NCBI GenBank assembly: GCA_026395055.1
Contig: JAPLZK010000002.1
Coordinates: 56,940-120,939 of the forward strand
Source: Candidatus Uhrbacteria bacterium
Lineage (GTDB): Bacteria > Patescibacteriota > Patescibacteriia > UBA9934 > GWF2-40-263
Length of the DNA stretch: 64,000 bases
Direction of reading: 5' to 3'
In this document: positions 1 to 64,000 of the stretch, one piece after another
Layout of the letters: each line of letters opens with the position of its first letter
Numbering within the stretch: position 1 is the stretch's first letter
The notes under the pieces: model-generated
Told to the model about the DNA's origin: nothing
What the model saw: only the letters and a program-made list of their open reading frames with translations
The model's database searches: none
Made by a program: the position numbers and the translations under genes

Positions 1-33
1 ATCTGGATCCATCATCGAGGTTTCATCATCTTC

Positions 34-816
34 ATGTTCGGCGCGTTCCTTTTTTGCGCCTCAATCGTCCTTTTTTGCACGCACGGCGACAAGGTGCGTA
101 AGGCAGAAGATTACTGTGGTTGCTACGACTACGATCATGCGGAGGTGGAATGGTTTGGTGATGGCGTCACGTGCATCGGCAAGCGGACGTACGAAGAAGA
201 TCGCGCGCCGCTTTTCTGGGGCGGTGGCGATCGTCGTCACTCATTCAAACTCGATCCGAAGATTCGTACATCGCTCGAACAAGCGCGTGAGGATCATCGT
301 CGTGAAGTAAAGGACGCGATGAAGCGGGTAGAGCTCGAGCATATTCTGTGGACGCCGCTGTGGGTAATCATCGACACGAAGCTCGTGAACTGTGTGCCGT
401 CTCGGTTTAACCGCGATGGGACAACCGCCGAGCTCTCGTGTATGCAAGAGATCGACAAGCATATGGACTGCGACAACTTCACACCGGAATTCGAACCAGT
501 TTCGTCGGACTTCGGGTGCGACATGTACTTTCGGGCAAAGGCCTACGCGAGAGCTGGTGGTGTGAAGTTCAATGCGTCGACGGGACATATTGTTCCGACG
601 TTGGAGCAGGAGTTCCGGGAAGACTGTGTCATCCTTGAACTTACGAACAAAGGCATCCCGCTTCGTCGCATGTGCAAAATGACAACCGACAAACAAGAGG
701 GGACCGTGACTTCCTGCTCGGTTCGTCTTGAAGATAACTTCGAAGTGCATGCCGCGTACGACGTCCCATGCATCGACTTCGACAAAGCGCGAAAAGCACA
801 TCCGGCCAAGTCGTAG
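34..816 (+). CDS. Secreted Cys-rich protein, unknown function (260 aa)
   Basis: Long ORF with a hydrophobic N-terminus (MFGAFLFCASIVLFC) and 13 Cys. No family recognised. Overlapping antisense ORFs treated as shadows. Confidence 0.5.
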   Translation: MFGAFLFCASIVLFCTHGDKVRKAEDYCGCYDYDHAEVEWFGDGVTCIGKRTYEEDRAPLFWGGGDRRHSFKLDPKIRTSLEQAREDHRREVKDAMKRVELEHILWTPLWVIIDTKLVNCVPSRFNRDGTTAELSCMQEIDKHMDCDNFTPEFEPVSSDFGCDMYFRAKAYARAGGVKFNASTGHIVPTLEQEFREDCVILELTNKGIPLRRMCKMTTDKQEGTVTSCSVRLEDNFEVHAAYDVPCIDFDKARKAHPAKS

Positions 817-853
817 TCAATTCGACAACGTTCCTTTTCAAACTTGTTTGATA

Positions 854-919
854 CGACTCGGAACTCCGAATCGCATCGAACCTTTTCCTGAGCTATCGAT
901 AAGGTATCGAGCTCTCAGG
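854..919 (+). promoter_or_regulatory. Island junction unit (IJU), variant
   Basis: Short hairpin cgactcgga/tccgaatcg, then CCTTTTCCTGAGC-tatcgataaggtatcga-GCTCTCAGG long hairpin. Followed by RBS agagg and the ATG at 948. Confidence 0.6.
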
Positions 920-947
920 TTGAGATACTTGAATCAAAGAGGTGAAC

Positions 948-1277
948 ATGGAGTTTATCATCGATACACTCATGAAGATCATGATTGGTGCGTTCGTGAT
1001 TGGAACGTTCACGACGCTCATGTTCTTGTTCAGTTACGGTTCGTTCAAACACAAACTCATTCTAGTCATGATTGTCCTCTACGGGATGTACTTCGAGCAA
1101 TTTCTTTCGATTATGAGTATGACAAGTTGCATTCTCCTTTTTCACCATCTTTCCGAGATCCCACTTCTTGAAAGGAAAATACGCAGATTGCCTGAGCGAG
1201 GAGAAGAGATACCAGGGTTGCCGGAACCGCATCCGCTCGAACTCATCTTTACGGTGGGGGTAGATCGGATCGCGTGA
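948..1277 (+). CDS. Small membrane protein (109 aa)
   Basis: ATG 6 nt after the agaggtgaac RBS. Two or three hydrophobic segments (IMIGAFVIGTFTTLMFLF, LILVMIVLYGMYF). Confidence 0.45.
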   Translation: MEFIIDTLMKIMIGAFVIGTFTTLMFLFSYGSFKHKLILVMIVLYGMYFEQFLSIMSMTSCILLFHHLSEIPLLERKIRRLPERGEEIPGLPEPHPLELIFTVGVDRIA

Positions 1278-1313
1278 GGAATGACCCATTGATTCGTAAA
1301 CGAACTTTTTTCT

Positions 1314-1379
1314 CGACGAGAAATATTTCTCGTCGCTTTTCCAGAGATCGCAAGCGAGTGCTTGTAGGATCTGAGAAAA
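1314..1379 (+). promoter_or_regulatory. Island junction unit (IJU)
   Basis: CGACGAGAAA-ta-TTTCTCGTCG hairpin, CTTTTCCAGAGA, gatcgcaagc/gcttgtaggatc stem, TCTGAGAAAA, then GGAGG RBS. Confidence 0.7.
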
Positions 1380-1396
1380 TTTCAATGGAGGTGTGT

Positions 1397-1897
1397 ATGT
1401 TTCGTAAATTGGTTTTTCTATCCGTGTGTTTTCTTGTTGTGTCATGTCGTCAGGCTGAATTGCCGGTACCCATGGTCAAGCAGAAAAGTTCTGTGAAAGA
1501 AATGCCTCCAAAAGTTTCGGCTGAACAAACGTACTTGTGTGATGAAACTTACACGATCGATTTTGCCAAATCGAAAAGCACAAATGTGAGCGATATGTAT
1601 GCGTGTCAGACTTCGATGGGCACAAGATTGCTTCCGGCTCGATACGGTGCGGCAGAAGTCTTGTTTACGCCAATTGCGCCATCTGGAACTCGATTCACGT
1701 TTCAGATTTTGACTCATGGCACAAATGCTATTGCTGTCATGGTGCACGGCAAACAAACATCGGTTCACGAAAACTTCCTTACCGGATCTTGTGGAGTATT
1801 TTCTACGAGTGGAGGAGTTGTCGGAAGCGATTACGTCGTTCTCGATTCGACGGTAACCACTGATAAGGTGAGCGTTAGGATTACTTGTGCTCTTTAG
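1397..1897 (+). CDS. Putative lipoprotein (166 aa)
   Basis: GGAGG RBS 5 nt upstream. Signal peptide MFRKLVFLSVCFLVVSC with a lipobox-like VVSC. Confidence 0.5.
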   Translation: MFRKLVFLSVCFLVVSCRQAELPVPMVKQKSSVKEMPPKVSAEQTYLCDETYTIDFAKSKSTNVSDMYACQTSMGTRLLPARYGAAEVLFTPIAPSGTRFTFQILTHGTNAIAVMVHGKQTSVHENFLTGSCGVFSTSGGVVGSDYVVLDSTVTTDKVSVRITCAL

Positions 1898-1911
1898 GCA
1901 TCCGCTTTCTC

Positions 1912-1978
1912 GGCGATGATTCTCATCGCCGCTTTTCCAGAGACTCCCATCAACAGGTGATGGGGTGATCTGCGAAAG
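1912..1978 (+). promoter_or_regulatory. Island junction unit (IJU)
   Basis: GGCGATGA-ttc-TCATCGCC, GCTTTTCCAGAGA, CCCATCA/TGATGGG stem, TCTGCGAAAG, then ATAAGGAGG. Confidence 0.75.
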
Positions 1979-1992
1979 ATAAGGAGGAAGAT

Positions 1993-2400
1993 ATGCGAAC
2001 GTTTCGATTGAAGTGGAAGAAGGGCGATGCGGAAACTGTGACGGGTCTGTTTCTCTCGGATGCGTTGAGCAATGCCGGTTACGGTCGAGGCGCGACGGAC
2101 GAACTCGAGACGTATCAACAAGTGATTTATCTCGCCGTCTTCGATCCGAATTCCCGGATCACGCAGATCGAGGAATTTTCGGAAGGGGCTGACAAGAAGA
2201 TGAACTTCGAAGTCATCGTCGGCGCAACACGCGTTGGACGAAGTGTTCAACTCACGTTCGACAATGGCACCGTGAAACGCATCAATGTCGGCGAGCACGG
2301 GCAGTTGATTTCGGGAAACGGATCGGGCGATTGCGTTTGCGCAGCGTTCGATTTGTATCGCGAAGCGGAAGAATGGGAAGAGGAGCAGATGGCGGAGTAG
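1993..2400 (+). CDS. Hypothetical protein (135 aa)
   Basis: AAGGAGG RBS. ORF fills the gap between junction units. No family recognised. Confidence 0.5.
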   Translation: MRTFRLKWKKGDAETVTGLFLSDALSNAGYGRGATDELETYQQVIYLAVFDPNSRITQIEEFSEGADKKMNFEVIVGATRVGRSVQLTFDNGTVKRINVGEHGQLISGNGSGDCVCAAFDLYREAEEWEEEQMAE

Positions 2401-2456
2401 TGAGACGCATCTCGGAAATACCAAGGATGTAAATTATCGCCAACAGATAAGGAGAC

Positions 2457-2750
2457 ATGATGCTGATCTTTTCACCAAGATGGTGGCAGAGGCGAAAGGG
2501 GGAGCGAATGCTCGCTCGTATTATGGAAGAAGTGGAAAAGTGCAAGTGCACAAAGAGTTTGATCGAAAGACAACTCGCGTTTGCACGTACGCACGGAATC
2601 GAACAGCAGATCAAGGAATGCGGAGAGATGCTTGCATTTCTGGAAATACAACTGCGCTTCAAACAGTTGGAGTATTTGGTTGTGGTGCAAGAACAGCACG
2701 CGAAAGCAACAAAGGGAATTTCCAGCTTGATAAACGCGAATCTCAAATGA
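2457..2750 (+). CDS. Hypothetical helical protein (97 aa)
   Basis: AAGGAGA immediately upstream. Second gene of a cassette (no IJU upstream). Start uncertain. Confidence 0.4.
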   Translation: MMLIFSPRWWQRRKGERMLARIMEEVEKCKCTKSLIERQLAFARTHGIEQQIKECGEMLAFLEIQLRFKQLEYLVVVQEQHAKATKGISSLINANLK

Positions 2751-2764
2751 TCGATCTGCCTTGA

Positions 2765-2835
2765 GAATATCTAAAAATATTTCCCAGGGCCTTTTCCAGA
2801 GATCCCGATCGAAGTGATCGAGCGATCTGAGAAAG
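2765..2835 (+). promoter_or_regulatory. Island junction unit (IJU)
   Basis: Weak AT hairpin, CCTTTTCCAGAGA, gatcg-rich stem, TCTGAGAAAG. Confidence 0.6.
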
Positions 2836-2899
2836 CGACCACCCCCTAACCCACTCCTTGTGAAGGATGGGGGAGATGGGTTCATACATAGAGGTGAAC

Positions 2900-3202
2900 A
2901 TGTTCGATCTGTTCGATCGGTGTTTGATTGCCGGCATCGTGCTTGCGGTTGGGGGGCTCGTCTTTCTGCGCAAGCGCGAACGGTCGGAAGAAATTGCGGA
3001 ACAGAATGCAGAGCCGGTGATCGAAGTGGATCATCGCCCGAGCGCTACCATCATCGAATTTCCGATGCATCGCCGGCCAATGTACGATTCGCTCCCTGGC
3101 TTTGGCTGGGAGGAAGCGGAGGTCATTGATCTTGCGGAGTGGAAATTGCTGCGTCTGCAACGGATGTGGGCTCTGCAAAATTCGCGTGAAGCGATTCTGT
3201 AG
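2900..3202 (+). CDS. Small single-pass membrane protein (100 aa)
   Basis: RBS agaggtgaac identical to the one before 948. TM segment CLIAGIVLAVGGLVFL. The ORF track starts at 2867. Confidence 0.45.
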   Translation: MFDLFDRCLIAGIVLAVGGLVFLRKRERSEEIAEQNAEPVIEVDHRPSATIIEFPMHRRPMYDSLPGFGWEEAEVIDLAEWKLLRLQRMWALQNSREAIL

Positions 3203-3217
3203 TTTGTTCTTTTTCTC

Positions 3218-3276
3218 GGCGAGAATCTTCTCGCCCCTTTTCCAGAGAACATGAGCGCTGGGCTTGTGAACTCTGA
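3218..3276 (+). promoter_or_regulatory. Island junction unit (IJU)
   Basis: GGCGAGAA-tc-TTCTCGCC, CCTTTTCCAGAGA, catgagc/gcttgtg stem closed by CAGAG/CTCTG. Confidence 0.7.
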
Positions 3277-3320
3277 CATAGGTACGAACAGACGTTCGGA
3301 GTTTCCGGACCAGGAGAAAG

Positions 3321-3644
3321 ATGCGCGACATTTTCTGTACGTTGTTTCTGGTGGTGCTCGCCGCGTTCCTTGTGCTCTCGTCGCACGGACAGCAGTTCAC
3401 GATGACCATCGGTTCGCACACGCTCAGCATGGGCGTCCAGCACTCGACGGCCAAGCTCGAAGCGCGCGTGGCGGAACTCGAAGCGGCGCAAGCGGCACAG
3501 GTGGTCGAAGAAGATGGTGAAGAAGAAGGGGAAGACGTTGTGGGCGAAAATGAAAACGTCTGCGATGTGGAAACCACCTGCTGTGCATCGAGTGAAGTGC
3601 AGATGACTTGCGCGTTCAACGAGGACGCGGAAGAAGAAGGTTAA
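3321..3644 (+). CDS. Secreted acidic protein (107 aa)
   Basis: RBS aggaga. Signal-like N-terminus MRDIFCTLFLVVLAAFLVLSS. Glu-rich C-terminal half. Confidence 0.5.
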   Translation: MRDIFCTLFLVVLAAFLVLSSHGQQFTMTIGSHTLSMGVQHSTAKLEARVAELEAAQAAQVVEEDGEEEGEDVVGENENVCDVETTCCASSEVQMTCAFNEDAEEEG

Positions 3645-3689
3645 TCAAAAAACGCCCGCGAGAAATCTCGTCGGCAAGAAGGAGAAAAG

Positions 3690-4022
3690 ATGAATTGGAT
3701 CAAGAAGAATCTGTGTTGGGCTACGTGGATCGCAATGTACGCAGCATTCCTGTTCACTTACATCGTACCGGTTGTCGGCTTTGCTTTGCAGATCATGATT
3801 TGCGTCGCGTGTTTCGCTCTGGAAAAGGTTTGGATCGATCATTCGGTTCAGGATCCACTTTCGTTCTTCCGGCGTTGCCCCATGTTCAGTGCGGCATTCC
3901 CCAGTTTTTTCATCGGGATCGTGGAAGTGAAATTCCACACGCCCGGTCTGCTGACACGCATGCTTTTTTTGCTCTTCTGCCTGTGGGTGGACAAAAAGGC
4001 GTTGAGTCAGAAGGCTGCGTAA
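3690..4022 (+). CDS. Multi-pass membrane protein (110 aa)
   Basis: RBS aaggaga. Three hydrophobic segments. Confidence 0.5.
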   Translation: MNWIKKNLCWATWIAMYAAFLFTYIVPVVGFALQIMICVACFALEKVWIDHSVQDPLSFFRRCPMFSAAFPSFFIGIVEVKFHTPGLLTRMLFLLFCLWVDKKALSQKAA

Positions 4023-4033
4023 CGTTCTTTCCT

Positions 4034-4102
4034 GTTCGAGCACATGCTCGAACCTTTTCCAGAGACTCTCACCGAACGGTTCGGTGGGGTGCTCTGCGGG
4101 AG
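4034..4102 (+). promoter_or_regulatory. Island junction unit (IJU)
   Basis: GTTCGAGCA-ca-TGCTCGAAC, CTTTTCCAGAGA, CACCGAAC/GTTCGGTG stem, CTCTGCGGGAG, then ACAACAAGGAGAAC. Confidence 0.75.
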
Positions 4103-4120
4103 TACAACAAGGAGAACATT

Positions 4121-4465
4121 GTGCGACAAGTGGAACAATCTAATGGTGTTCGTTATTTCGCGTGCGTGCTCGGCGTGCTCGCGACGCTCATTCTCATGGG
4201 TTGCTGCGGTGGCAACAGTGGAAATGCTGCGTCGGCTCCGCTTGCGTACAAGGCGACGTCGTCGTGTTTCACGCCGGCGAATTTCCGGGAGTCCTCGATG
4301 CAGAATACTGATTACAGCCTGGAGCTGTGCGAATATTCCGTTGAGAAGGATGAACACTATGCTCGTACTTGTTTTGCGAGTCGTAACCCGAATTGGCAAA
4401 GTGCCACGACGTTCTCGGTCCCGTGTGCGGACTTTGACGCGATCAAGAAGATCACCGGAAATTAA
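4121..4465 (+). CDS. Putative lipoprotein (114 aa), GTG start
   Basis: AAGGAGA 5 nt before the GTG. Signal peptide with LILMGCC lipobox. Four further Cys. Confidence 0.45.
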   Translation: MRQVEQSNGVRYFACVLGVLATLILMGCCGGNSGNAASAPLAYKATSSCFTPANFRESSMQNTDYSLELCEYSVEKDEHYARTCFASRNPNWQSATTFSVPCADFDAIKKITGN

Positions 4466-4501
4466 ACGCCCGCCCGAGGTTGGGTCGGCACGGAGGTTTG
4501 C

Positions 4502-4843
4502 GTGAAGAATTTTGGAGCGTTCATTGGTGCAATCGGCGGCGCATCCGCGGCGGGTCTTTGGCATCATTTCAATCCGGATACAGGATTTGGTGTGCTCTTG
4601 CTCTGTTCGATGGTCGGCGGCGGCGTCGTGGCGATCATGTGGCTTGCCCTTGTGTATCACCTGAATATTCCACAGGTTCCAAAGCCGAGTCGTGCAGAGT
4701 TGTTCGAAGCAACGCGTGTGGAACTCGAACGTCAGATTGCGGAAGCGACGGAAGCGTGCGGGTCTGAACATGCGGATGCTGTGTACGACTTGCGCAAGGA
4801 GCTCAACGCGTTCAATTACCTGAGCGATCGCCTGAGCTTTTAG
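4502..4843 (+). CDS. Membrane protein (113 aa), GTG start
   Basis: GGAGG RBS. Gly/Ala-rich TM segments followed by a helical tail. Confidence 0.5.
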   Translation: MKNFGAFIGAIGGASAAGLWHHFNPDTGFGVLLLCSMVGGGVVAIMWLALVYHLNIPQVPKPSRAELFEATRVELERQIAEATEACGSEHADAVYDLRKELNAFNYLSDRLSF

Positions 4844-4854
4844 TTCTTTTTCTC

Positions 4855-4921
4855 GCCCGAGTTTCTTCGGGCCTTTTCCAGAGATCCTCACCGAACGGTT
4901 CGGTGGGGTGCTCTGAGGAAG
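4855..4921 (+). promoter_or_regulatory. Island junction unit (IJU)
   Basis: GCCCGA-gtttct-TCGGGC, CTTTTCCAGAGA. Same CACCGAAC/GTTCGGTG stem as at 4034. CTCTGAGGAAG. Confidence 0.75.
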
Positions 4922-4944
4922 TTTTACAACAGGAGAACATCCGA

Positions 4945-5526
4945 ATGGATTTCAAGTATACGTTCGACGGTCAGTTGACGGGTTGGAGATGGAAACTCGT
5001 TCTCATCGCGATCTTCGCCATCTTTGTGTACGAGGCGACGGGACAATCTCCTGCGCTTGCGTTCTTGGCGGTCGTGATTCCGGGAGTCATCCTCTTCTCG
5101 CGCATCAGCTTCAAAGCGAAGAGTGATCTGGGTGTGATCGATATCCGTCCGGACACGCCGACGAAATTTCGTTTGCATCTTCCGGAGGAATTGAGCGTAT
5201 CGATTCGGGCATCTGCATTCGTGGAGCCAGATCCGCGTCAAGATCGTATCGACGAACTCGAATCCGAATTGGAGGACGCGGACAGCGAACTCGAAGATGC
5301 GGATTCGGAATGGGAGGATGCAAAAAGCGAACTCGAAGATGCAGAATCGGAAGTGCGAGATGCACAAGATGAACTGCGTCGGGTCGAGGAAGAGCGCGGT
5401 TCACATTTGGTAAATGTTTCCGAATACGCATCGAAGCGTGCGGAAGCGCAGGCAAAGAAAGACAGAATCGAAGCGGAGCTTGCGAAAGCACGCGAGCCGA
5501 ATGCCGAGAATACGACCATCACCTGA
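4945..5526 (+). CDS. Membrane-anchored acidic coiled-coil repeat protein (193 aa)
   Basis: RBS caggagaac. Two TM segments, then the ELESELEDADSELEDADSEWEDAKSELEDAESE repeats. Confidence 0.5.
   Translation: MDFKYTFDGQLTGWRWKLVLIAIFAIFVYEATGQSPALAFLAVVIPGVILFSRISFKAKSDLGVIDIRPDTPTKFRLHLPEELSVSIRASAFVEPDPRQDRIDELESELEDADSELEDADSEWEDAKSELEDAESEVRDAQDELRRVEEERGSHLVNVSEYASKRAEAQAKKDRIEAELAKAREPNAENTTIT
5254..5375 (+). repeat. In-frame tandem ~24-bp repeats (SELEDAxx units)
   Basis: agcgaactcgaagatgc(g/a)ga(t/a)tcggaa recurs. Encodes an acidic heptad-like repeat. Confidence 0.6.
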
Positions 5527-5595
5527 TCTTGTTGATCGGGAGTGATGTACAACCAGCGTTTCTCAACAATCCCAATCGGGATGGAGGCAGTGTTC

Positions 5596-6081
5596 ATGAT
5601 TCCATTGCTCGTTTATCTCGTCGTCACGTTCTTCTTGAACCACATCGTCGCGCAAGTGAATCTGTCTCGCGTGGCGGAGCATCCGGTTCGGAAATCAGGT
5701 TTCTTGCTCGATGTTGCGACGTTCTGTGCGGTTCTTCTGCGCGTGCCGTTCTACCTGTTCGGCATCGTGGTCTACAGCCTGTGCTGTATCGGCACAATCA
5801 TCGCGGCAGCCGCGGATTTCATTCCGGAATACACCATGACACTTTGGATCTACGTGCTTGCCGATAACCTCGGCTACGCGTCCTATGCGTTTCGTGCGCT
5901 TCTCGTGAAGGAATTCCATTTCCTGCAGAGCTTTGCAGCAAGTTCGTGGGCCATCACCTACTACGATTTTCATCTCACCTACGATACACGAGTGTTCTCG
6001 TTTCTCGTGTCGCCGCAAAAGGGATATCGTTCGCACAGTATTGCGCCCGAGCTTGTTGCTCGGCGCAAAATCAACACCTAG
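5596..6081 (+). CDS. Multi-pass membrane protein (161 aa)
   Basis: ggagg lies 8 nt before this ATG (MIPLLVYLVV...). ORF track start 5542 is possible. At least 4 hydrophobic segments. Confidence 0.45.
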   Translation: MIPLLVYLVVTFFLNHIVAQVNLSRVAEHPVRKSGFLLDVATFCAVLLRVPFYLFGIVVYSLCCIGTIIAAAADFIPEYTMTLWIYVLADNLGYASYAFRALLVKEFHFLQSFAASSWAITYYDFHLTYDTRVFSFLVSPQKGYRSHSIAPELVARRKINT

Positions 6082-6097
6082 ACATAGGGAGTCTGTC

Positions 6098-6229
6098 ATG
6101 CAAGTGATGTATTTTCTCGGTAACGCAATGAATGTGGTGATCGTCGGTGGTCTCTTGGTTTCCGCCGTCGTCATTCCACGTGATCTACTGCGTGGCGCGT
6201 TCAGTCGCAGCGCGCAGCGCAAAGCGTAA
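6098..6229 (+). CDS. Small TM peptide (43 aa)
   Basis: gggag RBS 6 nt upstream. Single TM segment NVVIVGGLLVSAVVI. Short, so tentative. Confidence 0.3.
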   Translation: MQVMYFLGNAMNVVIVGGLLVSAVVIPRDLLRGAFSRSAQRKA

Positions 6230-6250
6230 TTCGACAACGTTCTTTCTCTT

Positions 6251-6316
6251 GGCGAGAATCTTCTCGCCTCTTTTCCAGAGACTCACATCGATGGATGATG
6301 TGGTGATCTGCGAAAG
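6251..6316 (+). promoter_or_regulatory. Island junction unit (IJU)
   Basis: GGCGAGAATCTTCTCGCC, TCTTTTCCAGAGA, CACATC/GATGTG stem, TCTGCGAAAG, then ATAAGGAGG. Confidence 0.75.
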
Positions 6317-6330
6317 ATAAGGAGGTTCCG

Positions 6331-6954
6331 ATGCGGGATTTGGAAGCGATGTATCTTGAACACTTGGCGTTCGTGCGTGCGAATCTTGCGCTGCTCGGCG
6401 TTGAGGATCCGGAAGTGATGATTGCGTTTCGTGTAACGGATCAACGGCATAAACAACCGGACCGAATGATTACGTTCGATCTTTCTCTCTCAGAAGCACT
6501 ACATCACGAAGTGTGTTGTGCATGGCGATCATTTTTCGCCCCGCGATGGCCGGAGGAAACGACTTACAAGCCTGAAGTGCAGATGAATGGGGAATTGTTC
6601 GGGTATCTTGATTCGTCAGGATTCCGTTACAAAGATCCGCCTTCGCTCAGGCTTGCCCTTGCGTGGATGATTGTTGCCAGGTGGGAAAATCCACCGTTTC
6701 TGTTTGATCTTGATAAGGCTGTGAGTGTTCTTGCTGCCGTAGTTGCCGAAGGTGTGACCGAAGAGATCTTTGTGATGAAGTGGCTTCCAGCCCTGAAACA
6801 CGTTTTCGCGTTGCAACCCGGGATGACTGTTCGGGATGGTTATCGATCGTCCGAGGTGTATCTCTGGCGTGTAGCAACAAAAGATGTGTACGGCGAATCA
6901 CACCCTGGGTATCCAGGACGTGTGGAGCCGTGTTATCTGTTGCGTGTTCTTTGA
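6331..6954 (+). CDS. Hypothetical cytoplasmic protein (207 aa)
   Basis: Strong RBS. No signal peptide. No family recognised. Confidence 0.5.
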   Translation: MRDLEAMYLEHLAFVRANLALLGVEDPEVMIAFRVTDQRHKQPDRMITFDLSLSEALHHEVCCAWRSFFAPRWPEETTYKPEVQMNGELFGYLDSSGFRYKDPPSLRLALAWMIVARWENPPFLFDLDKAVSVLAAVVAEGVTEEIFVMKWLPALKHVFALQPGMTVRDGYRSSEVYLWRVATKDVYGESHPGYPGRVEPCYLLRVL

Positions 6955-6961
6955 AGCGTTT

Positions 6962-7020
6962 GGCGAGAATCTTCTCGCCTCTTTTCCAGAGACAACAAAC
7001 AGGTTGTGGTCTCTCAGAAG
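6962..7020 (+). promoter_or_regulatory. Island junction unit (IJU)
   Basis: GGCGAGAATCTTCTCGCC, TCTTTTCCAGAGA, GAGACAAC/GTTGTGGTCTC stem, CTCAGAAG. Confidence 0.7.
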
Positions 7021-7073
7021 GTTACAGACAGCATCAGTTGCATGCGACCATCCGTCGTTTGCTTGGAGGAAGT

Positions 7074-7367
7074 ATGGCGTTACCGATCATTGGGTATCTC
7101 GCGCGTTCCGATTGGGAAGATCCCGAGGACAGCGTCGTTGTCGCGATCGAAGATTGCGCGGAACCACAAGTGTTCCGTGTGCTTGCCGCAGAATGGTGTG
7201 CGAAAGAAAACACTGTTCACGTTGTGACCAGGTGGATGCGCGGAAAAGCGCCGATCAAAGTTCGCCTTGGCGAATCCGCCGTTGACTCGATGGCGGAATG
7301 TAGTCTCAAGTTCTGTGCGACGGAAGCTCTGGCCATCGAATGGCTGGGGACACAGTCGCAGTCGTAG
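7074..7367 (+). CDS. Hypothetical protein (97 aa)
   Basis: tggagga RBS 4 nt before the ATG (MALPIIGY...). The longer ORF 6780-7367 overlaps the previous gene and the IJU. Confidence 0.45.
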   Translation: MALPIIGYLARSDWEDPEDSVVVAIEDCAEPQVFRVLAAEWCAKENTVHVVTRWMRGKAPIKVRLGESAVDSMAECSLKFCATEALAIEWLGTQSQS

Positions 7368-7388
7368 GTTGTTTATCGTTCCTTTCTT

Positions 7389-7455
7389 GGCGAGAATCTT
7401 CTCGCCCCTTTTTCAGAGATCAAGAGTGAATGGCATTTGTGGTTTCTGTCAGAAG
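7389..7455 (+). promoter_or_regulatory. Island junction unit (IJU), weaker stem
   Basis: GGCGAGAATCTTCTCGCC, CCTTTTTCAGAGA ... TTTCTGTCAGAAG. Confidence 0.6.
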
Positions 7456-7484
7456 TGTTTCGTTGTTTTGTACAGGAGGGAAAG

Positions 7485-7649
7485 ATGGCACTGTTGGCTT
7501 TCATTGCAGGATGTTTCGCGGGTTCGATCATGTTTGTCGTCGCATGCGGTCTCCTTGGATACCGGATGATGCGCTCGGTCATGAAGGGGCAGAAGCCTCG
7601 TCTCGATCGTCCCGACGTGAAATATACGTTTCCGAACAAAAAGGAATAA
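7485..7649 (+). CDS. Small TM protein (54 aa)
   Basis: AGGAGGG RBS. TM segment MALLAFIAGCFAGSIMFVVACGLLG. Confidence 0.4.
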   Translation: MALLAFIAGCFAGSIMFVVACGLLGYRMMRSVMKGQKPRLDRPDVKYTFPNKKE

Positions 7650-7651
7650 TC

Positions 7652-8020
7652 ATGTACGCACGAAATCAAAACGTGGCGGCATGGGTCGCTATCGTAAACG
7701 CAAACGGGTATCAAGAAGTTTGTCCCGTTTCGAAAACGCAAAATGTGTACGCGCAATTCTCTCCGGTGATCCTTCGCTGGAGTCGGGAAGGGGAAATCAT
7801 TCTCGAATTCGTGAACAAGCCGCGAGCGCGACCGTTCGACCCTGACGATGATCGCAAGAATGAAATCGTTCGCGTAAACATCGGCAACGGCGTGATCACG
7901 AAGCGTGACTCGGATTGGAATCCGATTCTGCGGTGTGTTCCATGCGCATCGCATGCGGAAGCAATCATCGAGGCCAAGCGATTGATGGAAGTCATGATGG
8001 ACTATCAGGCGGCGGCGTAA
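7652..8020 (+). CDS. Hypothetical protein (122 aa)
   Basis: Starts 2 nt after the previous stop. Followed by a strong terminator. Confidence 0.5.
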   Translation: MYARNQNVAAWVAIVNANGYQEVCPVSKTQNVYAQFSPVILRWSREGEIILEFVNKPRARPFDPDDDRKNEIVRVNIGNGVITKRDSDWNPILRCVPCASHAEAIIEAKRLMEVMMDYQAAA

Positions 8021-8031
8021 GGTTTTTTCTT

Positions 8032-8063
8032 GACCAGACTCGAATGAGTTTGGTCTTTTTTTT
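8032..8063 (+). terminator. Intrinsic terminator ending the small-ORF array
   Basis: gaccagact-cgaatg-agtttggtc hairpin followed by T8. Confidence 0.8.
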
Positions 8064-8071
8064 GATGATGG

Positions 8072-8115
8072 GCTCGAAACCTCCCCCAACCCCTCCTTTG
8101 CAGGAGGGGCTTTGG
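8072..8115. repeat. 44-bp inverted repeat, left arm
   Basis: gctcgaaacctcccccaacccctcctttgcaggaggggctttgg. A perfect reverse complement lies at 8536-8579. Contains the internal hairpin cccctcc/ggagggg. Confidence 0.95.
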
Positions 8116-8146
8116 GCGTAGATAAAAACACTCCGCGTGGGAGTGT

Positions 8147-8530
8147 TTAAATGTATTGGGTTGGTCGTGCTGGTTGTATTGCGAGAATTTGTTTGATTCT
8201 GCTAATGACAGAGTTTGTGTTGTTTATTACTTCGTCGTTTGTAAATCGAATCACTTTGATTTCGTATCCTTCAATTATTCGTGACCGTTCCTCGTCATGT
8301 GTTTTTCCTTCACTGGTAAAATGCTGCGAACCATCAAGTTCGATTGCCAATCGTTTTTCGGAGCAATAGAAATCTACAACGAAAGAATCAATACCATGTT
8401 GTCGACGAAACTTAAAGCCTAACTTCTTGTTTTTAAGATGCTCCCATAAATAATTCTCCGCACGCGTCGCTTCGTTACGAAGCACGCGCCTCACATCCTT
8501 TTGATAGAACCGATTAAAAAGTTCATGCAT
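8147..8530 (-). CDS. DUF559 (Vsr-like) endonuclease-domain protein (127 aa)
   Basis: Motifs LRNEATRAENYLWEHLK, FRRQH, VDFYC, AIELDGSQH, IRFTNDEV. Start set at MHELF, because the longer ORF runs into the repeat and smc. Confidence 0.75.
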   Translation of the reverse strand: MHELFNRFYQKDVRRVLRNEATRAENYLWEHLKNKKLGFKFRRQHGIDSFVVDFYCSEKRLAIELDGSQHFTSEGKTHDEERSRIIEGYEIKVIRFTNDEVINNTNSVISRIKQILAIQPARPTQYI

Positions 8531-8535
8531 AAAGT

Positions 8536-8579
8536 CCAAAGCCCCTCCTGCAAAGGAGGGGTTGGGGGAGGTTTCGAGC
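8536..8579. repeat. 44-bp inverted repeat, right arm
   Basis: Perfect reverse complement of 8072-8115. Confidence 0.95.
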
Positions 8580-8594
8580 TTGTCCTCCAAGTCA

Positions 8595-10859
8595 TTATCG
8601 TCTCGCCGTCGCGCCACTCGCAACTTCTTCTAACTTCACGGAGAGCAAATTGCTGACTCCGTCGTCTCCCATGGTCACTCCATACAAGACATCTGCTTTT
8701 TCCATGGTTGCGCGGTTGTGTGTCACAACAATGAACTGAGAATTTTTTGATAGGTCATCAAGAATGGAGGCAAAGCGCATCGTGTTTGATTCATCGAGCG
8801 CGGCATCAACCTCATCGAGCACCACGAATGGGGCTGGGTTTACGGCCATGATAGCGGAGAGGAGGGCAATAGATGTAAGCGCACGTTCTCCTCCAGAGAG
8901 AAGATTCAAGGATTTCAATTTCTTTCCCGGAGGTGTTGCTTGAATATCGATTCCGACCACGCCGTCATCGTACGCGGCAATGCGTTCACGGATGGCATCT
9001 GTCTTATCGCGTTCCGCTTCACCTGTATCTTCGAACACGCGTTCTGGTGTGACTTCTGTTTCTTCATCTGCTTTCAAATCTTCTTTTGAGAGCTTGATGA
9101 GGGAACACGATCCACCGTTAAACAAAATTTTGAAATACTTTTCAAACTCTTTGTTGATGAGTGCGAAGACCTTCTTCGACTGGGTTGCAATGTCTTCATC
9201 AAGTTCGATCACGATTTTTTCGGTTGCGTTGATCGCTTTTTTCAAATCTTGAATTTGCACATCCAGAAACTCGAATCGCTTTTTTGTATCTTCATACTCA
9301 ACAACGATTTCTGGATCGATTCCACCAATCAGTTCAAGTTTGTAACGCAAGCGTTGGATTTCTGGGTAGATGGCGTTTGCATCCACGGCGTATTCTTCCC
9401 GTTTTGTGCGAACAGCAACTGCCGATTCTTTCATCGCTTCATCCATTTCACGATTCAAACTTTTCTGACGCTCTTCGAATCGTGCGGATTCGATGTTGAT
9501 GGAGTTGCGTTGGTTCTCGAGTAAATGAATTTGTGTTTGCTTCTCACGCAACTCCCGTTGCATGTCGATCAACTCTGTGCGAACTTGTTTTTCTTTTTGT
9601 GCGTACGAGTCAATCTCACGTTCTTGTTCAACAAGTTCTGCTTTGATGCGTTGCTCGTCGAGTGCGAGCGCGGCTTTCTTTTCGAGAAGCACAGGATCCG
9701 GTTTGATGTCTTCTGGATTTGGTTTGCGCAAACGCTTGTTCAATCCAACAACTTTGTCGAGAACAGAATCGATCGCAAGATGAAGGGCATCAATGTCTTT
9801 GAGGGATTTTAAATTTTTGAGGAGAACATCGAGTCCATCAATCTCTTCCACAATTTTCAAAAGGGGGAGTGGGGCCCAGTTTGATTGCGCACGCACTTTT
9901 GTGAGCTCGATTTCTTTTTCGATTTGAAATTGTGCTTGGCGACACGTGTCACGCTCACGTTGTTTTTCGCGGTATACTTTTTGTAATGCGGTGAGTCCTG
10001 CATCTTCTCCTGTTTCAGAAGTCTCGACCGCTTTTGTTCGTGATTCGATGACTTCAAGTTCAGATCGCTTCTCGAGAATGCGACCATCGATCTCACCAAG
10101 CTGCGCTTTCACGCCCGCGAGTTCGTCTACAATATTCCACCAGAGTGTTCCATAGTAAGATGTTTCCATTCCACGCAATTCACGTTCCACTTCTTCGCGT
10201 TCCGAGAGTCTTGAAACCTGACGCTTGAGGGATCGTAAGCGCGGTTCGATTTCTTGCACGAGCATTTCTACGTCTGTGAGATTTTCGAGTGTGCGTTTTA
10301 ATTTCAAAATCGCTTCATGGCGTTTGAGTTGAAGAGGCTTTACTCCGGTCGCGTCATCAAAAAAACTTTTGCGCTCTTCAGGAGTTGAAACCAGAATGTG
10401 ATCGATCATGCCTTGTCCGATGACCGAGTAGGATCGTTGACCAACGTTTGCTTGTGCGAGGAGAAGTTGGATGTCCGCAAGGCGCGCCGTGCCATCGTTC
10501 AAAAGATATTCTGAGTTACCATCGCGGTAGAGTCGGCGTGTGATGGTGACTTCGGAATAATCGATGGGCATCATTTTGTCTTCGTTGTTGAGCGTAATAG
10601 AAACTTCCGCGAATCCAGAACGGCCGCGACCTTCCGAGCCAGAAAAAATCACGTCCTCGGATTTCTTTCCGCGAAGAAGCTTCATGCTCTGCTCACCCAA
10701 AACCCAACGGATGGCATCCGCAAGATTGGACTTTCCTGATCCGTTTGGTCCCACAATGGAAGTGAGTGGATAGCGATCTACCGCGGGCGGAAGAAACGAA
10801 AGGGAAGTTTTTTTGGCAAAGGTTTTGAATCCTTGAACGGAGAGTTTCGACAGGTACAT
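8595..10859 (-). CDS. smc: SMC-family chromosome segregation ATPase, short form (754 aa)
   Basis: N-terminal GFKTF...IVGPNGSGKSNLADAIRWVLGEQS. C-terminal LSGGERALTSIALL and VLDEVDAALD. Long coiled coil in between. Confidence 0.85.
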   Translation of the reverse strand: MYLSKLSVQGFKTFAKKTSLSFLPPAVDRYPLTSIVGPNGSGKSNLADAIRWVLGEQSMKLLRGKKSEDVIFSGSEGRGRSGFAEVSITLNNEDKMMPIDYSEVTITRRLYRDGNSEYLLNDGTARLADIQLLLAQANVGQRSYSVIGQGMIDHILVSTPEERKSFFDDATGVKPLQLKRHEAILKLKRTLENLTDVEMLVQEIEPRLRSLKRQVSRLSEREEVERELRGMETSYYGTLWWNIVDELAGVKAQLGEIDGRILEKRSELEVIESRTKAVETSETGEDAGLTALQKVYREKQRERDTCRQAQFQIEKEIELTKVRAQSNWAPLPLLKIVEEIDGLDVLLKNLKSLKDIDALHLAIDSVLDKVVGLNKRLRKPNPEDIKPDPVLLEKKAALALDEQRIKAELVEQEREIDSYAQKEKQVRTELIDMQRELREKQTQIHLLENQRNSINIESARFEERQKSLNREMDEAMKESAVAVRTKREEYAVDANAIYPEIQRLRYKLELIGGIDPEIVVEYEDTKKRFEFLDVQIQDLKKAINATEKIVIELDEDIATQSKKVFALINKEFEKYFKILFNGGSCSLIKLSKEDLKADEETEVTPERVFEDTGEAERDKTDAIRERIAAYDDGVVGIDIQATPPGKKLKSLNLLSGGERALTSIALLSAIMAVNPAPFVVLDEVDAALDESNTMRFASILDDLSKNSQFIVVTHNRATMEKADVLYGVTMGDDGVSNLLSVKLEEVASGATARR

Positions 10860-10968
10860 ACGATATAGGTGGGGTTCCGAGACCCCGCGCGAATGGGAAG
10901 ATATTAGTTCGGAATAATTATAGCACGGTTGACCGCCGGCTTAGGATTAGATAGTGTAGGGAATTCCT

Positions 10969-11985
10969 ATGGAGTTATTGACCCACAAACGCATTTACGA
11001 CCTTTTGCTTTCCGCACAGAATCCTGTGCTTGTTTCGGATGTGCGTCTGGACGGAGACTCTCTTGGCTCTGTGCTTGCGATGTATCACTTTTTGCATCAA
11101 CACGGGAAACCATCTCGTGTCTATGTCGCCGAGGCCGTACCCGAACAATATCAATTCTTGCCAGATGTTCATGTCTGCTCCACAGATGCAAAGATTTTTG
11201 ATGATTCGACGATTGATCTTGTGGTGGTGTTTGATTGTTCCGAGGCAGAGTTCGTCACGAGTCTTGTTGAACGTGTAGACGGGAATCCGATGATTATCAA
11301 CATCGATCATCATAAAACGAATCCAAAGTACGGGCATGTAAACCAAGTGCTTGTCGACGCGCCCGCAACAGCGGAAGTGGTCTTTCGATTTCTTGAGGCC
11401 AATAATGTTGTGATCACAAAGCATGTTTCCACGTGTCTTCTTGCAGGTTTGTGTTTTGACACAAACATGTTCTCGAACTCTGCGACAAACGAACGTGCGC
11501 TCGACACAGCATCTCAACTTATTCTGCATGGCGCTCGTGTTCAGGATGTTATCCGCACCATGTTTCAGAATCGTTCCGTAAGTGCACTTCATGTTTGGGG
11601 AGCTGCTCTCGAGCGTTTGACGGACCATCCCGAAATTCGTGTAATGACGACCGTGCTTACGCGATCAGATATTGAGACGCATCAAGTCACCGATGACGAG
11701 ATTGATGGACTGTCAAACTTTTTAAATCTCGTGGCCGATACGGATACATTATTTGTTCTTCGTGAAACCAAAGAAGGTGGAGTGAAGGTTTCTATGCGCT
11801 CCCGAACAAAAGACGTTTCAAAAATTGCGAGCGCACACGGCGGGGGAGGACATGCCAAAGCAGCCGGGTTTACGCTCCCGGACGCGAGTCTGGTCGAGAA
11901 CGAGTCGGTTTGGTGTGTGTCGAGAGAAGAGCGAGTACATCCGATTGCACACGCACTACGCTTTGAAGAGTTTTTTTCTGTGTAA
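10969..11985 (+). CDS. DHH-family phosphoesterase (NrnA-like)
   Basis: DGDSLGS, VVVFDCSE, NIDHHKTN and GGGGHAKAAG motifs in the order typical of DHH/DHHA1. Confidence 0.8.
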   Translation: MELLTHKRIYDLLLSAQNPVLVSDVRLDGDSLGSVLAMYHFLHQHGKPSRVYVAEAVPEQYQFLPDVHVCSTDAKIFDDSTIDLVVVFDCSEAEFVTSLVERVDGNPMIINIDHHKTNPKYGHVNQVLVDAPATAEVVFRFLEANNVVITKHVSTCLLAGLCFDTNMFSNSATNERALDTASQLILHGARVQDVIRTMFQNRSVSALHVWGAALERLTDHPEIRVMTTVLTRSDIETHQVTDDEIDGLSNFLNLVADTDTLFVLRETKEGGVKVSMRSRTKDVSKIASAHGGGGHAKAAGFTLPDASLVENESVWCVSREERVHPIAHALRFEEFFSV

Positions 11986-11995
11986 TTTCTTTTGT

Positions 11996-12062
11996 GTCAT
12001 TGCGAGGAGTTCGACGACGCGGCAATCTTTCGAAAAGATTGCTTCGCTTTGCTCGCAATGAC
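11996..12062. repeat. Palindromic GTCATTGCGAGG...CTCGCAATGAC element
   Basis: Hairpin-forming intergenic element. A related copy lies at 44270-44363. Confidence 0.8.
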
Positions 12063-12095
12063 AAGAAAAATAAACCGTGCTAACATTTTTTCACT

Positions 12096-12713
12096 ATGAA
12101 TTACAAAATTACTTCCAAACTCCAAACCGTTGAGGACAACTACCTCGTTCCAACTGTTATAGAAAAAACCAACATGGGTGAGCGTGCGTATGACATTTAT
12201 TCTCGTTTGCTTAAGGATCGCATCATCTTTCTTGGAACGGAGATCGATGACACGGTTGCAAACCTCGTCATTGCCCAGCTTTTGTTTCTTGAAAGCCAAG
12301 ATAAAACAAAAGAAATAAAACTTTACATCAACTCTCCAGGTGGATCCGTTACCTCTGGCCTCGCTATTTATGACGCCATGCAATACGTAAAACCCGATGT
12401 TTCAACCATTTGTGTTGGAATGGCGGCGTCTATGGCAGCGGTACTTCTTGCATCTGGTGCGAAAGGAAAGCGCTTCTGTCTTCCAAACTCAGAAGTCATG
12501 ATCCACCAAGTATTGGGAGGTGTTTCCGGACAAGCAACAGACATTAAAATTCATGCAGAACGTATTTTAAAGATCAAAGATCAGTTGAATACAATTCTTG
12601 CAAAACACACAGGAAAGAAGAAAGCTCAGGTAGAACAAGACACAGAACGTGACTACTTTCTGGATCCAGGAGAAGCGTTGACTTACGGATTAATCGATAA
12701 GGTGATAAAATAA
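12096..12713 (+). CDS. clpP: ATP-dependent Clp protease proteolytic subunit
   Basis: [37 protein letters not shown] and IHQVLGG motifs. Confidence 0.95.
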
Positions 12714-12726
12714 GCGTGTCAAAAAA

Positions 12727-12752
12727 CGAGCCGGAATTTGGCTCGTTTTTTT
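12727..12752 (+). terminator. clpP intrinsic terminator
   Basis: cgagcc-ggaattt-ggctcg hairpin followed by T7. Confidence 0.85.
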
Positions 12753-12857
12753 ATCTGTTCGCACATGTAGGACAGTTTTTTGGCGGCTTTTCTTTCGTTT
12801 TAGATCGAATCTGACTGTCGTGTTTGCATTTTGCTTACAAAATGCCAATAAATACGC

Positions 12858-12886
12858 TTGACAAGAGGATGCTGCGCTGATAGACT
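12858..12886 (+). promoter_or_regulatory. Orphan sigma70-like promoter
   Basis: TTGACA, 17-nt spacer, TAGACT. No credible plus-strand CDS downstream. Confidence 0.55.
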
Positions 12887-12892
12887 CCTCTC

Positions 12893-13109
12893 TTCCGCTA
12901 TGGAAGCATTGATTTCTCTGTTCCGCTTAGGATGTTACCTACGTCTACCTTATCGCGACTGACCTGCAGGCACGACAAGCATGGGATTTCAAAAAATGGA
13001 TGCATCAGGTCTCCGGACTCGATCTCTCCATTTGTGAAATTTCTTGCCTGCAGCTTAGTCACGAGAAGTTTTCTGAAAAGATCGTTCACATATGTGCACG
13101 ATCTTTTTT
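12893..13109 (+). ncRNA. Candidate ~215-nt rod-like small RNA, class unknown
   Basis: Lies between the orphan promoter and the hairpin+T6 at 13080-13109. Nested long-range pairings 12957-12972/13045-13060 and 12984-12999/13028-13042. Confidence 0.35.
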
Positions 13110-13167
13110 GTTATCTTCATCGATCTTACGACGTTTGAAATTTCACGCAAGAGAAACTGTGGATAGA

Positions 13168-15057
13168 TTACGGAGTCACGGGAGTGGGAGTTTCAGGAGA
13201 GGGAATTGTTTGTGTGGGATTCACTCCCACTAAACAAATTTTTGGAAGAGGACGGTAGTGTGACGTATAAACTTTTTCTGTTTTTGTTCCGTCCGGATTT
13301 TGAATGGTGTAAGTAAAAGATGTATTTGCTCCTTTGTGTGCTTCCTGACATTTTTCTTCACCCGGTTTTAAGTCCGTTGATGCTTGGTCAATTTCGTCGC
13401 CGTACGGAATCCATTTTGAAACGATGGGTGGGGTGTAGGATCCTTTGCGACCATCACTTGTGCCCCAGAGTGTAAACTTCAATTCTGTTTTTGAGGGAAT
13501 ATTTTCTGCTTCAAATAAGATGTAGTGTTCCGTGTTGTTTGTGAATTTGAAATCCGGCGCTGGATCAAAAATCGTTGCGTCTGTTCCTGGATTTCCATTT
13601 GAAGGATCATTGTAATACGAAACAACGAGGGAATGGTTTTGACGTGCGTTAATGGGGAGTCCTGCATGCATAACTGCACGAAAGGCCGTTGTTCCAATTT
13701 GGCAAAGACCTCCGCCGATGTCCGGTTCAATCTTGTCTCCTTTGATGACAAGTTCACGTAGATATCCATTTTCTGTTGTAAAAGGTTTGAGCGCTTCAAG
13801 TAAAGAAAATGTTTCGCCTGGAGCAATGAGGAGTCCATTTAATAAGTTCACTCCATTTTGAATGTTAAGTTTTCTATTCTTTGGACTCTTTCCATAATTT
13901 GAGATTCCATATCCGAGTATTTCATCAATTCCAATATCATTTACTTCTGCTGTTTTGACAGAGGGTTTCTCAAGAGTGGTTGCAATCAGAATAGGGCTTG
14001 TGGATCCTTGGGTTATTTGGGCGAGTGTATCTTGAAATAATTTTTCCGTATCAACCGTAATACCATTTTTGCTTTCTGCAAATTTTACCGCATGACTGCT
14101 TTTGATGACGAAGCGAGCATTTTGTGCTGGAACGTTTACCGCTTTTATGATTGGTTCAAGAAATGTATTGAACGAATCGCGATTTAAACTGACCGTTCCA
14201 TCCTGTGTTGGAACGAGGAGTGTTTCGAGTGTGTGTGAATCAAGCTTCCAAGAATCTTCTGTTTCATCTTCATGTTTATAAACCAAGTGATAAGGTGCGG
14301 CACCTAAGATGGCTTGGATGATTGGAATTTCTTTTGCGGCAACCTCTTCTGTTACAAGAGGTTTGCGTTCTGCTTTCACAAGATCAATGGGTTCTGTGCT
14401 GAGCGTTTCGAGCGTATTTGAGAGTGCAGCTTCAAAGGCGGCGTCATCAATTTGATCGCCAGACACGCCGGGTTTTACTTCAATATTCCAAGTATCTGCG
14501 GAAGGTTTTATGACGAACGCTGTCTCCGCGGCAAAATGTTCGTCCGTTGCAAACAAGGCGTGAAGCGATTGGTTGAGTTCGGATGTATGAACAGAAAAAC
14601 GCATCGCTGTGCGAAAGGGTCGAATGAGTGCGTATAGAATTTTGTTTGTGTTTACGATTGGGTTTGCGTCATGACGAGCCATCTCTGTTGTTTTCAGTGT
14701 TTGATCTAAATCGAAATTTACATATTCAACAAGATCAGACCCGATGAGTGTTGAGAGAGGGAGGTTTTTTGTTTCTCCGTTATAGCGAACATCAATTCCG
14801 TGATTCAGCAATTCGTCCGCTTGTTTTTGTAAAATGGCACGTGCTTCTTCTGGAGTCTTTCGTCCAATATCAACACCACCAACAAAAACATTGGGGGCGA
14901 TGTAACCATTATATTTTTCCGCATAACTCCACGCACCCCAACCAAGGCCGGTGAGAATGAGAACGGTTGCAATGCTGCCACCTACAACATATTTCGAAAA
15001 TCCTCTCGAGGATTTATTCGAGAGGGTTGGAAGGTGTGTCTGTTCGTCTATATGCAT
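13168..15057 (-). CDS. VanW-domain protein with N-terminal membrane anchor (629 aa)
   Basis: TM segment GGSIATVLILTGLGW. VanW core PGETFSLLEAL...GGGLCQIGTTAFRAVMHAGLPINARQNHS. Confidence 0.8.
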   Translation of the reverse strand: MHIDEQTHLPTLSNKSSRGFSKYVVGGSIATVLILTGLGWGAWSYAEKYNGYIAPNVFVGGVDIGRKTPEEARAILQKQADELLNHGIDVRYNGETKNLPLSTLIGSDLVEYVNFDLDQTLKTTEMARHDANPIVNTNKILYALIRPFRTAMRFSVHTSELNQSLHALFATDEHFAAETAFVIKPSADTWNIEVKPGVSGDQIDDAAFEAALSNTLETLSTEPIDLVKAERKPLVTEEVAAKEIPIIQAILGAAPYHLVYKHEDETEDSWKLDSHTLETLLVPTQDGTVSLNRDSFNTFLEPIIKAVNVPAQNARFVIKSSHAVKFAESKNGITVDTEKLFQDTLAQITQGSTSPILIATTLEKPSVKTAEVNDIGIDEILGYGISNYGKSPKNRKLNIQNGVNLLNGLLIAPGETFSLLEALKPFTTENGYLRELVIKGDKIEPDIGGGLCQIGTTAFRAVMHAGLPINARQNHSLVVSYYNDPSNGNPGTDATIFDPAPDFKFTNNTEHYILFEAENIPSKTELKFTLWGTSDGRKGSYTPPIVSKWIPYGDEIDQASTDLKPGEEKCQEAHKGANTSFTYTIQNPDGTKTEKVYTSHYRPLPKICLVGVNPTQTIPSPETPTPVTP

Positions 15058-15058
15058 A

Positions 15059-15457
15059 TTATAAATCGTCTAAATCCAAAATACTGATTGGTTTATCCAT
15101 TTCTGTTTTCTTCAGACGAATGGTGAGCACACCTTTTTTGAGAATGGCGTCTACGGAGTTTGGGTCTACGTGACTTGGAAGAATGATGGATCTGGAAAAC
15201 GCACCCCAGTGACATTCCTGGACATGCGTTTTTCCGCGTTTGAATTCTGAGATTTCATTCGCGCGACTTCCACGAATGGTTAGAGTGTCTTCATGCAATG
15301 TGATGTCCAAATCTTCTGCATTTACCCCCGCGATTGCACTTCTTACCACGATTTCCTTTGCCGTTTCCATAACGTCAACCGAAAGCTGACCTTCGTTTTG
15401 TGAAAACCAAGAACTATCCGTGAAATCGTTTTGAATGTATTCGCGTTGCGGACTCAT
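15059..15457 (-). CDS. Hsp20/alpha-crystallin small heat-shock protein
   Basis: LSVDVMETAKEIVVRSAIAGVNAEDLDITLHEDTLTIRG ... GVLTIRLKK. Start trimmed to avoid overlapping the upstream gene. Confidence 0.85.
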   Translation of the reverse strand: MSPQREYIQNDFTDSSWFSQNEGQLSVDVMETAKEIVVRSAIAGVNAEDLDITLHEDTLTIRGSRANEISEFKRGKTHVQECHWGAFSRSIILPSHVDPNSVDAILKKGVLTIRLKKTEMDKPISILDLDDL

Positions 15458-15470
15458 AGTTACCGATATT

Positions 15471-16262
15471 TTACCCGTTTTGTGTTTGTTGCGCCAGCGT
15501 TTCCATTTTCCCGGAAACAGACCAAAGGAGTTCAAATAGTTGTTGAATCATTTCTCGGATTGATTTGCTTGTGATCATGACGTGCGCGCCTTCTGATTTG
15601 GTTGAGAAGATGACGATTGTGTCATCCCAAAACAAGATGGAGGCATGAAACGAGAGGTCTGCGGGGAGAAAACGTGCTTCGCGTAATTCTTTTGCATGGG
15701 TCGCGGCACTATATTGCTTAATTTCATGTGATCGAACACGGAGACTTTTTAAGTTGATGTTTTTTTGCACGCGACGTTTTGAATAGTGAAACTTTTCGCC
15801 GATAACTTCCTGAAATTCCTTTGCCGAGACAATCTCGTAAACCGTTTTGGATTTTGCGTTCAAGGATTCATTGAGAATATCGGTCACACGCTCGCGTTCG
15901 AAAATTTTGATGCGCGCCTGCTCGAGGGTTTCTGTTTTGAGTGAAGCAAGAAGTGGCAGAATGCCCGCAACGGATTTAGCTTGTTCGGTAAGAAGTGTTT
16001 TAAAGACATCTGGATGGTGTGCTTGAAAAACGCTGCGGGATTTATTTTTCGTGACATCAACCACACCTTTTTTCACAAGGCGTTGCATGGTGGATTGGAT
16101 GGTTGTGACAGGAAGCGATAATCGGCGGGCGAGGGGGGTGAGAGTTGTGGAACCCATTTCGAGGAGCGCAAGGTAAACGCGCTCATCTTTTGGATTAAAC
16201 CCAAATCCCGAGAGAACCTCGGTGATTTCCTGCTTTTGTTTGGGGGTGAATTGATTGGGCAT
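15471..16262 (-). CDS. TrmB-family transcriptional regulator
   Basis: N-terminal wHTH (YLALLEMGSTTLTPLARRLSLPVTTIQSTMQRLVKKGVV). Paralog of 32335-33102. First ATG used, since the ORF track starts at a TTG. Confidence 0.65.
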   Translation of the reverse strand: MPNQFTPKQKQEITEVLSGFGFNPKDERVYLALLEMGSTTLTPLARRLSLPVTTIQSTMQRLVKKGVVDVTKNKSRSVFQAHHPDVFKTLLTEQAKSVAGILPLLASLKTETLEQARIKIFERERVTDILNESLNAKSKTVYEIVSAKEFQEVIGEKFHYSKRRVQKNINLKSLRVRSHEIKQYSAATHAKELREARFLPADLSFHASILFWDDTIVIFSTKSEGAHVMITSKSIREMIQQLFELLWSVSGKMETLAQQTQNG

Positions 16263-16495
16263 ATCGAATGCGTAGGGGCGGGTCGTGACCCGCCCATCGA
16301 TCACAAAAAGTATATTTACGAAAAATATCGTAACAAATTTTTCGAACTTCGTCAATCAAATAAGCTAAAATTTATTGAACACCAAGTAAACATGTGAATT
16401 TTTATCGCATGAAATGTCTGTTTTGATTATTCTGTTGTTGTAAGTGATCGAGAGAGGTCACTTATGCCAAACGTTCCTTACAACAGAGGTGAATC

Positions 16496-16741
16496 ATGAA
16501 GGTTCTTACGGTGTTTCGTGGATCTCTTTGGTCTGATGTTTATCGCTGTAGTGCATGTCGCTCCACGATGCGTGTCGATCTGAAAGATCTTGAGCCGTTC
16601 TGGACTTCGCCAGCCTATGGTCCGCTTGATTGCGATTCGACATTGCATCTGTATTTCTATTGCGGACAGTGTCAGAAGAAAAATAAAATCGCGATCACAG
16701 AAAAATTGAAGACGTTGTTTCCAGAACCAAGTTCTTACTAA
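16496..16741 (+). CDS. MKVL zinc-ribbon paralog 1 (81 aa)
   Basis: MKVL N-terminus with CSAC...CGQC Cys pairs. RBS agaggtgaatc. Confidence 0.55.
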   Translation: MKVLTVFRGSLWSDVYRCSACRSTMRVDLKDLEPFWTSPAYGPLDCDSTLHLYFYCGQCQKKNKIAITEKLKTLFPEPSSY

Positions 16742-16753
16742 TGGGAGGACATC

Positions 16754-16987
16754 ATGAAAGTTTTGAAGAAAGGTCCTGATACGAATTGGGGCAAGGAGAT
16801 GCGGTGCACGGGGTACGGTCTCGGCACAACGGGCGGATGCGGTGCACTTTTGCTCGTGTCGCCTCGGGATGTGAAGAGTCACTACGACGATGGTGATACA
16901 TCCTATTGGTTTGTGTGTCCCGAGTGTGGTGCGCGGACCTATGTCACGAGTCGGACGTTTTCTCAACTGCAAGGAGGTGTCTCATGA
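16754..16987 (+). CDS. MKVL zinc-ribbon paralog 2 (77 aa)
   Basis: MKVLKKG...CTGYGLGTTGGCGALLLV...VCPECG. RBS gggagg. Confidence 0.6.
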   Translation: MKVLKKGPDTNWGKEMRCTGYGLGTTGGCGALLLVSPRDVKSHYDDGDTSYWFVCPECGARTYVTSRTFSQLQGGVS

Positions 16988-17244
16988 AGGTTCTTGAAAA
17001 GGGGCGGCCGCAAAAGGGTTGGAGTCATACGTACAAATGCACTGGTTCCGGAAATGGTGGTGGTGGGTGCGGAGCAAAGTTGCTTGTCGAGTTCAATGAT
17101 CTCTTCAAGACGCATCACTACGATTATGGTGGCGGACACGATGTCTACATCACCTTTTTGTGTGCTGAGTGTGGTGTTCTTACGGATATTGATTACTCCG
17201 GCCCCAACAGCAGCTCGATTCCCGATCACCGGAGGGTGTCATGA
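16984..17244 (+). CDS. MKVL zinc-ribbon paralog 3 (86 aa)
   Basis: MKVLEKG...CTGSGNGGGGCGAKLLV...LCAECG. ATGA overlap with paralog 2. Confidence 0.6.
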   Translation: MKVLEKGRPQKGWSHTYKCTGSGNGGGGCGAKLLVEFNDLFKTHHYDYGGGHDVYITFLCAECGVLTDIDYSGPNSSSIPDHRRVS

Positions 17245-17678
17245 TTCTCACCGTCGATATTCTCGTTACGATCGCAAAGAAAGAAGTTCTTCTCATCAAA
17301 CGTGCCAAGCCCCCATTCGAAGACAGGCTGGTAATGCCGGGCGGGCACGTGGAAGAGGAAGAAGAACTTTGTGTGGCGGCGGCGCGGGAGCTAGAGGAGG
17401 AAACACGACTGACCGTTTCTTCCGAAAGCCTCGTGCCGCTCCTCGTTCTCGATGCAATCGATCGTGATCCACGTCCGGGTCATCGCGTTTCCCATGTGTT
17501 CTGGATCGACTTGCTTGATCGTTCCATGGTTGAGATGTGTCGCGCCGAAAGTGATGCGAAAGAGATTGTGATTCGGTCACTCGATTCGCTTGTCGAGTCA
17601 GACATCGGATTCGATCACTGGTTCGCCCTCGAGAAACTCAAAAAGGAGATCGCTCATGAAAGTGCTCGAGTATCCTGA
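17241..17678 (+). CDS. NUDIX hydrolase (145 aa)
   Basis: Nudix box GGHVEEEEELCVAAARELEEETRL. ATGA overlap with the upstream gene. Confidence 0.8.
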   Translation: MILTVDILVTIAKKEVLLIKRAKPPFEDRLVMPGGHVEEEEELCVAAARELEEETRLTVSSESLVPLLVLDAIDRDPRPGHRVSHVFWIDLLDRSMVEMCRAESDAKEIVIRSLDSLVESDIGFDHWFALEKLKKEIAHESARVS

Positions 17679-17901
17679 TTTCTCTTGGTCTGAAGAACTG
17701 ACGTGTAAAAAGTGCGGAGCAAAGTTGCTCGCAGAAATTCAGGACGTGATTCTTGAGTCGACAGGTCGATTCTTTGTTGTCTGTCCTGTGTGTGGTGAGC
17801 GCTCTCACGCAAAAGAAGTTCTTCCCTGGTTTGTCCAAGCGCACGCGCGAGGACAACCGGTTGGTTGGCCGCCTGGTCAAAAACCAAAACCAAGAAACTA
17901 A
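17656..17901 (+). CDS. MKVL zinc-ribbon paralog 4 (81 aa)
   Basis: MKVLEYP...CKKCGAKLLAE...VCPVCG. aaggag RBS. Overlaps the NUDIX 3' end by 23 nt. Confidence 0.55.
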   Translation: MKVLEYPDFSWSEELTCKKCGAKLLAEIQDVILESTGRFFVVCPVCGERSHAKEVLPWFVQAHARGQPVGWPPGQKPKPRN

Positions 17902-17931
17902 AACCCGAGCGGTTCACTCTCGGGTTGTTTT

Positions 17932-18624
17932 TTATTTGATCGAATATCGTTTCAGCCATTCGTACATGGGGCCAATGGTGAATCCGACGACGCCTGCCCA
18001 CAGGATTTCCTCGAGAGGAATGCCACCCAGAATAAATTTGGAGAGCGTTGTCCACTCCCAATAGTTTGTGGCGATATCTGGAAAGAGTCGAATGAAAAAC
18101 AGTTGTTCTACAAGGAATACGAGTGCGGCTGTCATGAGTCCGGAGAGGAGTGCGTCAACAAGGAGGTCGTTTCTACTTGCAATAATATACATGCCGACCA
18201 TAACGCCACCGAAGAGCATGGCTTGGATGGGAGCGATAGAAAAAATGGCAATGGCTCCAAGAGAAAGACAGATCCAGGATCCGAGCACGAGAATCAAATG
18301 TGCAATCCAATGTGCGGCCGGATTTTTTAAACGTAACCGGTCGCCTTTTATTTTATGAACATGCTTACCAAGGAGAACGTGATATATAATGGCAGCAATT
18401 CCGAAAACGGAAAATCCAAAGAGGAGATCTTCTATTCCAAACGTGAAGGGAAGATCTGGGACAACGGCATGATAACTTGATCCAGCAATAAGAAGTAAAG
18501 CGGGAGTTATGACAAGCCCAACAATGCTCATGATGACTTGTTCTTTTCGTGTTTCTTTTGAAACAAAAAACAGGATGAGCCAGATGATAAATAAAACGAG
18601 AGAGGGAAGAAGGAATGGAGGCAT
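17932..18624 (-). CDS. Integral membrane protein (230 aa, ~7 TM)
   Basis: Continuously hydrophobic ORF. No family recognised. Confidence 0.6.
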   Translation of the reverse strand: MPPFLLPSLVLFIIWLILFFVSKETRKEQVIMSIVGLVITPALLLIAGSSYHAVVPDLPFTFGIEDLLFGFSVFGIAAIIYHVLLGKHVHKIKGDRLRLKNPAAHWIAHLILVLGSWICLSLGAIAIFSIAPIQAMLFGGVMVGMYIIASRNDLLVDALLSGLMTAALVFLVEQLFFIRLFPDIATNYWEWTTLSKFILGGIPLEEILWAGVVGFTIGPMYEWLKRYSIK

Positions 18625-18732
18625 AGTAAATCTATTGTATCAGAGATGAGAAAAGTTATGCAGATCCATTGACATGGCGCGCAGTCGGCGTATGCTTTTC
18701 TTCTGCGTTCTTTTGCAGATAAAGAGTGTGTC

Positions 18733-19725
18733 ATGATTCAGCTTCATGTCGAGCCGAATACCTCAGCGATGAGTTGGGAGAAATTCCGTGCGACGAAGCC
18801 TGTATTTTCGATCGCACTTGATGGGTACGTGTATGGTGGTCCAAAGTTTCAGAAGCGCGTCGTGCTTCCTGTTTCCGGACCGGTTCGTGAGGGTGAGGCG
18901 CCGCTTCCGCCGATGGTGATCGGACCGTATGCGAACTTCAATCATCACGAAGAAGTTGATCGTCTTGCAACGCGCGCAACGTGTGCGCAAATTTTGATGG
19001 CGATTCGCCAAGGATTCTTTGATACGTTTCGAAACGGTTATAAAGACACAATTCATGTTTACGTGAATGATTGCGATCAAGATGTGTGCATGGCTGTCTT
19101 CTTGCTTCGACACGGAGCGATCTCAGGCACCGTTGTGAATCCCATTTTGAATCGGCTTGTCTTCATGGAGGATATGCTTGATACAACGGCGGGCGCATAT
19201 CCGTTCCCAATGGACATGGAGATTCTCCAAGAACTCGCATGGACATTCAAGCCCTACACAGACATTCGTTTGAGTGGCGGATTGAGTCGACGCAATGCAA
19301 ACGAGTTTGAATCGGTCATCGAACTTGTTGAAAAGCGAATTGAGAAAACGATTAATGGACGCGGTGAACGTGAGGAATTGCAAACCGATTACGACGTCAT
19401 TGGCGGCGGCTCTGGTTGGACAATGGTCGAAGAGAAAGGGGCGCAAGCACGTACGGCCATGTTCGGAAAAGGCATTCGTGCATTCGTTTCTGTGCGTGAG
19501 CGTGCAAACGGAAATTACGATTACTCGATCGGGCGCATGTCCACATTCGTTCCATTCGATATTCCTGGCATCCTTGCTGTGTTGAATGAAGCAGAGGGGT
19601 GTGGGGAAGATTGTTGGGGTGGTGCAGATACCATTGGCGGAAGTCCACGCATTGCAGGTAGTCGACTGACACCAAAAGAAGTAGAAAACATTATCAATTT
19701 TTATCTCACTCAGACTCGCCATTAG
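18733..19725 (+). CDS. Hypothetical protein (330 aa)
   Basis: Long ORF with NFNHHEE and NDCDQD acidic/His clusters, possibly a metal-dependent hydrolase. Not assignable. Confidence 0.5.
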   Translation: MIQLHVEPNTSAMSWEKFRATKPVFSIALDGYVYGGPKFQKRVVLPVSGPVREGEAPLPPMVIGPYANFNHHEEVDRLATRATCAQILMAIRQGFFDTFRNGYKDTIHVYVNDCDQDVCMAVFLLRHGAISGTVVNPILNRLVFMEDMLDTTAGAYPFPMDMEILQELAWTFKPYTDIRLSGGLSRRNANEFESVIELVEKRIEKTINGRGEREELQTDYDVIGGGSGWTMVEEKGAQARTAMFGKGIRAFVSVRERANGNYDYSIGRMSTFVPFDIPGILAVLNEAEGCGEDCWGGADTIGGSPRIAGSRLTPKEVENIINFYLTQTRH

Positions 19726-19771
19726 TGCGGGTCTTTTTTCTTTTTCGATTTAGTGCTTTACTACACGTACT

Positions 19772-20380
19772 ATGTTCACTGGAATCATCAAAGGAAAATT
19801 TCCCGTTGTTTCAATCACAGACCGTGAAGGGTTGCGGTCGTTTGTCGTCCAGTTTTCGCCAGAGTATGTCGAAGGCTTGTCGACGGGGGCATCTGTCGCG
19901 ATTGATGGTGTCTGTTTTACTGCGACGAAGATTGAAGCCGATCATGTTTCCTTCGACGCCATGGAAGAAACACTTCGCAAAACAACCATTGGTACATTAA
20001 AAGAAGGCGACAATGTGAACATCGAACGTTCGGCGCGCATGGGAGATGAGATTGGTGGACATGTGATGTCCGGACACGTTTCGGCCATGGCGGAAATTGT
20101 TGCGGTCAATGAATCGGAAAATAATAAAGCCGTGACATTTAAAGTAGATCCGCCGTGGATGAAATATATTTTCTCCAAAGGATTTATTTCTCTCGATGGC
20201 GCTTCCCTCACCGTCGTTGACGCAGATAAATCAAATGGAACATTTCAGGTGTGGTTTATTCCAGAAACGCTCAAGCTCACAAAGTTTGGAGAGAAGGGGA
20301 TTGGAGATTGCGTGAATCTTGAAATTGATCCGCAGTCGCAAGTGATTGTGGAGACCATTGAAACTATTTTGAAAAAATAA
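19772..20380 (+). CDS. ribE: Riboflavin synthase alpha chain
   Basis: MFTGII start with duplicated GASVAIDGVCFT / ISLDGASLTV lumazine-binding repeats. Confidence 0.85.
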   Translation: MFTGIIKGKFPVVSITDREGLRSFVVQFSPEYVEGLSTGASVAIDGVCFTATKIEADHVSFDAMEETLRKTTIGTLKEGDNVNIERSARMGDEIGGHVMSGHVSAMAEIVAVNESENNKAVTFKVDPPWMKYIFSKGFISLDGASLTVVDADKSNGTFQVWFIPETLKLTKFGEKGIGDCVNLEIDPQSQVIVETIETILKK

Positions 20381-20389
20381 TTTTCATCT

Positions 20390-20791
20390 ATGCCAAAAAA
20401 CATTGCCCTCGTCCTTGGATCATTTCACAAAAAAGAAGCAGACGATATGTTGGTCGTTGCACATGCGGCAGCCCTCGAGAATGATTTGCATGTGAAAGAA
20501 ATTGTGTGGGTTCCAGGTTCTATGGAAGCACCACTCGCGTTGAAACGTTTGTTACTTCGTGAGGATATTGATGGCGCGGTAGCTCTTGGAATCATCGAAC
20601 GCGGAGAAACAAAACATGGACTTGTGATGGGGGAAGTTGTGTATGACGCGATCATTCGTTTGCAACTTGAGTTCATGAAACCAATTGGATTTGGAATTCT
20701 TGGACCAGAAATTTTGCCAGAACAAATCGAGAAACGTGTGAAGCCTTATGCGCGCGCTGCGGTAGAGGCACTCGCAAAGATGTTGGTGTAA
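20390..20791 (+). CDS. ribH: 6,7-dimethyl-8-ribityllumazine synthase
   Basis: VPGSMEAPLALKRL ... DGAVALGIIERGETKHG. Size and position next to ribE fit. Confidence 0.75.
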   Translation: MPKNIALVLGSFHKKEADDMLVVAHAAALENDLHVKEIVWVPGSMEAPLALKRLLLREDIDGAVALGIIERGETKHGLVMGEVVYDAIIRLQLEFMKPIGFGILGPEILPEQIEKRVKPYARAAVEALAKMLV

Positions 20792-20821
20792 CCATTGACA
20801 AAATCACAAAAAGTCGATACG

Positions 20822-20897
20822 CTCGCGGAAGTTCTTTTCGCGAGTGTTTTGTTTTCGAAGGTCGAAGATGAATCGATCGCACTTCTGAGAGGCAAAG
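20822..20897 (+). promoter_or_regulatory. Degenerate island junction unit
   Basis: CTCGCG-N11-CGCGAG hairpin, TGTTTTGTTTTCGAAGG ... CTTCTGAGAGGCAAAG directly before the ATG at 20898. Confidence 0.45.
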
Positions 20898-21959
20898 ATG
20901 CACGCAGGCATGACGGTCAATGGATTGACAATCGGTGTTCATCGACCACGGAAAGATCCACGTCGCGGACGTGTACTTGCCGCGAGAGCACCACAAGGTG
21001 TGCATAACATTGCGGACTACAAAGATATGCCGCAAGGTTGGCCGCGTGCGCAAGGTCCAAACGAGTTGTCGTGTTTTGTGGGGGTCACAGATGAACATGA
21101 GATGTGGTTTGATGTGCGTCCGCTGAATCAGCATTCGCATTACGCTGCTGTGGTCGTGATCGTTCAGCGCGTGAATGCGCTGACCGCTCGCACAGCGGAT
21201 CACGTCTATCTCGAGAAATACGTAGACACGTGTCCGAAGCATGAGACTCTATTCGAGGCAGAACGCTTTTGCCCGGAATGCAAGTTCAAGTGGCCGGCAC
21301 AAAACTACATCACCAATGCGGGCGGTGCAGATTCGGAGAGGCAGTTCTGGCTTGATGGTTGGCGTAGCCAAGACGGTGAGATTCGCCAGTTCGTCTTTGC
21401 GGACGTGGAAAAGGGTCTTGGCGTTGCACAGCAGTTGATTGGCGAAGAGCGCACGGCGGACATTCGCTTCGCGATATTCCTTTCGAAGGAACCGAAGCCT
21501 GTTCCGCCGCGCTTGCAAGCTGCACGTCGTGGCGGGGGAGATATTGTCGATTGTTATTTGGGTGACAATACGAAGGGTGGCGGCTTTTTGGGTCACGCTC
21601 TGAATAGTCCCGTGTTCGGCGCAAAGGTTGATTCAAGCTCGCAAACGCGTTCCTTGAACATGATGGCGACGCTTGGTGCTTCCAGTTTGGGTGATGAGGA
21701 CGCGTCGTTCTTGCAAGGAAACGATCCAAGGACGATCGGTGCTCCGGTGAAGCAGGAGGTTTCCTTTGGTCGCGCGGTGGACCAGAAGATTCATCCGGAT
21801 CCGCATGACATTGGCTTCTGGCAGGACGAACCCGCTGCGGTCATCATGCTCACGCCAGCACCTGCGGCTTGGGTTGAGACCGTGACGCGCAATGGCGCGA
21901 CGGTTGATCGCACGCTTGGCGGTATGGGGCCGCTCGCGGGATTGAAGGGCGTTGGCTAA
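20898..21959 (+). CDS. Hypothetical protein with CPKH...CPEC zinc-ribbon (353 aa)
   Basis: Long GC-rich ORF. No family recognised. Start uncertain. Confidence 0.5.
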   Translation: MHAGMTVNGLTIGVHRPRKDPRRGRVLAARAPQGVHNIADYKDMPQGWPRAQGPNELSCFVGVTDEHEMWFDVRPLNQHSHYAAVVVIVQRVNALTARTADHVYLEKYVDTCPKHETLFEAERFCPECKFKWPAQNYITNAGGADSERQFWLDGWRSQDGEIRQFVFADVEKGLGVAQQLIGEERTADIRFAIFLSKEPKPVPPRLQAARRGGGDIVDCYLGDNTKGGGFLGHALNSPVFGAKVDSSSQTRSLNMMATLGASSLGDEDASFLQGNDPRTIGAPVKQEVSFGRAVDQKIHPDPHDIGFWQDEPAAVIMLTPAPAAWVETVTRNGATVDRTLGGMGPLAGLKGVG

Positions 21960-21971
21960 GACGGGACTCTT

Positions 21972-21998
21972 GAAAGCTGAAAGGCTTTCTTTTTTTTG
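21972..21998 (+). terminator. Intrinsic terminator
   Basis: gaaagc-tgaaag-gctttc hairpin followed by T9. Confidence 0.7.
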
Positions 21999-22047
21999 GA
22001 GGGGCAAGGGATTAGTAGCTAACTGGCTTACTAACCCCTAACCCCTC

Positions 22048-22085
22048 TTGACGTTTCTTTAGTATGTGTATAACCTACACTTAGT
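22048..22085 (+). promoter_or_regulatory. Promoter P1 with 28-bp box TTTAGTATGTGTATAACCTACACTTAGT
   Basis: TTGAC at 22048. The box differs at a single base (C for T) from the one at 23671-23698. Confidence 0.65.
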
Positions 22086-22270
22086 GGCACATGTCGCCCG
22101 GAAAACGGACGGGAAACGCTTGACATAATCCGGATCCGCGACTAGGGTGCTGTATTGTTCTTTCTTGCTGGCGAATGGCTTTGAGAAGATTCTGTGAATC
22201 TTTTGAAAGCCGTTCGTCATCAGGGTGTTCCTGAAGTTGCCGTGCGGTGGTTCTCACAAGGAGTATTTCC

Positions 22271-23614
22271 ATGCCCGCCAAGCCCAAGGCACCCGTTGCC
22301 GCTACTGCCGAATCCGGCGCCACTGTTCCCCCCGCGAGTCCGAAGTGGACGGCGCTCGTCGAAAAGTTTGCGGCCTCGACCGGTCTCGGTATCGAAGTCG
22401 TTGGCCCTCGTTTCAAGACGCTCACTGGCACGGACGACGACGCTGGTGTGGAGTTGCTCGAGAACGCGGCAGACACGCCCGACCAGGAATTGAAGACGTT
22501 GTTCGCGGCTGATGGTGTCGCTTCGGCGCGCCTGAATCGCGCGATTCGCGAGATGCGTTTGGTTGCAGCTCCTGTCGTCCCCGTCGCTCCGGCGCCTGGT
22601 CCGTCCGCGGCCGTTCCGAACGTTGGTTCGACTCCGATTCTGCTGACGCAGGCTCCGGGGGACGATGATCTTCTCCGCGCGTTGCGGATTGGCGGTCGTC
22701 CCGAATTCGAAGCGGCCAACTTGGCTGCGGTCATTCGCGCGGCTGTCGCGGCGAAGAACGGATTGTATGGGTTGCCGAAGCGCTTGCAGGAGGCGATTCA
22801 CGAGACGGCTCGTCGTACCAAGAAGCCTGCCCCCGCTGTGCTCGTCGAAATTCGTCGCGAGCTTGCTCGGCGCAGTGATCAGGCCGCGTTGTTCGCCGAT
22901 CTGATGCCCGGTCAGGATGGTGCGAACTACGTCACGGCCGAAGACAAGGTCCAGACCATCAAGGATCTCGACAAGGTTTGGCCGGCGTTCATGCAATTTC
23001 AGCAGCAGCTTCGTGGTTTCCGCGATGAAGCGGTGAACGTTGCCATGACGGCAGGGATGATGGGCATGCAAGGCATGAACATGGGTCTCGCTGCCGCGGG
23101 TCTCACCCCGGAAATGCTGGTTGGTACCAGTTTGGATGCCCAACCGTACGTAGACGCGAGTGAAGGGATCATCAATGCCCTGAACGAGGTCTTCGCGGAC
23201 ATGGGTTTGTACGCTTCGCGCGTGCTTGCCGTGGAAGCGCATCGGTTGACGCAAATCGTGCAGAAGGACGAATTGATCGCTGCCGTTGGCGCGACCAATC
23301 GCGAAGAGATGTTGCTGACGCTGAAGATCGGCATGACGTCCGACGTCATCCGTGCGCAGCAGAACCTGGTGACGTGGGTCGTGAACGTGATCGATCTGCC
23401 GAACAAGGATGCTATGAGTTTGCGCGGCGTGCTTCTCACGTTGTTCCAGCTCGGTGAGCAGATTCCGTGGGAAAAGCTCAGCAATGGCGCGGTCAGCTTG
23501 CCGCGGCAGTCGATGGGCAATGGCGCGAGCCGCCCCTCAATGGACGGCCGTCCGCTCCCCGGCCAAAAGCAGCCCGGCAACACGGCGTTCAGCAGCAACA
23601 ACGGCCGCGACTAG
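22271..23614 (+). CDS. Hypothetical protein, Ala/Pro-rich N-terminus (447 aa)
   Basis: aaggag RBS 7 nt before the ATG (MPAKPKAPVAA...). Met/Gly-rich patch MTAGMMGMQGMNMGL. No family recognised. Confidence 0.55.
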   Translation: MPAKPKAPVAATAESGATVPPASPKWTALVEKFAASTGLGIEVVGPRFKTLTGTDDDAGVELLENAADTPDQELKTLFAADGVASARLNRAIREMRLVAAPVVPVAPAPGPSAAVPNVGSTPILLTQAPGDDDLLRALRIGGRPEFEAANLAAVIRAAVAAKNGLYGLPKRLQEAIHETARRTKKPAPAVLVEIRRELARRSDQAALFADLMPGQDGANYVTAEDKVQTIKDLDKVWPAFMQFQQQLRGFRDEAVNVAMTAGMMGMQGMNMGLAAAGLTPEMLVGTSLDAQPYVDASEGIINALNEVFADMGLYASRVLAVEAHRLTQIVQKDELIAAVGATNREEMLLTLKIGMTSDVIRAQQNLVTWVVNVIDLPNKDAMSLRGVLLTLFQLGEQIPWEKLSNGAVSLPRQSMGNGASRPSMDGRPLPGQKQPGNTAFSSNNGRD

Positions 23615-23627
23615 AAGCCCTTTCCTC

Positions 23628-23655
23628 AGAACGTCCCAAAAAGACGTTCTTTTTT
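23628..23655 (+). terminator. Intrinsic terminator
   Basis: agaacgtc-ccaaaaa-gacgttct hairpin followed by T5. Confidence 0.8.
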
Positions 23656-23660
23656 GTTGC

Positions 23661-23698
23661 TTGACAAGAGTTTAGTATGTGTATAATCTACACTTAGT
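23661..23698 (+). promoter_or_regulatory. Promoter P2 (TTGACA ... TATAAT) carrying the same 28-bp box as P1
   Basis: TTGACAagagTTTAGTATGTGTATAATCTACACTTAGT. Confidence 0.7.
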
Positions 23699-23893
23699 AA
23701 CGCATTTCATTACCTTCCCCTTGCGAAGGGGGAGCATGAGGGGGTCTGTGGCTAAAAGCCTTGACATTCCGCTGTTATTTCCTTAAGGTTCGCCCTTGTT
23801 TTTCTTCCGGAATCGAACAATGTGTCCGCTTCGGGAAGGGAAACAAACACAAGGTTTGTCTCGCGCGTCCTTTTCACAACAGAGGGATCATCC

Positions 23894-25537
23894 ATGCACA
23901 CTTTGCCAGACGTTCGTACGCTTCCGCTTCCGTCCAAATTCCTTGTCGCGCTTCAGAAACTGATTCTTCGCACGCTTGAGATCTCTGGGTCAAAGATGGG
24001 GAATCAACTCGTCGAAGCGATTTTTGGAAAAACCATCACGTTTGGTCAACTCCAGATTCCTTCTATGCAAGATTGTGTTGAAGCGATTCGGGGCGAAGGT
24101 ATGACGCGTCCAAACATTCGCATTCGTGAACTCGTAGATCTCTTTGGAGCGATCAACCCAACAACGCCTGTGTGCGATGAGTGTGGTGAGTTTGCCATCA
24201 ATCAGATCGGTGGAAAGTTCATGGAACTTCAGCCCGACGAACTCTGTCCGTTTTGTTTGCAGGGCCACGTCAAGATCGAACCGATGATTCTGCGTACGGT
24301 GAACTGGGCAACTGGTGAACTCGTTGTGCCGAACATTGATTACGATTCACACTCGCGCATTGGTCTCGGCATTCCGCTGACTGATGAAGCGATTGTGAAG
24401 TGGGCGGATGGAATCAATATGGATTTGGATGCCGCACTCGTTGCGGCAAAGATTTCCATTCACGGGTTCCTTGCGTACCTGTATCTGCGTCAGCATGCAT
24501 TCGCACAGCTCGAAGACGTTCCGAAATTTCTGTTGAGTCCACGTGGATTCGATACGAAGTATTCGGAAGAGACACTCGATCGTCTCATACGTGAGGCATC
24601 GCAATTTCTGGATGTGCGTGAGATCACAAATCTTCCGCACAAGAAATTTCTTCCTGATGGTCGTCGTCGCGATGAGTTTACCTCGATCACAATCGGTGGT
24701 CGCGCGTATCTCATCGATGGCAAGATTGGTGAAGGAGATAAGTGCGATGTGTACGCTGGTCGATGGGATCACGAGCCGACGGAGCGTGTCGTCGTAAAGA
24801 TTGCACGCGTTGGCGTGAGTGATGATCGACTGCGTGCGGAGCGCACAAATCTTGAGTTGCTCGCGAAGAGTGATGCGCAAGGCGTGGAATTTTTTCGCCA
24901 ACTGCTTCCGGAAATCATTTCGTTCGGCAGCGTACAAGATCCAAACGGGCAATCACGCTCGTGTGTGGTCTATCGCGATCGAAACGGATTTGATTGGACC
25001 CTCGCTGACGTGATGCGTGCGTACCCACAAGGAGTGGAGCCACAGACGATGGTCTGGATGTTCAATCGAACACTCATGTTGCTTGCGTGGATGCATGAAC
25101 ATGACATTGTGCACGGTGCTCTCACACCTGGGCACATGCTCATTCATCCGAAGTATCACGGACTCATGTTTCTTGACCTCGCGTATGCGGGTCGAATCGG
25201 ACAGCCGCTTCCGGATGTCGAACCTTCACACGTGCTCTATCGTCCAAGTGCATCGCTTACCAACAATGTCTTTCACCCAATGATGGACATCTGTATGGCA
25301 GCGCGATGCATGATTGTGGTCATGGGAGGAAACCTCGAGCAAAAAACGATTCCGACAACTGTGCCGGATCCGCTCGCGGCGCTCTTGTCCAACCTCGCAT
25401 TTCCGGATGATAGCCATTTGTGGGGTTCGCGTTTTGCCAAGTTGGCCGATCAAGTCAAAGCAAGCTTTGGCGCGATTGCGGAAACGGTTTACGGCCCGAG
25501 GAAGTATCACGCATTTGAAATGCCACCCGTGGCATAG
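23894..25537 (+). CDS. Protein-kinase-fold protein, probable pseudokinase, with N-terminal CxxC...CxxC zinc-ribbon (547 aa)
   Basis: Gly-loop IGEGDKCDVY, VVVKIA Lys, ERTNLELL. Catalytic loop IVHGALTPGHMLI has Ala in place of the catalytic Asp. DFG position reads FLDLAYAG. RBS agaggga. Confidence 0.6.
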   Translation: MHTLPDVRTLPLPSKFLVALQKLILRTLEISGSKMGNQLVEAIFGKTITFGQLQIPSMQDCVEAIRGEGMTRPNIRIRELVDLFGAINPTTPVCDECGEFAINQIGGKFMELQPDELCPFCLQGHVKIEPMILRTVNWATGELVVPNIDYDSHSRIGLGIPLTDEAIVKWADGINMDLDAALVAAKISIHGFLAYLYLRQHAFAQLEDVPKFLLSPRGFDTKYSEETLDRLIREASQFLDVREITNLPHKKFLPDGRRRDEFTSITIGGRAYLIDGKIGEGDKCDVYAGRWDHEPTERVVVKIARVGVSDDRLRAERTNLELLAKSDAQGVEFFRQLLPEIISFGSVQDPNGQSRSCVVYRDRNGFDWTLADVMRAYPQGVEPQTMVWMFNRTLMLLAWMHEHDIVHGALTPGHMLIHPKYHGLMFLDLAYAGRIGQPLPDVEPSHVLYRPSASLTNNVFHPMMDICMAARCMIVVMGGNLEQKTIPTTVPDPLAALLSNLAFPDDSHLWGSRFAKLADQVKASFGAIAETVYGPRKYHAFEMPPVA

Positions 25538-25542
25538 CTCTT

Positions 25543-25626
25543 CGTAGAGGAGGGGATTTACTTCTCCTCTACGAAATCTTTTTCCTGACTTGAAACGTGT
25601 ACACAAAATTTGTGCACGCATTTCAG
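25543..25626 (+). promoter_or_regulatory. Island junction unit, W variant
   Basis: cgtagaggag...ctcctctacg hairpin, TTTTTCCTGA, long imperfect hairpin gaaacgtgtacacaaa/tttgtgcacgcatttc, TTTCAGA. Confidence 0.6.
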
Positions 25627-25688
25627 ATCATGAATCTGAATCGAACAAAGGGTTCGAGGAACGTTCTTCACAACACAGGAGTCAGCAC

Positions 25689-26636
25689 ATGGGTGGCGGA
25701 TTTTACGATTACCGTGCACACGAAGCAACAACGGTTGCGCGTGCAGCCAAACCCATTCAAGTGGTGTTTTCACAAACGGCGTGTCATCCGCTCATGGATC
25801 CGAAAGGATTGCGTGTGCGTGAATCACGTGACAGTTTGGAACATCCAAACTCGCGTGCGATTCTCTTTGGAGTCGATGTGACGAAGTCGATGGGGCCAAT
25901 CCCAGAAGGGTTGGCAAAGCGAACATTGCCGCAATTCATGCGCGCCGTGCTCCGCGTCATTCCGCATCCGCAGATTTGTTTTGTTGGCATCGGTGACGCA
26001 CTCGATGGGGATCGCGCTCCGCTTCAAGTGGGTGAGTTCGAAAGTTCGCACGCGCTTATTGATGCGAGTCTTACGCGTCTGTACATCGAAGGTGGTGGTG
26101 GATCCATCGGAAGTGAGTCTTATGAGAACATGTTTTATCTGGCTGCACGTCATACGTCGATTGACTGTTGGGAGAAGCGTCGCGAAAAGGGGTATCTCTT
26201 TTTGACTGGCGATGAAACTCCGTATCCAAACGTGATTGCCTCCACGATCAATCGATTGATTGGTCCAGGAACGCTGACCGCAAACATTCCCATCGAAGCA
26301 ATCATTGCAGAAGCAAGTGTGAAATATCATCCGTTCTTTTTTATTCCAGACCAAGGTCGCTCACTCACGATTGAACGTTCGTGGCGCAACAAGCTTGGGG
26401 ATGCAGTGATCGTTCTTCAAAATCCGGAAGATACGTCCGTTGCGGCCGCGATCTTGATTGGCCTCTGCGAAGGCGTTTATCAACATCTCGACGACGTGCG
26501 TCAGGCACTTGCAACGGAGTTTGATCGAAAGGGCGATGCGTTGTATCGCGTTGTTTCATCTGTTGAAGCATACGCCGCATCCATTGGACTTGGTGGCGCG
26601 CGCCGTCCGGTTTTGTCGCAAGGTGTGCGGTGGTGA
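25689..26636 (+). CDS. vWA-domain protein 1 (315 aa)
   Basis: MIDAS-like FGVDVTKSMG, later IGDA and LFLTGDETP. Paralog of the next gene. Confidence 0.65.
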   Translation: MGGGFYDYRAHEATTVARAAKPIQVVFSQTACHPLMDPKGLRVRESRDSLEHPNSRAILFGVDVTKSMGPIPEGLAKRTLPQFMRAVLRVIPHPQICFVGIGDALDGDRAPLQVGEFESSHALIDASLTRLYIEGGGGSIGSESYENMFYLAARHTSIDCWEKRREKGYLFLTGDETPYPNVIASTINRLIGPGTLTANIPIEAIIAEASVKYHPFFFIPDQGRSLTIERSWRNKLGDAVIVLQNPEDTSVAAAILIGLCEGVYQHLDDVRQALATEFDRKGDALYRVVSSVEAYAASIGLGGARRPVLSQGVRW

Positions 26637-26649
26637 TTCCAATTTCTTT

Positions 26650-26731
26650 GTAGGGGAGGGTGACTATTCTCCCCTACACCATTTTTTCCTGAACTGAAAT
26701 ATCTATTCGATCATCGAATGTATATTCCAGG
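26650..26731 (+). promoter_or_regulatory. Island junction unit, W variant
   Basis: gtaggggag...ctcccctac hairpin, TTTTTTCCTGAA, long imperfect hairpin ending TTCCAGG. Confidence 0.6.
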
Positions 26732-26819
26732 TCATGAATCTGGTTCTGTTATCGAGGGTTCGATTCCAGAAGTGTCTCATATTCCGATTTCGATCGGAAG
26801 TACACAAGGTAGGTGTCTC

Positions 26820-27794
26820 ATGGGCAGTGGTGGTTGGGATCATAGCGCTTCAACGGCGCGTTCACAGACGCGTTCGGCGCGTTCTGTTCAAGAAACGGTG
26901 TTGCAGGATTTTACGCAGACGCGTGAAAGCCGAATCCATCCGGGGATGCATCCGAATGGGCTCGTGTTTCGCGAGTCGCGTGACAGTGTGGAACATCCGA
27001 AGTCTCGTGCAATCATCGGTTCGCTCGACATCACGCAGTCGATGCAGGGGCTTCCGCCGCTGCTCGCGCGTGAGACGTTGCCGCAACTGATGGCAGGCGT
27101 TTTGCCGATTTTGCCGGATGCACAACTGTGCTTCATGGCGTTCGGTGATGCGGATGATGGACACAACTATCAAGGACCGTGGCAGGTTGGTCAGTTCGAG
27201 AGCTCGGATGAGCTTGCGGACGCGTGGCTGACGCGCATCTGGTTGCAAGGGAGTGCTGGTTCGTCTCCGTGCGAATCCGCGGACCTCATCTTGTACACGG
27301 CGGCTCGGCTCACGCGCATCGATTGTCACGAGAAGCGTGGCGAGAAAGGTTATCTGTTCATTCTGACCGATGACACGTGCCGCGACTACGTTTGTGCGGC
27401 AACGGTGAACAAGTGGCTTGGTCGTCAGGAACTCGATGAGAACGTCTCGATCGAGGCGATCATTCAGGAAGCTGCTGAAAAGTACCACATCTTCGTGTTG
27501 ATCCCGGATCAGGCGCGTGCGGTGCAGATGCGTGGCGGCGAGCGCGTCATCGATCACTATCGTCGTCGTATCGGCAACGGGGCGATTGCGCTTGGTGGGT
27601 ACCAGGACACGTCCATCGTTGCGGCCATGCTCATCGGCCTCACCGAAGGCGCGTACAACATGTCGAACGTCGACCATGAGTTGCGCACGCGGTACGGCAA
27701 GTCGGGTGACGAGCTGAATCGGTTGCTCATGATCCTGCGTCCGTACGCGGAATCCCTGCCGAAGACGCCGCTCATCGTGGATCTGCCCGTCTGA
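26820..27794 (+). CDS. vWA-domain protein 2 (324 aa)
   Basis: GSLDITQSMQG MIDAS-like motif, FGDADD, LFILTDDT. Shares the HPxMxPxGLxxRESRDSxEHPxSRAI N-terminal block with vWA-1. Confidence 0.65.
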   Translation: MGSGGWDHSASTARSQTRSARSVQETVLQDFTQTRESRIHPGMHPNGLVFRESRDSVEHPKSRAIIGSLDITQSMQGLPPLLARETLPQLMAGVLPILPDAQLCFMAFGDADDGHNYQGPWQVGQFESSDELADAWLTRIWLQGSAGSSPCESADLILYTAARLTRIDCHEKRGEKGYLFILTDDTCRDYVCAATVNKWLGRQELDENVSIEAIIQEAAEKYHIFVLIPDQARAVQMRGGERVIDHYRRRIGNGAIALGGYQDTSIVAAMLIGLTEGAYNMSNVDHELRTRYGKSGDELNRLLMILRPYAESLPKTPLIVDLPV

Positions 27795-27806
27795 GTTCTT
27801 TCTTCT

Positions 27807-27870
27807 GAGGTTCAACGGGAACCTCCTTTTTTACAAGTGATGATCACAGGGATGATTGCTTCTAGAAAAG
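27807..27870 (+). promoter_or_regulatory. Island junction unit
   Basis: GAGGTTC-aacg-GGAACCTC, CTTTTTTACA, tgatgatca/tgattgc stem, TAGAAAAG, then GGAGGAG RBS. Confidence 0.7.
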
Positions 27871-27891
27871 TTCTAGCTTCGGAGGAGTCCT

Positions 27892-29277
27892 ATGACTCGA
27901 CATGCTCATCTTGTCGTTGATCTTTCAAACGGGGATGCAGGAAAAGGAACGATCGTGGATGCGCTCGTGCGGAAGTATCGTGCGCATACCGTGATTCGAT
28001 TCAATGGCGGTGCGCAAGCGGCGCATCGTGTTGTGACCGGTGACGGTCGCGAACATATTTTTTCCCAATTCGGTTCAGGAACATTTGTTCCGGGTGTGCG
28101 CACTGTGCTTTCGAAGTACGTGCTCGTTCAGCCGTGGGCGCTTGTTCCGGAAGCGGAGCATCTCGAAGAGCTCGGCATTACGGATGCCTTTGATCGATTG
28201 TTTATTCATGAAGACGCACTCATCATCACACCATTTCATCGAGCGGCAAATCGCTTGCGTGAACGTGCGCGTGCAAAATGGGATGGTCGACATGGGAGTT
28301 GCGGAATCGGCGTTGGCGAGACGGCACATGATGCGCTCACGCTCAAGGAATCGCTCGTGGTTCGCGTGCGTGACTTGCGTGATCTGGGTGCGTTGAAAGA
28401 AAAACTGCAACGCGTGCAAAAACAAAAAGCGTTTCATGTTGATGCGATGATGTTTCAACTGATCGACGATCCAGAAGCCTCCGTAGACATTATCGAACTC
28501 GAAGATCCGGAAGCGGCAACATCTTGGATCAAGCAGCTCGAAGCGGTGCTACCGAAACTGAATATCATTGATGACACATGGTTTGCATCTCTCTTGAACG
28601 AACCAGGTCACATCGTGTTTGAAGGTGCACAAGGTGTGCTCATTGATGAGTCACGCGGATTTCATCCGTACACCACGTGGTCGAATTGTACATTTCAAAA
28701 CGCGCTCGACTTGCTCGCAAACTACGATGGAGAGATTCATAAGATCGGAGTTGTCCGAGCGTATGCGACGCGCCATGGTCCTGGTCCGTTTGTGACGGAA
28801 GATGTTCATCTCACAGAACGTCTGCCGGACGCATGTAATAAAATGGATCCATGGCAGCGTGGATTTCGCGTCGGCCACTTCGATTGCACCTCTACTCGAT
28901 ATGCGATCTCGGCTTGTGACGGCATCGACTCGCTTGCGATTACATGTCTCGACCGCTTGCGCGATGAGCCTGCGTGGAAGATCTGCACATATTATGAACT
29001 TGCTCCAGAAGATGAAGAAAGCACGTTGTTCTATGTTGTGAAGACGTTTCGAGGTTTTCGCCTCTGGATGGACCCTGGACCGTTCCAAGACCTTATATAC
29101 CAAGAGCGACTCACGCACGCACTCGAGCGCGCGAAGCCCGTGCTTCACATTACAACCACGTCAGGAACGTTCGATGAACGCGTCGAACACCATGTCCGCG
29201 AGATTACACAAGAACTCAACGTTCCTGTCTCGATCCTTTCGTTCGGTCCAACAGCAGAAGATAAGAAATTTCTCTAG
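27892..29277 (+). CDS. Adenylosuccinate synthetase family enzyme (PurA/PurZ-like, 461 aa)
   Basis: P-loop GDAGKGTIVD, RFNGGAQAAH, GSCGIGVGE, FEGAQGVLIDESRGFHPYTTWS and ATRHGPGPFVTE, in the canonical PurA order. Confidence 0.8.
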   Translation: MTRHAHLVVDLSNGDAGKGTIVDALVRKYRAHTVIRFNGGAQAAHRVVTGDGREHIFSQFGSGTFVPGVRTVLSKYVLVQPWALVPEAEHLEELGITDAFDRLFIHEDALIITPFHRAANRLRERARAKWDGRHGSCGIGVGETAHDALTLKESLVVRVRDLRDLGALKEKLQRVQKQKAFHVDAMMFQLIDDPEASVDIIELEDPEAATSWIKQLEAVLPKLNIIDDTWFASLLNEPGHIVFEGAQGVLIDESRGFHPYTTWSNCTFQNALDLLANYDGEIHKIGVVRAYATRHGPGPFVTEDVHLTERLPDACNKMDPWQRGFRVGHFDCTSTRYAISACDGIDSLAITCLDRLRDEPAWKICTYYELAPEDEESTLFYVVKTFRGFRLWMDPGPFQDLIYQERLTHALERAKPVLHITTTSGTFDERVEHHVREITQELNVPVSILSFGPTAEDKKFL

Positions 29278-29301
29278 ATGCGAATGATTCGCATCTTTTT
29301 T
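29277..29301 (+). terminator. Intrinsic terminator ending the kinase-vWA-vWA-PurA operon
   Basis: gatgcgaa-tga-ttcgcatc hairpin followed by T6. Confidence 0.85.
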
Positions 29302-29359
29302 GTTGGCCAAGAACCCCCTCCTTATCAAGGAGGGGGCAGGGGGTGGTCGGGTATCAACC

Positions 29360-29388
29360 TTGACCTAATCGCCATATTCTGGTAGGCT
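29360..29388 (+). promoter_or_regulatory. Sigma70-like promoter
   Basis: TTGACC, 17-nt spacer, TAGGCT. Confidence 0.55.
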
Positions 29389-29451
29389 TCCGCTCGTTGT
29401 GTGTGGAGTGTCTGTGCACAATATGTTTCTCAAACACAAGGGTAAACGTCC

Positions 29452-30441
29452 ATGTCAAACAAGATCGGTTCGCAACTCGTTCAGGCCATTTTGGCCATGC
29501 AGAAAGATCCGTCCAAGCTCGCGGTTGAGCTCAAGGTTCATGTCTTTCCGTGTCCGCATAGTGACAATGCGCATCATATGCACTTCAAGGTGACGTCTCC
29601 GTTCGTTGAGGACCAAACGTTGGCTCAGCAGATCGAAGCGAACCTGATGATGGCGGCGATGACGCAAGAGTTCATGCCTGTGAAGGGCAATTACGATTTC
29701 ACCCAGAGTCTCATCAGTGGCACCAAGTGTACCAATGAAGAGGTGTCCGATGCCGACACGGTTCAGTTCCTGCAGAATGCGGGGATCGTGAAGGCGTTGT
29801 TTGATCTGACGGTCGCCCTGCGAGATGCTTTTGCCGAGTGGCCGAGCGAACTCAGCACGGAGCATGTGCTTTCGGCTGGGTATTCGACCCAGACGCGCAA
29901 GAAGCTTTATCATGGCACGGACACCGATCCGATCAAGGTCGAGGTCGTGAGCATGCGCAAGATTGCACTCGATCAGACAAAGCGTGCACTGATGTCTCTG
30001 TTCGCTCCCAATTTCGCGAAGAGCGAACGTGTCGAGCAGAACAAAGTGATCACGCTCATTGCGTTCAACGACGTGAATCCCTGTTCGCCCGTCGTGCGCC
30101 AAGCGTACGCGGCATACGCGCAGGAGATGCTCGACAACAAGCTCGAGCCGAAGATCGCTCCGAAGATCGTGGAGCGCGTGCAGTTGGCACTCGACACGCT
30201 TGCGACGCGCCTTGCGAAGCAGCAAGCCACGAAGCTGAATGAGACCACCACGAATCCGACGCAGACGGCGGTCGGTACGGAGGATGGCATCGGCACGGAA
30301 GTCGGTGACGGCGCGACGAAGACGACGAACGTCCCGCAGGCTCTGTCTGGTGGGGTTGGTCCTGGTTCGTCCGAAGTTTCCTTCAATCCTTCGTCCGCTG
30401 GCCACGACAGCAATGGTCAGTCGACTGGCGCTACGGCGTAA
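29452..30441 (+). CDS. Hypothetical protein with low-complexity Thr/Gly tail (329 aa)
   Basis: Long ORF with its own promoter and terminator. No family recognised. Confidence 0.55.
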   Translation: MSNKIGSQLVQAILAMQKDPSKLAVELKVHVFPCPHSDNAHHMHFKVTSPFVEDQTLAQQIEANLMMAAMTQEFMPVKGNYDFTQSLISGTKCTNEEVSDADTVQFLQNAGIVKALFDLTVALRDAFAEWPSELSTEHVLSAGYSTQTRKKLYHGTDTDPIKVEVVSMRKIALDQTKRALMSLFAPNFAKSERVEQNKVITLIAFNDVNPCSPVVRQAYAAYAQEMLDNKLEPKIAPKIVERVQLALDTLATRLAKQQATKLNETTTNPTQTAVGTEDGIGTEVGDGATKTTNVPQALSGGVGPGSSEVSFNPSSAGHDSNGQSTGATA

Positions 30442-30556
30442 GTCATCTCTTTTCTACACTCTCGTCCTCGAGGGTGTTTTTTGTTCGTCAATTCAACGAC
30501 GATCCATTGACGAAATCGTTCTTCTCTGTTAAATTTCCTGGTCTTGTTCTCAAGAC

Positions 30557-31561
30557 ATGAGGTGCTCCTTGAACGCAGAAAATACATTCGATCTTGTGGT
30601 TATCGGTGGTGGTATTGCGGGGCTTGCGTCGGCAATCAATGCGGCGAGCGAAGGGCTTTCCGTGTGTGTGCTTGAGGGTGGAATTGAGTTTGGGGGACAA
30701 ACAAGTACCATCAAACAGATTCGCAATTTGGTTGGATATCCAGAAGGGATTTCCGGCCGGGAACTCATTCGTCTCACGCTCGCGCAAGCGCGCGGGTTCG
30801 GTGTGAAACTTTGCGCGCCTTATCGCGTGCAAAAGATTCGCCGCGGTTCCTTGAGCGAATTGTACGTTGATACGTCACATGGGAAGTCATTTACGACGCG
30901 TGCCATTCTCATTACCGCAGGTGTGCGTTATCGTCGTCTTGGTGTGGATGAAGTCAGTTCGTTCATGGGTCACGGCGTTACGTACGGTGAGCTACCGGAT
31001 AATATTGTCGGGGAACGTGTTGCGGTCATTGGTGGTGGCAACAGTGCTGGGCAAGCGGTGGTTGCACTCGCACAAAAGAGTGAGTGCAACATTGATCTGC
31101 TTGTTCGTGGCGCGCTCTCGGATAAGCAGATGAGTCAGTATTTGATTGATGTCATTCGGAAAAATGCGCATGGGAACATTGATGTTCACGAACAGGTGGA
31201 GGTGATTGGTGCGGATGGGTTTTTGAAACTCGAACACATCACTCTGCGTTCCTTGAAGACGCAACACCTCACACGCATGCCCCTTGATCGCCTTCTTATT
31301 TCGATTGGATCTGAGCCGCATATTGAATGGGCCGCAGATCAAGTCGTCGTAGACGAAAAAGGCTTCATCAAAACCGGCAGCCGTGTCGCGTCTGAATCCG
31401 TTTGGATCAATACGCAACGCAAACCGCTCCCATTTGAAACGACTCCAGGGATCTTTGCGGCAGGGGACATTGAATCCGAAAGTGTGAAGCGCGTTGCGTC
31501 CTCGATTGGTGCCGCAACCGGCGCGATTGCGAGCATTCTGCGTTTCCTTGGTCGTCGATAA
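30557..31561 (+). CDS. Thioredoxin-reductase-like FAD/NAD(P) oxidoreductase lacking the redox CxxC
   Basis: DLVVIGGGIAGLASA, VAVIGGGNSAGQ and GIFAAGDI motifs. The CATC position reads GVTYGELPDN. Confidence 0.7.
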   Translation: MRCSLNAENTFDLVVIGGGIAGLASAINAASEGLSVCVLEGGIEFGGQTSTIKQIRNLVGYPEGISGRELIRLTLAQARGFGVKLCAPYRVQKIRRGSLSELYVDTSHGKSFTTRAILITAGVRYRRLGVDEVSSFMGHGVTYGELPDNIVGERVAVIGGGNSAGQAVVALAQKSECNIDLLVRGALSDKQMSQYLIDVIRKNAHGNIDVHEQVEVIGADGFLKLEHITLRSLKTQHLTRMPLDRLLISIGSEPHIEWAADQVVVDEKGFIKTGSRVASESVWINTQRKPLPFETTPGIFAAGDIESESVKRVASSIGAATGAIASILRFLGRR

Positions 31562-31630
31562 AATTCTTACGTTCACGTTTTATTACGTGAACGTTTTTTT
31601 AATAAAAAAAGAGGATCAGAGTTCTGATCC

Positions 31631-32197
31631 TCAAGCGGCCATTGCCTCTGGGATGAGGCCGATCGCCATGCGCCCCAATTGGTGATCCGCGAGTGTTGCG
31701 CGCATAGCCTCTTCTCCTGCCATGGTTGCAAATGCTTGCTCGTGAAACACTTCTTGCGGGAGAATGCGTGCAAAGACCCTGCGTACATCTGGCGGAGTGG
31801 ACGCGTCTGCGACGATGACGCGGATCCTCTCGAGGCGCATGTGTTCAGCATGCGCCGCAACCGCCGCACCTGTCTCGAATGACTCGATCGCGCCGAGGGT
31901 TTTGTCCCAGTAGCGTTCATCTTTTTCGAGAACGGCGGGAGTGATGCCGCGCGCAATCAGCAGTTCACCAACCCAAGCGGCGTGTGCTTGTTCTTGGTCC
32001 GCGATCGTATAGAGCATGCGCGCCATTCGACTATCCGGATGCGCGTATCGCTCGGCAAATGCCAGGATGCGCACACTCGCCGTGACCTCACCGTGATACT
32101 GCTTCATGAGCCAGTCGATGAAGCGTGCTTCATCGTTCTTGATTTCGTTCCACCACTGATCTGAAGTCTGTTGCGTGTTTTGCATGACGTTCTCCAT
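31631..32197 (-). CDS. Ferritin-like/di-iron four-helix protein (188 aa)
   Basis: Paired E...EQAH / E...H helices (ADQEQAHAAW, AAHAEHMRLE, QEVFHEQAF). Family assignment tentative. Confidence 0.45.
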   Translation of the reverse strand: MENVMQNTQQTSDQWWNEIKNDEARFIDWLMKQYHGEVTASVRILAFAERYAHPDSRMARMLYTIADQEQAHAAWVGELLIARGITPAVLEKDERYWDKTLGAIESFETGAAVAAHAEHMRLERIRVIVADASTPPDVRRVFARILPQEVFHEQAFATMAGEEAMRATLADHQLGRMAIGLIPEAMAA

Positions 32198-32268
32198 GTT
32201 CTTGGTTGTAAGAACATTTAGAGAATATCATGCGGACATTTCCTGTGAATGCATGTTTATAATGTATA

Positions 32269-32296
32269 TTGACAACACATACTTTTCATCTAAAAT
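32269..32296 (+). promoter_or_regulatory. Sigma70-like promoter of the TrmB gene
   Basis: TTGACA, 16-nt spacer, TAAAAT. Confidence 0.6.
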
Positions 32297-32334
32297 GAGC
32301 GTAACGTGTATTTTAAATCCATTTTAAAATCCTT

Positions 32335-33102
32335 ATGAAAACTCCGGAAGTATTTTTACAGGGACTCGGGCTTACACAAACAGAATCCACCATTTATCTT
32401 GCAGGACTTTCTCATAATGGAACAAACGCGCAAGCGCTCGCAAAACAAACCGGCATCAAACGTCCGACCGTTTATTATGCGCTTGAGACGCTCATGCAAA
32501 AAGGATTGGTGACCAAAAAAGGAGTGGGGAATCGACGTGTGTATTCCATGACGTCACCAGAGAATTTGAAGATGTTTGTTGATGCGCAAATTTCAGAAAT
32601 GCAAACAAAGAAAAATGCGTTGGACGGATTCGTGGAACAATTATTAAAACAACAAGGAGCTGGAGTTCCTTCTACGAGCGTGTTTCATTATGAAGGAATT
32701 GAAGGAGTGAAGATGGTCGTTGAAGAAGCACTGTATTGTAAGTCTCGCCACTGGGATATACTCGCGCCGAAGAAAAATTTCTTTTCTGAGTTCGACGCCG
32801 AGTATGCAAAATATTATCTTGATGCACGTAAGCGTCGAAAGATTACGTCACGATCGTTGTGGGAGAAAGTGAGCGGAAAGCAATCTGTTTCCAGGGAGGT
32901 GATTGCGGAACGCCAACCAAAATATTTGCCAGAAGTCATGTCTGGTCGTTTTCAATCCGTCATGATTTTGTTTGATGATAAAGTTGCGTTCATCTCTTCA
33001 TACAAATCTCTTTCGGCAATTTTGATTCAGTCCGACGAAATACACCAGTTTCTGCTATCGATGTTTGATGGACTTTGGTCTACGGCAGAGAAAATTGGAT
33101 AG
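32335..33102 (+). CDS. TrmB-family transcriptional regulator
   Basis: wHTH motif TESTIYLAGLSHNGTNAQALAKQTGIKRPTVYYALETLMQKGLV. Confidence 0.7.
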   Translation: MKTPEVFLQGLGLTQTESTIYLAGLSHNGTNAQALAKQTGIKRPTVYYALETLMQKGLVTKKGVGNRRVYSMTSPENLKMFVDAQISEMQTKKNALDGFVEQLLKQQGAGVPSTSVFHYEGIEGVKMVVEEALYCKSRHWDILAPKKNFFSEFDAEYAKYYLDARKRRKITSRSLWEKVSGKQSVSREVIAERQPKYLPEVMSGRFQSVMILFDDKVAFISSYKSLSAILIQSDEIHQFLLSMFDGLWSTAEKIG

Positions 33103-33203
33103 AATTTATTCCAAACAAAAATACGCATCTTTTGTGACCGGTAGCGAAAAAGTCACTTGGATACGTATTTTTGTTTGTGCAAAATAACCTAAGCGGATCG
33201 CAT

Positions 33204-33329
33204 ACAAAACTTTCAAATTTGGATGCAATGCGCCGGGCTGGAGGGAAAAAATGTTTGAGTCGTAGATCGCCTACGGCGAAAACATTTTTTCCCGAAGCCC
33301 AAGCAGGGCGCCAAATTTGGAAGTTTTGT
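33204..33329 (-). repeat. tRNA-abutting long hairpin element, copy 1
   Basis: 19-nt arms acaaaactttcaaatttgg / ccaaatttggaagttttgt (1 mismatch) around a GC-rich core with an inner hairpin gggaaaaaatgttt/aaacattttttccc. Related to 63469-63595. Confidence 0.8.
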
Positions 33330-33403
33330 GGTGACCCCAAGGGGAATTGAACCCCTGTTACCAGGATGAAAACCTGATGTCCTAACCATTAGACGATGGG
33401 GCC
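33329..33403 (-). tRNA. tRNA-Glu (UUC), CCA encoded
   Basis: Cloverleaf folded by hand: acceptor GGCCCCA/TGGGGTC, anticodon loop TTTTCAT, T-loop GGGGTTCAATTCCCC. Confidence 0.9.
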
Positions 33404-33482
33404 TTATTTCGACCTTATTCAGGTGGCGCCATAATAAGTTATTGAAGCTGTTTCGTCAAGATCGAACTTCTCTCGTTTTTCA

Positions 33483-33510
33483 ATAAAAAATCCACCAACA
33501 GTGTTGGTGG
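33483..33510 (-). terminator. Intrinsic terminator ending the AAA+/WD40 operon
   Basis: Minus-sense ccaccaaca-ctg-ttggtgg followed by ATTTTTTATT. Confidence 0.8.
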
Positions 33511-33517
33511 AGAAGAG

Positions 33518-34534
33518 TCAGACGGGAAGTTCTCGAATGAATGGGGTGTTACCGCGGCCAATGTTTTCGCTTCCGAAGTCGAAGATTTGTACGGGGTGTC
33601 CGCCCTGACCAAGGGATTCAAACGGTATTTTGTTTGAAGTGCTCGTTGCAAGGTAACGTCCATTTCCATAGAGGCACATGTGTTCAACCGGGTTGTTGAA
33701 TCCACTAATGTCACAGAGGATGTTACCGTCCGGGATTTGTACGACCAGAACGTAGTTTGGATTTTTTGTGGAAAGGAGAATTGTCTCATCATCAACGACG
33801 ACGAGATGTGAATATTCAACACGATGACTGTAACAAATTATGCGAGAGTTTCGTGTTGGTGCAATGAGCGTTATTTTATTCTTTTCAAGAAAAAGGAGTG
33901 TCCCGTTCGGTGTCCACCCACATTGAAAAATTCTTTCCGCATGTGTTTCCAGTTTTCCCGAACCCCATTTGGGATGAATGTCGTTCGAAGAATAGCCGAA
34001 CAATTGGTAGTCTCTCCACGATATTGCAATGAACGTTGGTGAATTTGGATTTGCAACGATTCCACTGAATGGCGTGTTGTTGCGCCTGCTTTCATAAACG
34101 ATTTTGTGCGTAGTGCCTGTCCATTCTAGAACACGTACGAGCCCTGTATCTGTCACAAACGCCACAAGATCATTTTGTAAAACAGTGAGGTGGGATTCAC
34201 CGTTTTTTGCAGATCGAAAGAGGTTGCTCGTTATCTCAATGTCAATATCGTTGCGTGTGAGGAACCAGATATTTCCATCCTTGGATGTGAGATATGCTCG
34301 CGTTCCATCCTTGGACCAGCGGAGGGAGGTGAAGTGATTTTCGACTGGATCAAATTTACCTAATGTCTTTCCAGTCTTCGGGTTGAAAAGACAAAGCGTG
34401 CTTTCGTTTTTGTTTTCTCCTCTTCCGATGCAAACAAACATTTGTTCGTCGGGGGAAATGGAAATGTGCGTGATGGGTGGATAATTTCCCTTTAAGGTGA
34501 AAAGGCGCAACGGTTCTCGAATAAGATCGGACAT
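33518..34534 (-). CDS. WD40-like beta-propeller paralog 1 (338 aa) with conserved C-terminal tail
   Basis: Repeated blade-like segments (ITHISISPDEQMFVC, LRWSKDGTRAY...). Tail IFDFGSENIGRGNTPFIRELPV. Confidence 0.65.
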   Translation of the reverse strand: MSDLIREPLRLFTLKGNYPPITHISISPDEQMFVCIGRGENKNESTLCLFNPKTGKTLGKFDPVENHFTSLRWSKDGTRAYLTSKDGNIWFLTRNDIDIEITSNLFRSAKNGESHLTVLQNDLVAFVTDTGLVRVLEWTGTTHKIVYESRRNNTPFSGIVANPNSPTFIAISWRDYQLFGYSSNDIHPKWGSGKLETHAERIFQCGWTPNGTLLFLEKNKITLIAPTRNSRIICYSHRVEYSHLVVVDDETILLSTKNPNYVLVVQIPDGNILCDISGFNNPVEHMCLYGNGRYLATSTSNKIPFESLGQGGHPVQIFDFGSENIGRGNTPFIRELPV

Positions 34535-34559
34535 GGGATCCCTCCGATGGAAACTTGAA

Positions 34560-34622
34560 CTTTCTCATGAACATTCATCGCGTTGATGACCGTTCATGTA
34601 AAAGGGCGATCACGTGATCGCC
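34560..34622 (-). promoter_or_regulatory. Island junction unit, V type
   Basis: Minus-sense GGCGATCACGTGATCGCC, CTTTTACA, TGAACGGTCATC-aacgc-GATGAATGTTCA, TGAGAAAG, then GGAGGG RBS. Confidence 0.8.
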
Positions 34623-34629
34623 GAGGATG

Positions 34630-35646
34630 TTAGACCGGGAGGTCTGTAATAAAGGGGGTGTTGTTGCGGCCCAGGTTCGCGCTCCCGAAGTCAAAAATCT
34701 GAGCAGAATGATCTCCGGCACTACGAGAGCAAAATGGAATGTGGTTTGCCGTGTTTGTCATGAGATATCGCCCAAGGTCAAACAAACACATACTTGTTAC
34801 CGGCTTTACGAATCCGCCCATGTCAAACAAGATTTTTCCATCCGGGATCTGTACGGCCAGGATGTAGTTTGGATTTTTCGTTGAGACAAGAATGGTTTCG
34901 TTATTCACGACAAGCAAATCTTCGAGCTCAATTCCGTGATTGATAACGATCCGTTTTTCGTCTCGACGATCAAGAACAATTCGATCTGGAAGAAGAAAAA
35001 TCCATGTTCTGTCTTGGGTCCACGCACCTTTTTGAATTCCATTTTCAAGAGGAGGATCTTGTCTCATGCAGATCCAGTTATTCCCCGTATCTCCAAACAG
35101 CTGAATATATGCACCACATGTCGAGAGAAACATGGATGGATTTGTGGAAGGAATAATTCCTGAGAATGAACAGTGCTGTTGTTCTTGGTGGACGACGACG
35201 TGTTTCTGTCCATCCCATGTCATTACACAGATGAGGCCAGATTGAGTGATGAATGCAATCAAATCATCCACTAAGATTGTCAGGTAGGTTGGACCGTTGA
35301 TATGAATGGGGTTTGTTCCGCGTGCATGCTCGTAGAGCAATTTCATTTGTTTAAATTTGTTTTCTTGCCATTCAAGAAAGAAAATTTTTCCGAGCGGTGT
35401 CGTTGCATACAAACGTTCGCCATTTTTTGACCATTGTAGTGTCTTAAATGAGAAACTTTGTATGTACGGTTTGCACAGTTCTTTTTCAGTTTGTGGGTTG
35501 AAAAAGTGAATGGCAGTGAAGTCGTGCTCTTGTTTTCCCATGCAAGCAAGTGTTTGCTCGTCTGGTGAGAGAGTAAGATGTGTAATCGGGTCACGATTAT
35601 TACTCAGCAACAAACGATGAGCAGGCTCTCGAATAAGATCGGACAT
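34630..35646 (-). CDS. WD40-like beta-propeller paralog 2 (338 aa)
   Basis: Same N-terminus (MSDLIREP) as paralog 1. Tail IFDFGSANLGRNNTPFITDLPV. Confidence 0.65.
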   Translation of the reverse strand: MSDLIREPAHRLLLSNNRDPITHLTLSPDEQTLACMGKQEHDFTAIHFFNPQTEKELCKPYIQSFSFKTLQWSKNGERLYATTPLGKIFFLEWQENKFKQMKLLYEHARGTNPIHINGPTYLTILVDDLIAFITQSGLICVMTWDGQKHVVVHQEQQHCSFSGIIPSTNPSMFLSTCGAYIQLFGDTGNNWICMRQDPPLENGIQKGAWTQDRTWIFLLPDRIVLDRRDEKRIVINHGIELEDLLVVNNETILVSTKNPNYILAVQIPDGKILFDMGGFVKPVTSMCLFDLGRYLMTNTANHIPFCSRSAGDHSAQIFDFGSANLGRNNTPFITDLPV

Positions 35647-35671
35647 GGGATCCCTCCGATGGAAACTTGAA

Positions 35672-35734
35672 CTTTCTCATGAACATTCATCGCGTTGATA
35701 ATCGTTCGTGTAAAAGGGCGATCACGTGATCGCC
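35672..35734 (-). promoter_or_regulatory. Island junction unit, V type
   Basis: Nearly identical to 34560-34622, including the leader and RBS. Confidence 0.8.
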
Positions 35735-35741
35735 GAGGATG

Positions 35742-36725
35742 TTAGACCGGGAGGTCTGGAATGAGCGCGGTTGGTTTGCGGCCAAGGTTTGGGCCGCCGA
35801 AGTCAAGGACGCGCGGCCACTTTTCATAGTCTTGTCGTACGGCGCGTGCTCGCTCTTTGCTTGCGGCAATGAGGTAGCGATTTTCTTCGCCATAGACACA
35901 GACGGAGGAAATGCCGCCTGCGAATCCGCCGATCTGTTTTTGCACAACCATCTCAGGAAACTGAGCGATCACGAGTCCTGTTGTTGTTCCGACCGCGAAT
36001 GTTTTGTCATCTACTTTTGTTAGACAAAGAACGGGCTGTTCAAGTTTCAGGAATGGAGCGTCTTTTACAGAACGCACAGATCCGTCTTCGCATCCGGTGA
36101 GAAGTGTTTCTCCCATCCAGAGAAGACTGTTCACTTGTGCTTCTTCTTTTCGTTCACGTGCATCGCGAACAAGTCGTCGTTGCAGAGCTTGTTCGTAGTC
36201 TGTGGCGTCGTAGACCATGATTCCGTTTTTCACAGAGCTTGCAGCAAGATGTGTGCCGTCTTCATTGAATACAAGCATGTTGCAATCACACTTTTGATCT
36301 CCAAGATCGACATTTGCTTCGTTGCGTACATGTATGACGTTGTTGTACATGCTTGCAATGAGATTTTTTGCGGAAACAGCCGCGCTTGGAATAGCCGTGT
36401 CTTGTGGAGAAAAGACTCGAGCGCTTTTCCATGCTTGTGTCGGGTCGTCCGGTCGTGGCCAGGATAGGGTTGATGCTCCATCACTTGTGATGAGACGATC
36501 ACCTTTTTTGTTCCAGGCAACGGTATGAACATCACTTTGATGACCATCCAGAATTTTGACGACTTCACCCGTTTCCGGATTCCAAATATGGACTCGTGGA
36601 TCTCCACGATTACCCGCGCCGGCAATCAGCTTTTGATCAGGCGACAGCGCAAGTTGCCACACGTCGTGGTTGTGTCCACCAAGGACGCGCGCAATTTTCG
36701 GATCTGGGATCTCTTGGTCTGCCAT
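35742..36725 (-). CDS. WD40 repeat beta-propeller paralog 3 (327 aa)
   Basis: Canonical WD signatures (GGHNHDVWQLALSPDQKLIAGAG...VHIWN, LDGHQSDVHTVAWN). Tail VLDFGGPNLGRKPTALIPDLPV. Confidence 0.75.
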   Translation of the reverse strand: MADQEIPDPKIARVLGGHNHDVWQLALSPDQKLIAGAGNRGDPRVHIWNPETGEVVKILDGHQSDVHTVAWNKKGDRLITSDGASTLSWPRPDDPTQAWKSARVFSPQDTAIPSAAVSAKNLIASMYNNVIHVRNEANVDLGDQKCDCNMLVFNEDGTHLAASSVKNGIMVYDATDYEQALQRRLVRDARERKEEAQVNSLLWMGETLLTGCEDGSVRSVKDAPFLKLEQPVLCLTKVDDKTFAVGTTTGLVIAQFPEMVVQKQIGGFAGGISSVCVYGEENRYLIAASKERARAVRQDYEKWPRVLDFGGPNLGRKPTALIPDLPV

Positions 36726-36750
36726 GAAGCACCTCTATTGAAAGAAAGAA

Positions 36751-36812
36751 ACTTTCTCACGAACGTTCATCACTCGATGACGATTCGTGTAAAAGGGCGA
36801 TCACGTGATCGC
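36751..36812 (-). promoter_or_regulatory. Island junction unit, V type
   Basis: GGCGATCACGTGATCGCC, CTTTTACA, CGAATCGTCATC-gagt-GATGAACGTTCG, TGAGAAAG. Confidence 0.8.
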
Positions 36813-36820
36813 CAAGCGTG

Positions 36821-37900
36821 CTAGACCGGAAGTTCTCCAATGAGCGGAATGGGCATACGACCAAGGTTTGGATTTCCAAAGTCGTAGATAGCGGGAGAGA
36901 ATTTCATATAACCCGTATCGTCTTGCGTGTGCGAGTCGCTCGTAATCATGAAGCGACCATTTCCGTACAGGAGAATGGAACGCAGATCCTGAAACCCTTT
37001 GAGGGAGTAGAGGATTTTCATGTCCGGCAGTCGCACAATCCGCAGTTCGTCCTTCCCGTTTTTTCGAATACTCAGGATGAGTGTCTGTGCATCCACAAGA
37101 CAAAATGTGTTGAGATGATCAATGTCTGTGCGTGCGTCATAGAGGTTGTTTGCGATATTCGAATGAATACCAATCTTCCCTCCATCCGATGCAGAAACAA
37201 GGACGTCCTCGGTGAGCCAATCAATTTCTTCGATCGGTCCATTATCTGTTTTGAAAGCGGGGCCGGCCTGTTCCAGTTCGCTTTCAGAAGCAGAGAGGAT
37301 GCACAACTTTGCCCCTATGCTTACAGCAAGTTTGTTGCCATTCGGAGAAAAGGTAAGGAGTCGGATTCCTCCATCGTATTTTTTTCGATGAAGGAGTTTT
37401 GGTCGCGAACCCTTTGTAAGGCGGAAGATCCAGATGTGGTTATTTTGGGCTGCAGCAAGAAAGCCTGATGAAGAAACAGCGACGGTCGTAAACTTATTTG
37501 TCGATGTGCCGCCGTATCCATTGTGTTCAGACGTCGTGTTTTGGACTCGTTTTATTACCCATTCTCCACGACCAGGTTTTTGCCAAAACCATCTGGACTC
37601 TTGCCAAGAAATAACATCTCCGGAAAGGTCTGCAAGAAAAACGGTCTGTCCATGTGTGGACCAAGCGATTCCATCTTTTGCAACAGACGCTGATCGCTCT
37701 TCGTTTTTGTGCAGATCCAATCGTCGCAGAATAGTGCCCGTTGCAACATCCCACATGTGAACTTCTTCATCTTCTCCTGCGCCAATCAGACGTTGTTCGT
37801 CCGGAGAGAGGGCAAGGTGATTGAGAACAGTCGTTCTGCCTTCAAGTCGACGGATCAGTTTTGGTGCGGGGATTTTGATGTCTTCGGTGACGGGTTCCAT
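36821..37900 (-). CDS. WD40-like beta-propeller paralog 4 (359 aa)
   Basis: LNHLALSPDEQRLIGAGEDEEVHMWD. Tail IYDFGNPNLGRMPIPLIGELPV. Start at MEPVTEDI after the aagagg RBS. Confidence 0.7.
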   Translation of the reverse strand: MEPVTEDIKIPAPKLIRRLEGRTTVLNHLALSPDEQRLIGAGEDEEVHMWDVATGTILRRLDLHKNEERSASVAKDGIAWSTHGQTVFLADLSGDVISWQESRWFWQKPGRGEWVIKRVQNTTSEHNGYGGTSTNKFTTVAVSSSGFLAAAQNNHIWIFRLTKGSRPKLLHRKKYDGGIRLLTFSPNGNKLAVSIGAKLCILSASESELEQAGPAFKTDNGPIEEIDWLTEDVLVSASDGGKIGIHSNIANNLYDARTDIDHLNTFCLVDAQTLILSIRKNGKDELRIVRLPDMKILYSLKGFQDLRSILLYGNGRFMITSDSHTQDDTGYMKFSPAIYDFGNPNLGRMPIPLIGELPV

Positions 37901-37930
37901 GCGTAAGACCTCTTGGGTGAAAGGAACGGA

Positions 37931-37993
37931 CTTTCTCATGAACGTTCATCGCGCTGATGATCGTTCGTGTAAAAGGGCGATCACGTGATCGCC
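37931..37993 (-). promoter_or_regulatory. Island junction unit, V type
   Basis: GGCGATCACGTGATCGCC, CTTTTACA, CGAACGATCATC-agcgc-GATGAACGTTCA, TGAGAAAG. Confidence 0.8.
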
Positions 37994-38006
37994 GAGAGGA
38001 AGGAAC

Positions 38007-40721
38007 TTATGCTTCACCAACATTACGGTCGATGAGAGCGGGATTGATTTCTGGAATAGGATCGGAACCTGCCGGCAAACCACGGAGCATGCGAAGCGCA
38101 CGCTCGATTTCATCCTTCACATTTTCTGGGAGAAAAAGTTTGGACGAGCAGTTTTGAATGGCAAGCAGGGTCATGCGTGCAATCTCTACCACAGATGCGG
38201 AAGGAAGATAATCTTCGATCGCACCCGTGAGAGCTTTTTCATTGATGTTTCCACCGCCGAATTGGTCTGCACGGCGAACCAAGACTTCAATGTCCGCACC
38301 GGTCAGTCCGTCCGTCTTTTCCGCAAACGTTCCGAAGTCGGTCAGAGGAGACTCGAATCCGTAACGCTTGATCATGACGGGGAACAGTCGGGTGCGTGTT
38401 TCCTGGTCTGGCATCAGAATCGGGATGCGATCGTCGGTTCGGCCCGCGCGCTTGAGGGCGCCGTCGAGCAGATCCGGACGATTAGTTGCACTCACGACAA
38501 AGATGCGTCCGCGGATGGTTGGATCCGAAAGGAACTGCATCATCGCCTGACGAACGCGATTGCTCACGCCCGAGTCGCCTTGATATCCATCGCGTCCATT
38601 GTCTTCTTGATCCACTTCGTCACGAAACCAGACGAGTGGTGCAAGCGCACGCAGGGCGATGAACAATTGTTCCATCTTTTGTTCCGTCTCTCCGACCCAC
38701 TTGGAACGGATCGGACGGGTTTTCACAAGGAGCACACCCGCTTCATGTGCAAGTGCGGTTGCAAGCGCGCTTTTGCCCGTCCCCGGAGGTCCCATCAAAA
38801 GGCAACCCATCGGGACACGACGTGCGTCTCCTGCGAGCATGGCGTCGCGCACGCGGATGAAATATTCTTTCACGCCATCGAGTCCGGCAACACCATCGAA
38901 TCCATACGGAGGCCGCTCGATCTCAAGGAGGTCGCCGTATGTTTTGGTGAGAAGAGCGATGCGACGTGATGTGACTTCCACGGCCGACAGGTCTTGTGTG
39001 TTCGCGCTCGCTTCCCGAAAGAGGGTTGTGAGATCGCGATACCCAAGGTTCCCTGTGAGTTGCGTCAGTGACCGAATGCCGATGGTTGGTGTGGGGAACG
39101 GATTGCGCGCGGTCATGTTTTGCATCATGACACGAATGCTTTCCGCTTCTTTTTCCAACTGCTTGATGTCTGGTGTGGATGGATGATCGTGAGAGGCTTG
39201 TAGATCTTGTTTGGTGCTCTCGCAAGCTTTCTTGTATTTGTTGATTTCCGCACACACCGCTTGTGTTTGCTTTTTGATCTGTTCTTGGAGCGCATCCATT
39301 TCCGCTTGGATTTGTTGCACCACCGTATTTTTGTTCTGCTGAATGCCATCAAACCGCTTGCGAGATTCCGCAAGGGTCGTTTCAAGTCGACTCCGTTCGC
39401 CACGCTGAAGCGTGTATTCGAATTGTGTGTCGAGCATGATCCGTTTTGGGGAATCACTTTTGTGCAGACGACAGACGAGTCCGCCGCTCGCAGACCAGTT
39501 GAAGTACACCGGAAGACCTTGTGCATTCAACCACGGATTATCATCCGTGAGCTTTGTCAGACGAACATCTCCGTCCGCATCTGCATCACTCATGACACGC
39601 GTTGTCTGAATTTTTCCATCCGTTGGACTTCTGAGCGTGATCAAATCATTTGTCAGAAGGGTTTGCCAACGCGAGGAGTTCAGAAATTGCGGTTGCAGTT
39701 CCGGATCTTCACGCAATCGATGTTCGAGTTGCGAGATCTGTGTTCGCAAGGACGTGATTTCTTGCTCGAGCGCGGACGCACCACTTGCAAGGTGTGCGGT
39801 CATGCGTGCTTGCGCACTTTCGAGGGATTTCTGTCGCGCTTGGATATCAACGCTTTCTTGAACAAGCGCGGCTCCTTGTCGATTGAGTTCGGCAAGTTGT
39901 TCGTCTTGGAGAAGAATTTGTTGATGGATCCGTTGCTGTTCTGCCTGACGCAAAACGTTCAGACGTGCTTCGAGTCTATTGAGTTCTTCTTGCTTCATGC
40001 TCGTCTCATCTGTGAGAGATGAAATGAAACGCAGACGCTCTTCTTCATCGGGTGGCATGATCGTGATGGGCACGATCGGACTTTCCGGACGACGAAGTCG
40101 TTCGGGAAGCGCACTCAACGTTCGAGCACTCATGAGCATCAGATGTCCTGCACGTGCGAAACGATCATTTTCTGCGATGCGCATGACAAGCAGGGCAATG
40201 CGTTCCGTCGCGCGGTCCGTTCCACCGAGGGCACCTGAGCACACGGCGTCAAAGTCCGGCATGATCGCAATGCATCGTCCGACTTTTGCTTTCTTGTCCG
40301 ACGCAACCGATGTTGCCTGGTCAAAAACTTTGTGCATGAGACCAAGGGCTTCCAGTGGTTCTGTCGGAAGAGGCATTTCTGATTGAAGGGCTAGCGCGGC
40401 TTTTTCTGCAGGAGTCAACGCTCCTGCTGGAGGAGCTTCTCCATTTGCGAGCGCGCGAAAGCGCTGTTCCATGGAAGGTTTTTTCTCATCCGTGGATTTC
40501 GGGAACCGAAACCCAAGAGCGGGATCAAAGAACCACAGAATATCGATTTCTTGCACGTGCAAGCGTCGTGAAAGGGCTTTGTGCCACGTATCCAGTCGAT
40601 CAACCGGATCTGTTTCTGCGCTCCGTTCGAGCAAAGGAAATCCATCACTCACGGAACCAGTGAACAAAAACGCGCGAGTACCTTCTTTGAGCCGTTTTTC
40701 AAATTCTTGAATCCAACGCAT
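38007..40721 (-). CDS. Large AAA+ ATPase (904 aa): degenerate N-domain, long coiled coil, C-terminal classic AAA module
   Basis: Walker A LLMGPPGTGKSALA, Walker B VWFRDEVDQ, SATNRPDLLDGALKRAGRTD (second region of homology). About 250 aa of heptad-rich sequence in the middle. Start at MRWIQEF after AGGAGG. Confidence 0.8.
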   Translation of the reverse strand: MRWIQEFEKRLKEGTRAFLFTGSVSDGFPLLERSAETDPVDRLDTWHKALSRRLHVQEIDILWFFDPALGFRFPKSTDEKKPSMEQRFRALANGEAPPAGALTPAEKAALALQSEMPLPTEPLEALGLMHKVFDQATSVASDKKAKVGRCIAIMPDFDAVCSGALGGTDRATERIALLVMRIAENDRFARAGHLMLMSARTLSALPERLRRPESPIVPITIMPPDEEERLRFISSLTDETSMKQEELNRLEARLNVLRQAEQQRIHQQILLQDEQLAELNRQGAALVQESVDIQARQKSLESAQARMTAHLASGASALEQEITSLRTQISQLEHRLREDPELQPQFLNSSRWQTLLTNDLITLRSPTDGKIQTTRVMSDADADGDVRLTKLTDDNPWLNAQGLPVYFNWSASGGLVCRLHKSDSPKRIMLDTQFEYTLQRGERSRLETTLAESRKRFDGIQQNKNTVVQQIQAEMDALQEQIKKQTQAVCAEINKYKKACESTKQDLQASHDHPSTPDIKQLEKEAESIRVMMQNMTARNPFPTPTIGIRSLTQLTGNLGYRDLTTLFREASANTQDLSAVEVTSRRIALLTKTYGDLLEIERPPYGFDGVAGLDGVKEYFIRVRDAMLAGDARRVPMGCLLMGPPGTGKSALATALAHEAGVLLVKTRPIRSKWVGETEQKMEQLFIALRALAPLVWFRDEVDQEDNGRDGYQGDSGVSNRVRQAMMQFLSDPTIRGRIFVVSATNRPDLLDGALKRAGRTDDRIPILMPDQETRTRLFPVMIKRYGFESPLTDFGTFAEKTDGLTGADIEVLVRRADQFGGGNINEKALTGAIEDYLPSASVVEIARMTLLAIQNCSSKLFLPENVKDEIERALRMLRGLPAGSDPIPEINPALIDRNVGEA

Positions 40722-40745
40722 CAGACACCTCCTGTAAGGAACAAA

Positions 40746-40807
40746 CTTTCTCATGAGCATTCATCACTCGATGATCGCTCGTGTAAAAGGGCGATCATGT
40801 GATCGCC
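40746..40807 (-). promoter_or_regulatory. Island junction unit, V type (palindrome variant CATG)
   Basis: GGCGATCACATGATCGCC, CTTTTACA, CGAGCGATCATC-gagt-GATGAATGCTCA, TGAGAAAG, then AGGAGG. Confidence 0.8.
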
Positions 40808-40814
40808 AAGAAGA

Positions 40815-41414
40815 CTAGAGACTTTTGGCGAGCAAGAGGATTGCTTCGCCGAGTTCGTAGGGCATGATGCCAACGATTTGTGTGCCGGTTTTATCAAACG
40901 TGATCGAGACCTTGGCGGTTTTGAGATCCACTTCCGAATAGCGATCCGTTAGACGGTGAATGACCTGATTCGATGATCCTCGCAGAGGAAGACCAAGCTT
41001 CACAAGGCGTGTTGCAAATGGCCCGTCGATGAGAACGTCGAGTTGATCAAGCAGGTTGCGTGCGCCGTTTGGTGCGCGCAGAGACTCGATGTGCCGACGT
41101 GTATAGCCGGACCACGACAACGTCGAGAGTCCGAGTGCTCGCGCTTCTTTTGCAATGTGCGCGAGCGCGAGCGCTTGCTCGAACGGTTCACCACCAGAAA
41201 AACTGATGCCCTCAATTCCATGTTCCTCTTTTGCCAGACGTACCTGCGTAAGAATGTCTTGCACACGTGATGGCTGGAGGGGAAGAGATGAAATGAGTTC
41301 TGGTGTGCCGCACCCTTTGCAATTGATGGAGCACCCGCGTACCCAGAGACACGCGCGCTTGCCCGGTCCCATGGATTCTGTGCATGGATCAAACACACCG
41401 ACGTTGACGTTCAT
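40815..41414 (-). CDS. Small radical-SAM activase of the NrdG/PflA-activating-enzyme type (199 aa)
   Basis: GPGKRACLWVRGCSINCKGCGTPE (CX3CX2C right after the GPG motif). GISFSGGEPF SAM-binding motif. Confidence 0.7.
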   Translation of the reverse strand: MNVNVGVFDPCTESMGPGKRACLWVRGCSINCKGCGTPELISSLPLQPSRVQDILTQVRLAKEEHGIEGISFSGGEPFEQALALAHIAKEARALGLSTLSWSGYTRRHIESLRAPNGARNLLDQLDVLIDGPFATRLVKLGLPLRGSSNQVIHRLTDRYSEVDLKTAKVSITFDKTGTQIVGIMPYELGEAILLLAKSL

Positions 41415-41416
41415 GC

Positions 41417-41632
41417 TTACGATCCAGTCTTCAGCTTGTCGCGCGTTGCTTCCGGAATGGGTTGGGCAGGCGCGCGAGGTGCTTCTGAAATTTCGAGTGG
41501 TGCTGCCCCAAGGAGTGACAACACGGCAAGCATCTTGTCGTGTGCGGAATCGCATTCACGAGCGGGAGCTTCAATGTCGACTTTCAGTTTGCCGTCCTTT
41601 GTGCGAACGATCTTTACGAGTGAGCGACTCAT
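41417..41632 (-). CDS. DUF2997-like small protein (71 aa)
   Basis: VKIVRTKDGKLKVDIEAPARECDSAHDKMLAVLSLLG matches my recollection of the DUF2997 pattern (I..DG.v.v...G..C......LG). 4-nt overlap upstream and a 2-nt gap downstream. Confidence 0.45.
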   Translation of the reverse strand: MSRSLVKIVRTKDGKLKVDIEAPARECDSAHDKMLAVLSLLGAAPLEISEAPRAPAQPIPEATRDKLKTGS

Positions 41633-42150
41633 TGCAGCACCTCGTCGATGACAAAGTTGACGACCGTCGTTCCTGCATCGTCGGTTTTGCAATTCACATT
41701 TTTCCCGACAACCTGCGCCATGGTTTCAAGAGAGCGAATTTGACGCCGCTCTTCGAAATACGCCTTCCATTGCTTTTGACGTTCGGACAATCCGCTTTCG
41801 CCATGCTCGAATCGTGTGGAGACGAAACTAAGCTTTCCTTTGTTGTTCACAACGCCAAACCGTTCTACGTCTGTCGCAAGAACCCCCAGGACTTCTCCCT
41901 TCGGTTTTTCGATCGGACTGCCATATTGGTTGTTTTGCACTTCAAAGGTTTTCGTCAGCTGCATGTTGAAATGTGCTGCCGTGTCGTCCAAGGCCTTTTT
42001 TGCAATGTCCGCGCGGATCTCGGCCCAGTCAATCTTCTTGAGCTGATTCGCGAGTGCTCGGTTCTTGGCGGCAATTTTCTCGATTGCCTCATTGATATCT
42101 TGGCCTTGTTCCAAAGCCTCTTGCCTTGCGGCAATCCAGTGACGTGACAT
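41629..42150 (-). CDS. DUF1257-like protein with helical N-terminal extension (173 aa)
   Basis: The C-terminal ~100 aa (HFNMQLTKTF...ERFGVVNNKGKLSFVSTRF...VGKNVNCKTDDAGTTVVNFV) resemble the Ycf35/DUF1257 layout, from memory. RBS gaagagg. Confidence 0.4.
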   Translation of the reverse strand: MSRHWIAARQEALEQGQDINEAIEKIAAKNRALANQLKKIDWAEIRADIAKKALDDTAAHFNMQLTKTFEVQNNQYGSPIEKPKGEVLGVLATDVERFGVVNNKGKLSFVSTRFEHGESGLSERQKQWKAYFEERRQIRSLETMAQVVGKNVNCKTDDAGTTVVNFVIDEVLQ

Positions 42151-42242
42151 GGGTACCTCTTCCAAAGGGGGAAATTTCCTCTGGTTTCTGCCGCTTTTTT
42201 GCAAACGCGGAAGGAATCAATGGAAATGGAATTCGATCGGAA

Positions 42243-42271
42243 ACATTAGGGAAAAATGATGAGTTTGTCAA
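42243..42271 (-). promoter_or_regulatory. Sigma70-like promoter of the eight-gene operon
   Basis: Minus-sense TTGACA, 17-nt spacer, TAATGT. Confidence 0.6.
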
Positions 42272-42292
42272 GGAAATGTGTCGTGCTAGAAT
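42265..42292 (+). promoter_or_regulatory. gpsA promoter, -35 overlapping the divergent promoter
   Basis: TTGTCA, 16-nt spacer, TAGAAT. The ATG follows only 9 nt after the -10. Confidence 0.55.
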
Positions 42293-42301
42293 ACGTCCAT
42301 T

Positions 42302-43204
42302 ATGAAACATCAAACACACGTCTCGTTTATTGGTGCGGGGGAGATCGGTTCTGCTCTTGTGACACTTGTTTCACGCTCGGGGGCTCACATCGAACAGTGG
42401 GATGTTGATGCGTCAAAAGTCCCAAATCAAAAATCTCTGAGCGAGGTCGTATCAACCGCGGACATTTTATTTTTCTGTGTTCCGTCCTGGATTTTGCGCG
42501 TAGCTGTGAAACCAATTTTGCCGCATTTAAACAAGAAAACACTTTGTGTGTTCGTATCGAAAGGGATTGAGACAAAAACAAACCTTTGCATCGATGGTCT
42601 CGCAAAAGACATTTTGCCGAAGGGGCAACCAATCGTTCTTCTCTCTGGCCCCATGCTCGCAGAAGAATTGATCGACGGGCACGGAGGTGCCGCGTGCGTG
42701 GGAACAAAGTCTCTCGCAGATTTTAAAAAGATCGATCAGATTTTCACCGAAGAAGATTTGCACCTGACATTTGCTCCGGACGTGAAAAGCGTTGCGATCG
42801 CCGGCGTGTTGAAAAACGTTTATGCCATTGCGCTTGGCATTGCGATTGGTCTCAAGTGGGGGGATAATCGAAAAGGATGGTTGATTGCGCAGTCTGTACA
42901 AGAAATGATTGAGATCACAAAACGTTTGAAAGCAGATCCGTCGTACATTTTAAGTCAGGCAGGTCTTGGAGATTTTATGGCAACGGGAATGAGCACGTAT
43001 TCTTCAAACCATTCACTTGGCAGAGAGCTTGCAGAATCTTCTACACACATGCGTAAGAGTGAAGGATCACAAACAATCCCGACGCTCGTGAAAATGATCG
43101 GATTAAAAACGATGAAGACGCTCCCCATTCTTTCCGTTCTTCATACACTCTTGGAAAAAGAAGGGGATACAAAAGATCTTTTTGAAAAATTATTTCACGC
43201 TTAG
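42302..43204 (+). CDS. gpsA: NAD(P)H-dependent glycerol-3-phosphate dehydrogenase
   Basis: VSFIGAGEIGSAL Rossmann motif. NVYAIALGIAIGLKWGDNRKGWLIAQSVQEM matches the GpsA signature region. Confidence 0.7.
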   Translation: MKHQTHVSFIGAGEIGSALVTLVSRSGAHIEQWDVDASKVPNQKSLSEVVSTADILFFCVPSWILRVAVKPILPHLNKKTLCVFVSKGIETKTNLCIDGLAKDILPKGQPIVLLSGPMLAEELIDGHGGAACVGTKSLADFKKIDQIFTEEDLHLTFAPDVKSVAIAGVLKNVYAIALGIAIGLKWGDNRKGWLIAQSVQEMIEITKRLKADPSYILSQAGLGDFMATGMSTYSSNHSLGRELAESSTHMRKSEGSQTIPTLVKMIGLKTMKTLPILSVLHTLLEKEGDTKDLFEKLFHA

Positions 43205-43260
43205 GAACGGAACACACGATTGACACATCGTGTGTTTTTTTCTATTCTGGGCTTATCTTT

Positions 43261-44265
43261 ATGCGTATTTTAGGAATCGAATCCAGTTGTGATGAAACCG
43301 CGATGAGTATTGTTTCAGAAAACGATGGCGTCATTGTGATTGAAAAGAGTCTTGTTGCTTCACAGATTGATTTGCATAAAATTTACGGCGGTGTTGTTCC
43401 GGAAGTTGCGGCACGCGAACATGTAAGTGCGATTTTTCCAATGCTACTTGAAATGAACATATCTCGAGATGGTCAGGAAATCGATGCAATATCGGTGACG
43501 GCAGGTCCGGGACTTGTCGCCGCGCTTCGTATTGGCGTAGAGCTCGCAAAAACACTTGCGTGGATGTGGAAGAAACCACTTGTCGCAGCGAATCATCTCG
43601 AAGGACATGTTTACTCTGTTTGGTCACAAACCCCCACACCTGCTTTTCCCGCTCTTTGTCTTCTTGTTTCTGGTGGTCACACAGAATTATTTTTGATGCG
43701 AGATCATGGACACTACGAACTCATCGGGATGACACGCGACGATGCTGCCGGAGAAGCGTTTGATAAGGTCGCAAAACTTCTCGGGCTCGGATATCCAGGT
43801 GGGCCGGCGATATCAAAGATTGCTCTCGAGGGAAATGCATCGGCCATAACGTTTCCGCGTCCAATGTTAGAGAGCGGAGATTCAGATTTTAGTTTCTCGG
43901 GATTAAAGACCGCTGTGCGAGTATATCGCGAGGCACATCCCGAAGCATCTGTTGCGGACATTGCTGCATCATTCCAACAAGCCGTTGTAGATATTCTCAC
44001 GATTAAAACACTTGCAGCGGTAAATCGATACGCACCAAAGTCTGTGATTTTATCTGGAGGAGTATCGGCGAATCGTGCACTGAGAGAATTGCTTTCTAGC
44101 CAACTCGCACAACAATTTCCAGACGTAACATTTCATGCACCAAATATAGAGCTTTCGGGTGATAACGCGGTCATGATTGCCATCGCAGGACTTCACCGAG
44201 CAAAGCAGAATGATTTTGTAGATCCACTCACGCTCGAAGCCAATCCAAACATGCGACTTGTTTAG
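43261..44265 (+). CDS. tsaD: tRNA N6-adenosine threonylcarbamoyltransferase
   Basis: MRILGIESSCDETA, HLEGH, GGHTEL, GLGYPGGP and SGGVSAN motifs. Confidence 0.95.
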   Translation: MRILGIESSCDETAMSIVSENDGVIVIEKSLVASQIDLHKIYGGVVPEVAAREHVSAIFPMLLEMNISRDGQEIDAISVTAGPGLVAALRIGVELAKTLAWMWKKPLVAANHLEGHVYSVWSQTPTPAFPALCLLVSGGHTELFLMRDHGHYELIGMTRDDAAGEAFDKVAKLLGLGYPGGPAISKIALEGNASAITFPRPMLESGDSDFSFSGLKTAVRVYREAHPEASVADIAASFQQAVVDILTIKTLAAVNRYAPKSVILSGGVSANRALRELLSSQLAQQFPDVTFHAPNIELSGDNAVMIAIAGLHRAKQNDFVDPLTLEANPNMRLV

Positions 44266-44269
44266 TTGT

Positions 44270-44363
44270 GTCATTGCGAGGAGGAGTCATCGACGACGAA
44301 GCAATCTTCCTAGCTTAGACTGTGTTGAAAAGATCGCTTCGTCGTCGAACTCCTCGCAATGAC
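44270..44363. repeat. Palindromic GTCATTGCGAGG...CTCCTCGCAATGAC element
   Basis: 94-bp hairpin element related to 11996-12062. Overlaps the annotated tsaE start. Confidence 0.8.
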
Positions 44364-44802
44364 TAGAATTTCTTGTATGATTTCAAATTCTTTAGAAGAA
44401 ACAAAAAATATCGCACACAAATTTGCGTCAACACTTGTTGGAGGTGATGTTGTGTTCCTTGAAGGTGACCTTGGGGCAGGGAAAACGAGTTTTGTTCAGG
44501 GTGTGCTCGAGGCACTTGGATATACGGAACCAGTCCGATCTCCGACGTTTTCTATCATGAACATGTATTTAATCGCGAATCATCCTACAATCGAGCGCGT
44601 GATCCACTTGGATTTTTATCGATTCGAATCACCGCGCGAAGTTCATTCACTTGGACTTGAGGAGATGATGGAAAATAAAAAAAATGTATTTATGATTGAA
44701 TGGCCGAAAAATGGAATTGAAAACGGTTCTGATATTCGATATACTAGATCTATAAAATTTCGATCTGTGAACGAACAGACGCGAGAAATTCTCATCTCAT
44801 AA
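44359..44802 (+). CDS. tsaE: tRNA t6A biosynthesis ATPase TsaE
   Basis: GDLGAGKTSFVQG Walker A, SPTFS, HLDFYR. Alternative start at 44377 (MISNS) lies outside the repeat. Confidence 0.85.
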   Translation: MTRISCMISNSLEETKNIAHKFASTLVGGDVVFLEGDLGAGKTSFVQGVLEALGYTEPVRSPTFSIMNMYLIANHPTIERVIHLDFYRFESPREVHSLGLEEMMENKKNVFMIEWPKNGIENGSDIRYTRSIKFRSVNEQTREILIS

Positions 44803-44803
44803 T

Positions 44804-45931
44804 ATGTCCTACGCAGAAGCAGGAGGGTATCGAGCGGGTGGTGCACCCGTAAGAGCCGCCGCAACAAAATTTGATGTCATGTATCCGGCAAACGGAGATT
44901 CCGAAGCGGCTGCATTATATTTGCGTGAAATTTATCGTGGACGTGATGTTCAGCCAAAGATTGATGAGTTTGAAAAAGTTCCACTTGCAAAACGAACGGA
45001 AGATAAACAGTTAGAACGTCAACTAGAAATGAAGTACAAGATGTCCATGGGAAGAGAGACGACGGCAACAGAAGAAGGCGGAGTTCTTGAGCAATTTTTG
45101 ATTTGTGAATCAGATCGCAACGATTGGCTCGGTGGATCTGTTTTTCGCACAACAAAGTTTGATGACTTTAAAGGAATTGATGCTGTTTTGGAGTGGGATG
45201 AAGCGGATCGATTCGGTCGCTATCCACGTTTGCTCGTTGATTACACGACCTCACAGTTGCCAGAGCGTGTCGCACAAAAGAAAGAAAAATTAGTGCACGG
45301 AGGACGTGTTGAATATTTTCGTTCGCCATTTGAGCTTGATGAAGATGATGTCGAAAAAGAATTTTCGCTTTATGACATGCCTGTTGTTATATTAGGAATT
45401 GAAAAGACATTCATGCCAAAAATCGCTGGGATGGCAAAGTCCCAAGAAAAAGGACGCGTTATCCGTGATGGAAAAAAAGTGGTTGATATTAAACAGCAAG
45501 CGTTTAGCGAACATCCATTGCAGATCTTGTTACTTGAACAAGCGATTGCACAGGTGGACGTTCAGGTGCGTGCTGCCGCAGCCCGACTCTTGAACTTAGA
45601 AAAAACGATCGGAGATAGGGAGGCAGCAAGTACGTTGGATGCACTTCGTTTTCGAATTGGTGGTGGTCGCGTTACGGCAAGTGAGATTATTGATATGCTT
45701 AAACGTATAGAGCCAAATCTGCATGCATATCAAGAAAAAAATAAGGACAATGATGTGGTAAGAAGCCATGTAACCTCTACGATTCCTAAATGGGAAAATG
45801 TCGCAGCGGTTTATCAACTTCTCACAGAAAAAATGGGAGACGTTCAGGCAAAAAAAAATGCCGACCAATTACTGGCGGCACGAGCGTGGCGAAATGCCTC
45901 TGTTACACACAAGCTTCTTACACGTGTGTAG
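44804..45931 (+). CDS. Hypothetical protein (375 aa)
   Basis: Long AT-rich ORF starting 1 nt after the tsaE stop. No family recognised. Confidence 0.6.
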   Translation: MSYAEAGGYRAGGAPVRAAATKFDVMYPANGDSEAAALYLREIYRGRDVQPKIDEFEKVPLAKRTEDKQLERQLEMKYKMSMGRETTATEEGGVLEQFLICESDRNDWLGGSVFRTTKFDDFKGIDAVLEWDEADRFGRYPRLLVDYTTSQLPERVAQKKEKLVHGGRVEYFRSPFELDEDDVEKEFSLYDMPVVILGIEKTFMPKIAGMAKSQEKGRVIRDGKKVVDIKQQAFSEHPLQILLLEQAIAQVDVQVRAAAARLLNLEKTIGDREAASTLDALRFRIGGGRVTASEIIDMLKRIEPNLHAYQEKNKDNDVVRSHVTSTIPKWENVAAVYQLLTEKMGDVQAKKNADQLLAARAWRNASVTHKLLTRV

Positions 45932-46145
45932 ATGGTTCGAGAGAGTCACCTCCAAAGTACTTGTCGTACAGTTCTCCGAGGGTAGGAATGTACTCAGCGC
46001 CGCTTCGAACGATGTCTGTCTGCCGTTCAAGGAGAGCACGTTGAACTTCCATCGCATCGATGATGTCTGGATCCGTTCCCTCAAGCCGCTTCGCAAGGTC
46101 AGGAGGGAGTCGCTTGATAAGAAGCAGAGGTTGCTTCTGAGCCAT
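45918..46145 (-). CDS. Hypothetical small protein (75 aa)
   Basis: aaggagg RBS 4 nt before the ATG (MAQKQPLLLIKRLPP...). Lies downstream of pilB on the same strand. Confidence 0.5.
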   Translation of the reverse strand: MAQKQPLLLIKRLPPDLAKRLEGTDPDIIDAMEVQRALLERQTDIVRSGAEYIPTLGELYDKYFGGDSLEPSTHV

Positions 46146-46253
46146 GACTCCTCCTTTGTGCATGGAAGGGAGTACAGAACCTACCATGTGAAGTGGAAGC
46201 CGTCAATGTATTTATGGTCATATAAAAGAAAACAGGGCAAAAGCCCTGTTTTT

Positions 46254-47987
46254 TTATGCGCTTTCTCCTGCGACACGTAGGATTTCTTCAACGGTCGTGA
46301 GACCGTCGAGAACTTTTAAAATTCCGTCTTGTTGCATAGTGGTCATTCCTTGTTTCTTTGCGAGTTCACGAACTTCATATTCCGAGATCTTTTCAGACAT
46401 AGCAGCTTTGATCTCTTCGCTCATGGTGAGAATCTCGTAAATACCGAGTCGGCCTTTGTAACCGGATTTATTGCATGCATCACAACCTTTTCCTTTGAAA
46501 AACTTCCATTCTGCTTCTGGGGCAACAACCTCTCCGGATTCGGTGGGAATGGTACTGGTAACTTTTTTGACGAACTCGAGCTGTTCTGGCGTGAGCTGAA
46601 CTTGTTCCTTACAGTTTGTGCAGACTTTTCTTGTGAGGCGTTGACCGATGATGGCGTTCAGTGCTGGAGCGAGCAAGAAAGGCTTTACTCCCATGGAAAT
46701 GAAACGGGGAACCGCTCCGGCTGCGTCGTTTGTGTGAAGGGTGGAAAGAAGTAAGTGACCCGTCAGAGCGGCGTTGATGGCAACGTCTGCTGTTTCAAGG
46801 TCGCGAATTTCTCCGACCATGACAATGTCTGGATCTTGTCTCAGAATGGATCTGAGACCACCAGCAAATGTGTAATTTTTTGCGTGGTCGATTTGAGATT
46901 GGTTGATTCCTTCCAGCTTATACTCGACTGGATCTTCAAGGGTGATGATTTTTACGCCGGGTGTATTTAACTTACGAAGAATTGCGTACAGAGTTGTTGT
47001 CTTACCAGAACCCGTCGGTCCGGTTGTCATGACCATTCCGTGAGGTTTTTCGATCTCCTTCAATAATCGTTTTTCGGCGAGCGGACGATAACCTAGCTGT
47101 GAGAACTCTACGTTAATGGCACTTGGTTTCAAGATACGCATAACGACAGATTCTCCGTACGCGGTTGGGATGGTTGAAACACGAACGTCTGTGTCGCCTG
47201 ATTTAAGAAAAATGGTGAAGCGTCCGTCTTGTGGGCGATCTACGACGTTGATTTTAAGTCCGGAAATAAGTTTGATGCGTGCAATGATTTTTTTCCAAAG
47301 GTCTGCACCAAGTGACGCGACTTCTTGCAAGATTCCATCAATACGCAAACGAATAATGATTTTCTTTTCTTCTGCTTCAATGTGAATGTCAGACGTTCCG
47401 AATTGGAGGGCGGCCGCAATGACGATGGTAATGATGTCTGTAATTGAGGCGGAACCAATGACGCCTTGAACATCTCCGTATGATTTCATGCTCGCTTGGA
47501 AGGTTTCGAGCTCATCATCCGTAATCTTTACACCTTTGATGATGGCTTTAATCATGGGAAGCGTGTCATATGCTTTGATGGCCACACGAAGACTTTCTTC
47601 AGAAATTTGATAGATCCCACCGTTTGCTTTTGTGCGTTCGCCAATTTGGTACACAAGTTCTTTTACTTGTGGGCTTTTTGGATCAACCGCTGCCAAGCGA
47701 ACTTCTGTTCCTGTGTACAAAAAACAAATCGTTTTGAGCGATTCTGCTTGTTCTTTTGGAACTTGTCTTAGTGCGTCTGGAGAAATAGGGAACCCTTTGA
47801 GGTTCACATATGGAATCCCTGCTTTTTTTGCGATCAGGTCTGTTTCTGATTCTTTCTCTTTCAGACGAACCTCATGCATTTTTTCTGTGAGAGCAGATGT
47901 TGCCGTTGGTGTTCCAGTGTCTGCGGCGGCATTCTTTGCGCCCACGTGCTGCAGCAAGTCTTCGATGCTTTGGGTATCATTCGACAT
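46254..47987 (-). CDS. pilB: Type IV pilus / type II secretion assembly ATPase (PilB/GspE family)
   Basis: GPTGSGKTTTLYA Walker A, Asp box, His box GHLLLSTLHTND, tetracysteine CTNC...CDAC. Confidence 0.9.
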   Translation of the reverse strand: MSNDTQSIEDLLQHVGAKNAAADTGTPTATSALTEKMHEVRLKEKESETDLIAKKAGIPYVNLKGFPISPDALRQVPKEQAESLKTICFLYTGTEVRLAAVDPKSPQVKELVYQIGERTKANGGIYQISEESLRVAIKAYDTLPMIKAIIKGVKITDDELETFQASMKSYGDVQGVIGSASITDIITIVIAAALQFGTSDIHIEAEEKKIIIRLRIDGILQEVASLGADLWKKIIARIKLISGLKINVVDRPQDGRFTIFLKSGDTDVRVSTIPTAYGESVVMRILKPSAINVEFSQLGYRPLAEKRLLKEIEKPHGMVMTTGPTGSGKTTTLYAILRKLNTPGVKIITLEDPVEYKLEGINQSQIDHAKNYTFAGGLRSILRQDPDIVMVGEIRDLETADVAINAALTGHLLLSTLHTNDAAGAVPRFISMGVKPFLLAPALNAIIGQRLTRKVCTNCKEQVQLTPEQLEFVKKVTSTIPTESGEVVAPEAEWKFFKGKGCDACNKSGYKGRLGIYEILTMSEEIKAAMSEKISEYEVRELAKKQGMTTMQQDGILKVLDGLTTVEEILRVAGESA

Positions 47988-48045
47988 AAAACAAAAACTG
48001 AAGATAATTCTTCTTCAGTTTACTTGTTTTTCCGGATCGCTGCAA

Positions 48046-49035
48046 TTAGGAACGTTGAAACATTCTAAGGAGTTTTGCGAGAGGAAGCTTGGGGTGTGAA
48101 CGGTGTCCTGTGCGTTTATAAAAGAGATACCAGGCACTGTATTGGAATGTCACCATTCCTCCTCCGAAGGCGAATACGACGAGGAGGGCGAAGAGTCCAT
48201 AAAGGACGTTTGCGATCACAAAGATGACGAAGGATCCTGTGAGAAGGGATGTTGTGTAAACAAGTGCGTAGGGAACACTGAGTGCAATGACGAGTCCAAG
48301 AAGAACGAAACAAGAAAGGCTGATCAGACAAAATACAATAAATGCGTATTCAAGGGTTGCAAGCCAGTGCGTTTTGAAAATGTCCCACGAGGTTGCAATA
48401 GCTTCTGCAACGGTTGATTCTGTTTCTATGACATGAATAACCGAGAGAATGGAAAGAATGCTTAAAATGAGAACGGCAGGGAAGAAGATCAGAATTTGAA
48501 CGAAGGCGATGGAAAAACTGTAAGAAGAATGTTGTGTGTAATACCAAAGCATTGGGAGGGTTGTGACGCAAACTAAGATGGCACCAAGAATTTTTGTCAG
48601 AAAATCTATTGCGAAGATGCGAAAGAGGTGGTCATGTGCGCGCTTGCGAATGATGTTTGGGTGTTCATGTGTTGGAGCCTTGATTCCATGGACAAGGGAA
48701 GTTTGCGAAAGAACCGCAAGAAACAAGAGACCAATAACAATGAGCATCATACAGATGATCATGGCACCAATCTGAAATGAACCAAATGTGCGGAGTTGGC
48801 CAACGTATTGGCCCATCATCGTGTACCCAGAGAATGACGTGTCGAGTAATTGGCGCATGAGGGATCCGCCAAGTTGAACGCGACGAATGCCTGTTGTCGC
48901 AACGTCCATAACACCACCCGTTGAAACGAATGCAGCAAAGATACCAAAAATCCACAGCGTTTTACGTTGCCAGGTGAGGCGCCACGCCTCACGCAAAAGC
49001 GTACGATAAATCGCTGTGGAATTTTTGTCGTTCAT
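48046..49035 (-). CDS. Polytopic membrane protein (329 aa)
   Basis: At least 6 hydrophobic segments. Start trimmed to MNDKNS to remove the overlap with ftsH. Confidence 0.6.
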   Translation of the reverse strand: MNDKNSTAIYRTLLREAWRLTWQRKTLWIFGIFAAFVSTGGVMDVATTGIRRVQLGGSLMRQLLDTSFSGYTMMGQYVGQLRTFGSFQIGAMIICMMLIVIGLLFLAVLSQTSLVHGIKAPTHEHPNIIRKRAHDHLFRIFAIDFLTKILGAILVCVTTLPMLWYYTQHSSYSFSIAFVQILIFFPAVLILSILSILSVIHVIETESTVAEAIATSWDIFKTHWLATLEYAFIVFCLISLSCFVLLGLVIALSVPYALVYTTSLLTGSFVIFVIANVLYGLFALLVVFAFGGGMVTFQYSAWYLFYKRTGHRSHPKLPLAKLLRMFQRS

Positions 49036-49048
49036 ATATCCGATAAGA

Positions 49049-50893
49049 TTATGCCGTGTACGTAGCTTGTACAGCATTGCTTCCGGAAAAGAGTGCGTCG
49101 AATTCTTCTTTTTCAAGAACTTCTTTTTCAAGAAGTGCTTTCGCAATCTTATCCAGGTGCATTTTTTCTTTTCGGATTATACCACGAGTTGTTTCAAGCG
49201 CGCCATTGACGAGTTTCTCAACTTCAAGGTCAATGAGCTCTGCAGTCTTTTCAGAATAGTTTCTTTGTTCATGGATTTCTTTTCCAAGAAAAACCATTTC
49301 TTGATGTTCTCCAAATACGCGAGGCCCGAGTGTTTCACTCATTCCATAGCGTGTAACGAGTTCGCGTGCAAGACGTGTGCATTTACGAAGATCATCAGAG
49401 GCACCTGTTGTGACATCTCCGAATGTTTCTTTTTCTGCAACGAATCCTCCGAGCATCACCGCGAGGTCTGCAAGGAAGTCTGCACGTTTGTGAAGATGTT
49501 TGTCTTCACCCGGAACTTTCATAGTGTACCCACCGGCAGATCCACGTGGAATAATGGAAACTTTGTGAACAGGATCAGAATTGGGAAGGATGTGCGCAAT
49601 GATGGCGTGTCCTGCTTCATGATACGCCGTGACCTTCTTTTCTTCTTTGCTCATGACAGAACTTCTACGTTCCGGTCCAAGCATGACTTTTTCAATGGAA
49701 TCGAGAACGTCTTCTTGTGTGACCTTTGTGTCATTGCGACGAGCGGCGCGAATGGCCGCTTCATTGAGAAGATTCATCAGATCCGCTCCGGCCATTCCGG
49801 CTGTGCGTTCTGCTACGCGGCGCAAATTGATTTCTGCGACGAGCGGTTTGTTTTTTGCGTAGATAGTGAGAATTGCCTCACGTTCGTTGATGTCCGGGAG
49901 ATCCAGGATCACGCGACGATCAAAACGTCCTGGGCGAAGAAGCGCTGGGTCCAAGACATCTGGGCGGTTTGTTGCCGCAATAACGATGACGCCAATGTTT
50001 GCATCAAAGCCATCCATTTCAACCAAGATTTGGTTTAATGTTTGTTCACGTTCGTCATGAGATCCACCGAGTCCGGAACCGCGCTGGCGACCAACGGCAT
50101 CAATTTCATCAATGAAGATGATACATGGCGCTGTTTTCTTTGCGCGTGCAAAGAGATCGCGTACGCGAGATGCTCCAACCCCCACAAACATTTCAACGAA
50201 TTCTGATCCGCTCATGTGGTAGAAGGGAACACCCGCTTCACCCGCAACCGCGCGAGCAAGCAATGTTTTTCCGGTTCCTGGGCGACCCATGAGCAGAACT
50301 CCTTTTGGAATTTTTGCTCCGAGGTCGACGAATTTTTTTGGACTCTTTAAAAATTCAACGACTTCTTGCAATTCTTCTTTGGATTCTTTTGCTCCGGCAA
50401 CGTCTGCAAATGTAACTTTTTGTTTTTGGTCTTTGTTAAATTCTTTTGCGTTTGAATTTCCAAATTGCATGGCTTTACTGTTTGCCCCTTGCATCTGGCG
50501 AAGCATGAACCAAAACACGATGATGAGAAGAAACAACGGAAGGAGTGATGGCAAGATAACGCCAAGAATATACGATTGCGTTGATCGGTCCTTTACGGTG
50601 ATGTTCGCATTACGTAATTGTTCCGCTGTGACTCCGTAATCAATAAAGACTTCCGGAAGAGATACGTTGGATTCTTTGCGTGTTACCTGTTTTGCACCGT
50701 CCTTGAGGGTGACTTGGATGTCTGTTCCCTCAATATCAACAGCCTGTACACTTCCATTTTGAATTTCTTCAACCACTTTCGCGATATTCACATCTTCCGG
50801 TTTGTCTTTTTTGAAGGTGTAGTTTGAGAAGACAATCGCAATCAGGAGGATTGCAAGAATCGCCACAATGACGTTTTTTGAAAGAGGTTTCAT
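49049..50893 (-). CDS. ftsH: ATP-dependent zinc metalloprotease FtsH
   Basis: [34 protein letters not shown] zinc motif and N-terminal TM segments. Confidence 0.95.
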
Positions 50894-50931
50894 AAGTTTG
50901 GGGTTGAGTTCGAAAGAAGGGAGAGAAGGAA

Positions 50932-52077
50932 TTACTCTGCGGCAACTTCCGTAGCGGGTGTTTCAGCTGGAGCTTCTGCAGGTGTTTCTGTTGATGGTTC
51001 ACTCTTTGTTTTGAGCGAGAGACCAAGACGGTGTTCTTTTGGTTCAATAGAGACGATTTTGAAGGACATGACGTCTCCTGGTTTTGCAATTTGTGTGACG
51101 TCTGTAACAGGTTTGTCTGAAAGTTCTGAAACGTGCGCGAGGCCATGAATTTCAGGATCAAGTTCTACAAACAATCCAAATGGGTTTACTTTCAAAACAG
51201 TTCCTTGAACCATTTCTCCAATTTTGTATTTTTCTGCAACAGCTGCCCATGGATCTTGGATCAATTTCTTCATAGACAAGAAGATCTTGCTTCCTTCAAT
51301 TCCGATGATCTCTGCTTTGACGGTTTGACCAATCTTAAGTAAATCGCGTGGATGATCAATTCGTTGCCATGCAATTTCTGAGATGTGTACAAGACCTTCC
51401 AAAGAATCAAACTTCACGAATGCTCCGAAGTCTGCAACGGCCGTGACTTCACCTTCGATAATGTCTCCAACACCGAACTTAGAGATGACATTCTTTTGAG
51501 TGTCTTCCCAAACGGTTTTTTCAGAAACGATCATTTTTTCTTCTACTTCATTTACGTCAATGACGCGAACATTCATTTTTGTTCCAACGTATGAGCGCAA
51601 TTTTTCAAGAATTTTGTTCTTGTCTCCACCGCTTACGCGTGGATAGTGTTCTGGAGAGAGTTGAGAAACAGGCAAGAATCCTGTGATGTTTTGCACAGCC
51701 ACAATGAGTCCACCTTTGTTTGCTTCCAAAATTTTGACATCAAATGTTTCACCGGTTGTGAACAAGCGGCGCAATTCTTCCCAGGCTTTCTTTTGACCTG
51801 CAAAGCGGAAGGAAAGTTCCATTTCTCCGTTTTCGTTTTCAAGTTCGATCACGGTTGCTTCAACTTCGCTTCCTGCTTTCATGTCTCCAACTTCTGTACC
51901 GCCCGTGAAAAGCTCACGACCGCGCACAACTCCTGTTGCGATTCCGTTCAAATCGATACGGATCTCACGACGTCCGGATCCGACGATCTTTCCGGTTACG
52001 ACGTCTCCCACCTTGGGGATATTTAAATATTGTCCTTCTTCCATCAGTTTTTGAAACTCTGTCTGTGTGTCCTTCAT
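50932..52077 (-). CDS. rpsA: 30S ribosomal protein S1 (four S1 domains, 381 aa)
   Basis: Repeated S1 motifs (GDVVTGKIV, GFLPVSQLS, GDIIEGEVTAV..FGAFV, GLVHISE, GTVLKVNPFGLFVEL, GLAHVSE). Start at MKDTQTEF. Confidence 0.85.
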   Translation of the reverse strand: MKDTQTEFQKLMEEGQYLNIPKVGDVVTGKIVGSGRREIRIDLNGIATGVVRGRELFTGGTEVGDMKAGSEVEATVIELENENGEMELSFRFAGQKKAWEELRRLFTTGETFDVKILEANKGGLIVAVQNITGFLPVSQLSPEHYPRVSGGDKNKILEKLRSYVGTKMNVRVIDVNEVEEKMIVSEKTVWEDTQKNVISKFGVGDIIEGEVTAVADFGAFVKFDSLEGLVHISEIAWQRIDHPRDLLKIGQTVKAEIIGIEGSKIFLSMKKLIQDPWAAVAEKYKIGEMVQGTVLKVNPFGLFVELDPEIHGLAHVSELSDKPVTDVTQIAKPGDVMSFKIVSIEPKEHRLGLSLKTKSEPSTETPAEAPAETPATEVAAE

Positions 52078-52348
52078 ACAAAAATATTCCGCCAGACGGC
52101 ATCGATTGTATGAGACCCCTGAAAAAGTAGCAGATTTTCGTTGAACGGGCTGTTGATCCCCACGAAACGTAGGATTTCTACGTAGAGTGGGGTCAACGGG
52201 CGCCCGTGAAACGAAAAGATGCGCTTTTGCAGTGGTCTCATGATCGAAACGGTCCAACGGGGCTAGGATTAATAAGTGAAGGAAGTGTAATAGATATGGG
52301 GTTTTTTGGCAAGCCACGTCGCTCTCGAGCGACGTGGTAAGCCTTTGT

Positions 52349-52496
52349 TTGACGCTCACTCTTATTCCACGTATCCTTGTCCTTAATATGTTGATTACTT
52401 CTTCCATTCAAACTTGGTCTGGGTTCGCAGATCAAAGCTGTTTTTAGAGAGGTGATTTGTGTTTAACGCAAACCGCCTCTTTTGGGCGGTTTTTTG
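52349..52496 (+). promoter_or_regulatory. Promoter plus terminator/antiterminator leader (attenuator or riboswitch candidate)
   Basis: TTGACG-17-TATCCT. AGAGGTG (52448-54) can pair with CGCCTCT (52474-80), competing with the terminator ccgcc/ggcgg+T6 (52473-52495). RBS and ATG at 52528 follow. Confidence 0.45.
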
Positions 52497-52527
52497 TTTC
52501 TCGACGGAGAAACACTAGGAGGTTTCC

Positions 52528-53256
52528 ATGAGTTTAGAGTATTCCGTATCGATCAGTGATTACGTTCAGGTTCTCGAGTCTCGCAAACCTTCGAAGGTTT
52601 TGATCACGGTTCCGCATGATGGACTGTACGGATTCGAACTTGAGCCGTTTCTTTCACCTCGAAAAAACGGGGCAACGCTTCATGACCGCGGTGTTTGGCC
52701 GATTGTGCGCGACATGCTCGGTGTGTGTGGAGCAAATGTGATTCGTGGACTTATGTCTCGGCATTACCTCGACTACAATCGAAATGAGACGGATGCGTTT
52801 GAGTCGCCGCAGTTTCAGTCAAGCTATCAGGCGTATCATGGCCGAATTTTTCATGAGCTGAGGCAAATGCAGAATCGTTTTGGATCTGAGGAGCTTTTGT
52901 TTCTCGATCTGCACGGATTCGGTACACAACCTTCACGTGCGCCGCGTGATGGATTTGATCTTGTATTCGGAACCGGAAATCGCTCTACGATTCCGCATGG
53001 TGAACCGGACCAAGAGCTCGCGCGATTTCTTGAAACACGCGGCTACACAGTGTTCTTGCCGACCGAACAGGTGCAGCGTCAGCCGTTTGATCCTCTGAAT
53101 GGGGGATTCACGGTTCGTGCGTATGCGCGTGAACTTGGTGTGAACGCGATCCAGATCGAAATCGCTCCGCGCTTTCGACATCGCAACTCCGCGATGCTCG
53201 GCACGCGGCTTTCAAATGATCTTGCCACGTTCCTTGCGGAACGGTACGCGATCTAA
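52528..53256 (+). CDS. N-formylglutamate amidohydrolase-family protein
   Basis: ITVPHDG, HYLDYNRNETD and LFLDLHGF motifs typical of the FGase fold. Assignment from memory. Confidence 0.55.
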   Translation: MSLEYSVSISDYVQVLESRKPSKVLITVPHDGLYGFELEPFLSPRKNGATLHDRGVWPIVRDMLGVCGANVIRGLMSRHYLDYNRNETDAFESPQFQSSYQAYHGRIFHELRQMQNRFGSEELLFLDLHGFGTQPSRAPRDGFDLVFGTGNRSTIPHGEPDQELARFLETRGYTVFLPTEQVQRQPFDPLNGGFTVRAYARELGVNAIQIEIAPRFRHRNSAMLGTRLSNDLATFLAERYAI

Positions 53257-53360
53257 CTTCTGAACAGGGCATTGCGTCCTGTTTTTTTCTTTATCAAAAA
53301 ACTCGACCATGGGTCGAGGAGAGAAGAGCTGATGTGCGAAAGATTTGGAAGTGTGATCGA

Positions 53361-53564
53361 CTACCGTGCGGGCAATCGTTCTTCCATGGTGCGAATGAGT
53401 CGGTTCATTGCTTCTGTTTGTTCCTTGATCGCTCTTGTCTGCTGATCAATGGATTCTTTGATGCCGGATTGTGTGGAAGCAACGGCATCGATCTTGTCTT
53501 TTGCCGATTCAACTTTCGATCCTGTCGAATTACACATCGACAGGAGAAAGATAAGAACGATCAA
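53361..53564 (-). CDS. Possible small lipoprotein (67 aa), TTG start
   Basis: LLSMC lipobox-like motif and helical remainder. Minus-sense hairpin+T6 terminator at 53303-53325. Weak RBS. Confidence 0.3.
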   Translation of the reverse strand: MIVLIFLLSMCNSTGSKVESAKDKIDAVASTQSGIKESIDQQTRAIKEQTEAMNRLIRTMEERLPAR

Positions 53565-53706
53565 AATTTGGTGCCGTCATCCATGTTTCACCTATCTGTC
53601 GCAACGTTGGTTTGGCGACGTGTGAGATTATCGAGACTTGGCTGAATTGTCAATATGACGGGGGTCTTGTACCATATGGGAAGAATTTTCGATTTAACCT
53701 CTTTGT

Positions 53707-54387
53707 ATGTCCCATCCACAAAAAGCTCTCCTTGATGAGTTTCAATATGCCATTCATCATTTTGTCCCAACACTTCCAGAAGAGATTAAAGTTGAAGCAC
53801 AATCCATTCACGATCAGCTTGAATCAGACAAAACCGCGGATGAAGCCATGATTCGTCGTGCATTTCATGATGTTGGGGTAAAAGAATATCCTTACCGTCA
53901 TGCATATGATGAACTCATTCATACAAAAGAAGAGGGAAAGATGAACCAATTGGTTCTCGAACATGTGGACGAGGCCGTTCGTAAAGTTATCGAACCACAT
54001 TTGAATGCAGGAGTTCACCTGGACGAACTTGTTCGCAGTGATTTGCTTGCGGAACATTTAACACCAGAACAAATCTACCAAGTTGTAGACGGTATCGCCG
54101 TCGCAAAATCAAAATTGGGTGAAGCGATTAAGTCTCACGTGAGTGCGGATGCAGCTGCGTATGATGCCCTTTTGAAGAAATGGAATGATCACGTAAAAAT
54201 GATTGAAGGAAAACTCGTGGAGCTTCTCGCGTTTGCAAAGAAAGGTGATGAAGGGCAAGCATCTGAAATCAAAGGCAAAGTTCAAATGTATAAAGAAGGA
54301 TTTTTGGTCACAGAACCAGATCCAGATGAAAAAGAGATTGAAGAAGAGATTAGTTATTGGAAAGAAACGTTTGCAGAGGAAGGATAG
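53707..54387 (+). CDS. Hypothetical acidic helical protein (226 aa)
   Basis: Clean ORF. No family recognised. Confidence 0.55.
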   Translation: MSHPQKALLDEFQYAIHHFVPTLPEEIKVEAQSIHDQLESDKTADEAMIRRAFHDVGVKEYPYRHAYDELIHTKEEGKMNQLVLEHVDEAVRKVIEPHLNAGVHLDELVRSDLLAEHLTPEQIYQVVDGIAVAKSKLGEAIKSHVSADAAAYDALLKKWNDHVKMIEGKLVELLAFAKKGDEGQASEIKGKVQMYKEGFLVTEPDPDEKEIEEEISYWKETFAEEG

Positions 54388-54413
54388 GCTTCGTGTGTTA
54401 TAATCTCCCGCGT

Positions 54414-55064
54414 ATGCAAATTATCTGGAACGGACTTTCGTGTTTTGAGATCATTATTACAACGTCAGAAGGGGAGGTAACGCTTGTTACGGATCCGTAT
54501 GACAATGCAACTGGACTTCGTTTTCCTCGTACACTTGAGGCGAACGTCGTTTTGGTTTCGCACGATGAAGAAGATGCAAATAACTTGGCGGCTATTGCGG
54601 GAACACCAAAAGTCATTGATATGCCAGGTGAATTTGAGGTTCGCAATGTCTTTATGTACGGAATAGATGCTCCTTTGAAGCGTGAAGTAAAAGGCGTTCA
54701 TGTGGCAAACTGTCTGTTTCGTGTTGAGGCAGAAGGAATGAACATTGCACATTTGGGATCTTTGGATCGCGCGCTTTCAGACAATGAATTACAAGAGCTC
54801 GCAAATATAGACATTCTTATGGTTCCTGTTGGGGGAGGAGCAGTTCTTTCACCAAAACTTGCGGCAGAAGTGATTGCGCAAATTGAACCACGTGTTGTCA
54901 TTCCAATGACGTTTGAACTTCCAAACCTGAAGGAAGCATTGCAGCCACTCGGTGCATTCATGAAAGAAATGGCAGGTGCAAAGAAAGAAGAGATGAATAA
55001 ATACAAAGTTGCTCGCAAAGATTTGCCAGAAGAAGACATGCTTATTGTGACTCTTTCAAAATAA
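54414..55064 (+). CDS. MBL-fold (UPF0173-like) protein with degenerate metal motif
   Basis: MQIIWNGLSCFEI...VTDPYD start typical of the family. The HxHxDH position reads VSHDEEDANN. Confidence 0.5.
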   Translation: MQIIWNGLSCFEIIITTSEGEVTLVTDPYDNATGLRFPRTLEANVVLVSHDEEDANNLAAIAGTPKVIDMPGEFEVRNVFMYGIDAPLKREVKGVHVANCLFRVEAEGMNIAHLGSLDRALSDNELQELANIDILMVPVGGGAVLSPKLAAEVIAQIEPRVVIPMTFELPNLKEALQPLGAFMKEMAGAKKEEMNKYKVARKDLPEEDMLIVTLSK

Positions 55065-55067
55065 CGT

Positions 55068-55424
55068 ATGCAAAAGCGGGTTAAACCTGTTTCTCTTCGA
55101 CCTATGACGCGAGAGCAGAAGCTTTGGCTTGCTTTGACCATCCTGTTGTTTGTGGTGCTTATGGCAGTTGGGTGGTATTACACGGTTGCTCAAACACTCA
55201 AACGCACCTTTGCAGAATCGCATAAAACGATTTCTGTCCAAATCGATGAGACGAAACAACAATTTGTTGGGAAAGAAGATCTGGCACAGAAGACACAAGA
55301 GGCATTTGGGAACATGACACGTTTTTTTCAAAACGCAAATCAGTTTCTGGAACAGAAGCAGCAGGCAGAACAAGTTATTTTAGACAACGTCAAAGAAGAA
55401 CTGAAACAACCTTCAACTCATTGA
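55068..55424 (+). CDS. Small membrane-anchored protein (118 aa)
   Basis: TM segment [20 protein letters not shown]. Tightly packed between neighbouring genes. Confidence 0.5.
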
Positions 55425-55425
55425 T

Positions 55426-57924
55426 ATGGCAGAAAAAAAACAACTTCCTGAAGAAGAGGTGCAAGACATCACCGCAAGTGGAATCGGTCGCATTGAGCGC
55501 CGAAACATTGCGGATGAAATGCAAACCGCGTACTTAGATTACGCTATGTCTGTGATTGTCGGACGTGCTCTTCCAGATATTCGTGACGGGTTAAAGCCTG
55601 TTCACCGCCGTATTTTATATTCCATGTGGCAAACAGGGTTGCGCTCAAGTGCAAAATTTAAAAAGTGTGCCTCTGTCGTTGGAGATGTGCTTGGAAAGTA
55701 TCACCCACACGGAGATTCTGCTGTGTATGATTCTCTTGTGCGTATGGCGCAAGATTTTTCCATGCGTTATCCACTCATCCGCGGACAAGGAAACTTCGGT
55801 TCGCTCGATGGAGACCCAGCAGCTGCGTACCGATACACAGAAGCAAAACTCGAAACCATCTCAGAAGAACTTTTGGTTGATATTGAAAAAGAAACCGTCG
55901 ACTTCATTCCAAACTTTGACGGAACACATAAAGAACCAAAAGTATTACCTGCAAAACTTCCAAACCTTCTTATCAATGGAACGGTTGGAATTGCCGTTGG
56001 AATGGCGTCCAACATTCCACCACACAACCTCGGTGAGGTTTGTGATGCTGTGCTCGCTTTGATTAAAGATAAGGACACTTCGATTGAAGATCTGTCCGAA
56101 ATCGTAAAGGGGCCAGATTTTCCAACCGGTGGAATCGCCTACAGTAATGCTGATATTAAAACAGCTCTCGCGACTGGTCGTGGGGGAGTGGTTGTGCGTG
56201 GAAAGACAGATATTGTGGAAGACAAAAAAGGAAACTTCGCCATTATCATCACGGAAATTCCATATCAGGTAAACAAAGCAAACTTGCTTATTCGCATTGC
56301 GCAAAATGTGCGCGATAAAAAGATTGAGGGGATTAAAGATCTTCGTGATGAATCCACTTCAGAGGGTGTACGTGTTGTTGTTGAGCTGAAGAAGGATGCA
56401 TATCCAAAAAAAGTTTTGAATCGCTTGTATCAAACAACGCAGCTTCAAGAATCCACGCACTACAATATGCTCGCGCTTGTTGAAGGTGGAATTTTGCCAC
56501 GCGTACTCAACCTCAAGATGATTCTTGAAGAGTATTTGAAGCATCGCCAAGAAGTGGTAAAGCGTCGAACACAATTTGAGCTCACACGCGCGCTTGATCG
56601 CGCGCACATTCTCGAAGGGTTACGCATCGCGCTCGCGCAGATCGATAAGATCATTGCCTGCATCAAAAAGTCCAAAGATAAAGACGAAGCACGTGTTAAC
56701 TTGATCAAACAATTTAAATTGTCGGAAAGACAAGCTGTCGCAATTTTGGACATGCGTTTGCAACAGCTCGCAAACCTTGAAACATTGCGCATCGAACAAG
56801 AGTACGCAGAAAAGATGGCGCTCATCAAAGAGCTTGAGTCTATTCTCGCAAGCGCAAAAAAGATGATGATGGTGATTGCAGAAGAAGTAGAAAGCTTGAA
56901 ACTCAAGTACGCTTCTCCTCGCCGCACACAAATCATCAAATCGGGAATTAAAGAATTCTCCATTGAAGACGTTGTGCCTGACACAGAGACCGTTGTCATG
57001 ATCACAAAAGCTGGATACATCAAACGTATTGATCCTGATACGTTCCGCACGCAAAAACGTGGCGGAAAAGGTGTTGTCGGTATGGCATCCAAGGAAGAAG
57101 ACGAGGTTGAGCAAGTCTTCTCGACCACGACGCACAAAGATCTTTTGTTCTTCACCACACGCGGTCGCGTGTTCCAATTGAAGGCTTACGATGTCCCCGA
57201 AGCTTCTCGCATTGCGAAAGGCCAAGCGCTCGTGAACTTCCTTCAGCTCGCGCCAGGTGAGTCTGTATCCGCGTCGTTGTCTATGGATGAACTCGCGGAT
57301 TCAAAGTTCTTGCTCATGGTGACAAACAAGGGAACCATCAAGAAAACAGACTTGTCCGAGTACGACTCGGTTCGCAAATCTGGACTCATCGCAATTAAGC
57401 TGAAAGACGGCGATAACTTGCAATGGGTTCGTCCAACATCTGGAAAAGATCAGATCATGCTTGTGACATCTGGCGGACAAGCGGTCCGATTCGAAGAAAA
57501 GGGCGTGCGCCCAATGGGTCGCGTCGCATCTGGAGTTCGAGGAATCAAGCTGAAAGGTGATGATTCTGTGGTCGGAATGGGAATCATTCCAGGCTCATCC
57601 TCGAAAAAGCCGGGTGAGAAGGAAATTCTGGTTGTGATGGAAAACGGATACGGCAAACGCTCGGATCTTATCGAATACAAGGTTCAAGGACGTGGTGGAT
57701 CCGGAATTAAAACCGCAAATATCAGCAAAAAGACAGGAAAAATCGTCGCGGCCCACATTGTAGACACCAAAGACGAGCGCGATATGTTCATTATTTCTGG
57801 AGCGGGTCAAGTTATTCGGTCTTCTCTCAGTTCCGTGTCCGTTCTTGGTCGCGCAACCCAGGGAGTTCGCATCATGCGCTTCAAAAAGCCTGATGACACG
57901 GTTGCAAGTGCAGCCCTCATTTAG
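55426..57924 (+). CDS. gyrA: DNA gyrase subunit A
   Basis: [37 protein letters not shown] (QRDR), AAAYRYTEA (catalytic Tyr) and C-terminal beta-pinwheel repeats. Confidence 0.97.
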
Positions 57925-57937
57925 ACAAAAAGACTGT

Positions 57938-57963
57938 GGTTTTTGCCACAGTCTTTTGATTTC
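57938..57963 (+). repeat. 26-bp direct repeat DR1 (includes half of the gyrA terminator)
   Basis: GGTTTTTGCCACAGTCTTTTGATTTC, identical to 60613-60638. Confidence 0.95.
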
Positions 57964-57975
57964 CCCAATGAATCA

Positions 57976-58004
57976 TTGACATTTTGCGGATTTTATGTTA
58001 TTAT
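57976..58004 (+). promoter_or_regulatory. Sigma70-like promoter of the DGR target gene
   Basis: TTGACA, 17-nt spacer, TATTAT. The 17-bp block GAATCATTGACATTTTG recurs at 63813-63829. Confidence 0.6.
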
Positions 58005-58131
58005 GCCGCGTCATTTGAATCTCGCACAGGGCGATTTTTGGTGACGTGCAGTGTCTACATTTGTTCGCTCCGAGCCTCGCGACGGAATCTCCGTCACAAA
58101 AGCTTGATCGGAACAAAATGCGGAGGAAGTA

Positions 58132-58791
58132 ATGGCAAAGCAGTCCTGGAGAATTAAGCTCGAGCAATGGCTCGCAGCAAATGGTGACGACGGCATGTCC
58201 GGAGTTGTGGATCATCTTGCGATTTTGACTCGCACAACGAGTCTTGTGCGCAAGCCTGGATTCAAAAAAGCTCTGGAGAAATTTTTGGACGAATGGGCCG
58301 GTCTTCCCGAGCAGAAGGAAGATCCGATCCTGCGCCGCCTGTTCGAGGACGAAACAATCACCATCGCCCCGTGCGACGGTTCTCGTTACATCGGCAAGCA
58401 GGAAAAGACGTTCGTCGCCGGCATCGATGGTGATTTCGAGCGATGGAATTTGAACAATCGCGGCAAGTCGACCGATGCGGCGAACGTTTCCGTCTTTGAA
58501 ATGATCAAGGACGCGACGTTCGCACAGATGTTCGGCTCCCTCGGATCGGATCTCGACAAGCTGTGTCTCAGCCAGGATCAGATCATCAAGTTCTGTGAGA
58601 CCAATCGGGACAAACTTCGCAAAGACGGCTACGCCACATTCTTTCTCTTCAAGGAGAATGAAAATTTCTTCGTGGCGGGCGTGGACGTGAGCTCCGATGG
58701 CCTGAGCGTCCTCGTCGGCCCGTTCGAGCACGACGGTGTCTGGTATGCGGGCTGTGTGCATCGTGTCGTCATCCCGCAACTGACCGTTTGA
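58132..58791 (+). CDS. DGR variable target protein (219 aa)
   Basis: The C-terminal 41 codons are the VR. RBS ggagg. Followed by the hairpin+T6 terminator at 58825-58859. Confidence 0.8.
   Translation: MAKQSWRIKLEQWLAANGDDGMSGVVDHLAILTRTTSLVRKPGFKKALEKFLDEWAGLPEQKEDPILRRLFEDETITIAPCDGSRYIGKQEKTFVAGIDGDFERWNLNNRGKSTDAANVSVFEMIKDATFAQMFGSLGSDLDKLCLSQDQIIKFCETNRDKLRKDGYATFFLFKENENFFVAGVDVSSDGLSVLVGPFEHDGVWYAGCVHRVVIPQLTV
58666..58789 (+). repeat. DGR variable repeat (VR)
   Basis: 124-bp match to the TR. By manual alignment there are 16 mismatches, 15 at TR adenines. Confidence 0.9.
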
Positions 58792-59097
58792 TTCTTATCA
58801 TTCGGAAAACCCTTAGACCCTTTGTCCCTCTGACTCTTTGTGAGTTGGAGGGATTTTTTGTATAATCAATTTGCAGTCGTGCGATATTTCATGGTCAAGG
58901 CTGTGGGGTCACGATTGTTTGGAATGGTCATCCAGAATTTTGTCGGCTACGGCTTGCAAAAGTGCGGTGATGATTCTGACAAACAAAAACTTTTCAGTTG
59001 GTGCGATGTGCTTGCGGACTTCTTCGTCCCAAATAAAATTCAGCTAGATTTCTCGTGCACGATAAATCGGCAGTGATCTTGATGGCTCATCGTACAA

Positions 59098-59221
59098 TTC
59101 TTCGTGGCGAACGTGAACGTGAACTCGGATGGCCTGAACGTCAACGTCAACCCGTTCGAGAACGACAATGTCTGGAATGCGGACTGTGTGCATCGTGTCG
59201 TCATCCCGAAACTGACCGTTT
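59098..59221 (+). repeat. DGR template repeat (TR)
   Basis: Contains 7 AAC, 2 AAT, 1 GAC and 1 AAA codon-equivalents whose adenines are substituted in the VR. Followed by the hairpin ctcctcc-gtttgaac-gggaggag. Confidence 0.9.
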
Positions 59222-59569
59222 CTCCTCCGTTTGAACGGGAGGAGTTTTCTTTTCCACGTCTTTTTTCCATCCGCCAAGCATTCTTCCAATTTCATCTAAA
59301 TCAAGGGAAAGTGCCGTATATTTATCGTTCGGGAGACATTTGTTTTCCCACGCGATTTGTAAAAAGAATTTCACGCCATCCAGTTTTGAAATGCAGACGT
59401 TGAGCCGATTCATCTTTTGTTCGCCGGAAAGATATTGCGAAACAAAGATTTGTTCGAGCATTTCCAGAAAGTATCCTTCAATTTTTCCTCCGAGATTATG
59501 GCGCGATGTTTTTGGAAAATCTGCAAGTAGTTTAAACCAAACAGCATAAGCGCTCCTCGTCTTTGTCAT
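59201..59569 (-). CDS. avd: Avd-like accessory variability determinant (four-helix bundle, 122 aa)
   Basis: AYAVWFKLLADFPKTSRHNLGGKIE ... LDEIGRMLGGWKK resembles bAvd/S23-IVS-type four-helix-bundle proteins. Encoded opposite to the TR and RT, and its 3' end overlaps the TR by 21 nt. Confidence 0.75.
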   Translation of the reverse strand: MTKTRSAYAVWFKLLADFPKTSRHNLGGKIEGYFLEMLEQIFVSQYLSGEQKMNRLNVCISKLDGVKFFLQIAWENKCLPNDKYTALSLDLDEIGRMLGGWKKDVEKKTPPVQTEEKRSVSG

Positions 59570-59583
59570 AACCGAAGGAGTTC

Positions 59584-59593
59584 GGGGGGGGGG
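59584..59593. repeat. G10 homopolymer tract
   Basis: ttcGGGGGGGGGGatcc, in the 54-bp gap between the divergent avd and RT starts. Confidence 0.95.
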
Positions 59594-59623
59594 ATCCAAT
59601 CATAGACATTCAATGGTGAAAAT

Positions 59624-60634
59624 ATGAAAAAATTTAAACGCGCTTATCAAGATATCATAACGGTCGATAATTTACTTCACGCATGGGAACAATTTTTACC
59701 GGGCAAGAAGAAGCGGACGGATGTTATTGAATTTCAAAATCGTCTCATGAACAATTTGTTTGATCTGCATCGAGCGCTCGTCGAGAAGACGTTTATACAC
59801 GGAGCCTATCATGCGTTTAATATCTCGGATCCAAAGCCAAGAAATATTCACAAGGCAACTGTTCGTGATCGATTGCTTCATCACCTCATTCATTCAGAGC
59901 TGTATGGATATTTCGATCAGAAGTTTATTTACGATTCTTATTCATGCCGAATCGAGAAGGGGACACATAGGGCCATGAATCGGTTTAGAGAGTTTGGCAG
60001 AATCGTTTCGAAAAATAATACGCGTACTTGTTGGGTTTTGAAATGCGATATTCGAAAATTTTTTGCAAATATTGATCACAACATCTTGAAAAGTATTTTG
60101 GGTAAGCATATCGACGATAAAGACGTGTTGAATTTGCTTAATCATCTTGTCGATAGTTTTTCGACTCCGGGGAAGAAAGATGTCGGACTTCCACTCGGCA
60201 ACCTAACCTCACAGCTTCTGGTGAACATTTACATGAATGAGTTTGATCAGTTTATGAAACGGACGATCAAGACCGAGTATTACATGCGATATGCAGATGA
60301 TTTTGTGATCTTGCACGAGAGTCGAGAGTATTTGAGCGAGATGATTTCAAATATCTCAGAATTCCTTGAGTCACATTTGAAATTATCTTTGCATCCGGAC
60401 AAATTGTTTCTAGAAACGCTCGTCTCCGGAGTTGATTTCCTTGGCTGGGTCCATTTTCCCCACCACCGAGTCTTACGAACAGCCACAAAGAGACGGATGT
60501 TAAGAAATGTTCGGAATTCAGAAGATTTGGCCACGTTTTACTCTTATGAGGGTATGCTAGCTCATGGGAATGGATTCAAATTGATTCGGAAGGCTGAATC
60601 ATCATTTTCAAAGGTTTTTGCCACAGTCTTTTGA
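59624..60634 (+). CDS. DGR-type reverse transcriptase (336 aa)
   Basis: SYSCRIEKGTHRA, LKCDIRKFFANIDH, GLPLGNLTSQLLVNIYMNEFD (DGR signature), YMRYADDFVIL, GVDFLGW. Confidence 0.9.
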   Translation: MKKFKRAYQDIITVDNLLHAWEQFLPGKKKRTDVIEFQNRLMNNLFDLHRALVEKTFIHGAYHAFNISDPKPRNIHKATVRDRLLHHLIHSELYGYFDQKFIYDSYSCRIEKGTHRAMNRFREFGRIVSKNNTRTCWVLKCDIRKFFANIDHNILKSILGKHIDDKDVLNLLNHLVDSFSTPGKKDVGLPLGNLTSQLLVNIYMNEFDQFMKRTIKTEYYMRYADDFVILHESREYLSEMISNISEFLESHLKLSLHPDKLFLETLVSGVDFLGWVHFPHHRVLRTATKRRMLRNVRNSEDLATFYSYEGMLAHGNGFKLIRKAESSFSKVFATVF

Positions 60635-60638
60635 TTTC
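60613..60638 (+). repeat. 26-bp direct repeat DR2
   Basis: Identical to 57938-57963. Supplies the last 7 codons and the stop of the RT ORF. Confidence 0.95.
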
Positions 60639-60667
60639 TTGACGCGACCCTCAAAAAATGGTATAAA
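60639..60667 (+). promoter_or_regulatory. Sigma70-like promoter of rpmF
   Basis: TTGACG, 17-nt spacer, TATAAA. Confidence 0.6.
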
Positions 60668-60773
60668 TGATGTAGAAAGTAGGAAGTAGAAAGCATAAAG
60701 GGATTCGATAATCTCTTTTTTCTTCCCACTTCCCACCTTTCTACTTTCTACTCACCCCTTTCTCCTTACTCCT

Positions 60774-61007
60774 ATGCCAGTACCAGCCCGTAAAAAGTCG
60801 AACGCCTCCGGCAAGCGCCGCCGTTCCCATGATCATCTTACAAAGAAGGTCATGCCAAACTGCCCACAGTGTTCTGCTCCTGTAAAACCACATAACGCTT
60901 GCCTTTCATGCGGTTTTTATGGTGGAAAACAAGTTATTTCTGTTGGAACGTCCACAGTAAAAATTGTAAAATCTGCAGCCAAGAAGGCGCCAAAAAAGAA
61001 AGCTTAA
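60774..61007 (+). CDS. rpmF: 50S ribosomal protein L32 (extended C-terminus)
   Basis: MPVPARKKSNASGKRRRSH...CPQC...CLSCGFY. Confidence 0.9.
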   Translation: MPVPARKKSNASGKRRRSHDHLTKKVMPNCPQCSAPVKPHNACLSCGFYGGKQVISVGTSTVKIVKSAAKKAPKKKA

Positions 61008-61072
61008 TGCTTTCTTTTTGTTTTCTGAGTGCGGGGTGAGGGCACCTCGCCTATTATTTAAATGTTCTTTTT

Positions 61073-61573
61073 ATGTCAAACAGACATTTGTCCCGAACTA
61101 TCGCCATGCAATCCCTGTACCAGTGGGATTTTCTTGGCATGGAAGATGAAAAAATTGAAGATATCATCGCATTCAATCGACAAGAGTTTGCGCCAAAGTT
61201 CGATGATCAAAAATTCGTTGAGAATCTTGTGCATGGAGTTATGGAGAAACGTGATGTGATTGATGAATTCATCACACGCTTTGCTCCAGACTGGCCACTT
61301 GAGTCGCTTACGCTCATCGATCGCAATATTTTGCGTCTTGGAGTGTATGAATTAAAGTTTGCAGATGCGATTCCTGCAAAAGTTGCGATCAACGAAGCGA
61401 TCGAGCTTGCGAAAGGCTTTGGCGGACAATCAAGCGGTCGTTTCGTAAACGGAGTGCTTGGCGCTGTCTATAAAGATATGGTCGCAAAAGGGGAAGTAAA
61501 GAAGGTTGATCAGGAAGTGAAGGAAGAAAAGAAAGAAGAACCTAAAAAATTAGAGGAAGTAATTGCTGAATAA
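61073..61573 (+). CDS. nusB: Transcription antitermination factor NusB
   Basis: SRTIAMQSLYQWDF..., DRNILRLGVYEL, VAINEAIELAKGFG. Lys/Glu-rich tail. Confidence 0.9.
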   Translation: MSNRHLSRTIAMQSLYQWDFLGMEDEKIEDIIAFNRQEFAPKFDDQKFVENLVHGVMEKRDVIDEFITRFAPDWPLESLTLIDRNILRLGVYELKFADAIPAKVAINEAIELAKGFGGQSSGRFVNGVLGAVYKDMVAKGEVKKVDQEVKEEKKEEPKKLEEVIAE

Positions 61574-61575
61574 TT

Positions 61576-62271
61576 ATGCCAAAGACAGATCTCGCCGATC
61601 TCGAGCAAACCCTTGGTGTCACGTTTCTGAATAAGGATCTGTTACAACAAGCGCTTGTTCACCGATCCTACTTAAATGAACATCCAGATTTTCGTCTGGG
61701 TCACAACGAACGTCTCGAGTTTCTTGGGGACGCCGTTTTAGAACTTGTTGTCACAGAGCACTTGTACTCACACTTTGAAAATCCAGAAGGAGAACTGACA
61801 AACTGGCGCGCGGCGCTTGTGAATGCAGAAATGCTCGCCGAGCTTTGTAATAAACTTGAGATTGAACCGTACCTGCATCTTTCCCGTGGGGAATCAAAGG
61901 ACACAGGATCAAAAGCACGTAAATATATTCTTGCAAACGCGTTTGAAGCAATCATTGGTGCGATCTACCTCGATCAAGGCTGGGATGGCGCAAAAAAGTT
62001 TATTGATGCGCGTGTCTTGTCCGAACTTGAACGTATTTTGAAGGATCAGCTTTATATTGATCCAAAGAGTCGTTTCCAAGAAGCGGCACAAGAGCATGAA
62101 GGTGTCACACCGTCTTATAAAGTTTTGTCAGAGACCGGGCCGGACCACGCAAAAGAATTTATTGTCGGCGTGTTTATTGGAAAAGAACAAATTGCTTCCG
62201 GAACCGGAATGTCAAAACAAGAAGCACAGGTTGCAGCCGCTCAGGCGGGAATCGAAAAGAAAAAATGGTAA
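61576..62271 (+). CDS. rnc: Ribonuclease III
   Basis: NERLEFLGDAVLELVV signature and a C-terminal dsRBD (DPKSRFQE...GTGMSKQEAQVAAA). Confidence 0.95.
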   Translation: MPKTDLADLEQTLGVTFLNKDLLQQALVHRSYLNEHPDFRLGHNERLEFLGDAVLELVVTEHLYSHFENPEGELTNWRAALVNAEMLAELCNKLEIEPYLHLSRGESKDTGSKARKYILANAFEAIIGAIYLDQGWDGAKKFIDARVLSELERILKDQLYIDPKSRFQEAAQEHEGVTPSYKVLSETGPDHAKEFIVGVFIGKEQIASGTGMSKQEAQVAAAQAGIEKKKW

Positions 62272-62307
62272 AGAAAAAATCGACTCACGTGAGTCGATTT
62301 TATTTTT

Positions 62308-62889
62308 TTATTGGGTTAGTTCTAGTACGGCTTTGAGTGCGCTTGGTAATTCTGTCGTTCCGCCATCTCCACTGAAATGTCCCATTGCATGCTCAATGAT
62401 AATCTGTGATCCGAGTTCGTCTCGAAATCGATCTTGATTCTCAAGCGGAACGTATTCATCGTTGTCTGAGAAAATAGCAATCGATTTTGGAAGATGTGAT
62501 TTTACTTTTTCGATATCGAGCGGACGTTCGAGCCAATGCTTTGCAATGCCCCGAACTTCTTCTTCGTCCTCGAGATTTGTGAGTCTCGAGAGGAAGCCTG
62601 CAACAAACACGGCGCCACCAACTTGAATACTCTTGGGAAGCGTTTCGAGATATCTCACAATCGTCTGACATCCCATTGAGTGGCCGACGAAGTATGTATT
62701 CTCATCCGCTTCGCCGACGACGTTTGACAGTGCGGGGACCCAATTGTAAATGCGTGGAGCATTTGCTTCCGGCATTTGTGGAGCGATCACTTCGAAACCT
62801 TGTTTTTCGAGCTCAAGCTTAAGCCAAGGAAACCAACCGTGTTCTGGGGTGCCATCCCAGCCATGAATCATGAAAACGCGTTTATGCAT
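62308..62889 (-). CDS. Alpha/beta serine hydrolase (YdeN/RBBP9-like, 193 aa)
   Basis: MIHGWDGTPEHGWFPWL, nucleophile elbow GHSMGC, C-terminal H (HAMGHF). Confidence 0.65.
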   Translation of the reverse strand: MHKRVFMIHGWDGTPEHGWFPWLKLELEKQGFEVIAPQMPEANAPRIYNWVPALSNVVGEADENTYFVGHSMGCQTIVRYLETLPKSIQVGGAVFVAGFLSRLTNLEDEEEVRGIAKHWLERPLDIEKVKSHLPKSIAIFSDNDEYVPLENQDRFRDELGSQIIIEHAMGHFSGDGGTTELPSALKAVLELTQ

Positions 62890-62964
62890 ATGTGTGAAGG
62901 ATAGAAGCGAGAAGAGGAGAAGTCAAGAATAAAAAAACTTCGAATCAGGATTCGAAGTTGAGAA

Positions 62965-63276
62965 TTACCACAGCAAGTCTTTGAACTTGAGTGTGTGCCG
63001 AGTGTCTTCTCTTGCGAAGTGTACGTCGAGAACGTTTGATGTTGTGCCGTGCGTGTTTGGTTTCAGGATTTTTCGCACGACACCGCGAGCGCCTTCTTGC
63101 GCGCCGAACCTGCCATTTGCGGTTACGACTTGGCCGCATCGAATACGTCGTTCACCTTGTCGAATCGCGGCGATTACATTGTTCACACTGTATTCGAGGA
63201 CGAATCCGCCTACGTGTTCTTCACGAACGGTGGGGATGGGAAGTGCGTCATCGACGGGGGTGAATTTTACGTGCAC
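62965..63276 (-). CDS. Hypothetical protein (103 aa)
   Basis: Best ORF among several overlapping frames in a GC-rich patch. No family recognised. Confidence 0.4.
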   Translation of the reverse strand: MHVKFTPVDDALPIPTVREEHVGGFVLEYSVNNVIAAIRQGERRIRCGQVVTANGRFGAQEGARGVVRKILKPNTHGTTSNVLDVHFAREDTRHTLKFKDLLW

Positions 63277-63393
63277 GAGAAGCTCCTGTATGAAAAAAGA
63301 ATTCTGTGGAACACGATGATATCAATTTTATTTCGTTCGGTCAATGGTTCTTGTGAAAGAAAAAACACGCCACGTGAAGTGGTGTGTTTTTGG

Positions 63394-63468
63394 TGGTGCA
63401 CCGGGAGGGGATCGAACCCTCGACCAAGAGATTAAGAGTCTCCTGCTCTACCGCTGAGCTACCGATGC
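63394..63468 (-). tRNA. tRNA-Lys (CUU), CCA encoded
   Basis: Hand-folded: acceptor GCATCGG/CCGGTGC, D-arm GCTCAGCGGTAGAGC, anticodon loop CTCTTAA, T-arm GAGGGTTCGATCCCCTC. Confidence 0.9.
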
Positions 63469-63595
63469 GCATAAACTCTCAAAATTTGCGCCCAGCCAGC
63501 TTAGCCCTGTGCTTCGCGCTCGAAGGGCTGTTCGCCCATCTCGCTTGCGGTGCTCGGTCTGCGCCGACTGTGCATCAAATTTTGAGAGTTTATGC
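63469..63595 (+). repeat. tRNA-abutting long hairpin element, copy 2
   Basis: Perfect 20-nt arms gcataaactctcaaaatttg / caaattttgagagtttatgc around an 87-nt GC-rich core. Arm and core-edge sequences resemble copy 1 in the opposite orientation. Confidence 0.8.
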
Positions 63596-63697
63596 ATGCG
63601 CTTCGTATTTGCATACGGAACATACTGTGCGACAGAATAATACTGAATTGATTGACGAACGTCAATATTTGCATTATGATTCCGTCGTTCAGCATAT

Positions 63698-63774
63698 GCG
63701 GGCATAGCTCAGCTGGATAGAGCACCAGTCTTCGGAACTGGGTGTCGGGGGTTCAAATCCCTCTGCCCGCACCA
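63698..63774 (+). tRNA. tRNA-Arg (UCG), CCA encoded
   Basis: Acceptor GCGGGCA/TGCCCGC, D-arm GCTCAGCTGGATAGAGC, anticodon loop CTTCGGA, T-loop GGTTCAAATCC. Confidence 0.9.
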
Positions 63775-63898
63775 ACAACCCATCACCTTGCGTGGTGGTT
63801 TTTTGTTTGCAGGAATCATTGACATTTTGGGAAAAACCTGATAGGTTTTGCTCTGTTGAGCGGTTTCAACAGAGTTTATTATCGGAACGGAGGATAGG

Positions 63899-64000
63899 AT
63901 GGCACAAAGTAATCCACAGAATAACAATGCTCTTGTTTTTGGGGCTGCTGTAGCCGTGGCGTTTGTATTGATCCTGGTGGCCTTCGTGGCAAGTCATCCA
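63899..64000 (+). CDS. 5' part of a membrane-protein gene (runs off the window)
   Basis: ggagga RBS 4 nt upstream, promoter-like TTGACA at 63819, TM segment ALVFGAAVAVAFVLILVAFV. Confidence 0.4.
   Translation, partial: MAQSNPQNNNALVFGAAVAVAFVLILVAFVASHP

Follow-up and report, generated by a model that had tools for sequence, protein, structure and literature searches.

A two-hairpin junction unit punctuates an array of small-gene cassettes beside smc in Candidatus Uhrbacteria

Introduction

The first 8 kb of a 64,000-nucleotide stretch of Candidatus Uhrbacteria DNA (the window) hold a long row of small genes separated by a recurring structured sequence, and the locus raises the question of what such a unit does between genes and how the row has been assembled. 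The reading developed here, to which we give about an even chance, is that this DNA forms the distal portion of a cassette operon adjoining smc that varies between strains, and that a structured RNA module between its cistrons, the copies of which also drive cassette turnover via homologous recombination, punctuates it. A sequence-only reading had taken the host to be an epibiotic small-genome bacterium; the organism, Candidatus Uhrbacteria, belongs to the CPR.

The array and its cassettes

The 17 ORFs of window 1-8063 are co-directional on the + strand, encode 43-277 aa, and are partitioned by ten intercistronic junction units of ~100-130 nt each, followed by a strong terminator. Inspection of the start contexts (through L107 for the first ORF) places a Shine-Dalgarno sequence of the GGAG/AGGA type 5-12 nt upstream of the start in 17/17. 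The sequence-only reading had described about 17 small co-directional orphan ORFs of 43-260 aa at 34-8063, at least 11 of them with a signal peptide, lipobox or TM segment, and most of this description holds. A Pfam search assigned none of the 17 to a family, and all it gave for 4945-5526 was coiled-coil noise below threshold. Envelope-type signals, sought by scanning for hydropathy and lipoboxes and by inspecting the N-termini, were found in 12 ORFs, including the VVSC and LMGC lipoboxes, and the remaining 5 appear cytoplasmic. The array does end at the terminator at 8032-8063, but it extends beyond the beginning assigned to it: the first ORF truly starts 51 nt upstream of the window and encodes a full protein of 277 aa (NCBI locus tag NTX72_01145), an 11th junction unit lies immediately upstream of the window, and the window start truncates an array that continues upstream. 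The acidic tandem repeats were also correctly read, as a 42-nt (14-aa) repeat of ~2.5 copies, and the near-verbatim reuse of RBS contexts (agaggtgaacATG twice and ACAAC(A)AGGAGAAC twice) is joined by a third context, GATAAGGAG, used three times. The source genome is a MAG, in which MAG or repeat-rich assembly could scramble cassette order; window 1-879 and 859-6278 are independently confirmed by Logan contigs at 99.97-100% identity.

The cassette ORFs are:
34-816 (part 1..816), +, cassette ORF 1, truncated by the start of the window; Cys-rich (13 Cys in 260 window residues), N-terminal hydrophobic anchor
948-1277, +, 109 aa, 2 TM segments; also in Logan contigs L001 and L002
1397-1897, +, 166 aa, lipoprotein-like, lipobox VVSC; 35% identical homologue in another array (L055 5861-6361)
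1993-2400, +, 135 aa, soluble; NTX72_01160
2457-2750, +, 97 aa, same cassette as 1993-2400; the spacer upstream retains a GATAAGGAG leader remnant (family D10)
2900-3202, +, 100 aa, N-terminal TM segment
3321-3644, +, 107 aa, signal-peptide-like N-terminus, acidic C-terminus
3690-4022, +, 110 aa, multi-TM; "mini-junction" hairpin 3650-3682 upstream (family D14)
4121-4465, +, 114 aa, lipoprotein-like, lipobox LMGC; 33% identical homologue in the L064 array, dN/dS 0.43
4502-4843, +, 113 aa, TM; mini-junction 4464-4496 upstream; two homologues in array L097 (51-58% identity), dN/dS 0.42
4945-5526, +, 193 aa, TM anchor; acidic coiled-coil region with the 14-aa tandem repeat at 5260-5375
5545-6081, +, 178 aa, 3 TM segments; homologues in the arrays of L064 (59%) and L109 (52%), dN/dS 0.37
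6098-6229, +, 43 aa, TM; gene call of 43 aa also in Logan contig L108
6331-6954, +, 207 aa, soluble, single-gene cassette
7074-7367, +, 97 aa, soluble; 55% identical homologue in array L097, dN/dS 0.18
7485-7649, +, 54 aa, TM
7652-8020, +, 122 aa, soluble, last cassette ORF

Among 5.8e9 clusters, matches to NTX72_01145 are limited to 2 proteins, with no Pfam family, and NTX72_01160 is a true ORFan that matches only itself. The 6331-6954 product has 29 relatives among 1.84e9 representatives and a confident AlphaFold model (pLDDT 86.7), for which no solved structural relative was found; its 45% identical homologue in L109 is likewise a single-gene cassette between units, and distant relatives in L110 and L111 occur without units. 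Six window ORFs are found in other arrays, under purifying selection. Taken by themselves, the 12 envelope-type N-termini or TM segments would suggest an envelope or host-interface role for the cassette proteins, as the sequence-only reading had proposed.

The junction unit

In each unit a pyrimidine box precedes a GC-rich hairpin A; the invariant 12-nt core CTTTTCCAGAGA follows, then hairpin B, which varies, and TCTGNGAAAG. Without exception the units are on the gene strand, in the space that separates a stop codon from the next RBS. The units and the array end are:
J1, 817..947, +, box GTTCCTTTTC; long hairpin A ~846-880, B element 881-922; z -2.8
J2, 1278..1396, +, hairpin A 1314-1335, B element 1335-1379; 45.3 bits, z -3.2
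J3, 1898..1992, +, hairpin A 1912-1930, B element 1931-1978; 64.6 bits, z -4.0
J4, 2751..2899, +, hairpin A ~2758-2790, B element 2790-2835; 63.4 bits; palindromic insert 2842-2875
J5, 3203..3320, +, hairpin A 3217-3234 (GGCGAGAATCTTCTCGCC), B element 3236-3281; 38.6 bits, z -3.1
J6, 4023..4120, +, hairpin A 4035-4052, B element 4053-4102; 60.5 bits, z -4.9
J7, 4844..4944, +, hairpin A 4855-4872, B element 4872-4921; 63.4 bits, z -3.9
J8, 6230..6330, +, hairpin A 6251-6268, B element 6269-6316; 61.4 bits
J9, 6955..7073, +, hairpin A 6962-6979, degenerate B element 6980-7021; 19.4 bits
J10, 7368..7484, +, hairpin A 7389-7406, B element 7407-7454, core CTTTTTCAGAGA; 38.0 bits, z -3.1
Array end, 8022..8063, +, box-like GGTTTTTTCTTG, then a 10-bp hairpin and T8; stem 8032-8055

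The unit is specific to this locus and strand. With at most one mismatch, the core has nine + strand matches in the 64 kb, all at 1336-7419, and none in the other 56 kb; the minus strand has one match, inside an ORF. The chance expectation is ~0.54 matches, and 10 were reached in 0/100 shuffles. The tenth window unit (at 881, in J1) has a covarying core variant, CCTTTTCCTGAGC, that pairs with GCTCTCAGG and so keeps complementarity, and the same variant occurs in L056; these nine matches and the variant account for the ten units, which do delimit cassettes of one to three genes, as previously said. A covariance model gave 38-65 bits on the + strand for eight window units and 19.4 bits for J9; J1 was not detected at E<=1, the minus strand gave at most 19.4 bits, and there was no match beyond 8 kb.

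Comparison of ~50 units from other genomes reveals compensatory changes in hairpin A and hairpin B alike, a covarying structure that the sequence-only reading had not recognized. Among 45 B elements, pairing holds in 95.4% of cells, as against 33-54% in slid controls, with double changes in 7/7 P2 pairs and a covariation score of 0.349 versus 0.122 in shuffles (0/500 reach 0.349), and an independent RNAalifold prediction gave P2 together with a P1 that has a bulged N. In its long form, hairpin A shows double changes in 11/15 pairs and is 85% paired versus 27-51% when slid, and a hairpin ends 1-2 nt ahead of TTTT in 54/54 units examined. The unit upstream of the window adds a compensatory change, CCGGAGA...TCCG, at a pair that is A-U in 45/45 other units. 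Since G·T cells number 89 and A·C cells 6, the fold is placed on the sense strand, with RNA as its simplest form. That strand is the G-rich one, GC skew being positive in 31/32 2-kb bins, and is probably the lagging-strand template; the fold could therefore also form in single-stranded DNA. Pairing of the pyrimidine box with the next SD was tested and was no better than in controls.

Transcription signals and a proposed mechanism

The cassettes are without promoters, having 2 sigma-70-like sites versus 6.2 expected, and 3/10 hairpin A sites pass a terminator scan. The 10-bp stem and T8 at 8032-8063, already recognized as a strong terminator from the sequence, form the sole strong intrinsic terminator of the array, and the array end is homologous to L064 1866-1951, directly ahead of smc. 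The head of the window's own array lies outside the window, and the head promoter is known from relatives: the heads of three related arrays share a near-consensus promoter, TTGACA-17-TATATT with TG, directed into the array, and in L094 a unit is located in the leader ~105 nt downstream of it.

The sequences establish the layout of the array, the covariation, the strand on which the fold lies, the synteny of the locus, the turnover of cassettes and the coding status of the ORFs. We infer single-promoter transcription of the window array, RNA processing, homologous recombination as the driver of turnover, and an envelope or host-interface role for the proteins. Lined up on one strand, cassettes that lack promoters and hold one to three small genes each, mostly for predicted membrane, lipoprotein or secreted orphan proteins, would probably all be transcribed from one head promoter, through at least 10 hairpin A sites, to a stop at the end terminator. 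Hairpin A with its short U4 tract may act as a weak terminator or as a hairpin protecting the 3' end. In the transcript the B element would form a two-turn helix of roughly 20 bp consisting of P1 (CUUUUCCAGA paired with UCUG-N-GAAAG, in which N is unpaired, conserved as such and never G), an internal loop of tandem G·A and a variable P2 stem-loop; this helix is a putative recognition or processing site, with an RNase III-type or RNA-binding protein as candidate partner, that would give every cassette its own 5' leader and RBS. The ~100-nt units, in many copies in the array and in other Uhrbacteria, would constitute portable homology, and recombination between units could delete, duplicate, reorder or import cassettes, e.g. 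following DNA uptake, the predicted outcome being differing cassette sets at a fixed locus. Homologous recombination leaves the first acquisition of units by a new gene unexplained.

Cassette turnover among relatives

In relatives the array likewise adjoins smc, at an equivalent locus, and rpsP lies on its opposite side in those whose sequence includes the array head. The smc gene and its neighbors are 76-81% identical to those of L064, L050 and L055, and DNA-level alignment of the arrays is confined to units and one ORF. The comparison of relatives that the sequence-only reading had proposed finds the same units at the smc locus with differing cassettes, whose families reappear in changed order across related arrays. 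L101 differs from L052 by an additional 494-nt cassette that runs exactly unit to unit, and a 432-nt indel has a 40-nt direct repeat, made up of UTR+RBS+ATG, at its borders. The two hairpins, the UTR and the ORF assort independently of one another, and mosaic breakpoints are found at three or more sites: in the core, beyond the 3' box and at the ATG. That all of these module boundaries recombine was missed by the sequence-only reading and points to homology-driven exchange over simple cassette duplication. The ORFs that could be tested evolve as coding sequence, with pN < pS in 9/9 cassette pairs and dN/dS of 0.11-0.72 in the eight with estimable dS. Counting against the turnover reading, the array is unchanged between samples of a single population (L077, L079 and L082 match MGEI).

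Alternative explanations and known systems

The array shares much with sedentary chromosomal integrons and CALINs: a single array per genome at a fixed site, a long co-oriented row of cassettes, mostly ORFan and without promoters, each followed by a structured repeat in the form of an imperfect palindrome, a strong head promoter (here in relatives), and conserved flanks around cassette content that differs among related genomes. An integron-analogous site-specific platform, in which the unit would be a non-canonical site folded as lagging-template ssDNA and used by an unlinked or unrecognized recombinase, would also fit the unit-to-unit cassette indels, the one cassette that is unit-flanked in two unrelated arrays, and the independent assortment of hairpins A and B across the core; the palindromes' invariant core, never-G unpaired base and tandem G·A loop would be equally suited to DNA recombinase recognition, and the terminal stem is variable. 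However, examination of array heads and their vicinity turned up no IntI; a recombinase was found neither at three related heads (L063, L057, L094), nor within the arrays tested, nor in the 20 largest window ORFs tested; and the R''/R' boxes (RYYYAAC / GTTRRRY) are absent from the ten junctions on both strands. The unit has two adjacent hairpins with a 12-nt core rather than one hairpin, and its favored fold is on the sense strand, unlike attC, which folds from the bottom strand when recombined by the integrase. Breakpoints scattered over at least 3 positions, and internal units missing from the many cassettes of two or three genes, are likewise unlike integrons, and such a platform is considered unlikely, though a serious contender.

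Tandem duplication of one ancestral gene with its UTR, followed by fast ORF divergence under diversifying selection with the junction constrained and no exchange mechanism, would account for the reused RBS contexts, for adjacent paralogs in relatives (F1-F1 in MGEI and CAYHDY, F3-F3 in L097), and for cassettes C5 and C6, of 817 and 819 nt, which have identical layout and a collinear mini-junction at equal offset. Protein similarity is nevertheless found in no window ORF pair (z about 1.2), ORF lengths run from 43 to 277 aa with unlike topologies, and the dN/dS range is that of purifying, not diversifying, selection. Orthologous cassettes moreover differ in order and neighbors between genomes, and rearrangement or exchange is therefore required; this explanation is improbable. 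Highly improbable is the view of the units as selfish miniature repeats (REP, BOX or MITE-like) in ordinary operon spacers, or of the region as a prophage early-gene block. A modular unit with optional extra hairpins does recall BOX elements or NIMEs, and co-directional small orphan genes resemble phage early regions, but the units are confined to this locus, to the gene strand and to stop codon-RBS spacers, and the flanks are housekeeping genes in conserved synteny. Among 2.9 million viral contigs there were no multi-copy matches and 42 single ones, apparently by chance, and annotated phages and plasmids gave no match.

The preferred reading, an operon punctuated by RNA modules, has other partial counterparts. 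Like pneumococcal BOX, Neisseria NIME/dRS3 and Correia elements, the units are intergenic, built of modular hairpin sub-elements and may affect mRNA; those elements are genome-wide and in both orientations, whereas the units occupy one array, one strand and a fixed stop codon-RBS register. Like the RNase III sites of the phage T7 early region and REP/BIME stabilizers, they are structured elements separating what would be cistrons of one transcript, with a hairpin at the upstream 3' end and a two-turn helix with internal loop before the next RBS; unlike these, they are conserved in sequence across genera-level relatives, restricted to one locus, tied to gene turnover, and no more than candidate sites of cleavage or stabilization. 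Mycoplasma vlp/vsp and Borrelia erp/mlp, also of small-genome, host-associated bacteria, similarly cluster small lipoprotein or membrane genes with near-identical 5' leaders and RBS and divergent coding regions; here, in contrast, the genes are non-paralogous, phase-variation repeats and invertible promoters are absent, and what is conserved is an intergenic pair of covarying hairpins.

The cassette array and its proteins

The array lies beside smc and comprises 17 plus-strand ORFs at window 1-8063, every one of which (17/17) has a GGAG/AGGA-type ribosome-binding site 5-12 nt ahead of its start, the start contexts having been read by eye and contig L107 used for the first ORF. That first ORF is truncated by the window edge; its complete protein (277 aa) bears the annotation [quoted passage not shown], and a Logan contig carries an extra junction unit directly upstream of it. 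The array is therefore longer than was proposed in the sequence-only reading, which placed it at 34-8063: its end at the terminator (8032-8063) stands, and its start does not.

None of the 17 encoded proteins belongs to a Pfam family, and a search extended to 26 array ORFs of relatives added nothing but a MopE-type metal-binding motif, which occurs in large lipoproteins that other arrays encode. ORF 1993-2400 matches only itself in a search of 5.8 billion clusters, ORF 1 has one relative, and ORF 6331-6954 has 29 distant relatives among 1.84 billion representatives; the AlphaFold model of the last is confident (pLDDT 86.7), and no solved structural relative of it was found. ORF 4945-5526 contains an acidic 14-aa tandem repeat. 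Envelope-type signals, i.e. an N-terminal hydrophobic segment, a lipobox (VVSC or LMGC) or TM helices, are present in 12/17 ORFs by scan and by reading of the N-termini. The CPR/Patescibacteria are ultra-small, largely uncultured episymbionts whose host range is believed to depend on their surface proteins, and the origin of strain-level diversity in their tiny genomes is poorly understood. Together with this biology, the signals suggest an envelope or host-interface role for the cassette proteins.

Two neighbouring cassettes are built alike: both open with a gene for a secreted protein of ~110 aa and close with one for a TM protein of ~110 aa, and between these a mini-junction (AAACGCCCGC-hairpin-GGAGG) sits at the same offset. 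Paralogy of the two was considered because of this shared layout, but protein similarity is undetectable.

Cassettes of common layout in the window
3237-4054, plus strand: cassette C5, 817 nt, mini-junction at 3650-3682
4054-4873, plus strand: cassette C6, 819 nt, mini-junction at 4464-4496

Structure of the junction unit

Ten junction units (J1-J10) separate the cassettes in the window. The 12-mer core CTTTTCCAGAGA, with at most one mismatch, has nine plus-strand matches, all within 1336-7419, where ~0.54 would be expected by chance; one further match is on the minus strand inside an ORF, and in the unit at 881, the tenth, the core is a covarying variant.

Order of elements in a junction unit, 5' to 3' on the gene strand
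stop codon
pyrimidine box GTTCYTTTYC
hairpin A, GC-rich, in several sequence families, e.g. GGCGAGAATCTTCTCGCC or the long form TTCGACC..TTCGGAA.TTCCGAA..GGTCGAA
invariant core CTTTTCCAGAGA
hairpin B (the B element), variable in sequence
3' box (GA)TCTGNGAAAG
leader with ribosome-binding site
start codon

Pairing in the B element is strongly conserved. Among 45 B elements from at least ten arrays 95.4% of cells are paired, against 33-54% in slid controls; double changes occur in 7/7 pairs of the inner variable stem-loop (P2), and the covariation score of 0.349 (0.122 in shuffles) is reached by 0/500 shuffles. RNAalifold independently arrives at the same fold: an outer stem (P1) of UUCCAGA paired with UCUG-N-GAA, in which N is bulged and is C, A or U, never G; an internal loop of 3x3 (columns 12-14 and 39-41) in which the conserved G·A pairs lie, with GA opposite GA in 44/45 and 36/45 units respectively; and a P2 of 8 bp. 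The unit upstream of the window (CCGGAGA...TCCG) carries a compensatory change, with both partners replaced at a pair for which 45/45 aligned units have A-U. The long form of hairpin A likewise has double changes in 11/15 pairs and is 85% paired, as against 27-51% when slid. In folding of whole junctions z falls below -2 in 8/10; the weakest, J9, has a z of -1.4, and the other nine range from -2.0 to -4.9.

Two different hairpin A modules stand in tandem before the core in L052 (oriented; 790-860) and L101 (1170-1255), reading TTCGACC...GTCGAAC and then CCTCGACAATATTC...GATATTCGTCGGGG, and the junction is thus modular. J4 has a palindromic element, CCCCCTAACCCACTCCTTGTGAAGGATGGGGGAG, inserted at window 2842-2875 between its B element and the ribosome-binding site of ORF 2900-3202; similar sequence is found at about window 29314-29349 and in L052.

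No Rfam 15 family matches the junctions at gathering threshold; with E relaxed to 5, only two matches overlap them, both at chance level, and these score 17.9 and 22.5 bits where gathering requires 55 and 60. The junction unit is thus new as a structured element: it covaries strongly and Rfam does not contain it, and no description of the element or of the array was found in Rfam or the searchable literature. Two other structural candidates were discarded. A helix (P0) between the pyrimidine box and the next gene's Shine-Dalgarno sequence, seen in MFE folds, is no stronger in native duplexes (-10.0 kcal/mol) than in cross-genome (-9.98) or shuffled (-9.88) ones, and ARAGORN finds 0 tRNA in the array, which speaks against tRNA-like punctuation.

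Folding strand and transcription signals

Paired columns read on the sense strand hold 89 G·T cells vs 6 A·C, and a covariance model, which spans 48 positions and finds the locus, scores the array units at 38-72 bits on the sense (gene) strand vs no more than 23 bits on the antisense; the sense strand is thus the one that preserves the structure. Such a junction structure would act most simply in mRNA. Since GC skew is positive in 31/32 2-kb bins of the window and the sense strand is probably also the lagging-strand template, a role of the fold in single-stranded DNA is possible.

Within the array sigma-70-like sites are depleted (2 vs 6.2 expected), and a sigma-70 promoter inside the units was rejected: a conserved -35/-10 is absent and the sequence of hairpin B varies. 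Hairpin A is a candidate intrinsic terminator with mixed signs: its stem stops 1-2 nt before TTTT in 54/54 units; most units have only four T, against the T8 that follows the 10-bp hairpin at the array end (8032-8063, with a box-like GGTTTTTTCTTG just before), and only 3/10 window units pass a terminator scan.

The head promoter is known from relatives, the head of the window's own array lying outside the window. Three related arrays open with the same near-consensus extended -10 promoter, CC(C/A)TTGACAAAA..CCAAAA..TG(A/G)TATATT.

Promoter and leader positions at three array heads
L063: 2827-3018
L057: 1648-1465, minus strand
L094: 797-769, minus strand

L063 and L057 continue from the promoter into a conserved, structured leader or sRNA of ~150 nt (GGGGAGAGARCUGCGCUAUCCAGUCCC...) that ends in a terminator hairpin and has no Rfam match; it could provide attenuator or riboswitch-like control of the whole array. 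L094 has a junction unit ~105 nt downstream of the promoter.

Cassette turnover

All-against-all protein comparison finds cassette families common to several arrays but in different orders, as the crude maps illustrate.

Crude cassette maps (F, protein family; x, cassette without an assigned family)
MGEI: F1 / F1 / x F2 / x F12 / ... F10
CAYHDY: F6 / F2 x / x / F1 / F1 / F16 ... F7
CAIKXH: F2 x F6 / F1 ... F14 / F7

Six window ORFs, named by their starts (1397, 4121, 4502, 5545, 6331 and 7074), have homologues in other arrays. The homologue of 6331, located purely by protein search, is a single-gene cassette between two units of a new array, L109, where it precedes a 5545-like gene; in the window these two genes stand the other way round. 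In 9/9 cassette pairs nonsynonymous sites have diverged less than synonymous ones (dN/dS 0.11-0.72 in the eight with estimable dS), and the ORFs are therefore genes under purifying selection.

Relative to L052, L101 has an additional 494-nt cassette whose boundaries run exactly unit to unit; L052 has an additional 432-nt segment, an ORF and a unit, bracketed by a 40-nt direct repeat of leader, ribosome-binding site and ATG. In the window, hairpins A and B assort independently: units 3237, 6270, 6981 and 7408 have the same hairpin A and different hairpins B, while 4054 and 4873, as well as 1932 and 6270, have the same hairpin B and leader and different hairpins A. In relatives the same holds for hairpin B and the leader that follows it. 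This assortment of modules places breakpoints at the core, after the 3' box and at the start codon.

One population, that of the Rifle samples, has the same array in every sample. The comparison of relatives for presence, absence and reordering of cassettes, called for by the sequence-only reading, bears out the suggested variability: content and order differ between related genomes at a conserved locus whose flanks are 76-81% identical at the DNA level, and alignment inside the arrays is limited to the units and one ORF. The locus is a concrete, easily recognised hot spot of gene turnover, in which flanks are ~80% identical and almost all cassettes differ.

Distribution and genomic locus

A scan of 185,579 species-representative genomes finds multi-unit arrays only in Candidatus Uhrbacteria MAGs, with the exception of two contigs, L055 (CAYHWG010000039.1) and L065/L057 (CAYHDY010000009.1), that carry junction units in MAGs labelled "uncultured Gammaproteobacteria". 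These contigs are probably mis-binned: the smc of L055 is ~76% identical to that of the window, and L057 has rpsP-region and promoter/leader sequence in common with the Uhrbacteria scaffold L063. A metagenome scan yields further arrays. A motif scan of viral contigs gave single chance matches only, and no match to the array or its units was found in annotated phages and plasmids.

The array adjoins smc in the window, in L064 (MGEI01000005.1), in L050 and in L055; DHH and ClpP genes follow smc in the first three, the L055 sequence stopping inside smc. On the opposite side are rpsP in L063, L057 and L094 and khpA-trmD in L055. Window 8-64 kb is free of units, and the 569-kb scaffold MGEI01000005.1 has them at one locus only; this confinement dismisses dispersed REP/BOX/MITE repeats. 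A prophage or phage gene block was likewise rejected on the housekeeping flanks (smc, DHH, ClpP, rpsP) and on the absence of relevant matches in the viral, phage and plasmid searches.

All sequences are MAG or metagenome assemblies in which the units act as assembly-breaking repeats: 4/5 Logan contigs covering the array end inside units. Because units break short-read assemblies, such arrays are probably under-represented or mis-joined in MAGs. For 1-879 and 859-6278 independent Logan contigs reproduce the order seen in the window, at 99.97-100% identity. One of these contigs, L108 (SRR20698643), which is identical to window 3215-6278, opens at 1-235 with the 3' end of an ORF that the window lacks altogether; hairpin A (GGCGAGAATCTTCTCGCC) connects this segment to unit J5. 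Either the population contains an alternative or unseen cassette here, or the assembly was mis-joined through the shared 31-nt repeat.

Interpretation

The reading that the evidence supports best, and to which we give about an even chance, is that promoterless cassettes form a single operon, set apart from one another by a structured intercistronic RNA module, and that repetition of this module would also provide the homology for cassette loss, gain and reshuffling. Hairpin A would protect the 3' end of the upstream message. The B helix (P1, G·A loop and P2) totals roughly 20 bp. RNase III-type processing sites, such as those between the early genes of T7, are of similar size and shape, and by this analogy the B helix may be a site of that type. 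As an RNA, the element would be a reusable intercistronic expression module.

An integron-like site-specific system is a rival that we regard as unlikely. The array does share one trait with integrons: related genomes differ, at a conserved locus, in which cassettes they carry and in what order. The co-orientation of the ORFs on one strand (17/17 in the window) would be another if the cassettes are expressed from a head promoter. No integrase is found among the tested ORFs or at the array heads of L063, L057 and L094, which instead of a recombinase hold rpsP, a promoter and small ORFs; the upstream flank of L055 (khpA, trmD) also has no recombinase, and among the 20 largest window ORFs the sole relevant match is the reverse transcriptase of a diversity-generating retroelement (DGR) 50 kb away. 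A regex scan of both strands finds neither R'' (RYYYAAC) nor R' (GTTRRRY) boxes in the ten junctions, which also sets the array apart from a CALIN, for which at least two canonical attC sites are needed. Moreover, the unit is two hairpins and a core CTTTTCCAGAGA rather than one palindrome, it folds on the sense strand whereas the recombinogenic fold of integrons is that of the bottom strand, and its breakpoints lie at several positions. These failed tests are compatible with a different recombinase acting on the units. A bolder proposal can be framed along this line: that Uhrbacteria (CPR) possess an undescribed gene-cassette capture system, analogous to integrons in function and mechanistically distinct, in which the joints would be ~100-nt two-hairpin elements with core CTTTTCCAGAGA, folding on the sense (lagging-template) strand, and a dedicated, unlinked putative recombinase or nuclease would move envelope-gene cassettes in and out of a fixed dock beside smc. 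Taken jointly, these parts make a speculative whole that we doubt. As a DNA recombination site, the element would make the array an integron analogue with new site chemistry.

Duplication and divergence alone would leave the reordering between genomes unexplained and is distinctly improbable. An origin in selfish repeats or a prophage is very improbable indeed: the units keep strictly to one locus and one strand, and the flanks are housekeeping genes. Judged from sequence, the array would belong to the cassette-array kind, of which the integron is the best-known example, with a junction element that appears to be new; no relevant literature was found on integrons or gene cassettes in CPR, Patescibacteria or Uhrbacteria.

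Other features of the window

A complete DGR occupies window 58132-60634, and all mismatches between its repeats are at template adenines. Targeting of the cassettes by the DGR was considered and rejected, the cassette 3' ends having no common VR-like repeat.

Parts of the DGR
58666-58789: variable repeat, at the 3' end of ORF 58132-58791
59098-59221: template repeat
59624-60634: reverse transcriptase, Pfam RVT_1

Beyond the array terminator, window 8061-8623 holds a DUF559 endonuclease-like ORF (8147-8623, minus strand) with 55-nt inverted repeats at 8061-8115 and 8536-8590, both of which end in a palindrome, CCCCTCCTTTGCAGGAGGGG, that is related to the CCCCCTAACCCACTCCTTGTGAAGGATGGGGGAG element of J4. 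L064 has a single copy of the 55-nt element between array terminator and smc, and the DUF559 gene thus looks like an insertion polymorphism.

A high-GC block (0.51-0.57) at 20898-30441 contains six large ORFs of 329-571 aa without a Pfam family, interrupted solely by adenylosuccinate synthetase (27892-29277). WD40 proteins are unusual in a small bacterial genome; of four tandem minus-strand ORFs of 327-372 aa at 33518-37939, the first and last, the two that were scanned, have WD40 / beta-propeller Pfam matches, and the middle two are of similar size.

Follow-up and report, generated by a model that had tools for sequence, protein, structure and literature searches.

Between the early genes of phage T7, RNase III processing signals (R0.3-R1.3 type) lie on the sense strand, with several related copies per polycistronic unit. 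Each is an irregular hairpin spanning about two helical turns and divided by an internal loop into a lower and an upper stem; left behind as a 3' end, such a hairpin can make the upstream message more stable. Leaky intrinsic terminators and stabiliser hairpins, such as REP/BIME in malEFG or those of the puf operon, place a GC hairpin within an operon, immediately past a stop codon; there it is expected to shield the segment upstream and to set graded expression levels across the operon. Integron attC sites fold into imperfect hairpins in which the base is conserved, some positions stay unpaired and the top varies; they lie between small promoterless genes that share one orientation, and bound the presence or absence of cassettes. 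In T4-type phages, promoter-early stem-loops (PeSLs) join a strong sigma-70 promoter and a terminator stem-loop in a short composite regulatory motif, repeated among small, variable, mostly uncharacterised genes, and indels or replacements in related genomes break in this motif (PMC2839356, PMC4122927).

Here we describe a unit of Candidatus Uhrbacteria that shares features with each of these systems. In the window (i.e., the whole 64-kb stretch of DNA analysed), reading of every candidate site gave 18 full units and one partial relative, which occupy three blocks and are flanked by co-directional genes. The + strand has 10 units at 827-7484 and three sequence-divergent units at 25538-27891, the - strand five at 34534-40814. 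A preliminary description had counted 19 copies in three blocks on both strands; the blocks, the strands and 18 copies stand, and the nineteenth is probably the partial relative at 22157-22225. Each unit runs from a stop codon through a pyrimidine box (GTTCYTTYC), a GC hairpin (H1), 4-6 U and a second hairpin (H2) to a Shine-Dalgarno (SD) sequence and a start codon, as follows.

827..947, + strand: unit 1; box GTTCCTTTT 830-838; long H1 846-881 (GTTTGATACGACTCGGAA...ATCGAAC); H2 882-924 (CCUGAGCU variant); next start 948
1300..1396, + strand: unit 2; H1 1314-1336 (CGACGAGAAATATTTCTCGTCG); H2 1335-1379, closing GAGAAAA; next start 1397; 48.2 bits
1898..1992, + strand: unit 3; H1 1911-1932 (GGCGATGATTCTCATCGCC); H2 1931-1978; next start 1993; 66.7 bits
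2751..2896, + strand: unit 4; weak H1 2758-2791; H2 2790-2835; next start 2897 (or 2876); 63.4 bits
3203..3320, + strand: unit 5; box 3206-3217; H1 3218-3235 (GGCGAGAATCTTCTCGCC); divergent H2 3236-3281; next start 3321; 17.1 bits
4023..4120, + strand: unit 6; box 4024-4033; H1 4034-4053; H2 4053-4102; next start GTG 4121, matching the gene call on L045; 52.6 bits
4844..4944, + strand: unit 7; box 4843-4854; H1 4855-4872; H2 4872-4921; next start 4945; 60 bits
6230..6330, + strand: unit 8; box 6239-6248; H1 6251-6268; H2 6269-6316; next start 6331; 65.3 bits
6955..7073, + strand: unit 9; H1 6962-6979; H2 6980-7021; third hairpin about 7034-7062; next start 7074; 17.7 bits
7368..7484, + strand: unit 10; box 7378-7386; H1 7389-7406; H2 7407-7455; next start 7485; 28.5 bits
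22157..22225, + strand: partial relative; box GTTCTTTCT and one long hairpin in a 5' UTR directly after a TTGACA promoter, without H1 or U tract
25538..25688, + strand: unit 11, divergent family; H1 25541-25575, then U5; H2 about 25582-25634; more small hairpins; next start 25689
26637..26740, + strand: unit 12, divergent family; H1 26650-26677, then U6; H2 about 26686-26738
27795..27891, + strand: unit 13, divergent family; box 27795-27803; H1 27807-27825, then U6; H2 27827-27869 (UUUUUUA with UAGAAAA); next start 27892
40722..40814, - strand: unit 14; H1 40790-40807 (GGCGATCATGTGATCGCC); H2 40746-40790 (CUUUUACACGAGC...GCUCAUGAGAAAG); probable AAA+ gene start 40721, based on a relative of 904 aa
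37901..38006, - strand: unit 15; box GTTCCTTCC 37998-38006; H1 37976-37993; H2 37931-37976; next start 37900
36726..36820, - strand: unit 16; H1 36796-36813; H2 36752-36796; next start 36725
35647..35741, - strand: unit 17; H1 35717-35734; H2 35672-35717; next start 35646
34535..34629, - strand: unit 18; H1 34605-34622; H2 34560-34605; next start 34534
61576..62271, + strand: rnc, encoding RNase III with a dsRBD

H1 is a stable GC hairpin lying 12-40 nt past the stop codon, and its U run is separated by 0-2 nt from H2, a long imperfect hairpin of about 21 bp (20-21 stacked positions) that an internal loop or mismatch interrupts, with an almost constant total length of 45-50 nt and an upper stem of 8 bp that covaries freely; the SD sequence and start codon follow 12-80 nt 3' of H2. 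The lower stem of H2 is built on the U run, CUUUUCCAGA pairing with UCUGNGAAAG (CUUUU with GAAAG). Since CUUUU...CAGA pairs with UCUG.GAAAG, the U tract after H1 is also the base of H2, as the preliminary description had stated, and this design recurs in three sequence-unrelated families, two of which use other sequences for it (UUUUUUA/UAGAAAA at 27827-27869 and UUC/GAA at 26686-26738). The internal mismatch claimed at a constant position corresponds in family A to a conserved loop, G12 A13 N / N G A (tandem G.A), plus a further mismatch (C.C or C.A) of the lower stem. Moreover, copies sort into discrete sequence families, and the unit is modular, which the preliminary description had missed: it consists of box, H1 and H2, to which a third hairpin is an optional addition. 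Two H1 palindromes, none expected by chance, recur as had been reported: GGCGAGAATCTTCTCGCC in four copies (3218, 6251, 6962, 7389) and GGCGATCACGTGATCGCC in four copies plus one with a single mismatch (34605, 35717, 36796, 37976, 40790). Furthermore, CTTTTMCA is enriched (23 observed against 5.7 expected), and all previously quoted stems were located, namely CCCATCA/TGATGGG (1932), CACATC/GATGTG (6270), CACCGAAC/GTTCGGTG (4054, 4873) and GAACGGTCATC/GATGAATGTTC (34604).

The box begins 0-10 nt past the stop codon, often as TAGTTCC, and the form (ac)GTTCTTTCTC, described before as frequent, precedes nine units. This placement, together with a three-way junction closed between the box and SD regions in 33 of 45 unit MFE folds, would suit a translational-coupling device, in which the box (a mimic of the 16S 3' end, CCUCCUUUC) pairs with the downstream SD or GAAAG until a terminating ribosome melts the pairing. 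We consider such a device extremely unlikely: anti-SD pairing of the box is not supported by duplex energies, which for the SD region (-7.9 kcal/mol) are no better than those of shuffled boxes (-8.5) or random 25-mers, and pairing with the GAAAG strand (-4.9) does not improve on its controls (-4.7 and -5.0).

Both hairpins are under selection for structure on the sense strand, as seen in copies within this genome and in those of other genomes. Across 32 distinct copies of H2, 95% of the alignment cells are paired and all eight upper-stem pairs show compensatory changes, with a covariation score of 0.375, compared with 0.129 for shuffles, of which 0/500 reached the observed value, and pairing falls to 34-56% when partners are slid. 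In the long family of H1 (23 copies), 91.6% of cells are paired and nine of 13 pairs are compensatory, again with 0/500 shuffles as high; these cell counts are inflated, many copies being recent duplicates. Compensatory changes in the lower stem extend to copies outside the search pattern, with CCGGA/UCCG in L047 and UCC/GGA in place of CUUUU/GAAAG in L048. Covariation by itself denotes a folded single strand and would be compatible with folded DNA also; G.U exceeds A.C (31:13 in the H2 upper stem, 22:6 in H1), which argues that the sense strand is the folding one. The covariance model, suggested in the preliminary description, scored 48-67 bits on the sense strand versus at most 21 bits on the antisense. 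Thus, the covariation first taken to indicate an RNA structure was borne out, and an Rfam search, in which no family matched the unit, agrees with the earlier failure to place the motif.

Many copies per genome, identical H1 copies grouped in one array, discrete sequence families and a presence that varies among syntenic arrays could also suggest selfish or neutral REP/BIME or MITE repeats, tolerated after stop codons and with an incidental RNA effect. However, REP/BIME elements occur in both orientations and have an associated RAYT, whereas these units invariably point the same way as the genes, in the interval from stop codon to SD; no transposase or RAYT-like gene was found in the 64-kb window, and neither terminal inverted repeats nor target duplications were seen at units. 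In addition, stems that diverge yet stay paired are a mark of purifying selection for structure, not of recent copying, and we regard the selfish origin as improbable. Compared with the puf hairpins as well as REP/BIME, the unit is bipartite and of fixed orientation, with a conserved second hairpin sharing the U tract.

Units are strictly intercistronic and oriented as the genes; in six sources (the window, L012, L039, L009, L011 and L041), almost all lie 27-96 nt past the stop of a co-directional ORF, and within the next 130 nt or so there is usually a start codon led by an SD. Units also stand between large genes, in operons of ordinary appearance. In their place, operon ends have ordinary T6-8 terminators, and canonical TTGACA/TATAAT promoters occur at operon heads only. 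The view that units sit in operons with a promoter at the head and a terminator at the tail was verified for the - strand and middle blocks, the head of block 1 lying beyond the window. A sigma-70 promoter scan found no conserved promoter in units and no enrichment of sites (11 against 19 expected and 8 against 13 expected), in line with the earlier view that units are not promoters.

These data bear on a terminator-promoter cassette as in PeSLs, where H1 would end the upstream transcript and a local promoter start the next one with H2 as its 5' hairpin. Layout and indel behaviour are PeSL-like (PMC2839356, PMC4122927), a single weak sigma-70-like site is present at 6231-6259, and GAGAAT occurs within GGCGAGAAT hairpins. 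Unlike PeSLs, the units have a bacterial host, a second covarying RNA hairpin and no conserved promoter; the regions that would form -35 and -10 (H1 and the H2 upper stem) are free to vary in sequence, the conserved blocks are separated by a variable 24-28 nt, sigma-70-like sites show no enrichment, and canonical promoters exist in this genome at operon heads. We therefore find this cassette very unlikely indeed.

The reading we prefer, to which we give an even chance, is that the unit is a cis-acting sense-strand RNA element punctuating polycistronic transcripts. H1 with its short U tract would act as a leaky intrinsic terminator and double as the protective 3'-end hairpin of the upstream cistron; on transcripts that read through, H2 would fold and be bound by a factor specific for double strands, RNase III being the most plausible one, whose cleavage would separate the cistrons, or else H2 would serve as a 5' stabiliser of the downstream cistron. 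Each gene would thereby obtain its own dosage and half-life. The rnc gene, noted previously and present at 61576-62271, may supply the trans-acting enzyme. Bacterial RNase III cuts five processing signals in the T7 early polycistronic mRNA precursor, its ideal substrate is 22 bp, and loops or mismatches at the target site lead to cleavage of one strand only (PMC3867540). With its 20-21 or so stacked positions and an internal loop or mismatch, H2 matches irregular RNase III substrates of two helical turns (PMC3867540). Unlike the T7 signals, H2 has a separate terminator-like hairpin ahead of it and takes its base from the U tract of that hairpin, its lower-stem sequence is strongly conserved, its cleavage is putative, and the setting is a cellular CPR genome instead of a phage.

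Some observations count against punctuation. The U tract has only four U in 15 of the 18 units, and most of these fall below the criterion of our terminator scan (at least 5 T); in favour of a terminator role, the scan detects H1 of seven units (6251, 6962, 7389, 34605 and the three of the middle block, which are among its best-ranked sites). The post-stop box is conserved, yet outside what the model accounts for. Finally, CUUUUCCAGAGA, the 5' strand of the H2 base, is conserved beyond what pairing demands, which points to a sequence-specific partner and is atypical of RNase III. In this context, H2 could be the operator of a dedicated RNA-binding protein reading the conserved lower stem and tandem G.A loop, either as a translational repressor or as a put/nut/EAR-type processive antiterminator passing the H1 of the next unit. 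The near-invariance of CUUUUCCAGAGA and of the G-A / G-A loop while the upper stem varies, a terminator-like H1 ahead of every H2, the presence of nusB and a box (GTTCYTTYC) that by eye we take to resemble boxA speak for it. Nevertheless, no candidate protein emerged, antiterminator RNAs are usually single and promoter-proximal rather than behind each gene, and the - strand and middle-block families retain the architecture without the family A sequence or G.A loop, so that one sequence-specific binder does not cover all units; we hold this operator to be unlikely.

The unit also fills gene arrays on other Candidatus Uhrbacteria contigs, and is thus a lineage-wide element, a point that the preliminary description, despite suggesting a look at relatives, had overlooked. 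Comparison with a syntenic relative further revealed two cassette indels with breakpoints inside units; for a 207-aa cassette, the left breakpoint is unit 8 and the right unit 9. In syntenic genomes H2 keeps to the gene downstream of it, and the box to the one upstream, as expected of 5'-UTR and 3'-UTR parts.

Such indels, tandem WD40 gene-plus-unit duplicates, small same-strand genes in arrays with a promoter seen only at the head, a conserved chromosomal position of the arrays adjoining SMC and DHH genes, and hairpins that are conserved at the base, leave bases unpaired at fixed positions and vary at the top recall integron-like recombination sites, at which a recombinase would cut and rejoin folded H2 or H1 and mobilise gene plus unit. 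However, the attC consensus RYYYAAC...GTTRRRY is absent from the units, no integrase or other recombinase was found in the 64-kb window or L048, the G.U bias points to the coding (top) strand, unlike the bottom-strand folding of attC, the unit has two hairpins and a U tract, and large genes in ordinary-looking operons are separated by units as well. The breakpoints, moreover, fall in 32-nt identical stretches, and on either side of H1, which fits homologous recombination and not a single fixed crossover point. We judge integron-like sites very unlikely.

In brief, the observation of the preliminary description was confirmed and its interpretation partly supported. We infer a module that combines a leaky terminator or 3' stabiliser with a dsRNA processing or stability site. 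A 30-35 bp junction (H1 plus CTTTTCCAGAGA) is common to units and repeated in direct orientation, and thus also serves as a recombination substrate; genes and units are gained, lost and duplicated at it. Indels breaking in units add a DNA-level, PeSL-like aspect to the RNA module, which most likely punctuates operon transcripts and marks sites of cassette gain and loss in Candidatus Uhrbacteria.

Site-by-site reading of the window identified 18 full copies of the two-hairpin intercistronic unit; the last of the nineteen claimed by the preliminary description probably corresponds to a partial relative at 22157, a 5' UTR with the box and one hairpin. The full units, each site having been read, fall into three blocks:

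827-7484, plus strand: ten units of block 1
25538-27891, plus strand: three sequence-divergent units of the middle block
34535-40814, minus strand: five units of the minus-strand block

Every unit is flanked by two co-directional ORFs, with 27-66 nt from the stop codon to the TTTT run and a further 60-92 nt to a start codon led by a Shine-Dalgarno (SD) sequence. Both 18-nt palindromes reported previously were present as described, GGCGAGAATCTTCTCGCC at window positions 3218, 6251, 6962 and 7389, and GGCGATCACGTGATCGCC at 34605, 35717, 36796 and 37976 (a fifth copy, at 40790, carries one mismatch), chance expectation being none in either case; CTTTTMCA, in turn, was enriched four-fold in the window. 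A promoter at the operon head and a terminator at the tail, also part of that description, were found for the minus-strand block (TTGACA-17-TAATGT and a T6 terminator, respectively) and for the middle block, which is bounded likewise; the head of block 1 lies beyond the window.

The middle-block genes (22247-29277), connected through the divergent units, encode four large proteins without a Pfam match and then an adenylosuccinate-synthetase-like protein (27892-29277), and the minus-strand operon at 33518-42149 encodes a 173-aa protein, a radical SAM protein, an AAA+ ATPase of roughly 904 aa (917 aa in the form searched) whose N-terminal region is unique, and four tandem WD40 beta-propeller paralogues. 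Among 5.8 billion proteins, the ATPase had a single close relative, on a 3.9-kb contig; a protein of the array has a 100% identical counterpart on a 339-kb contig of a Candidatus Uhrbacteria MAG, which places the window in that lineage, and exact-protein look-ups of two window proteins found none on record. Other repeats were further detected. A partly palindromic 28-nt repeat, TTTAGTATGTGTATAAYCTACACTTAGT, lies at 22058-22085 and 23671-23698, each copy with a TTGAC(G/A) -35-like hexamer immediately before it, a TATAAY -10-like site within it and a second TTGACA promoter-like site ~100 nt downstream, and may be an operator for one of the window's TrmB-type regulators. Palindromes of the form CCCCTCCTT...AAGGAGGGG recur at gene ends (8090-8109, 8542-8561 and 29315-29335), and GGAGGGG was found 10 times against 2.8 expected.

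Folding of whole units as RNA yielded two adjacent hairpins, H1 followed by H2. H1, a GC hairpin with a stem of 7-18 bp, has a folding energy of -10 to -28 kcal/mol and begins 12-40 nt past the stop codon, with a pyrimidine box (GTTCYTTYC) starting 0-10 nt past the stop in nine units. The U run, located 0-2 nt after H1, is the 5' strand of the H2 base. In the main family, C-UUUU-(C)-CAGA pairs with UCUG-(C/A)-GAAAG, and above this base follow a conserved internal loop of G-A-Y opposite N-G-A (tandem G.A), an 8-bp upper stem and a loop of 3-8 nt; the total length of H2 was 45-50 nt in 37 of 39 distinct copies. A kink-turn was rejected: the tandem G.A is there, but the loop is a symmetric 3x3 one without the 3-nt bulge. 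The minus-strand family (CUUUUACA...UGAGAAAG) has 20 stacked positions, against 5+1+4+3+8 = 21 in the main family, and places an A.A mismatch where the main family has its own; a middle-block H2 pairs UUUUUUA with UAGAAAA (27827-27869). Neither of these families has sequence in common with the main one, and in all three the U tract of H1 serves as the base of H2.

A third small hairpin, GCC(C/T)GCGA-loop-TCG(T/C)CGGC, is conserved immediately 5' of an A-rich stretch and GGAG SD sequence, and an alternative form, GTAATAGACGGGGTCCCCTGACCCCGC, was observed after H2 in other places. Their occurrences in the window, in the syntenic array L047 and in other unit-carrying contigs (L006, L008, L009, L012) are as follows:

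L047 1793-1846, 2682-2729, 5908-5953 and 7675-7728: third small hairpin
Window ~7034-7062: third small hairpin
L006, L008, L009 (after the 7102 unit): third small hairpin
L012, after units 7507, 5804 and 4857: alternative third hairpin
L009 5090-5130: alternative third hairpin
L047 3136-3309: alternative third hairpin

Since the third hairpin stands alone in short spacers and after H2 in longer units, it has the appearance of an independent module of the 5' UTR. In two further places (L006 1087-1200 and, on another contig, L041 1200-1304), two tandem H1-type hairpins precede CTTTTCCAGAGA, a long GTTCGA-type hairpin and then GCCTCGACAATATTCCGCAAGAATATTCGTCGGGGC.

Relatives were sought with the pattern CTTTTCCAGAGA-N18-48-TCTGNGAAAG in genome contigs and in metagenome contigs (one scan each). 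Several Candidatus Uhrbacteria MAGs as well as metagenome contigs carried the unit, frequently in many copies on a single contig (e.g., 8 units within 8 kb on L012 and 5 within 2.9 kb on L039). Two syntenic arrays, L047 and L048, were fetched through a homologous protein, hence independently of the pattern, and also have the CTTTTCCAGAGA base. A covariance model of H2 scored true units at 42-72 bits versus 25-35 bits for chance pattern matches, with sense-strand scores far above antisense ones; in the window, it found nine of the ten block 1 units (missing unit 1, a CCUGAGCU variant) and, weakly, all five minus-strand units. The model also matched an antisense, stem-less stretch on the minus strand at 3784-3828 (CTTTTCCAGAGCG...GATCTGCAAAG; 18 bits, E 0.009), within a plus-strand gene (3690-4022), which is probably a chance match or a decayed remnant. 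The unit appears to be a lineage-wide operon punctuation mark, so far specific to Candidatus Uhrbacteria.

Covariation, claimed previously from the window alone, was borne out against shuffles for both hairpins. Among 32 distinct copies of H2, 95% of cells were paired and compensatory changes were found in all eight upper-stem pairs, with a covariation score of 0.375 versus 0.129 for shuffled alignments (0 of 500 shuffles as high); shifting the partners by 1-3 columns lowered the pairing to 34-56%. In the long H1 family (23 copies), 91.6% of cells were paired and 9 of 13 pairs were compensatory, again with 0 of 500 shuffles as high, although many copies are related by duplication and these cell counts therefore exceed the number of independent events. 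The lower stem of H2 was held fixed by the search pattern; in pattern-independent copies it covaries, with CCGGA/UCCG in L047 and UCC/GGA replacing CUUUU/GAAAG in L048. Moreover, G.U pairs outnumbered A.C pairs (31:13 and 22:6), which identifies the gene-sense strand as the one that folds. With both helices covarying across dozens of independent copies, the unit is a well-supported structured RNA candidate.

Rfam holds no counterpart, in agreement with the earlier failure to match the motif to a known family: at Rfam 15 gathering scores only three tRNAs matched in the window, and a permissive scan of 800-8100 gave only three chance-level matches (E >= 2). A hammerhead or other ribozyme and a riboswitch were likewise rejected, with no Rfam match up to E 5 and the CUGAGA...GAAA stretch being contiguous, without stem II. 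Literature searches on intergenic elements, terminators, RNA motifs and integrons of Uhrbacteria, CPR and Patescibacteria turned up no description of the unit. The view that the units are not promoters was also upheld, as sigma-70-like sites were neither enriched in the blocks nor conserved in the units, where the positions of would-be hexamers vary freely; sigma-54 and ECF consensus sequences, checked by eye, did not fit, the spacing of the conserved blocks being too long and too variable. The box resembles the 16S 3' end, and minimum free energy folds often pair the box region with the SD; however, for a role as anti-SD, duplex energies with the downstream SD region were no better than those of shuffled or random controls, and the same was true of an alternative conformation in which the box pairs with the GAAAG strand.

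The unit is a sense-strand, strictly intercistronic two-hairpin module with a conserved structure, and the preliminary reading of an attenuator, processing or stability module is partly supported, in that it holds as to structure, location and absence from Rfam. H1 with its 4-6 U would act as a leaky terminator and 3' stabiliser. Its stable GC-rich stem close behind the stop codon is of the kind seen in intrinsic (Rho-independent) terminators, whose stem is typically followed directly by at least 5-8 U. In the middle block, the units carry U5-6 and their H1s are among the best terminator-like sites of their region; 15 units have only CUUUU(C/A)C or CUUUUUC, most of them falling short of the 5 T that the terminator scan requires as a minimum, and the 4-U units are sub-canonical by comparison with the T6-8 of operon-end terminators in the window. 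H2, in turn, may serve for processing or stability, or it may stabilise the downstream cistron from its 5' end. Bacterial RNase III prefers irregular helices of about two turns, its signals being of ~20-22 bp and often interrupted by an internal loop, and it cuts the five signals of the T7 early precursor (PMC3867540). H2 has a helix of this size, resembles R1.1-type T7 signals in both size and interruption, and is a candidate site for such cleavage. The proximal and distal box rules for RNase III were defined on the E. coli enzyme. The rnc gene reported at 61576 is indeed present (61576-62271), encoding an RNase III domain and a dsrm domain. We give a general RNA-punctuation module an even chance, and RNase III specifically would be about half as probable as that; since CUUUUCCAGAGA and the G.A loop show additional conservation, a dedicated binding protein is also conceivable.

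Beyond the preliminary description, comparison of window 1-8400 with L047, a relative in which the array protein P0005 is 73% identical to that of the window, revealed two indels whose ends fall inside units. In the first, window 6282-6959, which comprises unit 8's H2, a gene for 207 aa and unit 9's box, is absent from L047, and both flanks align to a single 32-nt L047 stretch composed of H1 plus CTTTTxCAGAGA; the single L047 unit combines a 5' flank corresponding to unit 8 with an H2 and a third hairpin corresponding to unit 9. In the second, window ~850-2790, with four genes and three units, is missing in L047, where the box of unit 1 is joined to the H2 of unit 4 via a different H1. These joints indicate that H2 goes with the downstream gene and the box with the upstream gene, H1 being exchangeable. 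Array content differs mosaic-fashion between genomes, some unit-holding spacers being spacers of 9-24 nt without a unit in another genome, and the four WD40 genes of the minus-strand block form gene-plus-unit tandem repeats.

Cassette boundaries at the units are a feature shared with integron attC sites; the R'' RYYYAAC / R' GTTRRRY consensus is absent from the hairpin bases (CTTTTCCAGA/TCTGNGAAAG in H2; GTTCGAC/GTCGAAC in H1, GTT outermost), and no integrase or other recombinase, transposase or phage genes were found by Pfam scans of 40 window proteins or among the gene calls of L047 and L048. A phage origin was rejected on the same domain evidence and because no IMG/VR viral contig matched the exact search pattern. 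REP/BIME elements are imperfect extragenic palindromes found in either orientation and frequently in pairs, in genomes that encode a RAYT transposase, whereas the units have one orientation relative to genes and no Y1 transposase is present in the window. The PeSL cassettes of T4-type phages contain the breakpoints of indels and replacements that distinguish related genomes (PMC2839356, PMC4122927). The units match this indel behaviour and also have a terminator-like stem-loop, but the strong sigma-70 promoter of PeSLs is not conserved in them. The breakpoints fall within identical 32-nt stretches and to either side of H1, a pattern more in keeping with homologous recombination than with site-specific crossover at a fixed position. 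We consider it improbable that the units serve as junctions in an integron-like gene-cassette system of candidate-phylum bacteria, integrase-independent or with an unknown recombinase, in which the folded junction would combine expression signals with the exchange site of surface-protein cassettes; if true, it would give tiny-genome episymbionts a dedicated means of reshuffling their surface repertoire.

In brief, the unit is best filed as a variant of known intercistronic terminator/processing modules with PeSL-like cassette behaviour, of unusual design in that one U tract, belonging to a terminator-like hairpin, also forms the base of a second, conserved hairpin in three unrelated sequence families. 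The bacteria of the Candidate Phyla Radiation are uncultured, and their gene expression signals are therefore, to our knowledge, almost wholly uncharacterised. Gene-cassette indels within arrays that encode small membrane proteins and lipoproteins have their ends at the unit junctions, which suggests how reduced genomes diversify their surface repertoire and yet retain intact expression signals.

Follow-up and report, generated by a model that had tools for sequence, protein, structure and literature searches.

A recurrent Patescibacteria module of small zinc-ribbon proteins, a NUDIX hydrolase and a TrmB-like regulator

Organization of the zinc-ribbon/NUDIX operon

What would a bacterial cell do with four tiny zinc-ribbon proteins encoded around a single nucleotide hydrolase? 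This question is raised by five same-strand genes (zr1, zr2, zr3, NUDIX and zr4) that form one operon at positions 16496-17901 (plus strand) of the 64-kb stretch of Candidatus Uhrbacteria (Patescibacteria) DNA analysed here, hereafter referred to as the window (Table 1). We find that the locus exemplifies a module that recurs in Patescibacteria and comprises a divergent TrmB-like regulator, 1-5 zinc-ribbon genes and a NUDIX gene. It looks more like a site of conserved nucleotide/ADP-ribose housekeeping than a defence island, though phages carry the same small protein.

Table 1. Features of the operon and its upstream region, in window coordinates.
Feature	Position	Strand	Description
TrmB-like winged-helix regulator	15471-16262	-	Divergent from operon
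Palindrome TACGAAAAATATCGTA	16317-16332	.	Candidate operator of the TrmB-like regulator
Leader hairpin	16441-16464	+	9-bp stem, GAGAGA loop; inverted repeat in presumed operon 5' UTR
Leader motif AACGTTCCTTACAAC	16470-16484	+	Directly 5' of first Shine-Dalgarno site
zr1	16496-16741	+	81 aa; divergent, lineage-specific zinc-ribbon paralogue, CSAC ... YCGQC
zr2	16754-16987	+	77 aa; paralogue of the GYGLG..GGCGALLLV subfamily
zr3	16984-17244	+	86 aa; core, most conserved type, CTGxGNGGGGCGAKLLVE ... CxxC
NUDIX	17241-17678	+	145 aa; minimal hydrolase with intact catalytic box
zr4	17656-17901	+	81 aa; CxxC-type paralogue 3' of NUDIX
Intrinsic terminator	17902-17937	+	8-bp GC-rich stem then U-run; closes operon

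Much of the layout described in a first-pass annotation of this DNA agrees with the coordinates and translations. ATGA overlaps join zr2 to zr3 and zr3 to NUDIX, the first 23 nt of zr4 lie within the 3' end of the NUDIX gene, and all four small ORFs begin with MKVL and carry the second CxxC motifs quoted there (YCGQC, VCPECG, LCAECG and VCPVCG). Each protein does have a first Cys pair, with a spacing that differs (CxxC in zr1 and zr4, Cx10C in zr2, Cx9C in zr3). Two generalizations apply to part of the set: the (A/G)(K/L)LL(V/A) strand ascribed to all four is present in zr2-zr4, whereas zr1 has STMRV; and the cluster, described as GC-richer than its neighbours, is so for zr2, zr3, NUDIX and zr4 (0.49-0.54 versus 0.41-0.46) but not for zr1 (0.44). 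Other GC-rich stretches are numerous in the window. The suggested likeness of the first ribosome-binding context to those of an array in the first 8 kb finds no support: allowing up to 2 mismatches, the motif has 16 occurrences where 14.9 would be expected, which is chance level.

Shine-Dalgarno-like purine-rich motifs precede zr1-zr4 (GAGGTG, GGGAGG, AGGAGG and AGGAG, respectively), ending 4-7 nt 5' of the ATG. The operon leader folds at -20.4 kcal/mol (z -2.5), and relatives have a hairpin at the same leader position with different stem sequences; comparison with one of them (L006) reveals, as judged by eye, a single A-T to G-C compensatory change. We do not claim a riboswitch here, since the leader has no match in Rfam and RNAalifold gave no support for covariation, returning just weak anti-SD pairing. 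At most Patescibacteria loci a sequence element, GTTC(C/A)TTACAA, precedes whichever ribbon gene comes first; the window has one exact match to the leader motif. The terminator folds at -14 kcal/mol (z -3.9), and 1 of 200 shuffled sequences folds as well.

The small proteins form a conserved zinc-ribbon family

The four small proteins had been proposed to be paralogues, and BLASTP comparisons establish their homology (zr2-zr3, 49% identity, 4.5e-16; zr2-zr4, 6e-9; zr3-zr4, 1e-5). Against profiles of the family, zr4 scores an E-value of 5.8e-17, and zr1 scores 1.8e-5 when the profile is built without it; apart from zr2-zr4, zr1 (E 0.03) was the one ORF of the window matched in the scan of six-frame ORFs of the loci. 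All four have the two Cys knuckles flanking beta strands that characterize a zinc-ribbon fold, and an AF2 model of zr3 (pLDDT 80) contains five strands. Family members are C4 zinc-ribbon proteins of about 70-90 aa, in which the initiator Met, the four Cys, W13 and D39 are invariant across all paralogue types. The Gly-rich CTGxGNGGGGC loop is an addition of the core type, and zr1 and zr4 are without it.

The family is large, with 570 word-indexed matches and 1,186 clusters at 50% identity. An alignment of the four paralogues was too divergent for the locus scan, so zr3-type homologues were used instead; most loci were found via a zr3-type motif, which biases what counts as family. Homologues of zr3 that are 52-88% identical occur in MAGs bearing Patescibacteria, Firmicutes and, as deposited, Gammaproteobacteria labels, and those on viral contigs are 43-67% identical. 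Orthologues of zr2 were found as well (P0005, P0010 and P0016). The sole database match of zr1 is itself, in a Candidatus Uhrbacteria MAG (P0001), and in a close relative (L117) the same leader leads directly into zr2 without an intervening zr1; zr1 is a lineage-specific orphan. Purifying selection acts on zr2, zr3 and zr4 (dN/dS 0.05-0.28), with values of 0.05 for zr2 (versus L117), 0.10-0.28 for zr3 and 0.10-0.25 for zr4, and on NUDIX as well.

That the family could not be placed by the first-pass annotation is understandable. The ribbons have no hits in Pfam, NCBIfam or PADLOC and no PDB neighbour, and scans of these family collections and of PHROGs for a named family yielded just sub-threshold knuckle matches (Zn_ribbon_3, DZR, Lar, DUF7560 and Zn_ribbon_Nudix). 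No description of the family was found in the literature on zinc ribbons with NrtR or Nudix, in that on Patescibacteria with Nudix or TrmB, or in the NARP and NrtR papers. Two observations that would have counted against a novel conserved family, absence of the small ORFs from relatives and membership in a known housekeeping ribbon family, were looked for, and neither was made.

The ribbon genes are coupled to NUDIX genes in a recurrent module

The fourth gene of the operon belongs to the NUDIX superfamily (Pfam PF00293, 2.9e-16, 60.1 bits, cutoff 21.1). Its Nudix box, GHVEEEEELCVAAARELEEETRL, retains every position of GX5EX7REUXEEXGU except the penultimate G, which is R, and the catalytic glutamates are present. 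By sequence its nearest relatives are NadM-Nudix and NrtR, and the NUDIX domain of a fusion homologue (P0147) is near the same two groups by fold. The window protein thus probably falls in the NadM-Nudix/NrtR (ADP-ribose) clade, a substrate assignment drawn from sub-threshold profile matches. It consists of a NUDIX domain only and lacks the PF21906 winged helix that follows the NUDIX-like domain in NrtR regulators; this domain was found in the partners at two Firmicutes loci (L011 and L014).

An association between the ribbon family and NUDIX genes, anticipated from this one locus, is borne out by recurrent loci and by gene fusions. Among loci ascertained through the ribbons, a NUDIX gene is the immediate 3' neighbour at 16 of the 21 from genomes, 18 of the 58 from metagenomes and none of the 13 viral ones; 20 of the 21 genome loci have a NUDIX or TrmB-like gene. 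Ascertainment through NUDIX gives a similar picture for close homologues: at 50% identity or above, all three (P0136, P0146 and P0152) are preceded by a TrmB-like gene and then one or more ribbons, whereas the module is found with none of the four homologues at 46% identity or below. The number of ribbons varies, with three and four separate genes at L125 and L126, respectively, and one separate gene plus one fused to the NUDIX C-terminus at L128. A ribbon gene after NUDIX, as for zr4, also occurs at L038, L118 and L119.

In the Patescibacteria MAGs sampled, the module appears in records titled Uhrbacteria, Falkowbacteria, Parcubacteria group and Saccharibacteria. Its neighbours in the window are genes for VanW, Hsp20, the TrmB-like regulator, a membrane protein and riboflavin functions, and the core synteny (VanW-Hsp20-TrmB-like, ribbon array-NUDIX, membrane protein) is kept in Uhrbacteria. 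A recent horizontal island was considered and ruled out, given that the synteny is conserved across Uhrbacteria and that GC heterogeneity is general in the window. A Firmicutes version has a ribbon, then an NrtR-like protein (dead Nudix box plus NrtR winged helix), then a second NUDIX; at three further loci (L018, L049 and L050) a PRPP-synthetase-like protein follows the ribbon. A YfiH/LACC1-type nucleoside enzyme is among the other salvage-enzyme neighbours of ribbons.

Fusions occur in both orders. Ribbon-NUDIX proteins (P0147, P0157, P0326, P0355 and P0383) are matched by NUDIX-ribbon proteins (P0152, P0153 and P0160), in which the ribbon at the zr4 position is in frame at the NUDIX C-terminus. 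The P0147 fusion has an AF2 model with pLDDT 92.5 and pTM 0.72, a pTM value that is no proof of a fixed domain interface. Two other proteins (P0296 and P0378) join a ribbon to an NTPase_I-T domain of the YjjX type, and further fusions place a ribbon before C-terminal regions that are unrelated or unknown. Because of these unrelated fusions, the lack of NUDIX adjacency at the 13 viral loci and the several Patescibacteria loci that have a TrmB-like gene and ribbons only, NUDIX is not the sole context of the ribbons. Likewise, ADP-ribose specificity is not general, as the NUDIX part of P0355 is MutT-like by eye and two fusions involve the YjjX-type NTPase.

A TrmB-like regulator and its candidate operator

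The most constant neighbour of the ribbon array in Patescibacteria is the TrmB-like regulator. At 26 related loci an orthologue stands immediately upstream of the array in divergent orientation, and one is also found at the NUDIX-ascertained loci L125, L126 and L128. The window protein matches Pfam PF01978 (3.4e-13, 49.7 bits, cutoff 25.6), and a profile of its family matches Pyrococcus furiosus TrmB (3qph, 1e-10, residues 12-162); its C-terminal half has no match to a known sugar-binding domain. The window has a single match to TACGA-N4-10-TCGTA, the palindrome between the regulator and the operon, and the equivalent CTACGA-N6-8-TCGTAG is found at or beside the regulator start codon in most Patescibacteria loci examined. 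The palindrome is therefore a candidate operator to which the TrmB-like protein may bind, and through CTACGA-N6-8-TCGTAG the protein would repress both the operon and itself.

Zinc ribbons often bind nucleic acids or polymerases, and the constancy of the regulator invites an explanation in these terms: the ribbons might be small regulatory factors that bind nucleic acids or RNA polymerase and share an operon and a regulator with NUDIX without acting on it, the phage copies being early host-takeover factors. Consistent with this, 20 of the 21 genome loci have a winged-helix regulator beside the ribbons, either TrmB-like and upstream or NrtR-like and downstream. Many members have basic C-terminal tails (KKRKY, RRRRSR, KPKPRN), the models predict disorder, as expected of a docking peptide, for the conserved MKVLxKG at the N-terminus, and the ribbon gene of phage Lacusarx (see below) sits among small one-strand hypothetical genes. 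On the other hand, a transcription factor would not usually be fused in frame to enzymes time and again, as the ribbons are (to NUDIX in either order and to a YjjX-type NTPase). The zr3 core has no net charge (9 K/R versus 9 D/E by residue count), and we found no similarity to known DNA- or RNAP-binding ribbons. We regard this explanation as unlikely.

Ribbon homologues in phages

Stand-alone homologues of the ribbons are present in phages, including jumbo-sized contigs, with IMG/VR contigs of up to 452 kb. Among isolated phages (INPHARED) only Sphingobium phage Lacusarx was matched, and no match was found among plasmids (PLSDB). The Lacusarx protein LAV_00162 resembles zr3 in sequence (tblastn, 48% identity, 4e-4) and structure (Foldseek, 3.8e-7, TM 0.75), and its gene lies within a series of small hypothetical genes that share one strand. 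Profile scores also make a distant kinship of the ribbons to phrog_2834 likely: zr1-zr4 score E-values of 9e-4 to 8e-3 (zr1, 0.0076), and 19 of 24 family members score 0.01 or less, the best being 1.1e-6. No consistent phage partner emerged, the 150 neighbour ORFs being a heterogeneous set without a recurrent family; an RNA ligase occurs in two cases, and NAD kinase, NAD synthase, dCMP deaminase, nucleoside hydrolase and others occur singly. The window NUDIX has no phage match at 1e-5.

This distribution bears on the proposal, made from the window sequence, that the operon is an accessory or conflict locus with the ribbons as decoys, inhibitors or antitoxin-like partners. On this view they would restrain a potentially toxic nucleotide or NAD-derivative pyrophosphatase and diversify under phage pressure. 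The homologues in phages and IMG/VR contigs fit such a role, as do the change in ribbon copy number from 1 to 5 between relatives, the orphan status of zr1, a reverse-transcriptase gene upstream in one Firmicutes lineage and a weak match (1e-6) of NUDIX to the single-gene PADLOC candidate PDC-S07. However, the core synteny is conserved across Uhrbacteria, the module recurs across the Patescibacteria MAGs sampled, and selection is purifying rather than diversifying. No known anti-phage or toxin-antitoxin component was recognized, the ribbons having no PADLOC match and no defence gene being adjacent in the window. Fusions join the presumed toxin to its antitoxin in either order, and the other neighbours include salvage enzymes (Prs-like, YfiH/LACC1-type). 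In many cases the ribbons are partnered by an NrtR-like regulator that is catalytically dead, which would leave no toxin at the locus. A conflict role thus appears improbable, and the proposal is weakly supported.

Phage carriage could also be accommodated if the ribbons were small buffers, carriers or sponges that bind ADP-ribose or a similar nucleotide; in cells they would pass substrate on to NUDIX or Prs-like enzymes, and in phages they would sequester immune signals derived from ADP-ribose. W13 and D39 are the sole invariants beyond the Met and four Cys, the core type has its Gly-rich loop, and the NadM/NrtR-clade NUDIX, NrtR-like sensors and Prs-like enzyme could plausibly act on or sense ADP-ribose. 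A precedent is described in 10.64898/2026.05.28.727677, where the cyclic-ADP-ribose signals of Thoeris are bound and sequestered by proteins of phages. Against it stand the absence of the loop from zr1 and zr4, the very small size of the ribbon domain and the heterogeneity of the phage neighbours, and we consider ligand binding of this kind a long shot.

A possible role in nucleotide housekeeping

The explanation that we favour, tentatively and at somewhat short of an even chance, is that the ribbons serve as accessory partners of a minimal NUDIX enzyme in ADP-ribose/nucleotide housekeeping, encoded in a five-gene operon of a conserved Patescibacteria module. The ribbons would bind the NUDIX domain, or its substrate or target, in a role akin to that thought to be played by the cis N-terminal zinc ribbons or accessory domains of larger NUDIX enzymes, and different paralogues may give alternative specificity, targeting or regulation. 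The pathway would be ADP-ribose/nucleotide housekeeping or salvage in an auxotrophic cell with a reduced genome, and the phage homologues may represent stand-alone versions of the same small module. A bolder idea, to which we assign little probability, is that the ribbons are a hitherto unrecognised class of tiny proteins, common to phages and reduced-genome bacteria, that bind ADP-ribose-type nucleotides or dock nucleotide-pyrophosphate enzymes. They would act in phages as an anti-defence sponge or adaptor against NAD/ADP-ribose immunity, and the duplicated bacterial copies would be interchangeable specificity subunits of a minimal NUDIX.

NUDIX substrates are hard to assign, and if the favoured explanation is true, a separate, duplicable zinc-ribbon subunit that sets specificity or targeting would be a new route to diversify a minimal hydrolase, and a nameless family of more than 1,000 protein clusters would gain a function. 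Few conserved units that pair a regulator with an operon are visible in Patescibacteria, and the module is one of them; the nucleotide and NAD economy of these bacteria relies on scavenging from hosts. Its distribution across phages and cells and its NrtR-like, Prs-like and NadM-type NUDIX partners bear on phage-host conflict centred on NAD/ADP-ribose. Should the role be plain housekeeping, the value would lie chiefly in annotation.

Comparison with known systems

Close comparators include NUDIX enzymes with a zinc ribbon in cis, namely those with PF14803 (Zn_ribbon_Nudix), which PDB 3cng presumably carries, and the NudC NADH pyrophosphatase with its PF09297 zinc motif. Compared with ribbons of the PF14803 type, those described here are about twice as long (about 70 aa, five strands), are mostly encoded as separate genes in 1-5 copies, are N- or C-terminal when fused, and also occur without NUDIX. 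Only zr4 matches PF14803, well below the cutoff (E 0.2, 12 bits, cutoff 25.6).

The module also resembles the NrtR/NadM-Nudix ADP-ribose systems (Rodionov et al. 2008, PMC2330246), in that this clade is the one closest to the window NUDIX, the Firmicutes relatives of the module carry a true NUDIX together with an NrtR winged-helix protein with a degenerate box, and the alternative prs-like neighbour of the ribbons recalls NrtR-regulated prs-nadV operons, prs being given as an NrtR-regulon member in that paper. A keyword search of its text found no zinc-ribbon gene, the words "zinc" and "hypothetical" occurring 0 times each. Unlike NrtR, the window NUDIX has no DNA-binding domain and keeps its catalytic box, the operon is without an NAD biosynthesis gene (nadV, pncB, nadD/E), and regulation of the module is apparently by a TrmB-type protein.

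Among phage proteins, those of the phrog_2834/Lacusarx type differ from the module in standing alone among small hypothetical genes rather than beside NUDIX. Lar-like restriction-alleviation ribbons (PF14354; phrog_6795 and phrog_6422) are short two-knuckle ribbons of similar size, to which similarity stays below threshold: zr4 reaches E 0.023 and 15.4 bits against PF14354 (cutoff 28.6), and one or two members reach 0.002-0.007 against the Lar-like PHROG families; marginal scores of this order do not make the locus part of the Lar family. A further parallel is with Bacillus phage G, in which a small zinc-ribbon gene has likewise multiplied within one genome; this lineage-specific expansion amounts to about 35 copies, proposed to be specific transcription factors or structural components (PMC7824862). 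In contrast to that expansion, the copies described here are few, ancient and positionally ordered, reside in cellular genomes, and are tied to NUDIX and TrmB-like genes.

A single operon on a cellular chromosome

Five open reading frames running in one direction between positions 16496 and 17901 of the plus strand form a single operon, zr1-zr2-zr3-NUDIX-zr4, made up of four small zinc-ribbon genes and a NUDIX hydrolase gene. As the first-pass annotation had described, all four small proteins begin with MKVL, ATGA overlaps join zr2 to zr3 and zr3 to the NUDIX gene, and zr4 starts 23 nt within the latter. A purine-rich Shine-Dalgarno-like motif lies a few bases 5' of each ribbon gene, and a strong terminator closes the array. 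Other parts of that description did not survive: zr1 lacks the (A/G)(K/L)LL(V/A) strand ascribed to every paralogue, the supposed GC-richness of the cluster fails for this same gene (GC 0.44), and its ribosome binding site resembles those of the 0-8 kb region no more than chance would give (14.9 matches expected, 16 found).

Elsewhere in the window, GC-rich stretches (0.50-0.59) occur at 1-8200 and 21000-32000, where genes cannot be called unambiguously because long ORFs overlap on both strands; GC content is heterogeneous across the window in general, and the ribbon/NUDIX cluster is not special in this. The genes around the operon are cellular: they encode SMC, a DHH phosphoesterase, ClpP, VanW and Hsp20, the TrmB-like regulator, a membrane protein resembling lycopene cyclase, and the synthases of riboflavin and lumazine. 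As zr1 is also identical to a protein of a Candidatus Uhrbacteria metagenome-assembled genome, the window is a Patescibacteria (CPR) chromosome and neither phage nor plasmid.

Features of the ribbon/NUDIX operon and its regulatory region (window coordinates)
Feature	Position	Strand	Product	Remark
Operator-like palindrome TACGAAAAATATCGTA	16317-16332 (also 16263-16275)			TACGAAAAATATCGTA is a single match in the 64-kb window
GC-rich palindrome GGGCGGGTCGTGACCCGCCC	16276-16295			perfect, 20 bp; between TrmB-like start codon and operator-like palindrome
Leader hairpin	16441-16464			one compensatory change relative to locus L006
zr1	16496-16741	+	81 aa	
zr2	16754-16987	+	77 aa	
zr3	16984-17244	+	86 aa	
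NUDIX gene	17241-17678	+	145 aa	
zr4	17656-17901	+	81 aa	
Intrinsic terminator	17902-17937			3' of zr4; -14 kcal/mol, z -3.9

The ribbons belong to a large family without a name

BLASTP between the small proteins (zr2-zr3, 4.5e-16; zr2-zr4, 6e-9; zr3-zr4, 1e-5) and a family profile bear out the earlier view that zr1-zr4 are true paralogues. The far more divergent zr1 matches a profile made without it at E 1.8e-5, and was the sole window match beyond zr2-zr4 in a six-frame ORF scan of the loci gathered. These searches define a large, uncharacterised C4 ribbon family: the four-paralogue profile recovered 570 proteins in a word-indexed search, and a broader profile gave 1,186 clusters (50% identity) at E no higher than 1e-3 and 476 at 1e-10. 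No precomputed Pfam domain occurred among the 120 listed of the 570 matches, zr1-zr4 matched no Pfam, NCBIfam or PADLOC (defence-system) model, and a literature search found no description of the family. Its sole labelled relatives are uncharacterised phage proteins, namely phrog_2834, a probable distant relative that matches 19 of 24 members tested (best 1.1e-6), and a Sphingobium phage Lacusarx protein (Foldseek, 3.8e-7).

M1, W13, D39 and four cysteines (C19, C29, C60, C63) are invariant over all paralogue types, the core (zr3) type having an additional CTGxGNGGGGCGAKLLVE motif. AlphaFold2 models zr3 as a five-stranded ribbon (pLDDT 80), with predicted disorder in its conserved N-terminal MKVLxKG. 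Homologues of the zr3 type are 52-88% identical in metagenome-assembled genomes (MAGs) labelled Patescibacteria, Firmicutes (Coprovivens, Erysipelotrichaceae) or, going by the deposited title, Gammaproteobacteria; for those from viral contigs the identity is 43-67%.

A TrmB-like regulator, ribbons and NUDIX form a recurrent module

We fetched 22 genome, 13 viral and 80 metagenome loci by the zr3-type motif and clustered their neighbours. The association with NUDIX seen in the window proved recurrent, a co-directional NUDIX gene following directly downstream in 16 of the 21 informative genome loci and 18 of 58 metagenome loci; none of the 13 viral loci had one, the phage homologues being stand-alone genes. 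A divergent TrmB-like gene (~260 aa) lies directly upstream in 26 loci, and 20 of the 21 genome loci have one or other partner. As most loci were ascertained via the ribbon, a reverse survey was begun from NUDIX homologues. All three with at least 50% identity (P0136, P0146, P0152) lie in the order TrmB, ribbon(s), NUDIX, with ribbons verified by the family HMM: three separate genes in L125, four in L126, and in L128 one plus a ribbon fused at the NUDIX C-terminus. None of four homologues at 46% identity or below lies in the module: two come from MAGs named as Proteobacteria and Bacteroidales, one from a metagenome contig that carries no label, and one forms a classical NrtR-pncB pair. These surveys establish the arrangement as a recurrent Patescibacteria module and ribbon-NrtR-like-NUDIX as its variant in reduced-genome Firmicutes. 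The wider Uhrbacteria synteny (VanW-Hsp20-TrmB-like, ribbons-NUDIX(-ribbon), 230-aa membrane protein) is also kept, which argues against a recently acquired island.

Several module-bearing MAG records (L001, L004, L005, L007, L010, L013, L017, L018) are titled 'uncultured Gammaproteobacteria', some with Uhrbacteria-type VanW-Hsp20-TrmB-like synteny; such titles are apparently placeholders or wrong assignments, and the taxonomy should be treated cautiously.

Candidate regulatory elements

The TrmB-like protein combines a TrmB winged helix with a coiled coil. In most Patescibacteria loci examined (intergenic regions of the window, L001-L013, L022, L044, L049, L050, L075 and L107), a palindrome, CTACGA-N6-8-TCGTAG, coincides with or adjoins the start codon of its gene, with half-site-like copies nearer the ribbon genes; in several loci the palindrome leaves no space for a Shine-Dalgarno site. 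It is probably an autoregulatory operator. The palindrome GGGCGGGTCGTGACCCGCCC is common to L006 and L038, absent in other loci, and occurs once in the window. In the operon leader, a conserved motif, AACGTTCCTTACAAC, lies 3' of the hairpin and just 5' of the first Shine-Dalgarno site (16441-16484), and an upstream TTCTGTTGT is able to pair with ACAACAGAG beside that site; the leader matches nothing in Rfam and covariation lends it no support, so no riboswitch is proposed.

A second TrmB-like regulator (32335-33102) was recognised in the window by N-terminal sequence similarity, and the organism appears to have several.

Fusions and alternative partners

Among longer ribbon-family members we found ribbon-NUDIX fusions (P0147, P0157, P0326, P0355, P0383), NUDIX-ribbon fusions (P0152, P0153, P0160) and ribbon fusions to a YjjX-type ITPase/XTPase domain, NTPase_I-T (P0296, P0378); several others have uncharacterised C-terminal regions. 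The C-terminal CxxC ribbon of the NUDIX-ribbon proteins mirrors the overlapping NUDIX/zr4 pair, and P0152 lies in the TrmB, ribbon, NUDIX context of the window module. The AlphaFold2 model of P0147 is confident (pLDDT 92.5) and has a pTM of 0.72, a value that does not establish a fixed interface between its domains. The best evidence for joint action of ribbon and NUDIX is that the two are fused in either order, across several clusters at less than 90% identity; that the ribbons are small regulatory or nucleic-acid-binding proteins merely co-regulated with NUDIX seems unlikely to us.

In Firmicutes loci the ribbon is followed by an NrtR-like gene (NUDIX domain with degenerate Nudix box, plus NrtR winged helix) and then by a second, catalytic-type NUDIX. 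A Cu-oxidase_4 (YfiH/LACC1-type) domain, of a family tied to purine nucleoside metabolism, often follows or is fused to this second NUDIX (L014 7577-8311; L052 2994-4217; L056), which would suggest nucleotide-to-nucleoside salvage. A 125-142 aa protein (cluster f7) precedes the ribbon gene in one or two copies in Firmicutes relatives, and in one lineage a reverse transcriptase (~320-337 aa; RVT_1, 3e-22) lies upstream of it (set: L021, L096, L097, L105, about 4.4-6.0 kb; L051, L052, L056, L069); its presence may be coincidental or may mark a retron- or DRT-like neighbour. In L019, whose contig was binned as Janthinobacterium lividum, the ribbon gene comes after one for a TET-associated glycosyltransferase (TAGT, 9e-24; 5258-5998), which points to a phage-like DNA-modification context.

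A divergent PRPP-synthetase-like protein (~1e-17 to human PRPS1) takes the place of NUDIX in L018 (7216-8193), L049 (2113-2775) and L050 (4955-5926), the latter two with a TrmB-like gene upstream of the ribbon. These neighbours recall both prs, a recognised NrtR-regulon gene (PMC2330246), and phage Adps. PRPS-like enzymes are reported to act on ADP-ribose in phage NARP1. Together, the recurring NrtR-like, NUDIX and PRPP-synthetase-like partners point to ADP-ribose/nucleotide-diphosphate metabolism, a theme that is not exclusive: the P0355 NUDIX looks MutT-like by eye and two fusions are to the NTPase.

Selection and copy number

Comparison of the window with close metagenomic relatives (L117-L119) gave dN/dS values of 0.05 for zr2, 0.10-0.28 for zr3, 0.15-0.26 for NUDIX and 0.10-0.25 for zr4, indicating purifying selection on all four; zr1 has no homologue to compare. 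In L117 (zr2 94% identical) the same leader goes straight into zr2, while L119 has zr3-NUDIX-zr4 only, which makes zr1 a lineage-specific addition at the operon head and copy number unlike even among close relatives. Rather than being recent local duplicates, the one to five tandem ribbon genes of a locus belong to subtypes that recur between loci: a zr3-like core type, a zr2-like type, a CxxC type like zr4, and first-position types.

Such copy-number variation, with the phage ribbon copies, keeps alive the first-pass proposal of a conflict locus of decoys, inhibitors or antitoxin-like proteins. We nevertheless consider it improbable, given core synteny, purifying selection, dead-NUDIX partners, fusion in both directions, ribbons without a PADLOC match and a window with no defence neighbour. 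A role as ligand sponges or carriers has a similarly slim chance.

Proposed role and relation to known ribbon-NUDIX proteins

We infer, with slightly less than even confidence, that the ribbons are accessory partners of NUDIX in ADP-ribose/nucleotide housekeeping. They would give a minimal NUDIX domain its specificity, its targeting or its regulation, with the paralogues as a choice of partners, and local repression would fall to the TrmB-like protein. The module is a solid, testable annotation lead and not a surprise. NUDIX proteins with an attached zinc ribbon are already known (PF14803; the NudC zinc motif). Compared with those ribbons, the present family is unrelated and longer, usually separate from the enzyme and duplicated, tied to a TrmB-type regulator, and found in phages too.
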